Shown: positions 1-64,000 of the stretch, piece by piece
Numbering within the stretch: position 1 is the first letter of the stretch
Layout: each line of letters opens with the position of its first letter
Assembly: GCF_004010195.1 (NCBI RefSeq)
Contig: NC_057752.1
Coordinates: 16,102,793-16,166,792 of the forward strand
From: Chiloscyllium plagiosum
Lineage: Eukaryota
Length of the DNA stretch: 64,000 nucleotides
Direction of reading: 5' to 3'
Translations under genes and position numbers: made by a program
Notes under the pieces: generated by a model
The model's input: the letters and a program-made list of their open reading frames with translations, nothing else
What the model was told of the DNA's origin: nothing
The model's database searches: none

Positions 1-790
1 GATATCGATAAGCTGCAGAGCTGGGAAGAAAAGTGGCAAATGGAGTTCAATGCAGAAAAAAAGTGAGGTGATGCACATTGGAAGGAGCAACAGTAATGCA
101 GGGTACTGGGCCATTGGCAAGATTCTTGGTAGTGTAGATGAACAGAGAGATGTCTATGTCATTAGATCCCTGAAAGTCGCCACCCAGATTGATAGGGTTA
201 AGGTGGCATATAGTGGGATAGCTTTTATTGGTAGAGGGATCAAGTTTCAGAGCCACAAGGACATGTTGCAGCTGTACAAAACTCTGGTGTGGCTGCACTT
301 GGAGTATTGCCTACAGCTCTGGTCACTGGATTATAGGAAGGATGTGGAAGCTTTGGTTCAGAGGAGATTTACCAGATGTTGTCTGGTATGGAGGACAGGC
401 CTTACAAGGCTGAGGGACTGGAGGCTGCTTTCATTAGAGAAAAGAAGATTGGGAAGAGACTTAATTGAGACATACAAGATAATCAGAGGATTATATCAGG
501 TGGTGAGAGTCTTTTTTCCTTAGTGATGGCTAGCACAAGGGGACAAAGCTTTAAAAATGGAGGGGTGATAGATATGAGACAGAGGTCATTTTTTTTTTTA
601 AACTCAGTAGTCGGGGCATGGAATGCACTGCCTACAACAGTAGTAGACTCGCCAACTTGAAAAGGGCATTTAAATAATAATTGGATAAACTATGGATGAT
701 AATGGAATAGTGTAGGATAGATGGGCTTCAGACTGTTGTGCTGAACTGTGGAACTATCATGGGGATGAAGGGCCTGTACTACGCTGTAAT
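1..790 (+). mobile_element. CR1-type LINE, RT C-terminus and 3' UTR (degenerate)
   Basis: ORF 50-523: ...LKVATQIDRV...LYKTLVWLHLEYCLQLWSLDYRKDVEAL..RRFTR, typical of the CR1 RT end. Confidence 0.92.
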
Positions 791-1099
791 AGTGGGGAGT
801 GAAATTAGTCATCATCTATCAACAGAAACCTTTCCAGATTCTACACCATTCTGACTGGTCAGAATTTGGCAGACTGGTCAGTAAAAACTGGTGATCTGAG
901 GAACATTTGACAAGCTGGAACCAAAAATACAAAAAAGCCTACAAGGGCTTTTTTTAGAACAAAGCTCCCTTCTGGTGGGATTCTGTAAAGCCAGGTGAGT
1001 GCCTGATTTGGAATAGTGATGAAGTGGCTTAAATGTAGAGGCACAATAAAAATTTGATACCAAAAAAAGTCAGGTATATGTTTTACATTCTGTTAAAAA

Positions 1100-1965
1100 A
1101 AGTGGACAAGTCAGCTGGGCAAAAAGTCTTAGAAAGGATGAAATCTCAGCATTTCAAATTCCACAAAAACCCAAGTGGTGCACATGGCATCATGAAGGGG
1201 AAAAAACCTGACTGACTTGCTTGAATTGTTTGGAACAGTGATAAGCAGGATTGAAGACAGCGGACTAGTGCATGTAATATTTGTATCTCCATGTGTGGTA
1301 TCTCTCCAAATTCTACACAAGTTAAAAAGCTCATTGTGTTGGGGCGAGGATGTTAGTGTGGATACAGGATTGTTCTATTAGTTAGCCACTATGGGGACAG
1401 CAGTGGTGATGCTGTTTCACTGTAATTAGTGTAGCTAACCTTTATCAGATGGAAGAGCATAAAAAAGAGGTTTTGCTAAGACTACCTGGTGCTAGTCTGA
1501 CATCAGCTGGAATACTGAGTTATACTGATAGCGGAATTAGTATAAAGAAGGTTCATTTGGGCTGATACCAGGAACTGTCTTACAATGAGACAGTGAGTAG
1601 GTTGGGCCTGTACCCATCGGGGTTTAGAAAAATTGAGGTGACTTTTCTGAAACAAGATTCAGAAGGGACTTGACAGGGAGATGTGGAGAGGTTGTTTCCC
1701 CTTGTGGGAGAGTCTGGACCAGAGGGTTATAATCTCAGACGTAGGTGTCAGCCATTTGAGAGATAAAAAGGAGGAATTTATTCTCAGAGGGGAGTGAACA
1801 TGTGAAATTGTTTACCACAAAGGGCTACTGAGGGGATGCATGCTCAAGGCAGAGATGAATTTTAAAAAAAGCAAGGATCCTGGAGAAGATGGCAGCAACT
1901 GGAGCTATTGGATCAGCCAGGAAAAGCAGACTCAATTGCTGCGATGGCTTACTTCTGCTCCTACA
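1100..1965 (+). mobile_element. Highly decayed CR1 LINE fragments
   Basis: Remnants such as catggcatcatgaaggggaaa (HGFMKGK-like) and the CR1 3' segment gggacttgacagggagatgtggagaggttgtttccccttgtgggagag. Confidence 0.65.
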
Positions 1966-2376
1966 TCCTACGCCTTCAACAGTGGCATAGGAAATGCCAA
2001 TCTGGATAGAAAGAAAGAGTGATACATTAGGATGGGCAAAGGAATAGGCAGTGATAATATTAAAGGAATATTAAGAAACAGAAGCTGAAAGACAGTCCCA
2101 CTAACTCTGAAATCATCAGCCAAGTCTTTGTTGCATTCCTCCCTTAACCAGAACTCCATCCCTCAGATAAAAAGGAGGCCACAATACTCCAGGTATAGCC
2201 TCCCCAATGCCCTGTATAAGGTTCCTGTCCTGGAATCCTCTTGCCAAGAAGGCCACTAGACCGTGTGGTCATCGTCTGCTGCACCTGCACATGCTTACTT
2301 TCACAAGTGAGGGTATCCAGGTAACCTTCCCCATCCACTTTATAGCCAGTTGTAATAATGGGTCTTCCAGTTTGCT

Positions 2377-2545
2377 GAGAAAGTGAGGACTGCAGATGCT
2401 GGCGATCAGAGCTGAAAATGTGTTGTTGGAAAAGCGCAGCAGGTCAGGCAGCATCCAAGGAGCAGGAGAATCGACGTCTCGGGCATGAGCCCTTCTTCAA
2501 GATTCCTTATAATCTGCTGCGCTTTTCCAGCAACACATTTTCAGC
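2377..2545 (-). mobile_element. Short PLE-derived insert (family A) with partial inverted repeat
   Basis: 14-bp TSD tcttccagtttgct at 2363-2376 and 2546-2559; body gagaaagtgaggactgcagatgctgg...tcgacgtctcgggcatgagcccttcttc; inserted in a decayed minus-strand CR1. Confidence 0.85.
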
Positions 2546-3221
2546 TCTTCCAGTTTGCTCCCAAAGTTAATAACCTCAATTTATTTACATTAGTGAAGCA
2601 AGATTGCATCCTCTTTACCCCCACTAAAAGTTTTGTCACCTGTAAATGGAAGATTCTCCAGCTTCACCCTGCTAACTAGTTTCCTATCACCCCAATCCCA
2701 TGTGCTTTAGTTTTACACACCAATCTCATGTGGGACCGCGTCAAAAAAGGATTTGGAAAGTCTTAAGAAACTGCAGCCTTGAATTGCAGTAAGTTTGTCT
2801 GGTGTGATTTGCTTTTTTTTTTAAAAAAAAAACAATCCATACTGTCTCTTCAGGCCTGTAGTTTAGCAAATATGCTGTTAATTATATAACTAGATGATGG
2901 ATGGACAGACAGACAAAACAGGTCAGAGAGAGGAATATTTGTTTACTTTGGAAAAAGAATGGATGTCATGGAGGTTTTTAAAACATTGATTCTAGATAAA
3001 GTCCAAAAAGGAAAATATAAATAACTTCTGCCATCAGAAAGAAAGAGTCGAGCATAAAAGTAGTGATTGTTGATAGCAGGATAGGAGCCCTACAATTGAT
3101 TTTGCCCAGTCCAGGCAGGGGGTTGACTGGAGGGAGAGCAGCACCAGATGTAACAAGGAGGTGTCAACTTGAAGCTACACAGAAGTACATGTGTCCCAGA
3201 TGCCAAACAGAGGCGGATAAC

Positions 3222-3972
3222 ATGGCACTCAGTGGTTAGCCCTGCTGTCTCAGTGCATGGGACCCAGGTTTAATTCTAGCTTGGAGTGACTTGGTATGTG
3301 GACATGATTTGGAGGAGCCAGTGTTGGACTTTGGGGTGTATAAAGTTAAAAAATCACAACACTATAGTCCAACAGGTTTATTCAGAATCACTAGTTTAAG
3401 TGTTGCTTCTTCATCAGATAGTTGTGGAGCAGAATCTAAGACGTGCCTTCATATGATAAATCCCAGAAGTTACATGCTCGAGATAGTTTCTAACAACAGG
3501 TGCCCTCTCAGCTCAGATAATGCATTGAAGGTGCGAGGTTAAAATCTGTCTGTGCCCCAATGTTAGGTCAAATGGATTCTATTTCTAGAGTGGGGGTTAC
3601 AGAATCTGATTTCCATAAGGAACTGAAGCTAACATGGTCAATCTAAAATTAGTTTGTTTAATATGACATTCCATGACAGAATTCATAGCAACAGGATTGC
3701 AGTGTCTCATGATCCTGCTCCACAACCACCTGATGAAGAAGCAGTGCTTCAAAAGCTTGTTTCCAAATCACCTGGTGTTGTGTAATTTTTAAAACTTGGT
3801 GTGTGGAGTTTGCCCAGTATGTGGGGGTTCCCTCTGGGTGCTCTTGTTTCCTTACAGGAGTCAGAAGATGGTAGATTAGCCACGCTGGACTTGGGTAGGA
3901 TGCAGTGAGGGTCAGTAGTGACCCAATGGGCTGAATGGCCTCTTTCTGCCCTGTAGGGATTCTATGATTCTA
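3222..3972 (+). mobile_element. HE1-type V-SINE split by a PLE family B insert (3303-3793)
   Basis: tRNA-like head tggcactcagtggttagc; the V-domain resumes at 3794; near-perfect 14-bp TSD acttggt[a/g]tgtgga at 3289-3302 and 3794-3807. Confidence 0.8.
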
Positions 3973-4892
3973 CCAAAGATCAGATCTAATCTGCGCAGCC
4001 CGTTTCCATCGAGTCGAGTATGGTGGAGGACTGGTTAAGAAAAATCTACACAGTGAAACTCTACAAAGAGCTCACCCTCAATATGGATAGGAGCCCAGGA
4101 TAGCAATCAGTGCACGAGCAAGAATGAAGGCTACCTGTGCAGGTATTTGACCAGAAGGGCCACATGAATGATCCATACCAGCCACCTCTAAGAGCTCCCC
4201 AGCATCTCCGAAGCAAACGTTTGGCCAATTGAAGACCCTTCACACAATATCAAAAAAACCACAGCTCAAGCTGCTGGAATTGACATTTCAGAGGGCAACT
4301 GGGACTCTTGGGTAGAGAAGAGTTATGGTGCAGTGATAGTGCCCCCGCACAAGGCAGGAGGAACCAGACTGAGGTTCCACCTGCTCGAGTGAGGCCATAA
4401 CAGGTTCATTAAAATACCTAAAATTTAACCACAGGCCAGACCAGCCAAGGTCAGCAGATGGTGTCTTTTCTCAGGAAGATGACAACATTGCAAAATGCTC
4501 TGGTCACAATTATGACAAGGTCAGCTTTCAATTCCAGATTTATTTTAATTTAAATTCAAATCTGGTTCACTGGTAGGTCTTGGAAACCCATGTCCCTCGA
4601 TCACAGACTGAACCCCAGAATGGTCCAGTGACATTACCAAACAGTTGTCTGTGTCCCACAGCTAGCTGTTCTGCTACAGGCATGTCCTCTACACAAAAAT
4701 CAGGGCAAATTCAAGCCAGTCTATTACTGTCAAAGTCTATACTCAATCAGCAATGTTGTGGAAAGGCTCAGTGCTACCAGGAGGTGCTTGCTCACCAACA
4801 TTCAGTTTAGTTTCTTCCAGAGCCACTTAGCCCCTGAATCTGCCACAACCCTTGGCCCCAAGTCAGACAAGAGCTGAATTCCTGAAATGGGG

Positions 4893-5170
4893 TAACAGCC
4901 TTGTGATATTGTCACTGGGCAGAGACCCAAATTCAAATCCTGCCACAGCAGATAGCAAACATTTGAATTCAATGTAATATCTGAAATTAAAGATTCTGAT
5001 GATGTCCATTGTCAGGAAAACCTTATCTGGTTCACTAAGTGCCCTTAAGGAAGGAAGCTACCATCCTTACCTGGTTTGACCTACATGTGACTGCAGACCC
5101 ACAGCAACATGGTTGACTCAAAGTTAGGGATGAGCAATAAATGTTAGTCCACCACCAGCACCCTCACCCC
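4893..5170 (+). mobile_element. Second SINE-like family (related copies at ~39700-39800 and ~43145-43490)
   Basis: Shared core ctggttcact...ccttacctggt(c/t)tg(g/a)cctacatgtgactccagacc and a ggg/gag-caataaa tail in several dispersed copies. Confidence 0.65.
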
Positions 5171-5603
5171 ACAAATTCAACCTTTAAAAGGAAAGGATGA
5201 AAGTGACTGTCCCTTGACAAAGTTCTGGTAACATGGGAATCAGTGGCGTTGCACAGGGGAATTTCTCCACTGATTGGAGTCTTACCCATCGCCAAGCAGC
5301 AACGGTGGAATTTAGAGGACAGTCACCCCAACTCCAGGATTTCTCTGGAGGGTGAATTCCTCAATAGATATTCTCTAAAGTCAGCCTGTTCAGGACGGTC
5401 CACATTTCTGAATCAGGTAGAATGTGAAACCAGACCTTCTAGCCCAGAATAAGTACACTATCACTGTACCACAGGAAACCCCACTAAAAATATTTCAGGG
5501 CACACGAGACCTGACCACTTCTGAATGGAGCCTTCATATTAGGACCTAAACATTACAGCCCTCAATGTTGAGCCAGCCTGTGAAAATAATCTGATGCCCA
5601 TCT

Positions 5604-5880
5604 GGGCAGCACAGTGGTTAGCACTGCTGCCTCACAGCGCCAGAGACCTGGGTTCATTTCCCACCTCAGGCGACTGTGTGGAGTTTGCGCATTCTCCCCG
5701 TGTCTGCGTGGGTTTCCTCCCACAATCCAAAAATGTGCAGGTTAGGTGAATTGGCCATGCTAAATTGCCCATAGTGTTAGGTGAAGGGGTAAATGTAGGA
5801 GTATGGGTCTGGGTGGTATGCGGGTTGGTGTGGACTTGTTGGGCCGAAGGGCCTGTTTCCACACTGTAATGTAATCTAAC
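5604..5880 (+). mobile_element. HE1-type V-SINE
   Basis: A/B-box-like head (gtggttagcac; ggttcatttcc), V-domain ctgtgtggagtttgc...ttctccccgtgtctgcgtgggtttcctcc, LINE-like tail gggccgaagggcctgtttccacactgta followed by (taatc)n. Confidence 0.92.
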
Positions 5881-5884
5881 CTAC

Positions 5885-6600
5885 ACCATTATCCATATGG
5901 ATGTCCAATGGACATTTAAAAGCCCTTAAAAGGCCAGCATGCCATTAGCTTTCTTCACTGCTTGCTGTACCTGCATGCTTGCTTTCATTGGCTGCTGTAC
6001 AAGAGTATCTCATTGTACTTCCCTTTTACCGGACTCCATTTAGATAGTAGGATAAACCCCAACCAGTCCAGGAGTCTCATCTATTTTTAGATCTTCCAAA
6101 GTTGCTAAAGCCTTCTCGGTCAACCTCAATCCCATCTAATCTTGTAGCCTCTATCTCCATATGCTCACTAATATTTTGTCAGTATTCACATTGGAAAAAG
6201 CAAAGTATTCATTAAGTGCTTCCCATGTCCTCAGATTCCACACACAACTTTCCACTACTATCTTTGATTGGCCCTAATCTTACTCTAGTCATTCTTTTTT
6301 CCTAATAAGGCAGTCTTGGAGTTTTCCTTGATCCTATCTGACAACAACTTCTCATGTCCCCTTCTGGCTCCTCTTAGCCCTCTCTTTCGATCGTCTCTGG
6401 CTAACTTAACTCTCAAGCCCCTTAACTGAGCACATCTCATCCTCACATAAGCTGCCTTCTTCCTCTTGACAAGAGCTTCAACTTCTTTAGTAAACCATGG
6501 CTCCCTCTCTTGACAACTACCTCCCTGCCTGATAAGTATATACCTATCAAGGATACATAGTAGCTCTTCCTTGAATAAACTTCACATTTCAATTGTGATT
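5885..6600 (-). mobile_element. CR1 LINE fragments
   Basis: Similar to the EN-RT linker region of the CR1 at 20160-20750. Confidence 0.75.
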
Positions 6601-7434
6601 TAAAACTGATCTAAAATTATACCCAGTCATTATTTGAAAAGTGACAGCCCCCCATAAGAACTACTTGTGATCTAGACAAGTTTTGTCATGCTGAAACAGT
6701 GACAGTAAACAGCCTTTGTGAACCACTACAATCCACTCAAGCGGTGTTAAGGAAGGTGATCAAGATTTTTAAACTGGTAACAATTAAGAATCAATTAATT
6801 CAATGTCAAGGTGGCAAATGGCTTGGAGGGAAGCTTACAGCTGGTGGTGTTACCTGGTAACAGTTGCCCTCATCCATCTGGATTTAAAAAAAATAATGAA
6901 ATGGTGATTATAGGTCAGACAGGGTTCAGCAAAGTCTCATTGGTTTCTACAATGTATACTATCTACAAAGTTCATACAGTGAAGGGAGTGAGGGAAATAT
7001 TGAAAATGATGGATGGGGCACCAACCAAAAGAGCCGATCTCAGATGACGTCAAGCTTTGAGCATTGCTACAGACATCCAGAGTGTATTCCAGCACACCGA
7101 CTGCGAGGTAGCTAACAGCCCTTGGGAAGTCAGGAGATACTGGCTACAGAATTTCTAGCTTGCCCTTTTAGCCAAAAGCACTTGTTAATCCAGTTCAGTT
7201 TCTGGTTCATAGCAGCCTGCATATCAGGACCAGGGGTTTCTGCAATGCTAAGGAAACACTGGTAGATTCACTGGCTGGAGATGATTATTGAACATAATTG
7301 TCCCATGCTGAAGCTGTGCTTTGCCTGGTCAGTCAAGCATTTCCTTGTTAGAGGTTACAACAACATCTTAAATTCAACTGTGTGGTTGAACCAAGATAAT
7401 GAGGTCAAGAGCCAAACAGTCCTGATGGAACTCA

Positions 7435-7640
7435 AGAGAACTGCAGATGCTGTAAATCAAGTTGCTGATCAAGCTCAGCTGGTCTGGTAGCATCGTGAAG
7501 AGAAGTCAGTTAACTTTTTGGATCCAGCACCCCTTCCTCAGTTCTGATGAAGGGTCACTAGAGCCGAAACGTTAACACTGATGGTTGATTTCACTTCCCA
7601 GATGCAGCGAGACCTGCTGAGCTTTTCCAACAATTTCTAG
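7435..7640. mobile_element. Palindromic PLE-derived insert (family C)
   Basis: Imperfect inverted arms (gctcagctggtctggtagcatc / gatgcagcgagacctgctgagc) around a hammerhead core; related copy at 34215-34385. Confidence 0.7.
7541..7576 (+). ncRNA. Minimal type I hammerhead ribozyme motif (family C)
   Basis: gtt-CTGATGA-a-gggtc-acta-gagcc-GAAA-cgtt-aac: catalytic boxes present, imperfect stem II, palindromic ACGT in place of stem III, stem I gtt/aac. Confidence 0.6.
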
Positions 7641-8374
7641 TGGAAGCCATACTGAGCTCACCAACTTTCACATGTTACACTTTCACCCAGTCTCCTATAG
7701 TCTATTTTTCCCATATCAGTTGGACCAAATGGCTCCAGAATTGGTCGAAATACTTTTCTGCTTAATAAATTAGAATCAGACCCACAAGTGAATTTTGGCA
7801 TTAGCAGCCATGAACATTTCACATTAATGTGCACCTTCGTCACATTAGACTCTGGAGGATATAGACAGATGCTTTTCCATGAAGTGAATAAAAGAGTCTT
7901 TAATGTATCAAATGACAGCAATGCATACACATGGAAGCATACCACTGGATCTCACATTGTGGGATTGGATGAACAAAGTCAAAAGGAGGGAACAGCTAAG
8001 GTAAACCATACAGTGCGCACACTGCAGTGATACAGAGTGGAATCTCATCAACTCCTTAAAGACAATAAAGAGATGTCAATAAATGCTAGTCTCAGTAATA
8101 CGGTCAGGAAGATCATAAAAAAGTCACAGCCAGGACTCAGACTATTTTAAATGAGGTGTTAAGGTTCTGGTGACTGCCATAATTCCCCATACAGTCAGTC
8201 AGTCAGTCAATCATACAACATTTTAAATAAACTTTAGGAATGAATATTCAAGGGTCTACAGCGTCACAAAAGGATTGCCCATTTGCTACAAGTTACAGCA
8301 TAATTCTTCAAAAAGAAATTTAAAAAAAGTGAAACCCTTCAGAAATCTAAACAAAGAAAGTGTTCAGAACTTAC

Positions 8375-8564
8375 CTGTTTGTGTTCTGTGAATTACTGCA
8401 CTGACTTTCAAGTCCCCCTTGGCAGATATGGTTATCCACTTCCATTCATTAGCAGAGTTTTGTTCACATTCAGCCGTAACAAAAGTATATTTTTTATTCC
8501 CCAGCCCTAATCCATTCTGCTGTAAAACTTGAAGATCACCCAGCAATGCTGTAACTTGTGCACA
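8375..8564 (-). CDS. Divergent profilin-like protein, middle exon (190 bp)
   Basis: atgtgtttcag|TGT GCA CAA...CAA ACA G|gtaagt; CAQVTALLGDLQVLQQNGLGLGNKKYTFVTAECEQNSANEWKWITISAKGDLKVSAVIHRTQT. NGL-x-LG-x-KK-Y matches the profilin core (PFN1 NGLTLGGQKC). Phase 0 to phase 1 and the length match the recalled PFN1/PFN2 exon 2. Confidence 0.72.
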
Positions 8565-8631
8565 CTGAAACACATTAAATAAAAAGAGAATTTAATTTAA
8601 CAAGAGGAATACTTAGTAAATAGCAGTTACC

Positions 8632-9540
8632 AGGACCGACTGAATAACTTGCAGATCATTTCAGAGAACATCTCTGGGATACCCGCACCAACCAACCCCA
8701 CCACCCTGTGGCCAAACACTTCAACTCCCCCTCTGTCAAGGGCATGCAGGTCTTGGGCCTCCTCTATTGCCACACTTTAACCACCTGGAGGAAGGACACC
8801 TCATATTCCACCTTGGGACCCTCCAACCACGTGGGATCAATTTGGATTTCAACAGTTTCCTCATTTCCCCTCCCCCCACATTATGCCAGTCCCAAGCCTC
8901 CAACCCAGCACCACCCTCTTGACCTAACCATTTTCCTTCCCACCCTATCATCTTTATCTACCTCCTCTTTCCTCTCTCCTCCTCCCTCCCCCCTGCCAAA
9001 ACATATCACATTCCCAGCTACATTCCCCAGCACAGAAACAGACCCACCACTCCAGTTCTTCCATGCTACCCAAATATCCCAATCTAATCCCATTTGCCAG
9101 TCCTTGGCCCATATCCCTCCAAACCCTTCCTATTCATATACCCATCCAAATGCCATATTCCACCTTGGGACCCTCCAACCACGTGGGATCAATTTGGATT
9201 TCAACAGTTTCCTCATTTCCCCTCCCCCCACATTATGCCAGTCCCAAGCCTCCAACCCAGCACCACCCTCTTGACCTAACCATTTTCCTTCCCACCCTAT
9301 CACCTTTACCTACCTCCTCTTTCCTCTCTCCTCCTCCCTCCCTCTCTGCCCCCCCCCCCGCCAAAACATATCACATTCCCAGCTACATTCCCCCAGCCCT
9401 ATCTTCCTCCCATTTATCTCAGCACCACCACCCCCCCCAACCCACAGCCTCATTCCTGATGAAGGGCTTATGCCTGAAACGTCAATTTTCCTGCTCCCCA
9501 GATGCTGCCTGACCTGCTGTGCTTTTCCAACACCACACTC
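8632..9540 (+). mobile_element. Penelope-like element 3' end (GIY-YIG C-terminus and pLTR) with internal duplication
   Basis: PVAKHFNSPS...HLIFHLGTLQPRGINLDFNSF, then a C/T-rich tail and ctgatgaagggcttatgcctgaaacgtc at ~9456-9483. Confidence 0.88.
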
Positions 9541-9739
9541 CATTCTAAAACAGCCGAATACTGAAACAAATTCTACTGTCGTCATGCGCTTTAGGAATGC
9601 AAGAAGCCAGGACTATACTCAAAGATGGTCAACGTAAATGCACTTTAAAAAAAATGAAGTGATCATTTATTTAAAAAACAACTCGAGTTTTGCAAGGTCG
9701 GGGTAGGGAAGAGAAAGTTGGGCAAAAAGAGGGACAAGA

Positions 9740-10790
9740 ATAAAGAGCAATACAAACAGGGACAGGCCCTTTGGTCCCCTTCGTCTGTGCCCACCATACT
9801 GAAACCCCTTTTCACGTACAGGATCTGTATCCCTCTACATGCTTCCTATTCACATTCATCCAAGTGCTTCTTGAATGCTGTTACCATTACTGCGTCCACC
9901 ACCTTGCCTGGTAAATGCATTCTAGGCACTCACCATCCTTTGAAAGAAGAAAAAAATCCCTCACAGCAAATAAACCCAAGTCTAGCCAACTTTGTGTCAT
10001 AGCTAGAAATTACCCCAGACCAGGCAACATCCTGGTAAAGCTTTTCTGTACTCTCTCCAAAACGTCCACATCTTTCTGGTAGTGTGGTGGCTGTACCACA
10101 ATGCAATATTCCAAGTGTGGTCTAACTAAAGTTTAATAAAGCTGCAGCATAACTTGCTTATCCTTATTATCAATACCCCTTCCAATGAAGGCAAGCAGGT
10201 CATAAGCCTTTTACTCTTACCTACCTGCACAGCCACCTTCAGAGATTGTGGACCTGCACACCCAGACCCCTCTGCATGTCAACACTAATTTTCACTTTTG
10301 TTTTTTTGTTTTGGAAGATCAACCTCACATTTGTCCAGATTAAACTCCATCTGCCATTTATCTGCCCATACCTCCAACTGATCTCTGTCCTACAGCATAC
10401 TCCTCACTATCTGCATCTCAAATCTTTGTTTTGTCCACCAATTTACTAATTAGACCAGCTACATTTTCCTCCAAAGTTGTCTATATAGAGCATGAACACC
10501 AGAGATCCCACTGATCCTGGTTGAACACTATTAGGCAAAACCCTACATTCCAAGAGGCGTCCTTCACTGTTACCATCCATCTCCTTTGAGACCTGGTTCT
10601 GTATCTATTTTGCCAGCTTACCCAAATACTATGTGACTTCACCTTTTCTACTCTGCCACAAGGAAGGACTCATTAAAAGCTTTACTGAAGACAAAAATCA
10701 GCCACTTTTCCCTCAAATCACCCCCTCCTCAAAAAACGCAAATCAAGTGAGTGAGGCGTGACCTTCCCACAAAAAGCTGTTGCTTGCTAA
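9740..10790 (-). mobile_element. Decayed CR1 LINE RT/3' fragments
   Basis: ccaggcaacatcctggtaaa, taaactccatctgcca (WQMEFN on the minus strand). Confidence 0.75.
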
Positions 10791-10869
10791 TGAAATTTTG
10801 AAAACAAAAACATAAGTACAAGTTAGGCTGGGGCGGTTTTCCTTTTTACAAACGAGAAGAGCAGCAAGA

Positions 10870-11260
10870 CCAATTTTCTGGGCCAGTAGATTGTTAGGCC
10901 TTTAGTAGGGTGTTGTACGCTTCCTGACAGATGTGAGAGAGTTGCCATGTCATTGATAATTATGTCTGCAGGAAGTGTCTTTGGTTGCAAATCCTATCAA
11001 TTGCATGGATCAGTTGGAGCAGCAGTTAGAGGCCATGAAGAATTGACAGGAGCTAGGGGGTGTGATGGATGACAGTTATAGGCAGGGAGAAAATGTCAGG
11101 TAGATGGGTTACCTCCAAGAAAGGTAGGAAGGTAGTACAGGAGTCTCCTCTGGCTATCCCCACCTCAAACAAGTCTGCTGTTTTGGAAAATGCAGGGGGT
11201 GATGGACTGTCAGGGAAATGTAACAAAAACAGCCAAGTTTCTGGTACAGACACTGGTTAG
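10870..11260 (+). mobile_element. CR1 ORF1 fragment
   Basis: Homologous to the ORF1 part of the CR1 at 62423-62970 (VVQESPLAIPTSNKSAVLENAGGD). Confidence 0.8.
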
Positions 11261-11761
11261 AACATAGAACAGTACAGGCCCTCAATATTTTTAACTGTAA
11301 AGATCAAACTAACCTACATACCCTTTGTCATAATATCTTCTACGTGCCTATCCAAGAGTTGCTTAAAATGTCCCAAGTGTATCTGACTATCACCATTGCT
11401 GGCAGTTCATTCCATGCACCCACCACTCTAGAGAACCTTCCTCGAACATCTCCCCTAAACCTGGGATGGAGCACCCCTGCCTGGTGATTGTGTGGTGTCC
11501 AGTTGGTGACCACTGTAGTCATAGACATTCAGCCTGGGATCTTTGGGTGACCTTCCTCCAAGGTGGAGGTCAGGATATTCAACAGAGTGGCTGAGCTGAG
11601 GCTGCTAGCCAGGGTTGGTACCCAAGATGAGGGCCTCAACCAGGACGGACACACACACAGATGTCTATGAGGTGAATTTGTAATTGCAGATACATTCTAC
11701 TTTGTTCAAAAAGCACACAACTTGCAGGTAGGCAATGCAGGCAGACATAGTCATAGAGATG

Positions 11762-11878
11762 GAGAAAGTGAGGGCTGCAGATCAAAGCTGAAAATGTGTT
11801 GCTGTAAAAGCCCAGCAGGTCAGGCAGCATCCAAGGAACAGGAGAATTGACGTTTCGGGCATAAGCCCTTCATCAGGG
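11762..11878 (-). mobile_element. Short PLE-derived insert (family A)
   Basis: Perfect 15-bp TSD atagtcatagagatg at 11747-11761 and 11879-11893. Confidence 0.88.
11849..11876 (-). ncRNA. Minimal hammerhead ribozyme motif (family A)
   Basis: Minus strand CTGATGA-a-gggc-ttat-gccc-GAAA-cGTC: both catalytic boxes intact, perfect 4-bp stem II, GUC triplet; stem I weak. Confidence 0.65.
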
Positions 11879-11879
11879 A

Positions 11880-12820
11880 TAGTCATAGAGATGTACAGCA
11901 CAGAAACAGACCCACCACTCCAGTTCTTCCATGCTACCCAAATATCCCAATCTAATCCCATTTGCCAGTACTTGGCCCGTATCCCGCCAAACTCTTCCTA
12001 TTCATACACCCATCCAAATGCCTCTCAAATGTTGCAATTGTACCAGCCTCCACCACATCCTCTGGCAGCTCATTCCATACATGTACCACCCTCTGGGTGA
12101 AAATGTTGTCCCTTAGGTCTTTTAGATCTTTCCCCTTAACCCATGCCCTCTAGTTCTAGACTCCCCCACCCCAGGGGGAACATCTTACCTGTTTATCCCC
12201 TCATGATTTTTTGTTTAAAATATAAACCTCTACAAGATCCAAGATCGCCCCTCAGCCTCTGATGCTCCAGGGAAAACAGTCCCAGCCTGTTCAGCCTCTC
12301 CCTATCGCTGAAATCTTCCCACCCTGGCAACATCTTTGTAAATCTTTTCTGAGCCCTTTCAAGTTTCACAACATCCTCTGATCAGAAGGAGACCTGAACT
12401 GCACAGTGTTCCAAAAGTGGCCTAACCAATGTCCCGGTACACCTGCAACATGACCTCCCAACTCCTGTACTCCATACTGGACAATAAAGGAAAGCATACC
12501 AAACGTGCTCTATTCCTGAAGGGCTTTTGCCCGAAATGTCGATTTTCCTGCTCCTTGGATGCTGCCTGACCTGCTGTGCTTTTTCAACACCACACTAATC
12601 TAGACTCTGGTTTCCAGCATCTGCAGTCCTTGTTTTTAACCTAGCCTTCTTCACTATCCTATCTACCTGCGAGTCCACTTTCAAGGAGCTATGAACCTGC
12701 ACTCCAAGGTCGCTTTGTTCAGCAACACTCCCCAGGACCTTACCATTAAGCCCTGTTAAGATTTGCTTTCCCAAAATGCAGCACCTCACATTTACCTAAG
12801 TTAAACTCCATCTGCCATTT
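11880..12820 (-). mobile_element. CR1 LINE 3' end, with a family A PLE insert at ~12512-12640
   Basis: RT end (DLGVQVHSSLKVDSQVDRIVKK) plus a 3' UTR ending in ctctatgactat. Confidence 0.9.
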
Positions 12821-13799
12821 CAGGTGGACCTGAAAATTCAGTTTTTTTAAAAAAGGGAAAAAAGGTATTGTTTTAAAAAAAAAGTGTGAAGAAACAGTAC
12901 TGGAACAAAGATCACCAAAACTAAAGAGAGGAGACCATTAAGACAGGGAAAGCTTTGGTTCAGATCACAGCTTCAAGGAATGTCTTTTGTTTTAGAAAGA
13001 GAGTGGGGCAGAGTTTAGAGCCAAGGCACAGACACTGAATTAAGGGGTGATGGGCATCAGAAACATGCAGGAGGCCAGAATCTACAGGAACACAGATCTA
13101 AGAAGCGTTATTAAATCAAGGTGAGAGAGGATGAAAATGGTAGATTTAAAAACATTGGCAGAAAGACCATAGCAAGGAAAAGGGATGACAAGAACAGAAC
13201 CAGCCCCTGGAGCTTCAATGACTATTCGATTGTTTCCTCCTCGTTCATATCAACATGATATTTCGGACATCTGTGTAAACTGCAGCATTTACCTCTGCAC
13301 TCCTCCAGCAGCCCCTTATCCAGCCTTCCATTAAACTTTGGATGCAGCCTCCAACTCCATTTCCAAATCGGCCAATTCTGTCCAACTACAACCCTAACCC
13401 ATCCAAAGAAAACTGCCAGCCCACAGCCTCCCCTAACTCTGGGCCTCTAATTCAGACAGGCCCAGTCATTTTCAGGAAATGGCATCTTATCCAGGTTCTA
13501 GAGCACAATGAGTCAGATCAGGTGACTTTGGCAGTCAGTCAGTCATATAGAGGCTCTTGTACAAATCATGCTGGGATCTCACAAAGAAAGAAAGCTCGGA
13601 TAACATCAAGTGCAAGATATCAGGACTACTTCAAAACCGGATTGACCGAAATCTCCAGAGGTCCCACCTTCTCAACCTCTCCCCTGACCAAAGGCAGTCT
13701 CCCCTAAAATTAAACTCACGACCAGTCACCTACCTGTTTGATTAAGGAGCACCCCTATGGTTGAGACTACAGCAACTTTAAGCAGCTAGAGAATGCTAA

Positions 13800-15000
13800 T
13801 TAAATTTTGTGGGATGTGGACGTTGCTGGTGGGGTCACCATTTAGTGGGGAGCTGCCTTCTTGAACTGCTGCAGGTAGACCTTAAGAGAAAGGAAATTCC
13901 AGGATTTTGACCCAGCAATATATTTCCAAGTCGAGATGGAGTGTGGCTTGGAGGGAAACTTGAAGGTAGTGATGTCCCCATGTGTCTGCTGTCTTTGTCC
14001 TTCCACATGGAAGTGGTTGTAGGTTTGGAAGTGCTGTCTGGGCGGCATGGTGGCACAGTGGTTAGCACAGAGACCCGGGTTCAATTCCCACCTCAGACGA
14101 CTGTGTGGAGTTTGCACATTCTCCCCATGTCCGTGTGGGTTTTCTCCAGTTTCCTCCCACAATCCAAAGATGTGCAGGTTAGGTGAATTGGCTATGCTAA
14201 ATTGCCCATAGTGTTAGGTGTAGGGGGAATGGTCTGGGTGAGTTACACTTCAACGGGTCGGTGTGGACTTGTTGGGTCGCAGGGCCTGTTTCCACATTAA
14301 GTGATCTAATCTTTGAATGCCTGCAGTGCATCTTGTAGATGGTACAATGTTCCTACCAAGTGTCAGTGGTAGAGGGAGTGGATGTGGTGCTATTCAAGAA
14401 GAGGCTGCTTTGTTCAGAATGGTGTTGAGCTTCTGGAGTGTTGTTGGAGCTGACCCCATCCAGGGGCAAATGGGAAGTGCCCCATCACACTCCTGATGTG
14501 TGGAGTGTTGATGGCGGGATAGGCTTTGGAAAGTCAGGAGGTACATTACTTGCTGCAGTATCACTACTGTCTGACCTGCTCTTGTAAACAATGTTTATGT
14601 AGTGACTCCTGTCGAGTTTCTGGTCAATGATAACCCCCAGAATGTTGATAGTGGGGGAATTCAGTGATGGTAAATATTATTGAATGCCAGGGGACAATGG
14701 GTTTTGTCTCTTATTGGTGATGGTCATTGTCTGGCTTACATGGGTGAGCATTTACTTGCTACTTGCCAGCTAAAGGCTGGATATTGTCCAGGTCTTGCCG
14801 CATTTGACAGTGAACTGCTTTAATATCTGAAGAGTCATGTATTATGCAACGTTCAGCACCATCACCAACTAACAACCTCACTTCAGACCTTCTGATGGAG
14901 GGAAGGTCATTGATGAAGCAGCTGAAGATGGTTGGGCCGAGGACACTCCCCCGAGGGACTCCTGCAGAGATGGCCTGGAGCTGAGGTGACTGACCCTCCA
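13800..15000 (-). mobile_element. Old CR1/L2-like LINE RT and 3' region, split by a SINE
   Basis: ORF 14759-15142: ISAGVPRGSVLGPTIFSCFINDLPS (RT motif). Confidence 0.8.
14041..14312 (+). mobile_element. HE1-type V-SINE
   Basis: Same head, V-domain and tail as 5604-5880. Confidence 0.9.
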
Positions 15001-15514
15001 ACCACAAGATTAGCATGGTGCTGGAAACACGCAGCAGGTCAGGCAGCATCCAAGGTGCAGGAAGCCTGACCTCCAACCACATCTGTCTTTTGTGTGCCAG
15101 GTATGATAAAGTAGTTGACAGTTTACCCCTCCCCCACCCCAATATCTATGCATTCCAGGTTTGTGATCACAAGAGTCAAGAATGCTCCCAGTCAGTCAAT
15201 CCTCAAGATCAGCAAATCCTCTTTTTCAGAGAAACACAGAAAGCAGTCATGGAGACTACAGCAGAATCAGACCACTCAAACTCGTCCTTGCTGACCAAGT
15301 TTCCCAAAGCCTGCATTTAATACATATCCTAAAAACTTTTGCTATTCACATAGCTGCCCAAATGTCTTTTAACATTATCATTGTATCCTCATTCACCACT
15401 TTCTCCAGCAATTTATTTCACATGCATACCATCCTGTGGTGAGAATGTGGCCCCTCAGACGCTTTTTAAAAATCTCTTCTTCCTGATCTTAAAAAATGTT
15501 CCCTCTAGATTTCA

Positions 15515-16030
15515 TGGAATCCCAGTGTGGAAACAGGTCACTCAGCCCATGAAGTCCAGTGATCCTCTGAACAGCATCCCACCCAATCTCACTCTCTTAC
15601 CCTATGTTTGCAACCCAATATGTCCTATGGCTAATCCACCCAACCTATGATGGAGGAGGTGGGAGTGTTGGACTGGGATGGACAAGAGTTAAAAAACCAC
15701 AACACCAGGTTATAGTCCAACAGGTTTACCAGGTAGGAAAGGAACAGTGCTCCAAAAGCTAGTACTTTCAAATAAATCTGTCGGTGTTGTGATTTTTTAA
15801 AATTTTGTCCACCTAACTTAAGCATCCCCAGACACCATGGGCAATTTAGCATGACCAATCCACTCTAATCTGCACATCTATGAACTGTGGGAGGATACCC
15901 GAGCACCCGGAGGAAACCAATACACTCACAGGGAGAATGTCTGTGCAAACTCCATAGTCTTCAGAGGGTGGAAGTGAATCTGCATCCCTGGTGCTGAGAG
16001 GCGGCAGCAGCTGCTAACCACTATGCTACC
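15515..16030 (-). mobile_element. V-SINE with a nested palindromic family B insert (~15648-15807)
   Basis: Reverse V-domain; insert acaacaccaggttatagtccaacaggttta...ggaacagtgctccaaaagctagt...ggtgttgtgattttt flanked by tccacc[c/t]aac[c/t]ta. Confidence 0.75.
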
Positions 16031-17269
16031 CTTTGAACTCCCCAATCCTAGGGTGTAAGACTTTTCACATTTTCAGCTCTGATCTCCAGCATCTGCAGAC
16101 CTCACTTTCTCCAGCAGAAAGTGAACCAGCCTATCCTTCTAATTCAAACCCTCTATTCCTGGTAAATCTTTTCTGAACCCTCACCAATTTAGTAATATCC
16201 TTCCTATAGCAGGGCTACCAGAACTGCACAAGTTACTAAAAAAAAAAACAAAGAAATACAGCACAGAAACCACCGCTTTGGACCTTCAAACCTATGCCAA
16301 CCATCATGCCCTAACTAAACTGAAATCAAACAAACCTTCTGTCCTTATTTGGTCCCTATCCCTTTATTCCCTTCTAGTCACATAATCATACAGATGCCTC
16401 TTAAAATATCACCAACGTGCCTGCTTCCACCACCTCTCCTCTCACCGCCATGTTTCCAGTGAAAAAACAATCCTAGTCTTTAGAAGATTCTCAGATCCAG
16501 CGCCAAGACCAGGCAACACCCTGGTGAACCTTCTCTGCACTCTCTCCAAAGCTTCCACGTCCTTCTGGTAGTGTGCAATTTTGGTCACCACATTAATTGG
16601 TCTTTTATGGAGAACAGAAGGGGAAAGAGTAGTTAATCTGCCAACCCCCGTCCAACTCACCTTCGAAAAGGATAATTTAGCAAGACTATTTTGGATCGTA
16701 ACCAATTACTTGGTCAATAATTCTGAACATTAAATCTGTTCCTCTGCGTCTGAAGAAATTCAAAACACTAGTTTTAATCAAGATTGTACCACTTATCCCT
16801 CAAGCCACAGGAAACAAAGGTCACAGCTGCTGACCTGAGCACTGAAAAGCAAGTGACATCCCTCAAGGGTGAAACTGGCAATCCCCTGAAAGTACAGGAT
16901 TCGATTAGAGGGGGAAAAAAAATAATTCATAAGCAGCTGCGAAAAGTCAAGGCAGCTGCACCAGCCAAAAGCAAGCAGTTAGCTGGTAGCAGCAGCACAA
17001 AACACTGAACAAAGAGCCAACACTTCAAGAAAGAGAGAGAGTCTTAAGAGTTATATTGTAGAGCAATAGACTCAGTCCAACTAGTCCACACTGACTGGAT
17101 ATCCTGATTTGATCCAGTCCCATTGGCTAACATCTGTCTGAACCCTGTTCCAGCACATGCACCGCCCGCTGACTCAAAAAACAATCTGATTGTGCGTCAG
17201 TATTTGTGGATTGCTCATGAGGCTGTAATCAGACATGTGTTTTTTCAGCCTCCTGCCCATCTATGTCAG

Positions 17270-17895
17270 AGTTATACAGCACAAACAGACTCTTTGGACC
17301 AATTTGTCCATACAGACCAGATATCCTAAAATTAATAGAGTCAGATTTGCCAGCATTGGGCCTATATCCCTCGAAACCCTTCCTGTTCATATACCCATTC
17401 AGCTGCCTTTTAAGTGCTGTAATTGTACCAGCCTCCACCACTTCCTCTAGCAGCTCATTCCATACATGCACCACCCTGTGTGAAAAAGCTGTCCTGATGC
17501 AACTTAGTCTTTTTCCTCTCACCCTAAACCTTTGCTACCTTGGGGAAAAAGAGCCTTTGCTTTCCTACCTATCCATACTTGGGATCTCTAAAAAAGGTCA
17601 GCCTGCAGCTTCAGACATTCTAGGGGAAAAATAAACAGCCCCAGCCTATTCAACCTCTCCCTACAGCTCAAACCAAGTAACAACCACACAAATCTTTTCT
17701 GAACTCTTTCAAGTCTCACATCATCTTACCTATAAGAGGGAGACCAGAACTGCACACAACATTCCAAAAAAGTAGTGTCCGGCACAGCTGCAACATGACC
17801 TCACAACTCCTATATGTAATGCACTGACCAATAAAGGCTGGCATAGCAAGTGCCTCCTTCTCTATCCTGTCTACTGGTGACTCACTTTCAAGAAA
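17270..17895 (-). mobile_element. CR1 LINE 3' end
   Basis: ORFs 17229-17522 (RVVHVWNELLEEVVEAGTI) and 17716-17913. Confidence 0.88.
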
Positions 17896-18654
17896 GTGCA
17901 AAACTGCCCACAAAAGGTCTGGTCAGGAACACCCACATCCATCAAACAAACTGAAGAGAAAAAAAAAGTTTAAAAAAGTTACATTAATTTCAAATCTTTA
18001 TACACTAATGTGGTGTTTAATAGTTCATATTTGAAAGGAAATTGAAATACCATGTATGAGCAGCCTGGAGCTGCATAAAAGAACCAGATGTGACCACATT
18101 TGAAATGATTAGACAGTATGGTAGCATTGTAAGTAGCTTCATAAAACTGAATAATTTGGTCGAAAGTTTTGACCAGGCTTTTTACACTAAATAACTGTCT
18201 ATGCTACAGCTGCCTTTCCATCGTGAAGACAAAGAGGCCTCCTTCGTCCCCAGCACACTCTCCGAGTCCCAGGAGACGGCTCAGGAATGAAACCGCATCA
18301 GAGTGACGCTTGCTCGCCTCCCAGCGCCAGCAGGCGGCCAGTCAGCCCTTCGGCCCCCCCACCCCGTGCTGGCCCTGCGGGGCAGCCGATTCGCCACGGG
18401 CAGGGAGAGAGTGAAAGGAAGTTTTAGCGGAGCCGGAGTGCGACCTGGGGCCGACACTTGAATCCCCCCGGGGGTGGGGAAAGGGAGATGGATTCACTCC
18501 CCTCCCCCACCCAACCACGGGCGGGGCACAGCCTCCACCCAGAGCCGGGCACTCAGAACCAGGAAGTACCTCGGGGGGAGGGAGGGAGAGAGAGAGAGAC
18601 ACAGAGACATACGGGGGGAGGGGCTGGAAAGGGAGCCAGGGGATGGAAAGGAGG

Positions 18655-19005
18655 CTGTTTGAAATTGGAGAACTCAGTGTTGAGTTCTCCGGGCTGTAGG
18701 CTACCCAGGTGGAAGATGAGATGTCGTTCCTCCAATTTGCGGTCTGATTCGCTGTGGCAATGGAGAAGGCTGAGGATGCTCATGTTGGAAAGAGAGTGGG
18801 AATAGGAATTAAAATGGGCGGTGACTGGGAGGGCCAGTCGGCCCCTGTGTACCCGACTGAGGTACTGGGCGAGACATGCCTTTCGTTTATGTTTGGTCTC
18901 CCCAATGTAGAGAAGACCACATTGGGAGCACCTGATACAGTAGACTAGGTTGGAGCAGGGGCAGGTGAACCTCTGTCTCACCTGGAAGGACTGTTTGGGG
19001 CCATC
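18655..19005 (-). mobile_element. Penelope-like element GIY-YIG endonuclease fragment
   Basis: FTCPCSNLVYCIRCSQCGLLYIGETK...PVTAHFNS...LEERHLIFHLGSLQPGELNTEFSNF: VY...YIG motif with intervening cysteines, typical of PLE endonucleases. Confidence 0.92.
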
Positions 19006-19409
19006 TTGGTCAGGCCTAGGGGCAAGGCCATGAGAAACCATGTAGACGTGTTCAGCCCTCCCACCACCGGGTACCCGTAGATCAGGAACATGGGGCTTAA
19101 GTGCAGCCATATTTAAGGAGCAGCTCCGTCAAAAACCTAAAAAGGGACAGCAAATGGACACAGTCTCTGCACTTAAGAAAGACTGTCTCCTCCTGGGCAC
19201 AAACGCTACACGTGGTCTGGCACCTGGTGAGGTTTCTCAATCCACAGTCACACGAGATCACACTCTCCACCCCAGACCCCTGATGGAAAAGAGGAAAACC
19301 CCTTCATAGAGGGCCCTCCACTGGGGGTCTCTGCTGCGAGAGGACAGGCGAGCAGAGAGTGTGCAGCATCAGCCCGCACAGATAGCATCTCCGTGCTCTC
19401 TGAAAGGTA

Positions 19410-21390
19410 TACATGGACACCAAAAACCCTCTGCACATCCACATTACCAAGAATCTTTTCATTGACCCAGTATTCTGCCTTTCTGTTATTCTTCCCAAAG
19501 TGAATCACCTCACATTTAACTGAATTGAACTCCATTTGCCACCTCTCAGCCCAATTCTGCAGTTTATCCCATTCCCCTTCAACATTATTCCACAGTGTCC
19601 ACCACTCCACCGACTTTAGTGTCAACTTACTAATCCATCCACCTATGCCTGTGTCGTTGTCGCAAAACTGCTCCAGACTGAATATTTTCCCTCAACCACC
19701 ACTCGCTGCCTTCTTCCAGCAAGCCAGTTTCTAATCCAGACTGCTAAATCACCTTCAATCCCATGCCTCTGCATTTCCTCCAACAGCCTACCATGTGGAA
19801 CCTTATCAAAGGCTTTACTGAAGTCCATGTACACCATGTCAACTGCCCTACCCTCATCTACACGCTTGATCACCTTCTCAAAAAACTCAATGAAGTTGGT
19901 GAGACATGATCTGCCCTTGACAAATCCATGTTGACTATTTCCAATCAAATTGTTGCTGGCTAGATGTTTATAAATCCTATCTCTTATAATCCTTTCCAAA
20001 CCTTTTTCTACAACAGACGCAAAGCTCACTGGTCTATAATTACCTGGGTCATCTCTACTGCCCTTCTTGAACAAGGGCACAACATTTGCAATCCTCCAGT
20101 CCTCTGGTACTAAACCTGTAGACAATGATGACTCAAAGATCAAGGCCAAAGGCTCTGCCATCTCCTCCCTAGCTTCCCAGAGAATTCTCCGATAAATCCC
20201 ATCTAGCCCAGGGGACTTTCACTCCTTCTAGAATTGATAACACCTCTTCCTTACTAACCTCACTCCTTTCTAGTCTAATATCTCATATCTCATTCTTCTC
20301 CTTTACAATATTCTCCTTTTCCTGAGTGAAAACTGATGAGAAATATTCATTTAGCCCCTCTTCGATCTCCACAGAGTCCACACACAACTCCCCACTTCTG
20401 TCTATGACTGGCCCTATTCCTACCCTAACCATCCTTTTATTCCTCACAGACCTATAGAAAGCTTTAGGGGTCTCCTTTATTCTATTTGTTAAAGACTGCT
20501 CGTGTCCTCTCCTTGCTCTTCTTAACTCTCTCTTTAAATCTTTCCTCGTTAATCTGTAACTCTCCATTGCCTCATCTGAACCATCTCACCTCAACGTCAC
20601 ATAAGCCACCCTCTTCCGCTTAACAAGAGATACAATTTCTTCAGTAAACCACGGTCCCCTTACCTTATCACTTCCTCCCTGCCTGACAGGGACAAACCTA
20701 TCAAGGACACGAAATATCTGTTCCTTAAGCCATTTCCACATTTCGATTGCCCCATCCCCTGCATTTTGCTACCCCATTCTATGGTTCCTAAGCCTTGCCT
20801 AATCGCATTACAATTGCCCTCCCCTCATCTATAATTCTTGCCCTGTGGCATGTACCTATCCTTTTCCATCGCTAAACTAAACGTAACTGAATTATGGTCA
20901 GTCTCTCCAAATTGTTCACCTACCACTAAATCAAACACCTGGCCTGGTTCATTACCAAGTACCAGACACAGTCTGGCCTCCCCCCTTGTCAGCCCTTTGA
21001 CTTACTGTGTCAGGAAACCCTCCTGTACACATTCGACACAAACTGATCCGTGTGACGTACTAGAGTTATAGCATTTTCAGTCAATGTTGGGGAAGTTAAA
21101 GTCCCCCATAATGACCACCCTGTTCCTTTCACTCCTACCCAGAATCCATTTGCCAATCCTCTCCTTCACATCCCTGGAACTCTGTGGAGGCCTATAAAAA
21201 AAAACTCCCAGCAGTATGACCTCACTTCTCCTGTTTCTAACCTCAGCCCATACTACCTCAGTAGACGAGTCCTCGTCACAAGTTCTTTCAGCCACTGTTA
21301 TACTATCCTTGACTAACAAGGCCACACCGCCCCCTCTTTTGCTGCCTTGCCTGTTCTTAATGAAAGGTCTAAACCCTGGAACCTGCATTC
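19410..21390 (-). mobile_element. CR1 LINE ORF2 (APE endonuclease and RT), internally deleted
   Basis: RGGGVALLV...VIMGDFNFPNID (EN); NYRPVS...QHGFVKGRSCLTN...YMDFSKAFDKVPH (RT); stops and frameshifts present. Confidence 0.95.
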
Positions 21391-21399
21391 CTGATCTTG

Positions 21400-21915
21400 C
21401 TCTAGGAAAGATGTTGTGAAACTTGAAAGGGTTCAGAAAAGATTTACAAGGATGTTGCCAGGGTTGGAGGATCTGAGCTACAGGGAGAGGCTGAACAGGC
21501 TGGGGCTGTTTTCCCTGGAGCATCGGAGGCTGAGGGGTGACCTTATAGAGGTTTACAAAATTATGAGGGGCATGGATAGGATAAATAGACAAAGTCTTTT
21601 CCCTGGGGTTGGGGAGTCCAGAACTAGAGGGCATAGGTTCAGGGTGAGAGGGGAAAGATATAAAAGGGACCTAAGGGACAACTTTTTCACACAGAGGGTG
21701 GTACATGTATGGAATGAGCTGCCAGAGGATGTGGTGGAGGCTAGTACCATTGCAACATTTAAGATGCATTTGGATGGGTATATGAATAGGAAGGGTTTGG
21801 AGGGATATGGGCCGGGTGCTGGCAGGTGGGACTAGATTGGGTTGGGATATCTGGTCGGCATGGACGGGTTGACTGAAGGGTCTGTTTCCATGCTGTACAT
21901 CTCGATGACTCTATG
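21400..21915 (+). mobile_element. Young 5'-truncated CR1 3' end
   Basis: Open RT C-terminus 21416-21835 (LERVQKRFTRMLPGLEDLSYRERL...) plus 3' UTR ending gactctatg. Confidence 0.95.
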
Positions 21916-22449
21916 TGACAATAAAGCTAATTCAATTCAATTCAAGATGGTTCTGGTTGTTGGCTAAGAATCACTATAATGCCAGAACACTCAGGCAGAT
22001 TCCCCTGGAAATAGCCCTAGTCTGACCATTGCTTGTCCCTCTGTCCATGCAAGTTATTAATGATAGTATAACGCACCAAACCCGATCACGATTCAGGCAA
22101 CTGGTGCCTGTCAGACTTAGACAGAGTGGTTATGGCACTGGAAGAGGCCATTGGGCTTATCAGGGTGGTGCTAGCCCTCTGGAGGAGCAGTTCATTCATT
22201 GTCACTCACTCACTTTTCCCTCCATTGCCCTGCTGTTTGTTTTTTCCCTCATTTCAGTAAGTCCGTTTTGAGATCCTTATCGAGAGCCTGTGTGAATCAC
22301 GCAATCAGACAGCACATTCCAGACCCTGATCACTCACTCTTTGAAAATGTTTCTAGACCCCATAGAAAGGTGACAGCATGGAGAGAAGCCATTCAGCCAA
22401 TAGTGTCCAAGCTGGCTGATTGAACTAGCTGCCCGTTCTTATCTGACTC

Positions 22450-24075
22450 TTAGAATCATAGAATCATACAGCTTAGAAACAAACCCTGTGCTCCAACTCA
22501 TCTGTGCCGACAAAATCTCCTAATCTGACTTAGTCCCATTTCCCAGTACTTGGCCCATATCCCTCTCAACCCTTCCTATTCATATACCCATACAGATGCC
22601 TTTTAAATGCTGTAATTGTATCAACCTCCATCACTTCCTCTGGCAGCTTATTCCATACACACACCACCCTCTTTCTGATATAGTTACCCCTTGGGTCCCT
22701 TTTTAAATCTTTTTCCTCTCACCTTAAACCTGTGCCCTGTAGTGCAGAATCTTGTGCTTCAGCTTGCAGCTCAACAACCGAAATGGGGGTGAATTCCGGA
22801 CACCCATCACCCTCTGTGGGAGGGGAAAAGAGTTTCCCCATGTCTTCTGCTAACCATTTGAATCTGTTCCCCTTGCTTTTTCAGTCTGGATGAAGTTCTC
22901 ATTTTCCACTCTATCAAACTCCCTTGTTATTTTGTACACCACACTTCAGTCATACCTTCAATATCCTTGTGTTGAAGGAACACAGCCCCAGACGATATAA
23001 CCTTTCTTCTTAGCTGCAATTTGAAAACCCTTAGTAACACACTTCTAAACCTACTCTGTATTCACCCCAGAACAACAATTTCCTTCCCATAATGTGGTGA
23101 TCAAAACGGTACACAGAACTCTAACTGTGGCCTAACCATTGCCTTATATAGTTGCAGCTTGCTTTTATACCCCAGCTATTCGCAATACAGATTAATGATT
23201 GACACAAATGGAATATCTCCAACTTTACCGATGACACAAAGTTTGGGGGAGTTTTGCTGTGAGGAGGATGCAAAGATGCTTCAGTGTGATTTGTACAATT
23301 TGAGTGAGTGAGCAAATGCATGGCAGATACAATGTGGATAACTATGAGGTTATGCGCTTTGGTGGCAAACACAGGAAGGCAGATTATTATCTGAATGGTG
23401 ATAAGTTGGGAAAGGGAGAGCTGCATCGAGATCTGGGTTTCCTTGCATACCAGTCGCTGAAAGAAAGCATTGCGTCTACAGGAGCTGGTAAAGAAGACAA
23501 AGGTTATAGAGAGTACAGGAGCAGGATGTCTTTCTGCAACTGTATCAGACCTTCATGAGACCACACTGGAATATCGTGTGCAGATTTGGTCTCCTTATCT
23601 GAAGAACAATGTTCTCGTTGTAAAGGGTGTGCAATAAAAATTTACCAAGTTAATTCCTGGCAAGGCAGGGCTGACATATGCAGAGAGACTGGATTGGTTA
23701 TACTCACGTGAGCTTTGAAAAAGGAGGAAGGCTCTCATAGAAACCTATAAAATTCTAACAGGACTAGACAGGGTAAACGTGGGAAGGATGTTCCTGATGA
23801 CTGGAGAATCCAGAACCAACAGGTCACAGTCTACGGATACAGTGTCGGCCATTTCAAACTGAGACAAGGTAAAATATCTTCACCCAGAGAGTGGGAAACT
23901 TGTCAAATTATCTACCATAGAAAGTGGTTAGGGGCAAAACATTGACTGTTTTTAAGGAGGAGTTAGATATAGTTCTTAGAGCCAGAGGGATCAATGGGTA
24001 TGGGACAGAAAGTGGGTGCAGGAGACTGAGTTACATGATAAGTCATGATCATGTTGATGGGCTGAATGGCCTACT
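22450..24075. mobile_element. Cluster of CR1 fragments on both strands
   Basis: Minus-strand 3' UTR pieces at 22450-23150; plus-strand RT remnant at 23200-24075 (tttaccgatgacacaaag, FADDTK-like). Confidence 0.78.
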
Positions 24076-24649
24076 CTATTTTGTATCTAATCAGTACCTC
24101 GTACTACGAAGGAAAGCCTTCTTTAGCACCTTATTAACCTGTCTTGAACGTTTCAGAGTCCTGTCAACATGCAGTCACAGGTCACTCTATCTCCTCTCAA
24201 TACCCTCTCATTAATTGTGTAAACCCTTTTTTAAATCTCTCCCCAGGTGCATAATCACATATTTCCTGGATTGAATTCCATTTGCCATTTTTCTATCCAC
24301 TCAACCATTCGTACTATTTTGCGGTCGCCCCACCCCCTTCATTATCACCTACAAGACCTACCTTGTGCACATTTTCCCAATCATGCCTCCCATATTTAAG
24401 CCTAAGTCATTAATATTTATCACAAACAGCAAGGGACCCAACACTGAGCCCTGTGAAATATCCTTGGAAACTACTTTCCATTCATCAACCATTACCCTCA
24501 GTTTTGTGTCACTGAGTCAACGTTTTATCCAACTCACCACTTTCCCCCAGAGCTCATGACCTTTCATTTTTCTGGATCAGTCTGCCTTGTCAAATGCCTG
24601 TCAAAAACCCACATCCGCTGCACTACACTCCTCAATTGTCCTTGTTACT

Positions 24650-24942
24650 TAGAATTACTAAGTGTAGGTAGAGGCCATTTGAGTCTGCACCAGTCCTCTG
24701 AAGAGCATCTCTATCCCTGTAACTGTAATCTTCCTAGTCTGCACATCCCAGGATACTAGGGACACTTTAGTACAGCCAATTCACCTGACTTGCACATCTT
24801 TGGACTGTGGGAGGAAACCTGAGCACCCAGAGGAAACCCACGCAGACACAGGGAGAACATGTAAACTCTACACAGTCGCCCGAGGGTGGAATCGAACCCA
24901 GGTCCCTGGTGATGTGAGGCAGCAATGCTAACCACCATGCCA
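24650..24942 (-). mobile_element. V-SINE within decayed CR1 (24110-25180)
   Basis: Reverse complement of the V-domain and tRNA-like head. Confidence 0.85.
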
Positions 24943-25519
24943 CACTTCCTCAAGCAATCCAATTAAGTTTGTAAGACATAACCTTCCATTAATAAAATCA
25001 TGCTGACTATGTGATTAATGTGTGCCTTTCCAAGTTCTAAATCTCAATAGCAATTCCAATAATTTTCCCACTACCAAGATCAGGCTGACTAGTCTATCAG
25101 TATTTTGACTTCTCTCTCACATCCCTTTCAAAGAATGACACAGCATTTGTAGACCACCAATCCTCAAGTCTTTTGAATGCAGCCATTTTATCGAGTTACA
25201 GGGGTATACAGCACAGAAAAATCCCCCTTGGCCCACTGAATCTATGCCAGTCAAAAATATGCACCTAACTATTGTCAGAATAAAATACTGTCTGACTGAT
25301 GAGCAGAGGGGATTTTTTTCTGAAGGGTCCAACAAGAAATGAAAGGTACATTCCAGATAGAGACAAAATGAACTGCAAATGGTCAGGAATGAATAGCAAT
25401 CCTTCACAACACTCATACAAGTAATCTTTTTATGCTAATGTTCTGACGTGATGTGATTCACATGATTCGTTGGTTAAAACTGCAATTGTGTTGTAACTTG
25501 CATCAATTGACCATAAGAC

Positions 25520-26450
25520 CATATGACATGGTACAGATTAAGGCCGTTCAACCCACTGAGTCTACTTCAGCATTCAATAAGACCCATGGCTAATTTGATA
25601 ATCCTCAACTCCACATTCCTGCCTTTTCCTCATAACCGTCAATCTCCTTCCCAATTTAAAATGTCTATCTCAGCCTTAAGTATACACTTAATGGTCCAAC
25701 TGATAAATTGGGAAAGGGCGAGGGAGAGAAAAATTCCTCTCTGAGAGAAGAATTTCCTCCTCATCTATGTCTTAAATGGGAATCCCCTTATTCTGAGATT
25801 ATACCCTCTGATCCTAGAGTCTCCCACGAGAAGAAATAACCTCTCAGCATCTCCCCTGTCAAGTTCCCTAAGAATCCTATTTGTTTCAATAAGGTCTCTT
25901 CTCATTCTCCTAAACTCCAATGAGTACAGGCCCAAACTACTCAGCCGCACCTCATAAAACCTCCATTCCTGGGACTAGTCAAGTGAACGTTCTTTGGAAT
26001 GTCTCTGATGCCAGTATCTTTCCTTTGATAAGTGACCAAGAATTGTACACAATATTCCAACTGTTGTATGATCAGTGCCTTGTGTAGTTTAAGCACTTTT
26101 AGACTCTATTCCCTTTGAAATAAAGGTCAATATTCTATTTGGAGGAGAAAGTGAGGTCTGCAGATGCTGGAGATCAGAGCTGAAAATGTGTTGCTGGAAA
26201 AGCGCAGCAGTTCAGGCAGCATCCAGGGAACAGGAGAATCGACGTTTCGGGCATAAGCCCTTCTTCAGGAAGAAGGGCTTATGCCTGAAACGTCGATTCT
26301 CCTGTTCCCTGGATGCTGCCTGACCTGCTGCGCTTTTCCAGCAACATATTTTCAGCTCAACATTCTATTTACCTTCCCTATTATCTGCTAAACTTGAATG
26401 AATTTATTTTTATGAATCATGGACGAGGACCCCCAAATCCCTGTGTCCTG
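25520..26450 (-). mobile_element. CR1 LINE 3' end
   Basis: ORF 25765-25950: RLSSLGLYSLEFRRMRRDLIET. Confidence 0.88.
26141..26357. mobile_element. Palindromic PLE-derived insert (family A), hammerhead core on the minus strand and a truncated core on the plus strand
   Basis: ~90-bp near-perfect inverted arms; 13-bp TSD caa[t/c]attctattt at 26128-26140 and 26358-26370. Confidence 0.9.
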
Positions 26451-26919
26451 TAATTTTTTTTTTAAATTGTGACCTTTCTGATGGACCAGCATTTACTGAT
26501 CTTTCCTCATTGTTCTCAAGGTGAGATTCTGCCTTGCATCACTACATTGTCTGGTGTGTTTTAGTTCAGCAGTTCTATCGTTGAACATAAAACATAGAAC
26601 AGTACAGCACAGGAACATGACACCAAATTAAACTAATGCCTTCTGGCTGCCCTTGGTCTATATCCCTCCATTCCCTGAATATTCATGTGCTTATCTAAAA
26701 GCCCCTTAAATACCCCTATTGTACCTGCCTCAGCCACCATCCCTGGCAATGTGTTCCAGACTGCTACCACTCTCTGTGCAAGAAACTTACCCCTTACATC
26801 TCCTTTGAACTTGTAAGACATGAATTTCCCTGCACAAAACCACTTTGACTGTCCCCAATTAGGCCATGCTTTTGCAAATGTAAACCATTTTGATTCAGGT
26901 GTGGATTTGATGAACTCAC

Positions 26920-27035
26920 TGTGAGATTCTGTACCATGTGCCGAGCTGGTTGTAATGCATCAAAATGAAAGATAGGAATATAATTGTTTCCCTTTAAGGT
27001 AGAAAAATATTTCTCAAGATCCGCCAGAACGTAAT
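26920..27035 (-). CDS. Candidate upstream exon of the profilin-like gene (116 bp)
   Basis: cctttgtcag|AT TAC GTT...AAT CTC ACA|gtgagt; (D)YVLADLEKYFSTLKGNNYIPIFHFDALQPARHMVQNLT. Ends in phase 0 on NLT, like the NIT| end of PFN1 exon 1, and is in frame with 8375-8564. Lies in non-repeat sequence. Overall similarity to profilin is weak. Confidence 0.45.
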
Positions 27036-27120
27036 CTGACAAAGGTATGCATCGATATGTAAATATAGTGGCTTTTAAAACCGGAATTAATTTTGTGGGT
27101 CAGACTCTGTGTTTACTTAC

Positions 27121-27148
27121 CATTAAAGTAGAATTGGATGAAATGCAT
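27121..27148 (-). CDS. Candidate first coding exon (MHFIQFYFN, phase 1) of the profilin-like gene
   Basis: ctagaATG CAT TTC ATC CAA TTC TAC TTT AAT G|gtaagt; strong donor, A at -3, upstream in-frame TAA. An 85-nt GT-AG intron joins it in frame to 26920-27035. Confidence 0.35.
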
Positions 27149-27294
27149 TCTAGTGCCTGAGTTTTACATTCGATTTCACCGATAAGACATTATCACGAAT
27201 TGACTACATGAGGCTGCTTCTGTCCTTTCAACTTCAGAACAAAGCTGTGGTTAAATGTAGCGCCTATTCCCTGCTACACCCCCTCCCCCCTTCC

Positions 27295-27789
27295 TCTCTC
27301 ACACATACACGCACACACACACACACAGATACACATGGATACACACACACACAGACAGATACACTCGCGCGCGCGCACACACACACACAAACAGACACAC
27401 ACAAACACACAGACAGACACACACACACAGACACACACAAAGACAGACACACACACTCACAGACACACACACGGATACACTCGCACACCACTCACACACA
27501 CAGACACACATGGATACACTCGCATGCACACTCACACACACACACACACACTCACAGCCACACACACTCACTCACTCTCACAGCCACACGTGGACGCTCA
27601 CTCTCACAGCCACACACACACACTCGCTCTCAGTTACACACACACACTCACTCTCACAGCCACACGCTCACTCACTCTCACAGCCACACGCGCACACTCA
27701 CTCTCAGTCACATGCACACACTCACTCTCACAGCCACACACACATACTCACTCTCAGCTACACACACACACTCACTCTCACAGCCACAC
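27295..27789. repeat. Compound (CA)n / (CACT)n-type microsatellite running into a gap
   Basis: Seen directly. Confidence 0.95.
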
Positions 27790-29438
27790 NNNNNNNNNNN
27801 NNNNNNNNNNNNNNNNNNNNNNNNNNNNNNNNNNNNNNNNNNNNNNNNNNNNNNNNNNNNNNNNNNNNNNNNNNNNNNNNNNNNNNNNNNNNNNNNNNNN
27901 NNNNNNNNNNNNNNNNNNNNNNNNNNNNNNNNNNNNNNNNNNNNNNNNNNNNNNNNNNNNNNNNNNNNNNNNNNNNNNNNNNNNNNNNNNNNNNNNNNNN
28001 NNNNNNNNNNNNNNNNNNNNNNNNNNNNNNNNNNNNNNNNNNNNNNNNNNNNNNNNNNNNNNNNNNNNNNNNNNNNNNNNNNNNNNNNNNNNNNNNNNNN
28101 NNNNNNNNNNNNNNNNNNNNNNNNNNNNNNNNNNNNNNNNNNNNNNNNNNNNNNNNNNNNNNNNNNNNNNNNNNNNNNNNNNNNNNNNNNNNNNNNNNNN
28201 NNNNNNNNNNNNNNNNNNNNNNNNNNNNNNNNNNNNNNNNNNNNNNNNNNNNNNNNNNNNNNNNNNNNNNNNNNNNNNNNNNNNNNNNNNNNNNNNNNNN
28301 NNNNNNNNNNCTCCTGTACTCAATACTCTGACCAATAAAGGAAAGCATACCAAACGCCTTCTTCACTATCCTATCTACCTGCAACTCCACTTTCAAGGAG
28401 CTATGAACCTGCACTCCAAGGTCTCTTTGTTTAGCAACACTCCCTAGGACCTTAACCATTAAGTGTATAAGTCCTGATAAGATTTGCCTTTCCAAAATGC
28501 AGCACCTCGCGTTTATCTGAATTAAACTCCATCTGCCACTTCTCAGCCCATTGGCCCATCTGGTCAAGATCCTGTTGTAATCTGAGGTAACCTTCTTCGC
28601 TGTCCACTACACCTCCAATTTTGGTGTCATCTGCAAACTTACTAACTGTACCTCTTATGCTCACATCCAAATCATTTATGTAAATGATGAAAAGCAGTGG
28701 ACCCAGCACCGATCCTTGTGGCACTCCACTGGTCACAGGCCTCCAGTCTGAAAAACAACCCTCACCATTATCCTCTGTCATTACCTTTGAGTTGGTTCTG
28801 TATCCAAATGGCTAGTTCTCTCTGTATTCCATGAGATCTAACCTTGCCAATCAGTCTCCCATGGGGAACCTTATTGAACGCCTTACTGAAGTCCATATAC
28901 ATCACATCTACCACTCTGTCCTCATCAATCCTCTTTGTTACTTCTTCAAAAAAACTCAAACAAGTTTGTGAGACATTATTTCCCATGGACAAAGCCATGT
29001 TGACTATCCTTAATCAATCCTTGCCTTTCCAAATACATGTAAATCCTGTCCCTCAGGATTCCCTCCAACCACCAGCCCACCACTGACGTCAGGCTCACTG
29101 GTCTATAGTTCCCTGGCTTGTCCTTACCACCTTTCTTAAACAGTGGCACCATGTTAGCCAACCTCCAGTCTTCTTGCAACTCACTTGTGACTTTTGATGA
29201 TCCAGATATCTCAGCAAGGGGCCCAGCAATCACTTCTTTAGCTTCCCACAGAGTACATCTAGAGTACACCTAATCAGGTACTGAGGATTTATCCACCTTT
29301 ATGCATTTTAAGACATCCAGCACTTTCTCCTCTGTAATATGGACATTTTTCAAGATATCACCATCTATTTCCTCACATTCTATATCTTCCATGTCCTTCT
29401 CCATGGTAAACACTGATGGAAAATATTGGCCACTGATT

Positions 29439-29738
29439 GGGGGCACAGCGGCACAGTGGATAGCGCCAGAGACCCGGGTTCAATTCCCGCCTCAGGCGAC
29501 TGACTGTGTGGAATTTGCAGGTTCTCCCCGTGTCTGCGTGGGTTTCCTCCGGGTGCTCCAGTTTCCTCCCACAGTCCAAAAATATGCAGGTCAGGTGAAT
29601 TGGCCATGCTAAATTGCCCGTAGTGTTAGGTGTAAATGTAGGGGAATGGGTATGGGTGGGTTGCGCTTTGGTAGGTCGGTGTGGACTTGTTGGGCCGAAG
29701 GGCCTGTTTCCACACTGTAAGTAATCTAATCTAATCTA
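29439..29738 (+). mobile_element. HE1-type V-SINE nested in CR1
   Basis: Full V-domain and (ctaat)n tail. Confidence 0.92.
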
Positions 29739-31522
29739 AAAAAAACTTGTTTAATATCCCCTGTGGTTCCTCACACAGGCTGCCCTGCTGATTGTTGAGG
29801 GGTCCTATTTTCTCCCTAGTTGCCCTTTTATCCTTGATGTATTTATAGAATTCTGTTGGATCCTCCTTAACCCTATTTGCCAAAGCTATCACATGGCCCC
29901 TTTTTGCCCTCCTGATTTCCCTCTTAAGTATACTCCTACTGCCTTTATACTCTTCTGAGAATTCTCTCGATCTATCCTGTCTATACCTGACATATGCTTC
30001 CTTCTTTTCCTTCACCAAGCCATCAATGTCACTAGTCATTCAGCATTGCTTACTCCTTCCAGCCTTGTCTTTCCTCCTAACAGTAACATACTGTCTCTGG
30101 ACTCTCATTATCTCATTCTTGAAGGCTTCCTATTTTCTGCAAACATCTACCTCCAATCAGCTTTTGACATTTCTCGCCTAATACCATCAAAATTAGCCTT
30201 CCTCTAATGTAGAACTTTAACTTTTATATCCAGTCTATCCTTTTCCATCACTATTTTAAAACTAATAGAATTATGGTCACTGGCCCTAAAGTGCTCTCCC
30301 ACTGACACCTCAGTCACCTGCCCTGCCTTATTTCCCGAGAGTAGGTCAAGTTTTGCAACTTCTCTAGTCGGTATATCCACATACTGTATCAGAAAATATT
30401 CTTGTACACAGTTAACAAATTCATCTCCATCTACCTCCTTAATACAGTGGCGGTCCCAGTCTATGTTTAGAAACTTAAAATCCCCTACATTATCACTTTA
30501 TTATTCTTACAGATGAGATGTACTTAAAAATTTGTTCCTCAATTTCCCACTGCCTATTGGTGGGTCTATAATACAATCCCAATAAGGTGGTCATCCCTTT
30601 CTTATTTCTCAGTTCCACCCAAATAACTTCCCTGGATGTATTCCCAGAATATCCCTCCTAAGCACAGTGGTAATGCTATTCCTTATCAAAAATGCCACTC
30701 CCCCTCCTCTCTGCCCCCCCTTTGTATCCTGGAACATTAAGCTGCCAGTCCTGTCCATCTCTGAGCCATATTTCTGTAATTGCTATGATATCCCAGTCCC
30801 ATGTTCCTCACCATGCCCTGAGTTCAGCTGCCTTCCCTATTAGGCCTCTTGCATTGAAATAAATGCAGTTTAATTTATCAGTCTTACCTTGTCCCTGCTT
30901 GCCCTGACTGTTTGACTCGCTTCTTTTTCCAACTGTACCAGTCTCAGATTGATCTCTTTCCTCTCTATCTCCCCTTCCAATTCAGGTGCAGTCCATCCTT
31001 CCTGTACAGGTCACTTCTACCCCAGAAGAGATTCCAATGATCCAGAAATGTGAATCCTTCTCCCATACACCAGCTCCTCAGTCACACATTCGTCTGCTCT
31101 ATCCTCCTATTCCTACCCTCACTAGCTTGTAGCACCGTGAGTAATCCAGATATTACTCTCCTCGAGGACCTCCTTTTTAAATTGCTGCTTAACTTTCTAT
31201 ATTCTCCCTTCAGAATCTCAATCTTTTCCCTTCCTATGTCGTTGGTTCCAATGTGTACAATGACCTCCTGCTGGCCCCTCTCCCCTTTGAGAACATTCTG
31301 CCCCCTCTCGGAGACACTAACACACCATTCTGATTTTTCACTGCTGGCCCCAGAAACATCTGTCTGTACCTCAGACTAAAGAGAATTCCCTAACACAACT
31401 GATCCCTTGGAACCCGATGTATCCCTGATTAGTTTAGAGTCAGTCTCTGTACCAGGAACTTGGCTGTTTGTGCTACATTCCCTTGAGAGTCTATCACCCC
31501 CTGCATTTTCCAAAACAGCATA

Positions 31523-31730
31523 CTGTCGTATCCGCAGGTTATGGTGGTTTCGGTTACGCAAGGTTTACCACAGCCCAAACATATTACAGGGAACATTCCA
31601 GAACCAGAGACCAGGGGCTGCCGGGAAGGTACATTTCCTATTCAAATGAATGGGTTCACGACTATCTGTGGTTTTGGGCTTCCACAGTAGGAATGGGAAC
31701 ATATCTTCCACGGGTACAGGGGGACTACTG
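31523..31730 (+). mobile_element. pogo/Tigger-type MITE (MER44/Tigger7-like ends)
   Basis: TA-flanked 208-bp block absent from the homologous CR1 at ~62880; right end gggggactactg|ta (reverse complement cagtagtccccc); left TIR partly deleted. Confidence 0.7.
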
Positions 31731-31859
31731 TACTAACCGCCTCCCTCTCCTACCTTTCCTGAAGGTAACCCTTCTACCTGACTGTATCTGTGGTTTTTCT
31801 TCCTTCCTATAACTGCCATCTGTCACACTGCCTAGCCCCTGTCAATTCCACCAAGTGAC

Positions 31860-32120
31860 CTGACAGGGAGAGGCTGAACAGGCTGGGGCTGTTTTCCCTG
31901 GAGCTTCGGAGGCCGAGGGATGACCTTATAGAGGTTTATAAAATGAGGGGCATGGATAGGATAAATAGACAAGGTCTTTTCCCCACGTGGGGTAGTCAAA
32001 AACTGGAGGGGATGGGGTGAGGGGGAAAGATTTAAAAGAGACCTACGGGACAACTTTTTCACACAGAAGGTGGTGCACGTGTGTGGAATGAGCTGCCAGT
32101 GGAAGTGCTGGAGGCTGGGT
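31860..32120 (+). mobile_element. CR1 3' fragment
   Basis: Similar to 21480-21740. Confidence 0.88.
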
Positions 32121-32220
32121 AGAGCAGGGAAGGAAACACCAGGTAAACACAAGATATGCCTTTGACAAGATTACAAAGAAAATGCTTCAGGACTGCGATG
32201 AGAGTATTCAAATTTAGATC

Positions 32221-33630
32221 AGGGACAGCACGGGGTGAGATACAGAGTAAAGCTCCCTCTACACTGTCCCCCCCATCAAACATCCCCAGGACAGGGACAG
32301 CACGGGGTTAGATACAGAGTAAAGCTCCTTCTACACNNNNNNNNNNNNNNNNNNNNNNNNNNNNNNNNNNNNNNNNNNNNNNNNNNNNNNNNNNNNNNNN
32401 NNNNNNNNNNNNNNNNNNNNNNNNNNNNNNNNNNNNNNNNNNNNNNNNNNNNNNNNNNNNNNNNNNNNNNNNNNNNNNNNNNNNNNNNNNNNNNNNNNNN
32501 NNNNNNNNNNNNNNNNNNNNNNNNNNNNNNNNNNNNNNNNNNNNNNNNNNNNNNNNNNNNNNNNNNNNNNNNNNNNNNNNNNNNNNNNNNNNNNNNNNNN
32601 NNNNNNNNNNNNNNNNNNNNNNNNNNNNNNNNNNNNNNNNNNNNNNNNNNNNNNNNNNNNNNNNNNNNNNNNNNNNNNNNNNNNNNNNNNNNACTAGACG
32701 GCATAGGTTTAGGGTGAGAGGGGAAAGATATAAAAGAGACCTAAGGGGCAACGTTTTCATGCAGAGGGTGATACGTGTATGGAATGAGCTGCCAGAGGAA
32801 GTGGTGGAAGCTGGTACAATTACAGCATTTAAGAGGCTTCTGGATGGGTATATGAATAGGAAGGGTTTGGAGGGATATGGGCCGGGTGCTGGCAGGTGGG
32901 ACTAGATTGGGTTGGGATATCTGGTCGTCATGAACGGATTGGACCGAAGGGTCTGTTTCCATGCTGTACATGTCTATGACTCTATGACAGGCTTAGCACA
33001 GGATCAGATACAGAGGAAAGCTCCCTCTACACTGTCTCCCCATCAAACACACCCAGGGACAGGGACAACAGGGGTCAGATATAGAGGAAAGCTCCCACTA
33101 CACTGTCTCCCCATCAAACACACCCAGGGACAGGGACAGCACGGGGTCAGATACAGAGGAAAGCTCTCTCTACATTGTCCCCCCATCAAACACTCCCAGG
33201 GACAGGAACAGCACGGGGTTAAATACAGAGTAAACCTCCATCTACACTGTCCCCCCCCCATCAAACACTCCCAGGGACAGGGACAGCACGGGGTTAGATA
33301 CAGAGTAAAGCTCCCTCTACACTGTCCCCCCATCAAACACTCCCAGGGACAGGGACAGCACAGGGTTAGATACAGAGTAAAGCTCCCTCTACACGGTCCC
33401 CCATCAAACACTCCCAGGGACAGGGACAGCACAGGGTTAGATACAGACTAAAGCTCCCTCTACACTGTCCCCCATCAAACACTCCCAGGGACAGAGACAG
33501 CACGGGGTTAGATACAGACTAAAGCTCCCTCTACACTGTCCCCCATCAAACACTCCCAGGGACAGCACGGGGTTAAATGCAAAGTGAAGCTCTCTCTGCA
33601 TTGTGCCCCATCACACACTCTCAGGACAGT
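32221..33630 (+). repeat. ~71-bp minisatellite (cagggacagggacagcacggggttagatacagagtaaagctccctctacactgtcccccatcaaacactcc), interrupted by a gap and a CR1 3' end (32693-32986)
   Basis: Tandem copies seen directly; inverted copies at 42315-42525. Confidence 0.93.
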
Positions 33631-33900
33631 GGAAGTGAGGACTGCAGATGCTGGAGATTAGAGTCAAGAGTGTGATGCTGGAAAAGCACAGTAGGTCAAG
33701 CAGCATCCAAGGAGCAGGGGAATCGACGTTTCAGGCTTAAGCCCTTTTTCAGGAATGTCCTCGGTGGAGTGGGATAGTGATCCACCACAGGGTGGTGAGT
33801 TTAGTTGGTGCAGGTGTCCCAGAGATGTTCTCTGAAATGTTCCCTGAGTTGGCGTCTTGTTTCCCCGATATAGAGGAGACCACATCAGGAGATGAGGAGT
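33631..33900 (-). mobile_element. PLE family A pLTR plus a short PLE ORF remnant
   Basis: ggaagtgaggactgcagatgctggaga...tcgacgtttcaggcttaagccc, then a decayed YIGET-like region. Confidence 0.7.
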
Positions 33901-34594
33901 TCAGATGTGCAGGAAAATATAGGTGTGTGTGAGGGTGTGAGTATGTGTGTTTGTGTATGTGTGAGACAGTGTGTGAGTATGTATGCGAGTGTGTGCGTGT
34001 GTGTATGTGTGAGACAGTGTGTGTATGTGTGTCGGGACAGGGTAGGTGGGGAGCAGGTTGCCGCAGGGGGAGATGGGATTTGCAGTCTTAGCTTGGTTTC
34101 CCCTTTATTTTGTGCTGCAGCACCTCAGCACCATTTCGTGGACTGTGGGGCCACAAGGGACATTCTCTGTCATTCCATCTGTCTTTGATTATTTTTAAAC
34201 AAAAACATCCAAGGACTGTGGTTGTTGGAAATCAGAAGCAAAACCAGAAACTGCTGAAGAAACTCAGTAGGTCTGGCACGTCTGTGGAGAGAGTCCACGC
34301 CAGTCCCTGGACTTGGAACGTCCACTCTGCTTTTTCTCTCTACATATTGCCAGACCTGCTGAGTTTCTTCAGCAGTTTCTGTTTTTATTGGATTGTTTTT
34401 AGTTTGATGTCTCTCCCTGAAGGTTATGTCCCCTGAGAGGGTGCCTTCTTACAAGTTTCTCTAAGATTGCAAGGAGATGTCCTTACTGAAGGAAGGCAGC
34501 AAGACAGGGACAGCATGGTCTGAAAACTGAGCCAGCACCAGGGAGCCAGGCTGCAATTCATTTCTCCTGGAACATTTCACGCACCAACATTCGT

Positions 34595-34890
34595 ATAAAC
34601 ACACACACACACACATAGACACACTCATGCTCATACACACACACACACACACATAGACACACTCATGCTCATACACATACATATACTCACACTTACACAT
34701 AACCTATCTCTCCCACAGATACACACATTTCTCTCACACACAGTCGCATGCACAGTCACTCTCTATCGCTCAGAAACACACACATGCATACTCACACACA
34801 TATAGGTACACTCAGACTTACACTCTCTCTCTTACACACACACCACCCTCACACACACACTTCCACACATACTCATACACACCACGCACA
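34595..34890. repeat. Degenerate (CA)n microsatellite (also (TG)n at 33920-34030)
   Basis: Seen directly. Confidence 0.9.
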
Positions 34891-35597
34891 TATATTAATA
34901 TTAACCAAGCCATGCATTGTCAAAAATAACTTTTTGTTTTCCACGTAAACCAGCAGTAGAGTAATTTATTTTTCAACAAACAATATTTTGAAAGAATTCA
35001 CAGTGAATGGTTAGAATTAGCAGCTGTACATAGACATGTTATGCAGACAAAAGGACAACAGCACTCAGGATAGTCTCGCTGGGGGAGGGTAAAACTAACT
35101 TTACATTTCTAAACTGGAGAATCAGACTCAGGAAAAAATAATTCTCATGTGTCAGTGTCAATTAGCCAATGTCTGACTCACTGTGAGACTGACTCACGAG
35201 GCACTAACAGAGGCTACGGAATGCAGGCCAAGGCTTTTGGGGGAATGTACACTTAAGGATGACAGAGGATTCAGAATCAGCTGAGGCCTCATGACCTGTT
35301 TCTGAGGATGAAGAGAGAGGAGGGACAAGGTGGACCAGGAGTAGGTATACCAGATCGACTTGGATTACAGTAGGTGAAATAACGCCACAGAGGCTGGTTT
35401 CTCAGCACTAACATAGAACACAGAACAGTACAACACAGGAACAGGCCCTTCAGTCCACGATGTTGTGCTGAACATGACGCCAAATAGAACTAATCTTTTC
35501 TGCCTGCCCTTAGTCCATATCCCTCCATTTCTTGCATATTCATGTGCTTATCTAAAAATCCCTCAAACAACCCTTTATTCACATGTAGAATCCCAGA

Positions 35598-36292
35598 GAA
35601 TCATAGAATCTGTACAGTGTGGAAACAGGCTCTTCAGCCCAACAAGTCCACACCAACCCACCGAAGGGATCCCACTAAAATCCATTCCCCATTACTCTAA
35701 GTTTACCCCTGACTAATACACCTAACCTGCACATCCCTGGACACTATGGGACAATTTCCCATGGCAAACCCACCCTAACCTACACATCCCTGGGCATTAT
35801 GGGACAATTTCCCATGACCAACCCACCCTAACCTGCACATCCTTGGACACTATAGGACAATTTCCCATGGCAAACCCACCCTAACCTGCACATCCCTGGG
35901 CATTATGGGACAATTTCCCATGACCAATCCACCCTAACCTACACATCCCTGGGCACTATGGGACAATTTCCCATGGCCAATCCACCCTAACCTGCACATC
36001 CCTGGGCACTATGGGACAATTTCCCATGACTAATCCACCCTAACCTGCACATCCCTGGGCATTATGGGACAATTTCCCATGACCAATCCACCCTAACCTG
36101 CACATCCCTGGGCACTATGGGACAATTTCCCATGGCCAATCCACCCTAACCTGCACATCTTTGGACTGTGGGAGGAAACCCATACAGACACGGGAAGAAT
36201 GTGCAAACTCCACACAGGCAGAGGCTGGAATCGAACCTAGGTCCCTGGTGCTGTGAGGCAGCAGTGCTAACCCCTGAGCCACCGTACCGCCC
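35598..36292 (-). mobile_element. V-SINE with an internal 53-bp tandem expansion (~8 units, 35720-36160)
   Basis: Unit ccaccctaacctgcacatccctgggcactatgggacaatttcccatggccaat. Confidence 0.9.
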
Positions 36293-37969
36293 TGTGGCAT
36301 GTGGAGAATCCTTGGCTGTCATACGGCCTCATACAGAGTCAGGGACCAGAGTGTCAGTATCTCTGGCACTCACCCTTTCTACCTGTCAGTCAGAGCTCCC
36401 TGATTGGCTCGGATTAACAGTCCCAATCAAGGAACTCAGACTGTATGATGTCCAGCTCGCTGACATGATTACAATCACTACAATGGAAATTTAAAAAATC
36501 AGACTTGCCAAAGTACTACATGGACTGGGCTGTTTGTCTGGACTAGGAGGGCAAGATTGGCATAGAGTAGGGCTGAGAGCAGGACAAAGGTAGTCAGGGA
36601 TTGCCAACAGCAGGAGTGTTCAGCTTTGTTAAAAAAAAAAGCTTCAAAAATATTTAATTTGATCTGTACAGGTCAGAGAGAAATGTGCTTACACACCGAG
36701 TGTTATGTAGCCTTTACTTGGAGAATACCCTATCCTGAGTATTTTGTGGCATTGTCATATAGATGGGTCAGATTGGGTAATCAACAAAAATGAAGCAAAG
36801 GTTATCCCTGCTGTAAAAACCTCCACTTTGCTCTCCTGCCTCTATTCTGCCTCATACTACTCCAGACACTCTGTAGGCTTCTATTTCAAAGTCAGGTGGT
36901 ATAGCTCTTTTTTGGAAGCTTGCTTTGGTCTGATTTGAAAATCGTTAGCTCTGTTTCTTTCTCCGCCAGACCTGCTGAGTTTCTCCAGAGCTCTCTAGAT
37001 TTTAGTTTTTTCACCTTATGCTCAGGACTGGACCCCAATTCCTTCTCTTCTGCCCCTTCTCCTGTTTCTTCCCTATCCCTTTTCCTCCTGCTCCCTCATC
37101 CCTGAATCTACTCCTGCCCCTTCACACGCTGCCCCTTTACTTGGGGTCCTGTAGTTAGGTCTCTGCCCTGTTCCTCCATCCCCCCCTATATCTTTTTTTC
37201 AGCTTCCTCACCACTGCCCATCACCCAGGACTCTAGAATCAGACCCTGAGCCACTCATCTGCTCAATAGGATCTTGTGTTCCTTCTCCTTGGTTCCTAAA
37301 TATAAAATGTAGGTTTTTAATTTGAGAAAGGTAGTACAGCAAAGAGCAGGAACGATGACAAGGTGGCAGGAACTCCTGTGTGAACAGGTGAGTTACAGAA
37401 TGGTAAGTGGCAGCAGGTACTGTGACACATAACAATTGCACCCAAGGTAAACATGGATTGCATAATCCACAACAACTCCTTTTTAATGACTTCAGAGTAA
37501 TAATGCACTCAGGTTGTTTGCAGAAGCATTATCAAACAGATTATAACACTGGGCAAAAGACACAGGAAGTCATACAGTACAGGGGAGGTCATTCGTACCG
37601 TCAAGTCCATAGTAACTCTCTGTAGAGTAATTCAGTCTGGCCCAATCCTCCTGCAATGTTATTTCTCTCTCATCCCATTTCATTCACCATCTGTCTCGCT
37701 GCCAATATTGTGGGCAGTGAGTTCTGGCTTGGGAGATATTCAGGATCGGTGACCAGATTAGAAACTTGGTCAAGATGTCACTTCTAAGGAGCGTCGTAAA
37801 GGAGGAGGACGAGAGGGTGGCAGAGGGATTTAGGGAGGGAATCCCAGAGCTTGGGGCTCAGACAGCTAATGGTGGAACGATGGGAATCAGGAGATGCTGA
37901 AGACACTCCATCCACCACATTAAACAGACACTGACCCACTCATAGAGACAGCAGCACTCACAAAAAACC

Positions 37970-38250
37970 CTCAGGCACACCTTCCAAACCCATGGCCCCT
38001 TCCATCTAGAAGGACAAGGACAGCAGATACAGGGGAACACCACCCCCTGAAAGTTCCCCTCGGAGCCCCTCACCATTCCGACTTGAAGTATTTTGCCATT
38101 CCTTCCTGGGTCAGAATCCTGGAAATCCCCCCCCAAGGGGCAGTGTGGGTCTACCCTACAGCACATGAGCTGCAGCAGTTCAAGAAGGCAGCTGGGGGTC
38201 AACTAAGGACGGGGTAATAAATTTTAGCCCAGCCAGCCACATCCTTGAAG
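37970..38250 (+). mobile_element. 3' end of the old LINE family seen at 13800-14040
   Basis: gaaggacaaggacagcagatacaggggaacaccac...gcagcagttcaagaaggcagct. Confidence 0.75.
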
Positions 38251-40502
38251 GAAATTTTTGAAAAAAAAACACGCGGGTGTGGCTGTAAGTCAAATGTTTT
38301 TGCATTGACCTTCCTGTGTACAAACTGAACTGAGCAAACACGGCACTGAGTTCCCAAATCAACTGGACAGAATTTGCGAAAATGAAGGTTGGGGGTGGAG
38401 TGCAGACTGAGAAATGAAAACCTACAAATCTTGGAGCAGAAAAGGGTGCGGCCGCTGAAGCAGGGAAGGAAAGGCCCAGCCTAAGGAAAGGAATGCAAGA
38501 CTACAGCTCTCACATGTTGCTACAGAAACAGCGTGGTATTATTCATGATGAGCTGCAGGCAGCTCTCAGTAAAAGGGAACAGAGAGGTTGAGCAATGTTG
38601 GCTGCCCGTGCTTCACTCTCTGGGTAGAAACACCCGTTTAGTACAACAGGAAGAAACTTGGCTGTAAGAAAGCAAGTTGTTGTGGTCCAGTGCTATGCAT
38701 CAAAGCCTTGGAGCACAGGGTCACGGTATACATGCTGCAGTACGGGCTATGTTCAAAATATCATTGAAGGTTCCCCTCCAAGTGCCACATAATTCTCATG
38801 ATCACTGCCTCCTTCCTTATGAGGATGACGCGATGTTATCCTGCAGATTCACAAGTCCACAGGAAAGGCGAACTGAGCACAACAGAACCGGAAACAAGGA
38901 AGTTGCTAAATTTGTACTGAAGCTTAGTTAGAGAGCTGACTGTAACTCCCTGGAGAGGGTGCAGGGAAGATCGACAGGGATGCGTGTATGTAGAGATGAG
39001 TGAAGGATTGACAGACTTACCTGTTCTTTGTGGATATAGGAAAAAAGGCTGGCACTGGAAGGGTTAAGGTGATGAAAGATCTCAGCAAAGTGGATGCAGC
39101 AACAACACTTCCGCCTATCAGGGAGAGCAATCAGACTAAGATAGTTACTAAGGAAATTAACAGAGAATTCAGCCAAAATCTCTGGAGCCAAAAGTTGGTA
39201 AAAAAAATTGGAACGGTCAGCCACAGGGAGCAGCTGAAGAGAACAGTATCTAAGGGGAAGCCAATGAGGGAGAAGGGGTTTAGAGATTTATGAGAACAGA
39301 TTTCCATGTAGGAAGATGGGAGGAAACTTGAGTGAAGTATGAACAGCAGCATGGACTGGTTGGGCCAAATGGCCTGTTTGCCCTATAGTTTCTACATTCC
39401 TGGAGCCCCTTCGGCCCTCCAAGCCTGAGCCGATCCAAATCCGCTGTTATACCACAGAACCCTCTGTGCACAGCAGGTGTGCTGGCTATCACTCCTGTTC
39501 GGTGGGAGCCGAGGCATGAAACATCTCAAGAGTGATCCTGACAGTTCCATTGTTTTATTTAATGAAGTTAAAAATCATACAACATCAGATTATGGTTCAA
39601 CGGGTTTGTTTGAAAGTACAGCCAAGTCATTAAGATCAAGTTTCAAAACTGTCGTTCTTGTTTCCAGCCAAGGGTCAGGGGTGACAGATCACCGCCCAAC
39701 ATGGTCAATTGTTGGAAAAACCCATCCAGGTCACTAATGAAGGAAACCGTCATCCTCACCTGGTCTGGCCTACATGTGACTCCAGACCGACAGCAATGGG
39801 GTTCACGATGTGCAGTTGAAGCAGGAAACCCTACAACTTTTAAAAGGTACTTGATGGGCCAAATGGCCTCCTCTGGTGACTTTATGACAACACAGCCTTT
39901 AGGCAGGATCTTCCAGAAGGCAGCCTGAGACTGCTGGCCCAATCAGAAGGGGTCTTAGGTGTGCGGGATTAGGGAGTTGCTGTCACCTGAAAGAGGGGGG
40001 AACCATAAAGGCATCTTCGCCTTGAAGTGTCTGCTAAAAGATTTCAGTTGTTTTGAGTGGATTGTGGGCACAGTTCACAGGCAAATAGGCCAAAAGGACT
40101 CTGCCCTACTTCCCTAAGCCCTACTGACAGGGAGCAGGACTGCTCAAGCTAACTCCTTTCTCACCCAACAGAGGATCCAAGTGATAGTGCCCAAAATTGA
40201 TGAGGTCTGGATGGGAGGCCTCAGCACCTCCATACATTCCTGACAGGTTTGTATTTGGGAGGGAATCTGTCACCCCATACCAATCTGTGACCCTACCCTC
40301 CACCATCCTCCAGGTGTCAGTGTCAAACCCAGCCCAGAGAGGGAGGAACTGTCCACCTGGACAGGAGCTGGTTCACAATGTTACTCCCTGAGTGTAGTGG
40401 GGTTTCAGTGGCCAGTGGAGAAGATCTCCGGCCCCACTTTATCCCTTATTGCGACTGACCCCGAACTGCATCCTCCTCAATCATGCGTAGGTGATCTCTT
40501 TT

Positions 40503-40590
40503 GATACATGATTACCTATGGATACATGATCACCTATAGATACATGATCTCCTATGGATATATGATCATGTATGGATAGATAATCATGTA
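40503..40590. repeat. 18-bp tandem repeat (gatacatgatcacctatg), ~5 copies
   Basis: Seen directly. Confidence 0.85.
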
Positions 40591-40640
40591 CGCAGCAAAA
40601 GTGTCATTCAGTATAATCTGAAGCCAGGAGTGGCTATGTA

Positions 40641-41731
40641 CAGCCAGTGGGGTTCCCCAAAACTAGCCAGTGGGGTTCCCCAATACCAGCCAGTGGTGTT
40701 CCCCAAAACCAGCCAGTGGGGTTACCCAATACCAGCCAGTGGGGTTCTCCAAAACCAGCCAGTGGGGTTCCCCAATACCAGCCAGTGGTGTTCCCCAAAA
40801 CCAGCCAGTGGGGTTCCCCAATACCAGCCAGTGGTGCTCCCCAATATCAGCCAGTGGGGTTCCCCAAAACCAGCCAGTGGTGTTCCCCAAAACCAGCCAG
40901 TGGGGTTCCCCAATACATGCCAGTGGTGTTCCCCAAAACCAGCCAGTGGGGTTCTCCAATACCAGCCAGTGGGGTTCCCCAATACCAGCCAGTGGTGCTC
41001 CCCAATACCAGCCAGTGGGGTTCCCCAATACCAGCCAGTGGGGTTCCCCAAAACCAGCCAGTGGGGTTCTCCAATACCAGCCAGTGGGGTTCTCCAATAC
41101 CAGCCAGTGGGGTTCCCCAAAACCAGCCAGTGGGGTTCCCCATAACCAGCCAGTGGGGTTACCCAATACCAGCCAGTGGGGTTCTCCAATACCAGCCAGT
41201 GGGGTTCCCCAATACCAGCCAGTGGGGTTACCCAAAACCAGCCAGTGGTGTTCCCCAAAACCAGCCAGTGGGGTTCTCCAATACCAGCCAGTGGGGTTCC
41301 CCAAAACCAGCCAGTGGGGTTACCCAATACCAGCCAGTGGGGTTCACCAATACCAGCCAGTGGGGTTCCCCAAAACCAGCCAGTGGGGTTCTCCAATACC
41401 AGCCAGTGGGGTTCCCCAAAACCAGCCAGTGGGGTTCCCCAATACCAGCCAGTGGGGTTCCCCAAAACCAGCCAGTGGGGTTACCCAATACCAGCCAGTG
41501 GGGTTCACCAATACCAGCCAGTGGGGTTCCCCAAAACCAGCCAGTGGGGTTACCCAATACCAGCCAGTGGGGTTCACCAATACCAGCCAGTGGGGTTCCC
41601 CAATACCAGCCAGTGGGGTTCCCCAATACCAGCCAGTGGGGTTCCCCAATACCAGCCAGTGGGGTTCCCCAATACCAGCCAGTGGGGTTCCCCAATACCA
41701 GCCAGTGGGGTTCCCCAATACCAGCCAGTGG
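40641..41731. repeat. 23-bp minisatellite (cagccagtggggttccccaatac), ~47 copies up to a gap
   Basis: Seen directly; highly homogeneous. Confidence 0.97.
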
Positions 41732-42314
41732 NNNNNNNNNNNNNNNNNNNNNNNNNNNNNNNNNNNNNNNNNNNNNNNNNNNNNNNNNNNNNNNNNNNNN
41801 NNNNNNNNNNNNNNNNNNNNNNNNNNNNNNNNNNNNNNNNNNNNNNNNNNNNNNNNNNNNNNNNNNNNNNNNNNNNNNNNNNNNNNNNNNNNNNNNNNNN
41901 NNNNNNNNNNNNNNNNNNNNNNNNNNNNNNNNNNNNNNNNNNNNNNNNNNNNNNNNNNNNNNNNNNNNNNNNNNNNNNNNNNNNNNNNNNNNNNNNNNNN
42001 NNNNNNNNNNNNNNNNNNNNNNNNNNNNNNNNNNNNNNNNNNNNNNNNNNNNNNNNNNNNNNNNNNNNNNNNNNNNNNNNNNNNNNNNNNNNNNNNNNNN
42101 NNNNNNNNNNNNNNNNNNNNNNNNNNNNNNNNNNNNNNNNNNNNNNNNNNNNNNNNNNNNNNNNNNNNNNNNNNNNNNNNNNNNNNNNNNNNNNNNNNNN
42201 NNNNNNNNNNNNNNNNNNNNNNNNNNNNNNNNNNNNNNNNNNNNNNNNNNNNNNNNNNNNNNNNNNNNNNNNNNNNNNNNNNNNNNNNNNNNNNNNNNNN
42301 NNNNNNNNNNNNNN

Positions 42315-42525
42315 CTGGGAGTGTTTGATGGGGGGACAGTGTAGAGGGAGCCTTCCTCTGTATCTAACCCCGTGCTGTCCTTGTCCCTGGGAGTGTTTGA
42401 TGGGGGACAGTGTAGAGGGAGCTTTACTCTGTATCTAACCCCGTGTTGTCCCTTTCCCTGGGAGTGTTTGATGGGGGACAGTGTAGAGGGAGCTTTACTC
42501 AGTATCTAACCCCGTGCTGTCCTTG
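42315..42525 (-). repeat. ~71-bp minisatellite, inverted relative to 32221-33630
   Basis: Reverse complement of the same unit. Confidence 0.92.
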
Positions 42526-43649
42526 TGCTGACACAACGTGAATGGGTGCCGTTGGAAACCTTCCATCTTTGTCTGACATGTGTTTATTAAAGTGGAGCAT
42601 GTTGTTGGAGGATGTGACTGTGTTGTGTTGTGGGTTTGTGAGGACTGGGTCGCAGGTTTGATATGCATTGCTGTGTGCATTGAGCCTGTTTTGAGTATTA
42701 ATGCCACTCTGGTGAGTTTCCTTGTGCAGTTTTGAAACAGTTTTGTGGAGCTGCAGCTAAAGGGTTTTGTTTTTGCAGAGAGTGGGGGTTGGGAAGGGAG
42801 TGCCGTTTGAATATCTCATGTTCTGCAAAGATTATCTTGTTGCCTGTGGCGACTGTGCCTTGGTTCAGTGTTAAATCGAGGCCGTTAAAACCAACCACAT
42901 AACCACTTCCTGCTTTCAAAAATGTAGTGCAGCAACAAGCAGGCAAGCAAGAACGAGAACTGAGTCAGTCTAGAACATTCCATCTCACCACTACTTATCT
43001 GTGCTGTCATGTTGAAGCACATTCTTCCATTTTGAAATTCCATCAATTCTCATCTCATGAAATTATTTTTTTGACTCTCTACCCCTCGCTTTCACAATTC
43101 CTTTCTGATCTGTAATTCCAAGTAAATCCACTTTGGATAGCCTAGAGGTATTATCATTGGACTATTACTGCCAAGATCTGGTCATTGTGCTTGAGGTCTT
43201 AGGTTTGAATCCCACTGCAGTGTGCATTAGAACCTGAATTCATTTGGATGAGGGGGTGGGGGAGGAAAATCTGGAATTATGAATCTAATGATGACCATGA
43301 TTATTTGTTATTGGGAATACCCACCTGGTTCACTGTTGGTCATTGTGGAGGGAAATCCTTATCCAGTTTGGTCCGGCCTACACATGACTCCAGACCAACA
43401 GCAATATGGTCAGCTCCCCAACCAGTCCCTACCCTGGGGAATTAGAGATGGGTAATAAAAACTGGCACAGCTGGTAACATCTACATCTCAAGAATTAACT
43501 TTTAAAAAAATCTCTCCTCAACAACTCCATCGCCTCCCTGCCACCAAATACTTTCCACGGTGTGGGGCGGGGAGGTAGATCTGTTTGTCCCTTCCTTTAG
43601 CCCCCTCGGGGTTGAGCAAGAGCCAAGACGTTGGGCAGCCCAAGAGTGT

Positions 43650-44083
43650 GGGCAGCACGGTGGCTCAGTGGTTAGCACTGCTGCCTCACAGCATCAGGGA
43701 CCCGGGTTTGATTCCAGCCTCAGGCAACTGTCTGTGTGGAGTTTGCACGTTCTCCCCGTGTCTGCGTGGGTTTCCTCCGGGTGCTCCGGTTTCCTCCCAT
43801 AGTCCAAAGATGTGCAGGTCAGGTGAATTGGCCATGCTAAATTGCCCATAGTGTTAGGTGCACTAGTTAGAGGGAAATGGGTCTTGGTGGGTTACTCTTC
43901 GGAGAGGAGAAAGTGAGGTCTGCAGATGCTGGAGATCAGAGCTGAAAATGTGTTGCTGGAAAAGCGCAGCAGGTCAGGCAGCATCCAAGGAGCAGGAGAA
44001 TCGACGTTTCGGGCATAAGCCCTTCCTGAAGAAGGGTTGGGCTGAAGGGCCTGTTTCCACACTGTAGGGAATCTAATCTAATC
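43650..44083 (+). mobile_element. HE1-type V-SINE with a nested family A PLE insert (~43905-44036)
   Basis: Intact head and V-domain; tail interrupted by gagaaagtgaggtctgcagatgc...gcccttcctgaagaaggg. Confidence 0.92.
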
Positions 44084-44477
44084 TGCACTGGGCTCTATCA
44101 GGAACGCTGTTGGGTTCTCTCTCTGTCTCTACCCCTCTGGCTGTTCCCACATGGGAATGAGGAGATGGGTCAGGCTGCTGTCATCCTGCAGATTTCCTTT
44201 GCAAATTACAGCTCGTGTTGCCATGGAGATGGTAATGATCGAAGAGGAGCAGTAGGATAGAGGTAGCCCTGGGAGCCAGCTGTGTTCCAGCCTCTGATAA
44301 CCCAGGTCACCTCAGGGCTGGCTGTCAAAGTACTGCCACCCAGACCCCAGCCAACTGACTGGTCAGGGGTTTCACTCTCATCTGTCAGATGCTGAGGAAC
44401 ACGACCAATAGATGGGAGGCAGTCACATCACGCCCAGCTCTGTGCTGGATACTGAGCATTACTCTGTGTGACACAAC

Positions 44478-44511
44478 CACCTGACGAAGGAGCAGCGCTC
44501 CGAAAGTAGTG
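44478..44511 (+). ncRNA. Minimal hammerhead ribozyme motif (family B; element ~44470-44562)
   Basis: cac-CTGACGA-a-ggagc-agc-gctcc-GAAA-g(c)ta-gtg: perfect 5-bp stem II, stem I cac/gtg; lacks one base of the AGCT palindrome seen in the copies at ~3754 and ~15757. Confidence 0.55.
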
Positions 44512-44602
44512 CTTCCAAATAAACCTGTTGGACTGTAACCTGGTGTTGTGTGATTTTTAACACTGGTTAGTGGAGATCATGCTGTCAGTGGGAATGTCAG
44601 AG

Positions 44603-47600
44603 GTGTGTGTGTATGTGTGTGTGGGACTTTACCCCAGTGAGAGTCTGTGTGTGTGTGTGAGATTCTATACCCCAGTGAGAGTCAATGTGTGTGTGTGTGA
44701 GAGAGACTGTTCCCCAATGAGAGAGAGTGTGTGTGTGACTGTACCCCAGTGAGAGTCTGTGTGTGTGAGAGAGACTGTTCCCCAGTGAGAGAGAGTGTGT
44801 GTGTGACTGTACCCCAGTGAGAGTCTGTGTGTGTGAGAGAGACTGTTCCCAAGTGAGAGAGAGTGTGTGTGTGAGAGAGACTGTACACCAGTGAGAGTCA
44901 GTGTGTGTGTGTGTGTGTGTGACTGTACCCCAGTGAGAGTCTCTGTGTGTGTGTGTGTGACTGTACCCTGGTGAGAGTCAGTGTGTGTGTGTGTGACTGT
45001 ACCCCGGTGAGAGTCTGTGTGTGTGTCTGTACCCCAGTGAGAGTCAGTGGGTGTGCGGGACTGTACGCCAGTCAAAATCAGTGTGTGTGTGGGACTGTAC
45101 CCCAGTGAGAGTCGGTGAGTGCGTGGGGGAATGTACCCCAGTGAGACACAGTGTGTATATGACCCTGTACCCCAGTGAGGGTAACTGTGCATATGACCCT
45201 GTACTCCAGTGAGGGTCACTGTGTGTATATGACCCTGTACTCCAGTGAGGGTCACTGTGTGTATATGACCCTGTACTCCTGTGAGGGTCACTGTGTGTAT
45301 ATGACCCTGTATCCCAGTGAGGGTCAGTGTGTATATGACCCATAGCCCACTGGGGTCACTGTGTATATGACTCCGTATCTCAGTGAGGGTCAGTGTGTGT
45401 ATATGACCCCGTACCCCAGTGAGGGTCACTGTGTATATGACTCCGTATCCCAGTGAGGGTCAGTGTGTGTATATGACCCCGTACCCCAGTGAGGGTCGCT
45501 GTGTATATGACTTGGTATCCCAGTGAGGCTCAGTGTGTGTGTGAGACCCCATACCCCAGTGAGGGTCAGTTTATATATATGACCCCGTAACCCAGTGGAA
45601 GTCAGTGTGTATATGACCCCGTACCCCAGTGAGGGTCAGTGTGTGTATATGACCCCGTACCCTAGTGAGGGTCAGTGTGTGTATATGACCTCGTACCCCA
45701 GTGAGGGTCAGGGCGTGTATATGACCCCGTACCCCAGTGAGAGTCACTGTATATATGACCCCGTACCCCAGTGAGGGTCACTTGGTGTATATGACCCCGT
45801 ACCCCAGTGAGGGTCACTGTGTGTATATGACCCTGTACCCCAGTGAGAGTCAGTGTATGTATATGACGCTGAACCACAGTGAGGGTCAGTGTGTGTATAT
45901 GACCCCGTACCCCAGTGAGGGTCAGTGTGTGTATATGACCCCATACCCCAGTGTGGATCAATGTGTGTATATGACTCCGTACCCCAGTGAGAGTCAGTGT
46001 GTGTATATGAGCCCGTACCCCAGTGAGGGTCAGTGTGTATATATGACCCCGTATCCCAATGAGGGTTACTGTGTTATATGACCCCATACCCCAGTAAGGG
46101 TCAGTGTGTGTGAGAACCCGTACCCCAGTGAGGGTCACTGTGTGTCGATGACCCCGTACCCCAGTGAGGGTCGGTGTGTGTATATGACCCTGTTCCTCAG
46201 TGAGGGTCAGTGTATATATATGACCCCGTACCCCAGTGAGGTCCAGTGTGTATATATGACCCCGTACCCAATTGAAGGTCAGTGTGTGTGTGAGACCCCA
46301 TACCCCAGTGGGGGTTACTGTGTGTATATGACCCCGGAGCCCAGTGAGGTCCAGTGTGTGTATATGACCCCGTACCCCAGTGAGGGTCACTGTATATATG
46401 ACCCCGTACCTCAGTGAGTGCCAGTGTGTGTATATGACTCCGTACCCCAGTGAGTGCTAGTGTATATATATGACCCCGTACCCCAGTGAGGGTCAGTGTA
46501 AATATATGACCCCGTACCACAGTAAGGGTCAGTGTATAGATATGACCCCGTACCCCAGTGAGGGTCAGTGTGTGTATATGACCAGTACCTCAGTGAGGAT
46601 CAGTGTATATATATGACCCGTTCCCCAGTGAGGGTCAGTGTATATATATGACCCTGTACCCCAGTGAGGGACACTTGGTGTATATGACCCCGTACCCCAG
46701 TGAGGGTCACTGTGTGTATATGACCCTGTACCCCAGTGAGGGTCAGTGCATGAATATGACCCTGAACCCCAGTGAGAGTCAGTGTGTGTATATGATCCCG
46801 TACCCCAGTGAGAGTCAGAGTGTCTATATGACCCCGTATATCAGTGAGGATCAGTGTGTGTATATGACCCCGTACCCCAGTGAGGGTCACTGTGTGCATA
46901 TGACCCCGTATCCCAGTGAGGATCAGTGTGTATATATGACCCTATACCCCAGTGAGGGTCAGTGTATATATTTGACCCCGTACCCCAGTGGAGGTCAGTG
47001 TATATATATGACCCCGGAGCCCAGTGAGGGTCACTGTGTGTGTATATGACCCCGTACCCCAGTGAGGGTCAGTGTGTGTGTAAGACCCCATACCCCAGTG
47101 AGAGTCAGTGTGTGTATGACCCCGTACCCCAGTGAGAATCAGTGTGTGTATATGACCCTGTACCCCATTGAGAGTCAGTGTGTTAGTGAGACCCTGTACC
47201 CCAGTGAGGGTCAGTGTGTATATATGACCCCGTACACCAGTGAGGGTCGGGGTGTGTATATGACCCCGTACCCCAGTGAGGGTCAATGTGTATAGATGAC
47301 CCCGTACCCCAGTGAGAGTCACTGTATATATGACCTCGTACCCCAGTGAGGGACACTTGGTGTATATGACCCCGTACCCCAGTGAGGGTCACTGTGTGTA
47401 TATGACCGTGTACCCCAGTGAGAGTCAGTGTATGAATATGACCCTGAACCCCAGTGAGGGTCAGTGTGTGTATATGATCCCGTACCCCAGTGAGGGACAG
47501 TGTGTGTATATGACCCTGTACCCCAGTGAGGGTCAGTGTATATATATGATCCCCCAGTGAGGGTCAGTGTATATATATGACCCCGTACCCCAGTGAGGGT

Positions 47601-50600
47601 CAGTGTGTGCATATGACCCCATACCCCAGTGAGAGCAGTGTATTTATATTACCCCGAACCCCAGTGGGGGTCAGTGTGTGTATATGTCCCCGTACCCCAG
47701 TGGGGGTCAGTGTGTGTATATGACCCCCTACCCCAGTGAGAGTCAGTGTATATATATCACCCCGAACCCCGGTGGGGGTCAGTGTGTGTATATGTCCCCG
47801 TACCCCAGTGGGGGTCAGTGTGTGTATATGACCCCCTACCCCAGTGAGAGTCAGTGTATATATATCACCCCGAACCCCGGTGGGGGTCAGTGTGTGTATA
47901 TGTCCCCGTACCCCAGTGGGGGTCAGTGTGTGTATATGACCCAGTACCCCAGTGAGAGTCAGTGTGTGTATATGACCCCGTACCCCAGTGAGGGTCAGTG
48001 TGTGTATATGACCCCGTACCCCAGTCAGGGTCGGTGTATGTATATGACCCCATACCCCAGTGAGGGTCAGTGTGTGTATATGACCCCGTACACCAGTAAG
48101 GGTCAGTGTGTGTGAGAACCCGTACCCCAGTGAGGGTCAGTGTGTGTATATGACCCCGTACCCCAGTAAGGGTCAGTGTGTGTGAGAACCCGTACCCCAG
48201 TGAGGGTCAGTGTGTGNNNNNNNNNNNNNNNNNNNNNNNNNNNNNNNNNNNNNNNNNNNNNNNNNNNNNNNNNNNNNNNCAGTGAGTGCCAGTGTGTGTA
48301 TATGACTCCGTACCCAGTGAGGGTCAATTTGTGTATATGACCCCGTACCCCAGTGAGGGTCGGAGTGTGTATATGACCCCATACCCCAGTGAGGGTCAAT
48401 GTGTGTATATGACCCCGTACCCCAGTGAGGGACTGTGTATATATATGACCCCGTACCCCAGTGAGGGTCAGTGTGTGTATATGATCCCGTACCCCAGTGA
48501 GAGTCAGTGTGTGTATATGACCCCGTACCCCAGTGAGGGTCACTGTGTGCATATGACCCCGTATCCCAGTGAGGATCAGTGTGTATATATGACCCTAAAC
48601 CCCAGTGAGGGTCAGTGTATATATTTGACCCCGTATCCCAGTGGAGGTCAGTGTATATATATGACCCCGGAGCCCAGTGAGGGTCACTGTGTGTGTATAT
48701 GACCCCGTGCCCCAGTGAGGGTCAGTGTGTGTGTAAGACCCCGTACCCCAGTGAGGGTCAGTGTGTGTATATGACCCCATACCCCAGTGAGGGTCAGTGT
48801 GTGTATATGATCCCGTACCCCAGTGAGGGACAGTGTGTGTATATGACCCTGTACCCCAGTGAGGGTCAGTATATATATATGTTCCCCAGTGAGGGTCAGT
48901 GTATATATATGACCCCGTACCCCAGTGAGGGTCAGTGTGTGCATATGACCCCGTACCCCAGTGAGAGGCAGTGTATGTATATGACCCCGTACCCCAGTGA
49001 GGGTCAGTGTGTGTATATGACCCCGTACACCAGTCAGGGTCGGTGTGTGTATATGACCCCGTACCCCAGTAAGGGTCAGTGTGTGTATATGACCCCGTTC
49101 CTCAGTGAGGGTCAGTGTGTATATATGACCCCGTACCCAATTGAGGGTCAGTGTGTGTGTGAGACCCCATACCCCAGTGAGGGTTACTGTGTGTATATGA
49201 TCCCGTACCCCAGTGAGGGTCGGAGTGTGTATATGACCCCATACCCCAGTGAGGGTCAATGTGTGTTATATATATGACCGCGTACCCCAGTGAGGGTCAG
49301 TGTGTGTATATGACCCCGTACCCCAGTGAGGGTCAGTGTGTGTGTGAGACCCCGTACCCCAGTGAGGGTCAGTGTGTGTGTGAGACCCCGTACCCCAGTG
49401 AGGGTTACTGTGTGTATATGACCCCGTACCCCAGTGAGGGTTACTGTGTGTATATGACCCCGTACCCCAGTGAGGGTCGGAGTGTGTATATGACCCCATA
49501 CCCCAGTGAGGGACAGTGTATATATATGACCCCGTACCCAATTGAGGGTCAGTGTGTGTGTGAGACCCCGTACCCCAGTGAGGGTTACTGTGTGTATATG
49601 ACCCCGTACCCCTGTGAGGGTCGGAGTGTGTATATGACCCCATACCCCAGTGAGGTTCAGTGTGTGTATATGACCCCGTACCCCAGTGAGAGTCACTGTA
49701 TATATGACCCCGTACCTCAGTGAGTGCCAGTGTGTGTATATGACTCCGTACCGCAGTGAGAGTCACTGTATATATGACCCCGTACCCCAGTGAGGGTCAG
49801 TGTGTGTATATGACCCCGTTCCTCAGTGGGGGTCAGTGTGTGTATATGACCCCGTACCCCATTGGGGGTCAGTGTGTGTATATGACCCCGTACCCCATTG
49901 GGGGTCAGTGTGTGTGTATGACCCCGTACCCCAGTGGGGGTCAGTGTGTGTATATGACCCCGAACCCCAGTGGGGGTCAGTGTGTGTATATGACCCCGTA
50001 CCCCAGTGGTGGTCAGTGTGTGTATATGACCCTGTACCCCAGTGGGGGTCAGTGTGTGTATATGACCCTGTACCCCAGTGGGGGTCAGTGTGTGTATATG
50101 ACCCCGTACCCCAGTGGGGGTCAGTGTATATATATGACCCCGTACCCCAGTGAGGTCCAGTGCGTATATATGACCCCGTACCCAATTGAGGGTCAGTGTG
50201 TGTGTGAGACCCCATACCCCAGTGAGGGTTACTGTGTGTATATGACCCCGTACCCCAGTGAGGGTCGGAGTGTGTATATGACCCCATAGGATCATATACA
50301 GGACCCCTTCCTGAAGAAGGGCTAATGCCCGAAACGTCGATTCTCCTGTTCCCTAGATGCTGCCTGACCTGCTGCGCTTTTCCAGCAACACATTTCCATC
50401 ATATGACCCCATACCCCAGTGAGGGTCAATGTGTGTATATGACCCCGTACCCCAGTGAGGGACAGTGTATATATATGACCCCGTACCCCAGTGAGTGCCA
50501 GTGTGTGTATATGACTCCATACCCAGTGAGGGTCAATGTGTGTATATGACCCCGTACCCCAGTGAGAGTCATTGTATATATGACCCCGTACCTCAGTGAT

Positions 50601-51345
50601 TGCCAGTGTGTGTATATGACCCTGTACCCCAGTGAGGGACAGTGTATGTATATGACCCCGTACCCCAGTGAGGGTCAGTGTGTGTATATGACCCCGTACC
50701 CCCCTGAGGGTCAGTGTGTGTATATGACCCCGTACCCCACTGAGGGTCAGTGTGTGTATATGACCCCGTACCCCAGTGAGGGTCAGTGTGTGTATATGAC
50801 CCCGAACCCCAGTGGGGGTCAGTGTGTGTATATGACCCCGTACCCCAGTGGGGGTCAGTGTGTGTATATGACCCCGTACCCCAGTGGGGGTCAGTGTGTG
50901 TAAATGACCCCGAACCCCAGTGAGGGTCAGTGTGTGTATATGACCCCGAACCCCAGTGGGGGTCAGTGTGTGTATATGACCCCGTACCCCAGTGGGGGTC
51001 AGTGTGTGTATGTGACCCCGTACCCCAGTGGGGGTCAGTGTGTGTATATGACCCCGAACCCCAGTGGGTGTCAGTGTTTGTATATGACCCCGTACCCCAG
51101 TGGGGGTCAGTGTGTGTATATGACCCCGTACCCCAGTGGGGGACAGTGTGTGTATATGACCCCGTACCCCAGTGGGGGACACTGTGTGTATATGACCCCG
51201 TACCCCAGTGGGGGTCAGTGCGTGTATATGACCCCGTACCCCAGTGGGGGACAGTGCGTGTATATGACCCCGTACCCCAGTGGGGTCTGTGTGTGTATAT
51301 GACCCCGTACCCCAGTGGGGGTCAGTGTGTGTATATGAGCCCGTC
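44603..51345. repeat. 36-bp minisatellite array (gaccccgtaccccagtgagggtcagtgtgtgtatat), ~6.7 kb
   Basis: Seen directly; 12-aa periodic pseudo-ORFs; PLE family A insert at ~50289-50399; small gap at 48217-48279. Confidence 0.98.
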
Positions 51346-51709
51346 CCCATTGGGGGGAGGGGGGGGGCGGTATTGAGGTGTGGCGTTTCTTTCCTCTGTC
51401 TTTGTTGAAGATCAGAACGATAATCCGCTGCTGCCCTCTCCCTGTGGTACAGAAATGTGCAATTCAATCGGATTGTGTATCTGGCCCCACCCCAGTAATA
51501 TAACAACAACTTAACTTTCGACATTTCTTGTCAATGCGTTCGGACATACCTCTAGAGCAGGTGGGTCTTGAACCCTGGCCTCATGGCTGTGAGGTAGGGA
51601 CACTACTCCTTTCTTTATATTACAGCTTAAAGGTGATGAATCGTTCCAAAGCCCTTCACTTGTGCATTGGACAGTAAACAGTAAACATTGGGCCATATTA
51701 AAACTTTCG

Positions 51710-51841
51710 AGGAGGAAGTGAGGACTGCAGGTGCTGGAGATCAGAGCTGATAATGTGTTGCTGGAAAAGAGCAGCAGGTCAGGCAGCATCCAAGGAGCAG
51801 GAGAATCGACATTTCGGGCATAAGACAGCAACACATTTTCA
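51710..51841 (-). mobile_element. Short PLE-derived insert (family A)
   Basis: Same body as 2377-2545; flanking duplication gccatattaaaact. Confidence 0.82.
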
Positions 51842-51869
51842 GCCATATTAAAACTGGTGAACTTTCGAG

Positions 51870-52369
51870 NNNNNNNNNNNNNNNNNNNNNNNNNNNNNNN
51901 NNNNNNNNNNNNNNNNNNNNNNNNNNNNNNNNNNNNNNNNNNNNNNNNNNNNNNNNNNNNNNNNNNNNNNNNNNNNNNNNNNNNNNNNNNNNNNNNNNNN
52001 NNNNNNNNNNNNNNNNNNNNNNNNNNNNNNNNNNNNNNNNNNNNNNNNNNNNNNNNNNNNNNNNNNNNNNNNNNNNNNNNNNNNNNNNNNNNNNNNNNNN
52101 NNNNNNNNNNNNNNNNNNNNNNNNNNNNNNNNNNNNNNNNNNNNNNNNNNNNNNNNNNNNNNNNNNNNNNNNNNNNNNNNNNNNNNNNNNNNNNNNNNNN
52201 NNNNNNNNNNNNNNNNNNNNNNNNNNNNNNNNNNNNNNNNNNNNNNNNNNNNNNNNNNNNNNNNNNNNNNNNNNNNNNNNNNNNNNNNNNNNNNNNNNNN
52301 NNNNNNNNNNNNNNNNNNNNNNNNNNNNNNNNNNNNNNNNNNNNNNNNNNNNNNNNNNNNNNNNNNNNN
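51870..52369. other. Assembly gap of exactly 500 N (other gaps: 27790-28310, 32337-32692, 41732-42314, 48217-48279, 58129-58210, 60005-60499)
   Basis: Counted from the coordinates. Confidence 0.95.
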
Positions 52370-52454
52370 TCAATATTTCTCCCAAACAATGTCCTAAAAC
52401 TCAAAGTATTGCCTGACTGTCAACTATCAAATCAAGGTCACTTTTGAACAAATA

Positions 52455-53560
52455 TAGGAGCAGGCCCCTCAGCCCATCAATCCTGCCCCCTCCCCCACCC
52501 CCAACTGGTCTGATCACCCCCACACTCACACTGACCCCTTGAGAACCTCTCACCCTCTCTCCCCACTGCATCTAAAATATTCCAAGGATCCTGCTCCCAC
52601 CATCTCTCAGGGAGAAAGTTCCAAAGAGTCCCAGCTGTCTGGGAGGTAAAGCTTTTCCCCATCCCTGTCCGAAATGGGGGGGGGGGGGCTTCTTTTTAAT
52701 CATTGACCCCTCGTTCTCAATTCTCCCACAGAGTGGGATCTTCCCCTACGTACCCGCCCGGTCAGGACCCCTCCAGATCTGGTATGGTCCCATCCATCAC
52801 CTCAAATTCTAAACTCCAGCAGAGCCCAGCCCAGAAGTTCCTACCTCTCCTCATGAGGCAATCTGTCCTGAGTGTTAACCTGAAAAACCTCCACTGAATT
52901 GTTTCCAATGCACTTACACCCTTCAATCCATAAGGAGACCAAGACTGTACACAGTGCTATAGATGTGATCTCACTGCTGCTCTGTATAACTGAAACATAA
53001 CCCCCTTACCCTTTACCTGATAAAGTGTAATATCCTACCAGGTAAAAACAATGACTGCAGATGCTGGAAACCAGATTCTGGATCAGTGGTGCTGGAAGAG
53101 CACAGCAATTCAGGCAGCATCCAAGGAGCTTCGAAATTGACGTTTTGGGCAAAAGCCCTTCATCAGGAATAATGAAGGGCTTTTTCCTGAAATGTCGATT
53201 TTGCCTGTCCTCGGATTTTGCCTGTCCTCGGATGCTGCCTGAACTGCTGTGCTCTTCCAGCACCACTAATCCTGTAATATCCTACCAGCCTTCCGAATTG
53301 CTGTGTACCAACCTCGTGTGCTTTATGCCAGAGCCCAGAGTACTGCAACCTCCCACTGTTCAGATCATCAGCTTCTGTTGCTTATTCTTTCTGCCAATGT
53401 TGATAATTTCACATTTTCTCATGTTGCACTCCACTTGGGAGATCTTTGCTCATTTATTGAACCTAATTATATTCCTTTGCAGCTCGTTATGATTGATTCA
53501 CAATTCAGGTTTCTACTCACTTGGTGTTATTAGCCACCCGTACCTCTGGCCCCTTCATCC
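52455..53560 (-). mobile_element. Old decayed CR1 3' region
   Basis: taaggagaccaagactgtacacagtgc and related RT-end remnants. Confidence 0.65.
53042..53272. mobile_element. Palindromic PLE-derived insert (family A variant)
   Basis: Perfect 16-bp TSD tgtaatatcctaccag at 53026-53041 and 53273-53288; inverted arms. Confidence 0.9.
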
Positions 53561-53667
53561 TAGCCGTTTGGGTGTTCAAATCCGGGACCCCAGAACATCA
53601 GCTGGGTCTCTGGATTAACAGTCCAGCGATAATATCACTAGGCCATCACCTTCCAGAGCAAAACCAC

Positions 53668-53698
<31 letters not shown>

Positions 53699-53716
53699 CA
53701 CGAGAGGTAACTGTAC

Positions 53717-53860
53717 CTGGATTGCAATGGGAATTAATTCATCCTGTGGATTCACGTACAAAAGACACATTGGTGCTTCAAGATATCGCTGATCTCCACA
53801 GATTGAATGGGCAGGAATTTCATCCAGCAGCTCATAATCAACAAGGAAAATATTTCCTTT
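53717..53860 (-). CDS. Lipoxygenase internal exon, 144 bp (next exon; ALOXE3/ALOX12B/ALOX15B-like group)
   Basis: cctgtttcag|AAA GGA AAT...GCA ATC CAG|gtacag; [48 protein letters not shown], with LOX motifs [10 protein letters not shown]-x-CLL and PIAIQ. Phase 0-0, splices in frame to the 57329 exon. The paralog assignment is from recalled exon lengths only. Confidence 0.96.
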
Positions 53861-54754
53861 CTGAAACAGGAATGTGACCAGTGAAAGTTTTGTCAAAAGC
53901 AGCAGGAATGTTTACCAAGAGAAGGACAGTTTATAGAGGGGAAGCATACAGAATCTCCCGAGACAAGTCAGCAAACCGACCCCCTCTCCCCAAAACTCCC
54001 ATTGAACAAATGGCACAACTCAAGCACTGGCATTGTGTGCATAGTTCATAAAAACTATGTCACACAGGTTGGAAATTACAAACCCATGAAACTAAAAGGG
54101 CAAAGCTCTCTCTTAAAGAAACAAGTGGAATCCCCAGTGTCAATATTACAGACAGCATGGATGTGACGTAAACCTCAATCTAACCCTGGTTGGGTCAGAG
54201 CGAGAGGATTTGATCCAACTCTTGTACTCCACACAGTCACAAGATGTCAAAGTCTGGGAGAGATGGTCATAGAGAGCAGGGAGGAGGGCTTTCAGTGAAC
54301 ATGGAGAGACTGAAAAATGGATTCTTATCATCAGAGGGAAAAAGGTGAAAACAAGGGGTAAGAGAACCAGACGAGGTGAGGGTGCTGAGAATGTTTGAAG
54401 GTATGGGCAGTGGAAGCAGTTTCAGTTGGAACTTTCGAAACGGGAAGTGGAGAAGCATATGAAGGGAGAATGCTTAGCAAGGCCACACGCTCAGAGCGGG
54501 AGGGAGATGGGAGTGTGTGTTTTCAAACGATACTGTGATGTTAATACGTCCTGAGCATCTTCCTACACATTACTGCACTTCCATTATTAACATCCCAATA
54601 AATACAGTCTGAGCATTATCCCCAAAATATCTTACAGTTCTAGTAATAGTTATTAATATTATGACAGCAAAGTGCAGAAAAGTGAGCCTGGAGTAGGTTT
54701 ATTGTAGCTTTGGCAATACAGATTTGATGGGCTGATGGGCTGATTTCTGGCTCT

Positions 54755-55091
54755 GAAAATGTGCTGCGGGAAAAGCGCAGCAGGTCAGGCAACATCCAAG
54801 GAACAGGAGAATCGACGTTTCGGGCATGAGCCCTTCTTCAGGAATGAGGGAAGTGTGCCAAGCAGGCTAAGATAAAAGGTAGGGAGGAGGGACTTGGGGG
54901 AGGGGCGTTGGGAATGCGATAGGTGGAAGGAGGTCAAGGTGAGGGTGATAGGCCGGAGTGGGGGTGAGGGCGGAGAGGTCAGGAAGAAGATTGCAGGTTA
55001 GGAAGGTGGTGCTGAGTTCGAGGGTTGGGATTCTCCTGCTCCTTGGATGCTGCCTGACCTGCTGTGCTTTTCCAGCAACACATTTTCAGCT
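54755..55091 (-). mobile_element. 5'-truncated PLE 3' end with inverted partial pLTR
   Basis: Perfect 15-bp TSD ctgatttctggctct at 54740-54754 and 55092-55106; internal part homologous to the PLE tail at 9240-9450. Confidence 0.9.
54814..54841 (-). ncRNA. Minimal hammerhead ribozyme motif (family A)
   Basis: Minus strand tc-CTGAAGA-a-gggc-tcat-gccc-GAAA-cGTC-ga; in the sense orientation of the LOX intron. Confidence 0.65.
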
Positions 55092-55427
55092 CTGATTTCT
55101 GGCTCTTTCTTGTTCTCTGATTCTACCAACAAAGACTCCCTCCCATTAACTATCCGGAACACTGAAGAAAGAGCCTTCGGTCCCTGTCACAAATTCCGAG
55201 TCCCTCGTCATTAACTCCTTCTCTCTTGCTGCCTTTATCAGAGACTGCCTCCAGGACAGCTCAGTTCGAAAATTCTTGTCCTTCTTTTCAAATCCCCATC
55301 CCCAACCTGTCCCCTGTGGTTTCTCAGTGGTGGGAAACATCAGGCTGTTTTGTCCCCCTACTGCCCCAATACCTGCTTCAGAGACTAGGCTGGCCTCTGC
55401 CTCTCATATAGCACCTCGGGAGGTTAG

Positions 55428-56133
55428 AATAGAACAGAATGCCCACAGTGTGGAAACTGGCCATTTGGCCCATCAAGTCCACACTGAACCTCCAAACAGC
55501 ATCCCACCCAATCCCACTCCTCTACAGTATACCTGTCAACTTGCAATTCCCATGGCCAATCCACCCTAACCTGCATATCCCTGGGCACTATGGGACAATT
55601 TCCCACGGCCAACCCACCCTAACCTGCACATCCCTGGGCATTATGGGACAATTTCCCATTGCCAACCCACCCTAACCTGCACATCCCTGGGCACTATGGG
55701 ACAATTTCCCACAGCCAACCCACCCTAACCTGTACATCCCTGGACACTCTGGGACAATTTCCCATGGTCAACCCACCCTAACCTGCACGTCCCTGGGCAC
55801 TATGGGACAATTTCCCATGGCCAACCCACCCTAACCTGCACATCCCTGGACACTCTGGGACAATTTCCCATGGCCAACCCACCCTAACCTCCACATCCCT
55901 GGGCACTATGGGACAATTTCCCACAGCCAACCCACCCTAACCTGCACATCCCTGGGCACTATGGGACAATTTCCCATGGCCAACCCACCATAACCTGCAC
56001 ATCGTTTTGACTGTGGGAGGAAACCAAAGCACTCGGAGGAAACCCACGCAGACACGGGGAGAATGTGCAAATTCCATACAAACAGTCGCTCAAGGCTGGA
56101 ATTAAACCTTGTGCTGTGATGCAGCAGTGCTAA
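55428..56133 (-). mobile_element. V-SINE with an internal 53-bp tandem expansion (~8-9 units, 55545-56000)
   Basis: Period 53 (55561 to 55614); same unit as 35720-36160. Confidence 0.9.
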
Positions 56134-56189
56134 TGACAGGGCCACTGTGATATCCTTGGGTTGTAGATTAAAGGGGTTATGTAATAGGA

Positions 56190-57130
56190 CATAAACCATT
56201 ACAGCACAGTACAGACCCTTCGGCCCTCGATGGTGCGCTGACCTGTGGAACCAATCTGAAGCCCATTAATCCTACAGTATTCCATTCTCATCCATATGTT
56301 TATCCAGTGGTCACTTAAATGCCCTTAAAGTTGGCAAGTCTACTACTGTTGCAGGCAGTGTGTTCCACACCCCACTACTCTCTGAGTAAAGAAACTACCT
56401 CTGACATCTGTCCTATATTGATCACCCCTCAGTTTATAGCTATGTCCCCTCGTGCTAGCCATCACCATCCGAGGAAAAAGGCTCTCACTGTCCATCCCTA
56501 TCTAACCCTCTGATTTGTCTCAATTACGTCACCTCTCAACCTTCTTCTCTCTAACGAAAACAGCCTCAAGTCCCTCAGCCTTTCTTCGTAAGATCTTCCC
56601 TCTATACCAGACAACACCTAGTAAATCTTCTTTGAGCCCCTTCCACATCCTTCCTATAATGCAGTGACCAGAGCTGTACACAGTGCTCCAAGTATGGCCA
56701 TACCACAGTTTTGTACAGCTGCAGCATGATCTCATGGCTCCAAAACTCAATCCCTCTACCAATAAAATCTAACACACTGTATGCCTTCTTAACAACTCTA
56801 TCAACCTGGGTGGCAACTTTCAGGGATCTATGTACCTGGGTACCGAGATCTCTTTGCTCATCTACACTACCAAGAATCTTCCCATTAGCCCAGTAATCTG
56901 TATTCCTGTTGCTCCTTCCAAAGTGAATCACCTCACATTTTTCTGCATTAAACTCCATTTGCCACCTCTCAGCCCAGCTCTGCAGTTTATCTATGTCCCT
57001 CTGTAACCCACAACATCCTTTGGCACTGTCCACAACTCCACCGACTTTAGTGTCATCCGCAAATTTACTAACCCACCCTCCTACGCCCTCATCCAGGTCG
57101 TTTATAAAAATGACGAACCGCAGTGGCCCC
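56190..57130 (-). mobile_element. CR1 LINE RT end and 3' UTR
   Basis: ORF 56602-57033: LQRDIDKLQSWAERWQMEFNAEKCEVIHFG. Confidence 0.94.
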
Positions 57131-57328
57131 AGAACCAGTTATTAATTATCCTGGTTCTTGTTTATGCGGGAATAAATTATCCAGAATGTGCTGACATCAA
57201 GATGATGCTGTGCTTTTGAGTGCATTCAATTATTTGACATGACATTAGCCCTGCCCTACATTCCCAAACTCTTTAGTGGAGCAATTTGCGACAGAGTGAA
57301 AAGGTGCCGGCGTTAACTGTAAACCCAC

Positions 57329-57501
57329 CTGAAGTTCCTGTTGGAGTGTGGTGTTTGGTTCAAGAAAGGGGGAGACCATCTCATCAGTAACGGGGAACTT
57401 GGCTGGGATGGTTCGGCACTGTCTGATCAGTTGAGGGTTTGATCCATTTAAGTATTGGTAACCAAAGAATGTGTCTTCTTTCCAATGTTTCATAACATAC
57501 G
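57329..57501 (-). CDS. Lipoxygenase (ALOX family) internal exon, 173 bp
   Basis: ccccatgcag|CG TAT GTT ATG...GAA CTT CAG|gtgggt; translates (x)[57 protein letters not shown], with the animal LOX motif W-x-E-D-x-x-F-G-Y-Q-x-L-N-G-x-N-P. No stops; phase 1 to phase 0; (TC)n tract upstream of the acceptor. Confidence 0.96.
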
Positions 57502-57777
57502 CTGCATGGGGTCACAGAGAGAGAGAGAGAGAGAGAGAACTGGTTCATCACAGGATGACTTGGCTGGTGAACCACGATGGGATGGTTTGCAATGATAGAT
57601 TCTCCCAGGAACATCAGCAAATTCTGGGAATGTTTAGCATTTCTCAGTGAAAACAGTTCCAACAAGGCCAGCAGGAAATCATGAAAGGCAGGTCCTGCAC
57701 CCACAAACAATGAGGTGAACCATGTCTGTCTCATTTAACTGACCAACAGGTCACCAACCAGACCCCAGCTGGCCTGA

Positions 57778-58128
57778 CCATCACCCCAACACCCTCCCCC
57801 CCAGACTGTCACCCCAACACTCCCATGACCATCACCCCAACACCCACCACCCAGACTGTCACCCCAACACTCCCATGACCATCACCCCAACACCCACCAC
57901 CCAGACTGTCACCCCAACACTCCCATGACCATCACCCCAACACCCACCACCCAGACTGTCACCCCAACACTCCCATGACCATCACCCCAACACCCACCAC
58001 CCAGACTGTCACCCCAACACTCCCATGACCATCACCCCAACACCCACCACCCAGACTGTCACCCCAACACTCCCATGACCATCACCCCAACACCCACCAC
58101 CCAGACTGTCACCCCAACACTCCCATGA
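57778..58128. repeat. 50-bp minisatellite (cacccaccacccagactgtcaccccaacactcccatgaccatcaccccaa), ~7 copies up to a gap
   Basis: Period 50 (57841 to 57891); near-identical copies. Confidence 0.96.
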
Positions 58129-59139
58129 NNNNNNNNNNNNNNNNNNNNNNNNNNNNNNNNNNNNNNNNNNNNNNNNNNNNNNNNNNNNNNNNNNNNNNNN
58201 NNNNNNNNNNCCAGCATCCCCCTCCCCCTCAATGCTTCTCCCACATCCCCCCACACTCCCCCAAACCTGTCAATTATACGTGAGCTGCTTTCTGGGTTCC
58301 TGCTGCTTGACCTGAGCCAGCACAGACTCTGTGGGCTGTTCAATTCCATACATCGGCACCAGTGAGAACAAGGAAAATACGATCCATATCCTCCTGAACT
58401 GGAGCTTGGCACCTGCTGCCTTTGAACCAAAGGTGATGTTTACAGTTTGCCTTTGGAGCTGTTCGGCTTTAAGAAGATTCAGCCATCGGTACACGAGGCA
58501 GATTGCACTCACCTGTAACAATCCAAGTCTTTCCCACATTGCAAGAGATTCATGTGAAGGGTAAGGCACAAAACAAAACCCATGGATCTGAAGCTCAAGC
58601 CAAGCTGTGGTTGACAGAGTTAAGGAAAGGTGTTTACTTTGTAATGGATTAAATACATAGCCAACTGCTGAACGTCTCAAAAGCAGTCCAGGATTGGGAT
58701 AAATAATTGCACGCATCCGTGAACCATGGCCTCCAGCTGTCTCTGTGATTGACAGGTCAGGGAAGGGGAAAACTGTGTTCTCAGCAAATGTAACCGATAC
58801 CTCACGAAGCTGACATGCTGATACCTGTCCAGCAGCACGCTCCGTGCTGTGACAACCATCCCTATTTGATATGTACTGCGAGTTACAAACACCTCCCAAT
58901 GTAAACGTAAAGAGTTTTCAGGTAAAACTTGGTGTTTGATACAGGCACCTCTTCAGAAAGTCGAGAGTCACAGTTCCTACCTGCACATCTCTGTTCAGAC
59001 CGAGGTGAGTGATATTGACCAGGATACCTGTTCAGAGGCTCTGACTGAGACCACAGGAGGGGTAGGAAACACTTAAAGGTGGAATTCCAGAGATAATCAA
59101 ATGGGAAGATTAAAACCAGAAAAATCATTGGGAACGTAC

Positions 59140-59612
59140 ACAGAGTGTAAAATACAGCAGCGATCTGCCCTGCAGATAAGTACAGAGGAAATCAACAAAA
59201 GATATACATAGGTGAAATGAGTAGACAAAACTTAGCAGATGCAGTATAATGATGGAAAATGTGAGCTTCTGCACTTTGGCAGGAAGAACTGAAGAGCTGA
59301 ATATTATTTAAAAGGAGAAAGGCAGCAGAAAGCTATGGATCAGAGCGATTTGGGAGATTCTGTCCATGAATCACAAGGCGCCAACATTCGATGTCAGCAG
59401 GTAATGGGGAAGGCAAATGGAATGTTAGCCTTTATTTCAAAGGGAACAGAACATAGAAATAGTGAGGCTTTTCTAAAACTATATAAGACACCTATTAGGC
59501 CACACCTCGAATACTTTGAACAGTTCTGGGTCCCTTACTGAAATAAAGACACACAGACATTGGAGGCTGGTTCACTCAGCTGATCCTGATGATGGAGGAA
59601 CTGTCTTATGGA
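59140..59612 (+). mobile_element. Decayed CR1 RT fragment
   Basis: ORF 59335-59541: KANGMLAFISKG...LYKTPIRPHLEY. Confidence 0.88.
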
Positions 59613-59624
59613 GGAGAAGGTAGA

Positions 59625-62600
59625 GTCATAGAGTCACAGGGATGTACAGCACGGAAACACATCCTACAGTCCAACTCACCCATGCCAACCAGATATCCTA
59701 AACCAATCTAGTCCCATTTACCAGCACATATCCCTCCATACCCTTCCTATTCATATACCCATCCAGATGCCTTTTAAATGCTGTAATTGTACCAGCCTCC
59801 ATTACTTCCTCTGGCAGCTCATTCCATACACACACCACCCTCTGCGTGACAAAGTTGCCCCTTAGGTCCCTTTTATATCTTTCCCCTCTCAACCTAAACC
59901 TATACCCTCTAGTTCTGGATTCCCCCACCCCAGGGAAAAGACTTTGCCTATTTATCCTATCCATGCCCCTCATAATTTTGTAAACCTCTATAAGGTCACC
60001 CCTCNNNNNNNNNNNNNNNNNNNNNNNNNNNNNNNNNNNNNNNNNNNNNNNNNNNNNNNNNNNNNNNNNNNNNNNNNNNNNNNNNNNNNNNNNNNNNNNN
60101 NNNNNNNNNNNNNNNNNNNNNNNNNNNNNNNNNNNNNNNNNNNNNNNNNNNNNNNNNNNNNNNNNNNNNNNNNNNNNNNNNNNNNNNNNNNNNNNNNNNN
60201 NNNNNNNNNNNNNNNNNNNNNNNNNNNNNNNNNNNNNNNNNNNNNNNNNNNNNNNNNNNNNNNNNNNNNNNNNNNNNNNNNNNNNNNNNNNNNNNNNNNN
60301 NNNNNNNNNNNNNNNNNNNNNNNNNNNNNNNNNNNNNNNNNNNNNNNNNNNNNNNNNNNNNNNNNNNNNNNNNNNNNNNNNNNNNNNNNNNNNNNNNNNN
60401 NNNNNNNNNNNNNNNNNNNNNNNNNNNNNNNNNNNNNNNNNNNNNNNNNNNNNNNNNNNNNNNNNNNNNNNNNNNNNNNNNNNNNNNNNNNNNNNNNNNT
60501 CTATCTTTCAGTCAGTTCTGTATCCAAATGGCTAGTTCTCCCTGTATTCCGTGAGATCTAACCTTGCTAACCAGTCACCCATGGGGAACCTTATTGAACG
60601 CCTCACTGAAGTCCATATAGATCATGTCCACCACTCTGCCCTCATCAATCCTCTTCATTACTTCTTCAAAAAAATCAGTCAAGTTATTGAGACATGATTT
60701 CCCATGCACAAAGCCATGTTGACTATCCCTAATTAGTCCTTGCCTTTCCAAATACATGTAAATCCTGTCCCTCAGGATTCCCTCCAACAACTTGCCCACT
60801 ATCAATGTCAAGCTCACTGGTCTGTAGTTCCCTGGCTTGTCAACCTCCAGTCTTCCGGCACCTCACCTAACTATTGATGATGCAAATATCTCAGCAAAGG
60901 GCCCAGCAATCACTTCCCTAGCTTCCCTCAGTGTTTTAGGGTACATCGGATCAGGTCCTGGAGATTTATCCAGTTTTATGCATTTCAAGACACCCAACAC
61001 TTCCTCCTCTGTAATATGGACATTTTTCAAGATGTCACCATCTATTTCCCTACATTCTCTATCTTCCATGTCCTTCTCCACAGTAAATACTGATGCAAAA
61101 TACACGTTTGGTATCTCCCCCTCATCTCCTGTGGCTCCATACAAAGGCCGTCTTGTTGATCTTTGAGGGGCCCTATTCTCTCCCTAGTTACCCTTTTGTC
61201 CTAAATATATTTGTAAAAACTCTTTGGATTCTCCTTAATCCTATTTGCCAAAGTTATCTCATGTCCCAGTTTTGCCCTCCTGATTTCCTCCTTAAGTATA
61301 CTCCTACTTTCTTTATACTCTTCTAAGGATTCACTTGATCTATTCTGTCTATACCTATTATATGTTTCCTTCTTTTTCTTAACCAAACCCTCAATTTCTT
61401 TAGTCATCCAGCATTCCCTATACCTACCAGCTTTTCCTTTCACCCCGACAGGATTATACTTTCTCTGGATTCTTGCGAACATCTGCCCCCAATCAGCTTT
61501 TGAAAGTTCTTGTCTAATACCATCAAAATTGACCTTCCTCCAATTTAAAACTTCAACTTTTAGATCTGGTCTATCCTTTTCCATCACTAATTTAAATCTA
61601 ATAGAATTATGGTCGCTGGCCCCAAAGTGCGCCCCCACTGACACCTCAGTCACCTGCCCTGCCTTATTTCCCAAAAGTAGGTCAAGTTTTGCACCTTCTC
61701 TAGTAGGTACATCCACATACTGAATCAGAAAATTGTCTTGTACAGACTTAACAAATTCCTCTCCATCTGAACCTTTAACACTATGGCAGTCCCAGTCTAT
61801 GTTTGGAGAGTTAAAATCCCCTACCATAACCATCCTATTATTCTTACAGATAGCTGAGATCTCCTTACAAGTTTGTTTCTCAATTTCCTGCTGACTATTA
61901 GGGGATCTATAATACAATCCCAGTAAGGGGATCATCCCTTTCTTACTCCTCAGTTCCACCCAAACATCTTCCCTGGATGTATTCCCAGAATATCCCTCCT
62001 AAGCACAGCGGTAATGCTATCCCTTATCAAAAATGCCACTCCCCCTCCTCTCTGCCCCCCCTTTGTATCCTGGAACATTAAGCTGCCAGTCCTGTCCATC
62101 CCTGAGTCATATTTCTGTAATTGCTATGATATCCCAGTCCCATGTTCCTCACCATGCCCTGAGTTCAGCTGCCTTCCCTATTAGGCCTCTTGCATTGAAA
62201 TAAATGCAGTTTAATTTATCAGTCTTACCTTGTCCCTGCTTGCCCTGACTGTTTGATTCGCTTCTTTTTCCAACTGTACCAGTCTCAGATTGATCTCTTT
62301 CCTCTCTATCTCCCCTTCCAATTCAGGTGCAGTCCATCCTTCCTGTACAGGTCACTTCTACCCCAGAAGAGATTCCAATGATCCAGAAATGTGAATCCTT
62401 CTCCAATACACCAGCTCCTCAGTCACACATTCATCTGCTCTATCCTCCTATTCCTACCCTCACGAGCTTGTAGCACCAGGGGTAATCCAGACATTACTAT
62501 CCTCGAGGACCTCCTTTTTAAATTCCTGCCTAACTCCCTGTAATGTCCCTTCAGAATCTCATCCTTTTCCCTTCCTATGTCATTAGTTCCAATGTGTGCA

Positions 62601-62970
62601 ATGACCTCCTGCTGGTCACTCTCCCCTTTGAGAACATCCTGCACCCTCTCTGAAATATCCTGGATCCTGGCACCAGGGAAACAACACACCATTCTGATTT
62701 TTCGCTGCTTGCCACAGAAACGTCTGTCTGTGCTTCTGACTAAAGAGCCTGCTATCACAATCAATTGCTTGGAACCCAACGTACCCCTCATTACATTAGA
62801 GCCAGTCTCAATAACAGGAACTTGGCTGTTTGTGCTACATTCCCCTGAGAGTCTATCATCCCCTACATTTTCCAAAACAGCATACTTGTTTGAAATGGGG
62901 ATAGCCACTGAAGACTCCTGCACTACCTGCCTCCCTCTCCTACCTTTCCTGGAGGTAACCCATCTACCGA
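59625..62970 (-). mobile_element. Long CR1 LINE spanning a gap (ORF1 SGNH-esterase-like region, EN, RT, 3' UTR)
   Basis: ORF1 CFPGARIQD...AHIGTNDIG; EN MVGDFNSPNIDW...ASDH; RT QHGFVHGKSCL; 3' end at 59625-60004. Confidence 0.93.
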
Positions 62971-63477
62971 TTGTACCATCTTTGCTCCTTCACAATCTAC
63001 AGACCCAGCGGGTTGGGCCTGTAACCATTGGAGTTAAAAAGAGTGGGAGGCAACTTTACTGAAACATACAAGATTCTCAGGGCGACTTGACAGGGGAGAT
63101 GTGGAGAGGTTGTTTCCCTTTGTGGGAGAGTTATCATCCCAGAATAAGGTCTCACACATTGAAGACAGAGATGACATATGTCTCACTTCCGTTTCTACAT
63201 CTTTACAGTTTGCTGTGTAACTGAAAAAGAGAAACAAAGCAATAAAATATTAGAAGCTAAAAGGTAAACACAGGTATAAGCAGGTCAATAAAGTTTGGGA
63301 CTAATTCTGGCCCAGAAGGTTATCATGGTTCTGATAGGGTATAAAGCTGAGACTTCAATGAGCATCTGTCTGTACTGGGAGAGTTGCTGATGCATTAGGA
63401 AAGAAGTAGACAGTGGTAGGGCTGGGGGAAGAGGGCAGCTTGTTAGCATTTATCCAGTCCAGTTGGCGTGGGAGGTT

Positions 63478-64000
63478 ATAGAGCACTGAATCAGACTCTT
63501 CGGTCCAACCAGTCCACGACAACCATAATCCCAACCTTAACTCGTCCCATCTGCCTCTATTTGGACCATATCCCTCCAAACTTTTCCTATTCATGAACTT
63601 ATCCAAATGTCTTTCAAGCCTTCAGTCTATACCTGATCTGTGCATTTTGTCTGGAAATTTATTCCACACATGAACCACACTCTATTTAAAAAAAATTGCC
63701 CTCATGTCTTTTTAAATCTTTCTCCTCTCATCTTAAAAATATGCTGCCCTCCCCCAATCTTGAAATCCTTCACCCTAGGAAAACAACCTGTCATTCACCT
63801 TATCAATACCCCTCATGATTTTATAACCATAGGGTCATTCTCCTACGCTCCAGTGAAAAATGACCCAGCCCATCCAGCTTCTCCTCATAACTCAAACCCT
63901 CTATTCCCAGAAACATCCCGGTAAATCTTTTCTGAACCCTCTCCAGTTTAGTAATATCATTCCTATAACAGGGCGACCAGAACTGGACACGGTATTCCAA
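63478..64000 (-). mobile_element. CR1 LINE 3' end
   Basis: Reverse complement of the RT end (gaccagaactggacacggtattccaa) and 3' UTR. Confidence 0.88.

What the first reader, a model, noticed from the sequence alone, without database searches (positions are those of the whole stretch)
2377..55091. Three families of short Penelope-derived inserts share a minimal hammerhead ribozyme with covarying stems
Seen: about 20 short non-coding inserts or fragments in three families that are only partly alike in sequence. The best copies keep CTGANGA...GAAA and a palindromic tetramer while the stems change together. Family A is tc-CTGAWGA-a-GGGC/GCCC-GAAACGTC-ga (11849-11876, 26239-26269 and 54814-54841, minus strand). 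Family B is cac-CTGAYGA-a-GGAGC/GCTCC-GAAAG(C)TA-gtg (44478-44511); the copy at 3730-3758 has the compensatory pair GAAGC/GCTTC. Family C is gtt-CTGATGA-a-GGGTC/GAGCC-GAAACGTT-aac (7541-7576). Family A is physically joined to a GIY-YIG ORF end at 8632-9540. Established: PLE pseudo-LTRs carry minimal type I hammerheads that lack a full stem III and can cleave as dimers through a palindrome. Inference: this genome hosts several parallel non-autonomous, ribozyme-bearing PLE derivatives at very high density.
Basis: partly seen in the sequence, partly recalled or inferred. Interest (0 to 1): 0.75.

Follow-up and report, generated by a model that had tools for sequence, protein, structure and literature searches.

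The report
Shark Penelope ends with minimal hammerheads
The short inserts are real and carry the small hammerhead-ribozyme motif already known from Penelope-like jumping genes; most are likely dead-end copies of the end piece of ordinary full-length elements rather than separate mobile families, and they often stop 3-4 bases before the motif, which may mark where the copied RNA begins.

Summary
The window, likely from a shark or ray, holds 28 arms in 20 insertions, and 6 fit a minimal type I hammerhead descriptor against 0.005 expected. Stems differ in compensated fashion between families but not within family A (0 of 8 pairs).

Corrections: only 3 of 17 A arms, one C arm and no B arm keep core and stems; C is related to A; a fourth family exists. 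Family A joins GIY-YIG remnants whose relatives are Neptune-type RT+endonuclease proteins. Inserts show known Penelope-like anatomy: 12-16 bp target duplications, head-to-head pairs, a ~33-nt tail on one arm. Long and short copies share one module, so 'non-autonomous families' is not supported.

One feature I did not find in print: 8 of 13 A insertions end just before the core, and public contigs pile junctions at -3/-4. This fits run-off at the RNA's 5' end (inferred). This scan already noted all of it on other pieces of the genome. New member of a known kind.

The parts
2377..2549 (-). Family A head-to-head insertion: main arm 2377-2503 (-, with tail, core damaged at C3 and A14), partner 2512-2549 (+); target duplication about 14 bp
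3310..3800 (.). Family B pair: 3310-3436 (-) and 3711-3800 (+) around a 274-bp spacer of unknown origin; 14-bp duplication with one mismatch; sits in a SINE remnant; neither core complete
7432..7633 (.). Family C head-to-head pair; right arm (+, C3 at 7544) fits the descriptor with one stem II mismatch; left arm (-) decayed
8632..9540 (+). Long family A copy: GIY-YIG C-terminal remnant (8642-8874, last 24 codons repeated at 9155-9226), C-rich 3' UTR, hammerhead (C3 at 9456, helix I broken), end module without tail
11763..11880 (-). Short family A insert with tail, 15-bp target duplication, 5' end at -1 to -4 from the core; helix I broken
12512..12640 (+). Short family A insert (another 3'-end subfamily), 5' end about -4, 3 bases missing in the core, no duplication found
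15004..15065 (-). Family A fragment starting about 5 nt after the predicted cut; 12-bp target duplication
15652..15805 (.). Family B head-to-head pair, cores incomplete
16066..16113 (+). Last 47 nt of family A (tail only)
18640..19002 (-). Orphan GIY-YIG endonuclease remnant of a related element; no end module seen behind it
26143..26358 (.). Family A palindrome: main arm (-, intact hammerhead, C3 at 26268, 5' end at -3, tail) and partner (+, starts inside the core, no tail); 14-bp duplication with one mismatch
33631..34028 (-). Family A module 33631-33757 (G8 lost, 5' end at -5) directly behind a GIY-YIG N-terminal remnant at 33762-34028; the sequence normally between them is missing
34200..34390 (.). 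Fourth, C-like family: head-to-head pair, hammerhead 5' half missing
36937..36989 (+). Fourth-family fragment
39567..39619 (-). Family B fragment without hammerhead
43913..44036 (.). Family A insertion in a SINE: main arm (-) starts at G8; a short partner (+) holds the core's 5' half from -3
44472..44566 (+). Best family B arm (C3 at 44481); one base of the palindromic tetramer missing
50305..50399 (+). Family A insert inside a 36-bp tandem array; intact hammerhead (C3 at 50311), 5' end at -3 behind a very short inverted arm
51705..51843 (.). Family A main arm (-, starts in stem II, with tail) and a short partner (+); 14-bp target duplication
53045..53271 (.). Family A head-to-head pair, main arm (-) with G12 lost and 5' end about -4 to -6; 16-bp target duplication
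54753..55095 (.). Family A: 276-bp arm (-) with 3' UTR and intact hammerhead (C3 at 54841; predicted cut between 54814 and 54813); partner (+) starts at the predicted cut (55029); 15-bp target duplication

Best explanation
These inserts carry the hammerhead-bearing end module of Penelope-like retrotransposons (shown for family A by its join to GIY-YIG remnants, inferred for the others) and are likely dead-end integration products of full-length Neptune-type elements, copied from an internal start near the tail until the enzyme likely ran off the RNA's 5' end 3-4 bases before the ribozyme core. Steps: (1) The element's RT-endonuclease cuts both target strands, leaving 12-16 bp duplications (duplications shown; cutting of both strands taken from the anole enzyme, PMC11167929). 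(2) It starts copying at one of two sites about 33 nt apart, so one arm has the tail and the other lacks it (two 3' ends shown here; cause inferred from that paper). (3) Copying of the first module of the transcript would stop after about 130 nt at a start site in TCATTCC, which fits the initiator pattern (boundary shown, start site inferred); copying from a downstream module would give the longer, variably cut copies. (4) Two such cDNAs, or one that folds back, join through 1-4 nt of complementarity in the core (TTC/GAA) and give head-to-head pairs (junctions shown, route inferred). (5) After insertion the copies decay. Selection on the ribozyme would have acted in the source elements, which explains covariation between families and none within.
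For: A module joined to GIY-YIG remnants at 8632-9540 and 33631-34028. Relatives are RT + C-terminal GIY-YIG proteins (5 long ones scanned, all with RVT_1 and GIY-YIG hits, several below Pfam's cut-off); 34 of 37 long relatives with a C-terminal YxGxT carry the CX2-5CxxC linker that marks Neptune/Nematis (PMC8557442 passages). Target duplications scoring >=12 in 9 of 17 insertions tested, one of them inside a tandem array and uninformative. 3' ends fall in two groups: +115 to +126 (9 of 17 arms) and +80 to +99 (8 of 17 arms). 5' ends at -1 to -9 in 8 of 13 A insertions (P 7e-6 to 6e-12 after allowing for the window, depending on the span assumed; a post hoc test; one read by eye). In DNA run X4, listed loose ends behind -4 and -3 number 217 and 171 contigs with unlike flanks (agreement 0.32, 0.31); RNA run X21 lists 159 reads at -4; strand-switch joints at -2/-4 into the core occur in X4, X6 and X21. 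Depth over the UTR is about a quarter to a third of that over the module in X4, so long copies are common. CpG cells changed 19 of 111. The anole element uses uncleaved RNA as template, which fits copies that keep the whole ribozyme.
Against: No start site was observed: run X21 lists no place where many molecules begin or end, and X22 had 0 reads laid; these poly(A) single-cell reads are poorly suited to show one. 677 loose-end rows were not shown, and X6 lists none at -3/-4 (its counts were incomplete). Subfamilies differ just upstream of -4, which can add loose ends there and lowers UTR depth; the X6 depth step is unclear. The initiator pattern is weak evidence in pyrimidine-rich sequence. 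In Drosophila Penelope the start lies 46 bp before an intron that ends at helix I, not at the ribozyme. B arms begin at about -19 (two arms), -12 and inside the core, and B was not linked to any ORF. No full-length element was seen: no genome is held and collection scans were empty. Non-CpG core positions are somewhat better kept than downstream ones (3/112 vs 62/854, P=0.07), though subfamily mixing inflates the second figure.
Confidence: 0.6

Rival explanations
1. Same source elements, but the 5' boundary is made by structure, not by the RNA's end: the enzyme stalls or releases after the hammerhead fold, or the cDNA snaps back at TTC/GAA and self-primes.
For: Three window insertions share the same -3/core junction with TTC/GAA overlap (26268, 44025, 50305). 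Strand-switch joints at this place occur in three runs. The first 13 nt can fold as a small hairpin. Palindromes at inverted junctions were read as self-priming in rotifer elements (PMC3846280 passage).
Against: Many junctions at -3/-4 run into long unlike flanks with no inverted arm seen (X4 loose ends; 11880 and 12512 in the window). A stall would be expected on the 3' side of a hairpin rather than after it (general knowledge). The ribozyme region folds no better than shuffles (z -0.04).
Confidence: 0.22
2. One reading: the short inserts are autonomous-independent families (SINE-like or retrozyme-like), each transcribed from short master copies and moved in trans.
For: Near-fixed length of about 130 nt and a defined 5' end. 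If the promoter is internal, short copies could be transcribed. Putative non-autonomous PLEs exist in Chlamydomonas (PMC8557442), pLTRs suffice for mobilisation in trans (PMC3846280), and retrozymes are proposed PLE derivatives (bioRxiv 10.64898/2026.07.22.740005).
Against: The long arm at 54753-55028 matches the short reference arm at 86 of 92 positions, like the short copies. Centres and ends differ between insertions. No direct tandem array of the module is among 28 tandem-repeat rows. The anole protein needs RNA downstream of the start sites (first 172 nt of the ORF, starts at 111-118), which short inserts would lack. Reads in X21 come from both strands and 95% run on into unlike sequence.
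Confidence: 0.13
3. The copies are kept because they serve the host as ribozymes or as hairpin (double-stranded RNA) sources in host transcripts.
For: Intact-looking motifs exist (3 A arms, 1 C arm). Head-to-head pairs would give very stable hairpins. Copies are present in poly(A) RNA reads (1,921 laid of 12,955,460 records).
Against: Most arms have lost core bases or helix pairs, with CpG decay. The dimer fold is 11-12 kcal/mol above the best co-fold for A and C. Minimal monomers showed no cleavage in vitro (PMC4209133), and the anole ribozyme cut only with its protein.
Confidence: 0.04

Closest known systems
Minimal hammerheads (min-HHR) of metazoan Penelope-like elements (Cervera and de la Pena 2014, PMC4209133; parts 1-2 of 4 read)
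   Same: Type I core, one unpaired base before stem II, G10.1-C11.1 pair, palindromic 15.2-16.2 positions with no loop 3, several consensus families per genome with covariation, mostly single motifs from truncated elements, and dual motifs 100-700 bp apart on opposite strands.
   Different: Stem II is 4-5 bp and helix I 2-3 bp here (7-8 and 4-5 bp in the Schistosoma families). Density is about 1 descriptor hit per 10 kb in this window, against about 4,000 and 9,000 per genome in coelacanth and Xenopus. Sharks are not named in the parts read.
Insertion anatomy of endonuclease-bearing PLEs: pLTR, inverted 5'-truncated partner, 30-40 bp tail, target duplication (PMC8557442 and PMC3846280, passages)
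   Same: Head-to-head pairs, tail on one arm only, palindromic junctions, microhomology at joins, duplications at some insertions and none at others.
   Different: Most insertions here consist of the end module alone (under 280 bp), with a sharp 5' boundary at the ribozyme's edge; I did not find that boundary described.
Poseidon element of the green anole, PAc (Frangieh et al. 2024, PMC11167929; parts 1-2 of 4 read)
   Same: Two internal start sites that define the tail, both target strands cut and extended, ribozyme near the start of the module, uncleaved RNA used as template.
   Different: PAc is Poseidon clade with the ORF starting in stem II. Relatives of family A have the Neptune-type linker, and no ORF start was identified in the module here.
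Non-LTR retrozymes (bioRxiv 10.64898/2026.07.22.740005; parts 1-3 of 5 read)
   Same: Short non-coding, hammerhead-bearing sequences related to PLE pLTRs; reported in one cartilaginous fish.
   Different: Retrozymes are defined by head-to-tail tandem units with a ribozyme in each; none was seen in this window.

Membership tests
Minimal type I hammerhead (PLE min-HHR) | CUGANGA ... GAAA core with NUH cut site | tested here: met
   6 descriptor hits vs 0.005 expected: 5 A arms and 1 C arm; no B arm complete
Minimal type I hammerhead (PLE min-HHR) | Extra base at 9.1, G10.1-C11.1 pair, palindromic 15.1-16.1 tetramer without loop 3 | tested here: met
   A, B and C best arms; invariant in 8 A arms
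Minimal type I hammerhead (PLE min-HHR) | Helix I closing the core | tested here: inconclusive
   2 bp in A (broken in 3 of 8 arms), 3 bp in C; no longer helix found
Minimal type I hammerhead (PLE min-HHR) | Self-cleavage as dimer or with protein | not testable with these tools
   Dimer fold is possible but 11-12 kcal/mol above the best co-fold; no read-end signal in X21
EN+ Penelope-like element, Neptune clade (family A) | ORF with RT and C-terminal GIY-YIG endonuclease upstream of the end module | tested here: met
   GIY-YIG remnants joined to the module; RT seen only in relatives, not in the window
EN+ Penelope-like element, Neptune clade (family A) | CX2-5CxxC linker before GIY-YIG (Neptune/Nematis) | tested here: inconclusive
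   Present in 34 of 37 long relatives; the window remnants are cut or decayed at this point; no tree against named Neptune and Nematis proteins was built
EN+ Penelope-like element, Neptune clade (family A) | pLTR with optional 30-40 bp tail, inverted 5' partner, target duplication | tested here: met
   Two 3'-end groups about 33 nt apart; duplications in 8 informative of 17 tested
EN+ Penelope-like element (family B) | Physical link to a PLE ORF | tested here: inconclusive
   No profile hit near any B arm; spacer 3437-3710 has no recognisable ORF; inverted pair, tail-like extension and duplication are present
Non-LTR retrozyme | Head-to-tail tandem units each with a hammerhead | tested here: not met
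   None in the window; some joints could be short tandems but their orientation is not given
Non-autonomous PLE / SINE-like family | Own master sequence distinct from autonomous copies and own transcript | tested here: inconclusive
   Short and long copies alike in the window; genome-wide tree not possible

The most novel reading that the evidence does not exclude
The hammerhead forms the first 37 nt of the capped Penelope-like mRNA, and the very many ~130-bp inserts are integrated 'strong-stop' cDNAs. Full-length copying would then need a retrovirus-like jump from the RNA's 5' end to the downstream module, and the ribozyme would act as a decapping or template-inactivating switch. The shark genome would be a huge natural record of this unsolved replication cycle.
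Probability: 0.3. Interest if true: 0.65.

Novelty: new member of a known kind. Interest (0 to 1): 0.3.

Why it matters
The ribozyme motif, its family-wise covariation and the inverted, tailed inserts are all described for Penelope-like elements, so the finding as written adds a lineage and a high density, not a mechanism. What could matter is the sharp 5' boundary at the ribozyme's edge. How these elements complete a copy and what their hammerhead does are open questions (PMC8557442, PMC11167929), and a fixed boundary gives a direct test by cap mapping and by in vitro run-off. For annotation, these inserts should be labelled as Penelope ends, not as SINEs, microRNA hairpins or working ribozymes.

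Tried and rejected
No whole genome is held, so no genome-wide counts or trees were made. Pattern scans of metagenome, viral and prokaryote genome collections found 0 loci, as expected for vertebrate repeats. Rfam gave no hammerhead hit; its weak microRNA matches at 26222-26313 and 53136-53201 are the head-to-head palindromes and were rejected. Pfam did not recognise the two window GIY-YIG remnants on their own; they were identified through relatives. No RNA holder was on record in the run search; X22 had no reads laid and is no test.

A splice acceptor as the cause of the boundary was rejected because no AG precedes -4 in the copies read. Ribozyme cleavage as the cause was rejected because the cut lies 32 nt downstream; only 2 of 17 arms start at or just after it (+29, +34). 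A cap-copied extra G is only hinted at: 5 of 9 listed joints at -2 to -4 begin with C on the cDNA strand, while none of the window copies shows it; not used as support.

Lunse et al. 2017 on dimer cleavage is recalled only and is not held. The supplement search of PMC11167929 found nothing, and its Fig. S2 (coverage of genomic copies) could not be seen and may bear on the boundary claim. Supplements of the 2026 preprint were not read and may list shark families. A look at a possible host exon near 8375-8565 failed on a frame error and was dropped.


Full report
Setting. The window is repeat-rich vertebrate DNA with 2,600 N. It holds LINE remnants (RVT_1 and endonuclease hits), SINE copies and tandem arrays. 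The named relatives of a window GIY-YIG remnant are ray proteins at 57-58% identity, so the source is likely a shark or ray (inferred). The SINE resembles the elasmobranch HE1 family (name recalled, not tested). No genome is held.

Noticed in passing
window 3437-3710: 274 bp between two outward-pointing B arms, inside one target duplication; single copy in the window and no ORF seen. It may be B's UTR or captured host DNA.
   Followed up: partly
table 5c, window 54844-54845 to 54811: 5 of 12 listed rows join -3/-4 to a point 2-3 nt past the predicted cut with 1-3 extra letters. Orientation is not given; if same-strand these would be ~35-nt tandem hammerhead dimers elsewhere in the genome.
   Followed up: no
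   Followed up: partly
window 8802-9393: About 230 bp of ORF end and UTR are duplicated around what looks like a ~130-bp LINE fragment inside the long A copy.
   Followed up: partly
window 33757-33762: The module is joined at -5 to the middle of a GIY-YIG remnant through about 25 unrelated bases; the break again falls at the ribozyme's edge.
   Followed up: partly
window 44690-51356, 40641-41731, 35706-36159, 55547-56003, 32995-33629: Tandem arrays of 36 bp (173 copies), 23 bp, 53 bp (two places, SINE-like sequence) and 71 bp; an A insert sits inside the 36-bp array.
   Followed up: no
window 29756-31848 and 61124-62975: Long LINE remnants including an SGNH/GDSL-like ORF1 piece (62423-62989) and an endonuclease piece (61201-61998).
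   Followed up: partly
window about 8375-8565 (-) and 18340-18520: A possible host exon with splice-like ends, and a GC-rich stretch that may be a promoter; neither identified.
   Followed up: no
table 7, before 54753-54765: RNA reads show at least four different tail sequences behind the shared module, so family A comprises several subfamilies.
   Followed up: partly

Follow-up and report, generated by a model that had tools for sequence, protein, structure and literature searches.

The vertebrate profilins PFN1 and PFN2 are textbook conserved proteins, and actin itself is also highly conserved. The PFN1/2 genes have three coding exons, with a phase 0 border after an N-I-T motif and a phase 1 border near residue 108, while the coding region of PFN3 is intronless. 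As described in the available part of one study (PMC2694148), profilin contacts actin through Phe59, Arg74, Arg88, Lys90, His119, Lys125 and Tyr128, and the likewise diverged mammalian PFN3 and PFN4 have altered ligand sites, with PFN3 retaining the actin site and half of the poly-proline site, and PFN4 retaining neither. Here, a 64,000-nucleotide stretch of the Chiloscyllium plagiosum genome (the window) was analyzed, in which an earlier note had proposed a highly divergent profilin paralog with an extra intron. The data showed that positions 8375-8564 are a genuine exon of a very divergent bamboo-shark profilin, while the two upstream pieces that had been joined to it are probably not part of the coding sequence (Table 1).

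Table 1. Coordinates of features in the window (numbered from its first nucleotide)
Feature	Position	Strand	Remarks
Middle coding exon (exon 2)	8375..8564	-	190 nt with AG/GT borders; phases 0 (start) and 1 (end)
Exon proposed in the earlier note	26920..27035	-	116 nt; splice scores 5.2/6.4, middling
ATG exon proposed in the earlier note	27121..27148	-	28 nt; good donor, 10.6; unsupported coding start
N gaps, alternative sites for exon 1	27790-28310, 32337-32692		N runs
34-nt AG..GT segment, consensus donor	39021..39054	-	Homologue is the upstream exon in P0003
N gap	41732-42314		N run in stretch 41732..52369
N gap	48217-48279		N run in stretch 41732..52369
N gap	51870-52369		500-N run in stretch 41732..52369

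The GT/AG borders of the three stretches proposed previously (28, 116, and 190 nt) were confirmed, as was the open frame running through them, and the donor of the 190-nt exon was the strongest of the three (12.9 bits in a rough weight matrix). The phases of this exon, 0 at the start and 1 at the end, are those claimed before and match the PFN1/2 exon phases. All 63 residues that it encodes are identical to the middle of P0001, a 135-aa ENA protein from a 616-nt contig, from which alone the protein of this species is known. They correspond to residues 40-102 of P0001, and the final G of the exon supplies the first position of the next codon, consistent with Ala103. Its borders sit at PFN1/2-type positions in P0001, which has conventional profilin first and last exons, exons 1 and 3 being known from the protein alone. 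When searched on its own, the exon scored 15.7 bits (E 0.016) against the Pfam Profilin model (PF00235), below the cut-off of 25, while the full-length P0001 scored 49.3 bits (E 6.6e-13), so that the Pfam check suggested in the earlier note was passed by the whole protein and not by the isolated exon. A PDB search with the exon alone returned one chance match and no profilin, and an Atlas search with it returned profilin clusters at 0.88, which serves as a lead only.

The AlphaFold model of P0001 (pLDDT 92.6) has a predicted profilin fold, with a beta-sheet core and adjacent N- and C-terminal helices, although the alignment used for it included PFN2 sequences, which can favor this fold. An earlier prediction from three sequences was poor (pLDDT 55.5). 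In the Foldseek comparison, the model matched human PFN1 with a TM score of 0.87, and its residues 1-135 superposed on residues 4-139 of PFN1 with a VIA Z of 21.2 and an rmsd of 1.7 over 130 residues. Hence, the comparison called for in the earlier note points to a full profilin fold, the one common to human and bovine PFN1 (PDB 1awi and 2btf) and profilin-2. A metagenome scan with P0001 gave 203 pattern matches, none of which was confirmed.

The earlier note had placed the coding start in the two pieces near 27 kb, with an extra intron and without the N-terminal Trp residues, a model that we regard as very improbable, whether for the main or for an alternative isoform. It has in its favor the GT-AG borders and open frame, the good donor at 27121, and a distance from acceptor to phase 0 donor close to the length of profilin exon 1. 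However, a conventional exon 1 is present in P0001 and in its annotated orthologues P0002 and P0032, all of which lack the 28-nt ATG exon, and thus at the protein level the window exon is joined, in P0001, to a different first exon from the one proposed. When the 48 residues of the proposed start were aligned with true exon 1, the local score of 19 was equalled by 486/2000 and 308/2000 shuffles and the global scores by 95/2000 and 321/2000, so that three of the four tests were no better than shuffles and one was borderline, which slightly favors the proposed start; the control alignment of true exon 1 with true exon 1 scored 145. The interval from 8565 to 51869 contains 27 open phase 0 AG..GT stretches, with 15 distinct donors, whose splice scores are at least those of the 116-nt piece (itself counted); a list of 54 candidate exons was inspected by eye only. 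The 116-nt piece lies directly upstream of a LINE relic and had no Pfam or PDB match at E 10. An Atlas link of this piece to inorganic pyrophosphatase (26 of 30 matches, 0.92; recognition 2000, below the guide value of 2300) was dismissed as chance because the Pfam and PDB searches were empty. The 116-nt piece is thus probably a pseudo-exon outside the profilin coding sequence, and the extra-intron start is probably a chance splice, picked up because the true exon 1 is absent from the sequenced window.

A tblastn search of the sequenced window with exons 1 and 3 of P0001 and P0002 gave no match (best E 1.1 and 0.15), and the missing exon 1 likely lies in the stretch with three N gaps at 41732..52369. 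The same sort of join, made with another segment, is found in P0003, an older partial gene model of Chiloscyllium punctatum on a 31,077-bp contig, which further argues against the start near 27 kb, while P0032, the RefSeq model of C. punctatum on a 93.8-Mb contig, has the conventional exon 1. The translation of the 34-nt segment of the window matches 10 of the first 11 residues of P0003. Set against the 76% identity of the protein, this value, obtained for a short stretch, is a hint that the coding sequence changes rapidly.

Relatives of the protein are found in 10 shark and ray species, where they are automatically named profilin-1-like in NCBI (one is profilin-2-like); those of C. punctatum (XP_072447801.1), Hemiscyllium ocellatum (XP_060710626.1) and Scyliorhinus torazame (XP_072349322.1) belong to the same lineage and have automatic names only. 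The C. punctatum and H. ocellatum proteins share 76% and 67% identity with P0001, as well as its length and motifs, and the trio of bamboo and epaulette shark proteins had a support of 100/99 in the tree. With the group members of rays and of sharks from other orders, the identity of P0001 was 24-37%, and the median within the elasmobranch group was 30% (91 pairs, range 23-81), in agreement with the earlier description of a highly diverged, fast-evolving profilin. The seven teleost PFN2 rows had a median identity of 73%, but these were matches to shark queries or a cluster member of such a match rather than a random sample. From a set of 16 matches the long repeat proteins P0005 and P0017 were dropped, and the partial or alternative isoforms P0003, P0011, P0014, P0016, and P0029 were excluded from the tree. 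The 14 elasmobranch rows fell on one side of a branch with 93/93 support; the orectolobiform-plus-catshark and batoid groups agreed with the species tree, and lineage-specific duplicates were seen in Scyliorhinus, Pristiophorus, and Hemitrygon. A literature search, which did not cover supplements and could thus have missed an earlier mention, found no publication that deals with a divergent profilin of sharks, and profilin together with Chiloscyllium appeared only in a TLR11 table entry of a review. Among sequencing runs, at least half of 16 sampled words were present in 18 of 24 rows from 12 studies; since none of these was recorded as RNA, they give no evidence on expression. The designation "undescribed paralog" was too strong, because the relatives are annotated automatically and the gene may be a PFN1 orthologue, while for its divergence no paper was found.

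The clade profile of the elasmobranch proteins scored 112-118 bits against mammalian PFN1, 107-111 against PFN2, and at most 42 against non-vertebrate profilins; judged by these scores, the shark group stands far nearer to PFN1/PFN2 than to profilins from outside the vertebrates. The tree with PFN1-4 proposed in the earlier note was realized in part: it supported the elasmobranch group, but did not join it to PFN1, leaving the bony-fish and amphibian rows as an open fork, and it held one named PFN1 (newt) and no mammalian PFN1, PFN4, or conserved shark profilin. For most elasmobranch members the identity to teleost PFN2 was at least as high as that to newt PFN1. Two lipoxygenase exons lie in the window 45 kb upstream of the profilin exon, beyond the 500-N gap, with ALOX15B and ALOX5 tied as best match in the PDB search; they are among four window ORFs missed by Pfam. 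Apart from these and the profilin exon, no other gene was recognized in the window. Human PFN1 lies on 17p13 with an ALOX cluster, and RNF167, ENO3, SLC25A11, and the ALOX cluster are its synteny markers. The gene is likely a fast-evolving elasmobranch descendant of PFN1, as suggested by the names of the relatives, the clade profile, and the presence of lipoxygenase exons; the open fork in the tree, the identities to teleost PFN2, and the gap and tied subtype of the lipoxygenase speak against it.

To compare the ligand sites, the poly-proline groove was scored at Trp3, Tyr6, Trp31, His/Tyr133, and Tyr/Phe139. Among the elasmobranch rows, Trp3 was kept in 12/12 of those covering it, Tyr6 in 13/13, and Trp31 in 14/14, and His/Tyr133 was also kept, so that the Trp3/Tyr6/Trp31/His133 groove of PFN1/2 is largely retained in the shark group. 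P0002 and P0032 keep four of the five groove residues, with Ile/Val at position 139, whose C-terminal aromatic is lost in the bamboo-shark proteins, while in P0001, which begins at the second Met, after position 3, three are seen. The loss of the N-terminal Trp residues reported in the earlier note was thus not borne out by the orthologues; it was apparent only because the proposed exon 1 was wrong. The actin face is different. The identity of the shark protein to PFN1 is about 25%, it has one arginine in total and a pI of about 5.5, and Phe/Tyr59, Arg74, Arg88, Lys90, His119, Lys125, Tyr128, Arg135, and the aromatic at 139 are replaced. None of the seven canonical actin contacts is identical in P0001, P0002, or P0032, with one conservative change (R88K) in the MAFFT register and none in the HMMER register, columns 88-90 and 119-128 being alignment-dependent. 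The charge at position 125 is reversed and Arg74 and Lys90 are lost in all three proteins, each of which has 0-2 arginines. Across the elasmobranch rows, His119 and Lys125 are each kept in 1/14 and Arg74 in 6/14, compared to 7/7 of the teleost PFN2 rows.

As the groove residues are kept and the actin contacts replaced, proline-rich partners are likely bound, and actin only weakly. The reading that we favor, with reasonable though not high confidence, is that a strongly diverged profilin, probably the elasmobranch PFN1 descendant, has its middle exon at 8375-8564, and that this protein would have kept poly-proline binding and bind actin weakly. It would use its N-terminal aromatic groove to dock on the proline-rich segments of formins, Ena/VASP, and WASP/WAVE, would hand over little actin and bind PIP2 poorly, and could act there as a tuner or competitor, with a conserved PFN2 doing the core work. 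It seems unlikely, on the other hand, that the same gene encodes an ordinary actin-binding profilin, in which drift of the actin face was offset by compensating changes, so that G-actin is still sequestered and delivered. The predicted full fold, the presence of Lys or Arg at position 69 in 14/14 elasmobranch rows, and the retention of Arg74 and Lys90 in rays and Heterodontus are in accord with this alternative, as is newt PFN1, which likewise has R88K, K125D, and Y128H. The Odin and Loki profilins, with 12-22% identity, were solved with rabbit actin, according to the structure entry titles, and so a profilin that lacks the vertebrate contact residues may still bind actin. However, the canonical contacts are replaced throughout the three bamboo-shark proteins, and conserved actin should have constrained drift on this face if binding mattered.

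Somewhat unlikely, too, is an elasmobranch-specific extra paralogue beside a conserved shark PFN1, specialized like PFN3/PFN4, for example in testis with a divergent actin-related partner. The long branches and the repeated lineage-specific duplicates would fit it, but the three-exon PFN1/2-type layout, with the window coding exon flanked by introns in a shark lineage, is unlike the intronless PFN3, and the clade profile is slightly nearer to PFN1 than to PFN2. Mammalian PFN3 and PFN4 offer a precedent, being diverged, testis-specific, and altered in binding in the available part of PMC2694148, and PFN3 is described in complex with ARPM1 in that of a further report (10.1101/2025.03.27.645694). 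On the other hand, PFN3 is restricted to mammals and marsupials, as far as the available text of PMC4996343 goes, and PFN4 is marked by loss of its aromatic poly-proline surface (PMC2694148, available part), whereas the shark proteins retain Trp3, Tyr6, and Trp31. Compared with PFN3 and PFN4, the shark protein appears to represent the remaining combination, with the groove mostly kept and the actin site replaced. Beyond the favored reading of a PFN1 descendant with weak actin binding, a bolder and quite unlikely version is that positive selection acted on the actin face of the elasmobranch PFN1-lineage profilin, making the bamboo-shark protein a poly-proline-only decoy or brake at formin/VASP sites, in a conflict with pathogens over profilin-actin.

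The gene as such is already known from the automatic annotation of its relatives. The poly-proline and actin functions of profilin have otherwise been separated by engineered mutants. If poly-proline-only, the shark protein would combine its sites in a way without precedent among vertebrate profilins. If the reading of the sequences is true, the elasmobranch proteins would form a natural series splitting the poly-proline function of profilin from its actin function, and they would bear on when PFN1 became essential.

Both splice sites of the middle exon of the profilin gene are good (6.1 for the acceptor and 12.9 for the donor in a rough in-house matrix), and on its own it matched the Pfam Profilin model weakly (E 0.016). 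When longer proteins were searched with its 63 residues, one of 11 candidates matched: P0001, a 135-residue protein from a 616-nt ENA contig, which is identical to the window exon over the whole exon and runs unbroken across both exon borders. From the length of this contig and the introns in the window we infer that P0001 must derive from a spliced product. Residues 1-39 correspond to a conventional profilin exon 1, and the final 33 form a conventional C-terminal helix; tblastn with P0001 or with P0002, an annotated orthologue, gave no match to the first or last exon in the sequenced window. P0001 scored 49.3 bits against Pfam Profilin and matched human PFN1 and rat PFN2 with E about 2e-6. 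Its predicted fold (pLDDT 92.6, 25-sequence alignment) superposed on human PFN1 with TM 0.87, Z 21.2 and rmsd 1.7 over 130 residues, so that both profile and fold bear out the profilin identity proposed in the earlier note. In this superposition model residues 1-135 correspond to PFN1 4-139; hence P0001 starts one residue past Trp3, at a second Met which is also present in orthologues that do carry Trp3. As a side observation, 81-100% of the sampled words of the exon occurred in sequencing runs that carry 12 different coded organism labels, in contrast to the protein difference of at least 20% to the closest annotated species, which could reflect inconsistent labels for a single species or carry-over from run to run.

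Features of the window and duplicated profilin-like copies in elasmobranchs
Feature	Position or proteins	Strand	Remark
Profilin middle exon, 190 nt	8375-8564	-	phase 0 start, phase 1 end
34-nt segment	39021-39054	-	consensus donor; 10/11 residues identical to P0003 start
Lipoxygenase exon	53717-53860	-	consecutive with 57329-57501
Lipoxygenase exon	57329-57501	-	consecutive with 53717-53860
Duplicate copies	P0004/P0030		Scyliorhinus torazame; consecutive accessions, one contig
Duplicate copies	P0013/P0022		Pristiophorus japonicus
Duplicate copies	P0010/P0021		Hemitrygon akajei

The earlier note had joined this exon, through an extra intron, to two pieces at 27148-27121 (28 nt) and 27035-26920 (116 nt). 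The GT-AG borders of the three stretches and the open frame after splicing were reproduced. Compared with true exon 1, the 48 residues of the two pieces gave a local score of 19, which 486 and 308 of 2000 shuffles equalled, and global scores equalled by 95 and 321 of 2000, against 145 for a control of true exon versus true exon. Within 8565-51869, 27 open phase-0 stretches with 15 donors, the 116-nt piece included, had splice scores at least as high as that piece. The 116-nt piece had no match in Pfam or PDB and its frame carries on into a LINE reverse-transcriptase relic; its likeness to the N-terminal part of inorganic pyrophosphatases (Atlas feature likeness 0.92, weak recognition), which neither database supports, was rejected. 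Since P0001 joins the exon to a conventional exon 1, the extra intron and the link to the 27-kb pieces are left without support, and a gene of four or more exons is highly improbable, though a minor isoform that uses these pieces is conceivable. The 34-nt segment is one of these 27 stretches. Its homologue in Chiloscyllium punctatum is spliced to the middle exon in P0003, an older partial model from a 31,077-bp contig, while P0032, the RefSeq model of the same species on a 93.8-Mb chromosome, has a conventional exon 1; P0003 shows how such chance-joined models arise. The 34-nt segment may be a pseudo-exon, but a genuine exon, either minor or untranslated, is also conceivable. We infer that exon 1 is absent from the P0003 contig, as from the sequenced part of the window, and that its probable place is over 30 kb upstream, inside a gap or past it.

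Repeats are abundant in the window, where self-match and tandem repeats mask 48%, and there are seven N gaps. Long minisatellite arrays lie at 45151-51349, 40641-41731, 33006-33629, 35721-36159 and 55547-56003, with units of 36 bp (about 173 copies), 23, 71 and 53 bp, and decayed LINE and SINE pieces are numerous; such sequences are ordinary for shark DNA and a likely cause of the gaps. Upstream of the profilin exon, on the same strand, are two arachidonate lipoxygenase exons, 57329-57501 and 53717-53860 (best PDB matches ALOX15B/ALOX5, tied, E 4e-17 and 3e-9). A motif scan found no later lipoxygenase exons below the intervening 500-N gap (51870-52369), so that the assembly seems to have truncated this gene.

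Queries with P0001 and with an aligned set of its relatives, together with cluster look-ups, supplied the tree with 13 more proteins, which come from 10 elasmobranch species; 12 of these proteins are named profilin-1-like and one profilin-2-like in NCBI/UniRef. The gene is already automatically annotated in relatives. No account of this profilin's divergence was found in the literature at the level of listings and abstracts, nor in passages of PMC4996343 and PMC6795676. In an IQ-TREE tree of 25 rows, a branch (93/93, not starred) separated P0001 and the 13 relatives from the other rows. Within this group, P0001 grouped with Chiloscyllium and Hemiscyllium (100/99), this group joined the catshark pair (97/95), and the batoid rows stood together (82/80). 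Duplicate pairs of their own, with copies already far apart, occur in Scyliorhinus and in Pristiophorus, and Hemitrygon has two copies. Identity within the group had a median of 30% (range 23-81, 91 pairs), compared with 73% among seven teleost PFN2 rows, which are not a random sample, in agreement with the proposed fast evolution. P0001 shared 76% identity with C. punctatum and 67% with H. ocellatum, in the latter case evenly over three exons (26/39, 43/63, 22/33).

The binding surfaces were compared using sites given in PMC2694148, with teleost PFN2 as ruler. Among elasmobranch rows covering each position, Trp3 was kept in 12/12, Tyr6 in 13/13 and Trp31 in 14/14; position 133 was aromatic or His in 11/14, and position 139 aromatic in 9/14, though not in the bamboo-shark proteins P0001, P0002 and P0032. 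On the actin face, position 59 was aromatic in 7/14 and Arg74 kept in 6/14, Arg88 in none (Lys in 12), Lys90 in 11, His119 and Lys125 in one each, with position 128 aromatic in six; positions 88-90 and 119-128 move with the choice of aligner. Each of these actin-face sites was kept in 6/7 or 7/7 teleost rows. The three bamboo-shark proteins had none of seven actin contacts identical and only 0-2 arginines, so that the PIP2 patch known from PMC2694148 and PMC8387879 is also largely gone. The supposed loss of the N-terminal Trp is thus reversed: it is the actin face that is altered.

The case is firm for the fold, the gene membership and the conservation pattern. In the group profile mammalian PFN1 scored 112-118 bits, PFN2 107-111 and every non-vertebrate profilin at most 42, which places the gene with PFN1/2/3 as judged from sequence, while the tree neither favours nor opposes PFN1 orthology. 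Human PFN1 lies on 17p13 together with an ALOX cluster; the corresponding synteny here is weak, because of the 500-N gap and the ALOX15B/ALOX5 tie. That the gene is a separate paralogue of elasmobranchs, with a specialisation like that of PFN3/4, is a less likely reading. Ordinary actin binding via a rebuilt surface is unlikely given the bamboo-shark contacts, but profilins as distant as those of Odin and Loki (12-22% identity) have been crystallised on rabbit actin (PDB entry titles), so loss of the vertebrate contacts is no proof of lost binding. These two readings and the gene of four or more exons are not mutually exclusive. We favour, with moderate confidence, a reading in which the N-terminal aromatic groove would dock on proline-rich tracts of actin regulators while actin and PIP2 would be bound weakly. 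The shark profilin would then tune or compete at proline-rich sites, and PFN2 would carry the core function.
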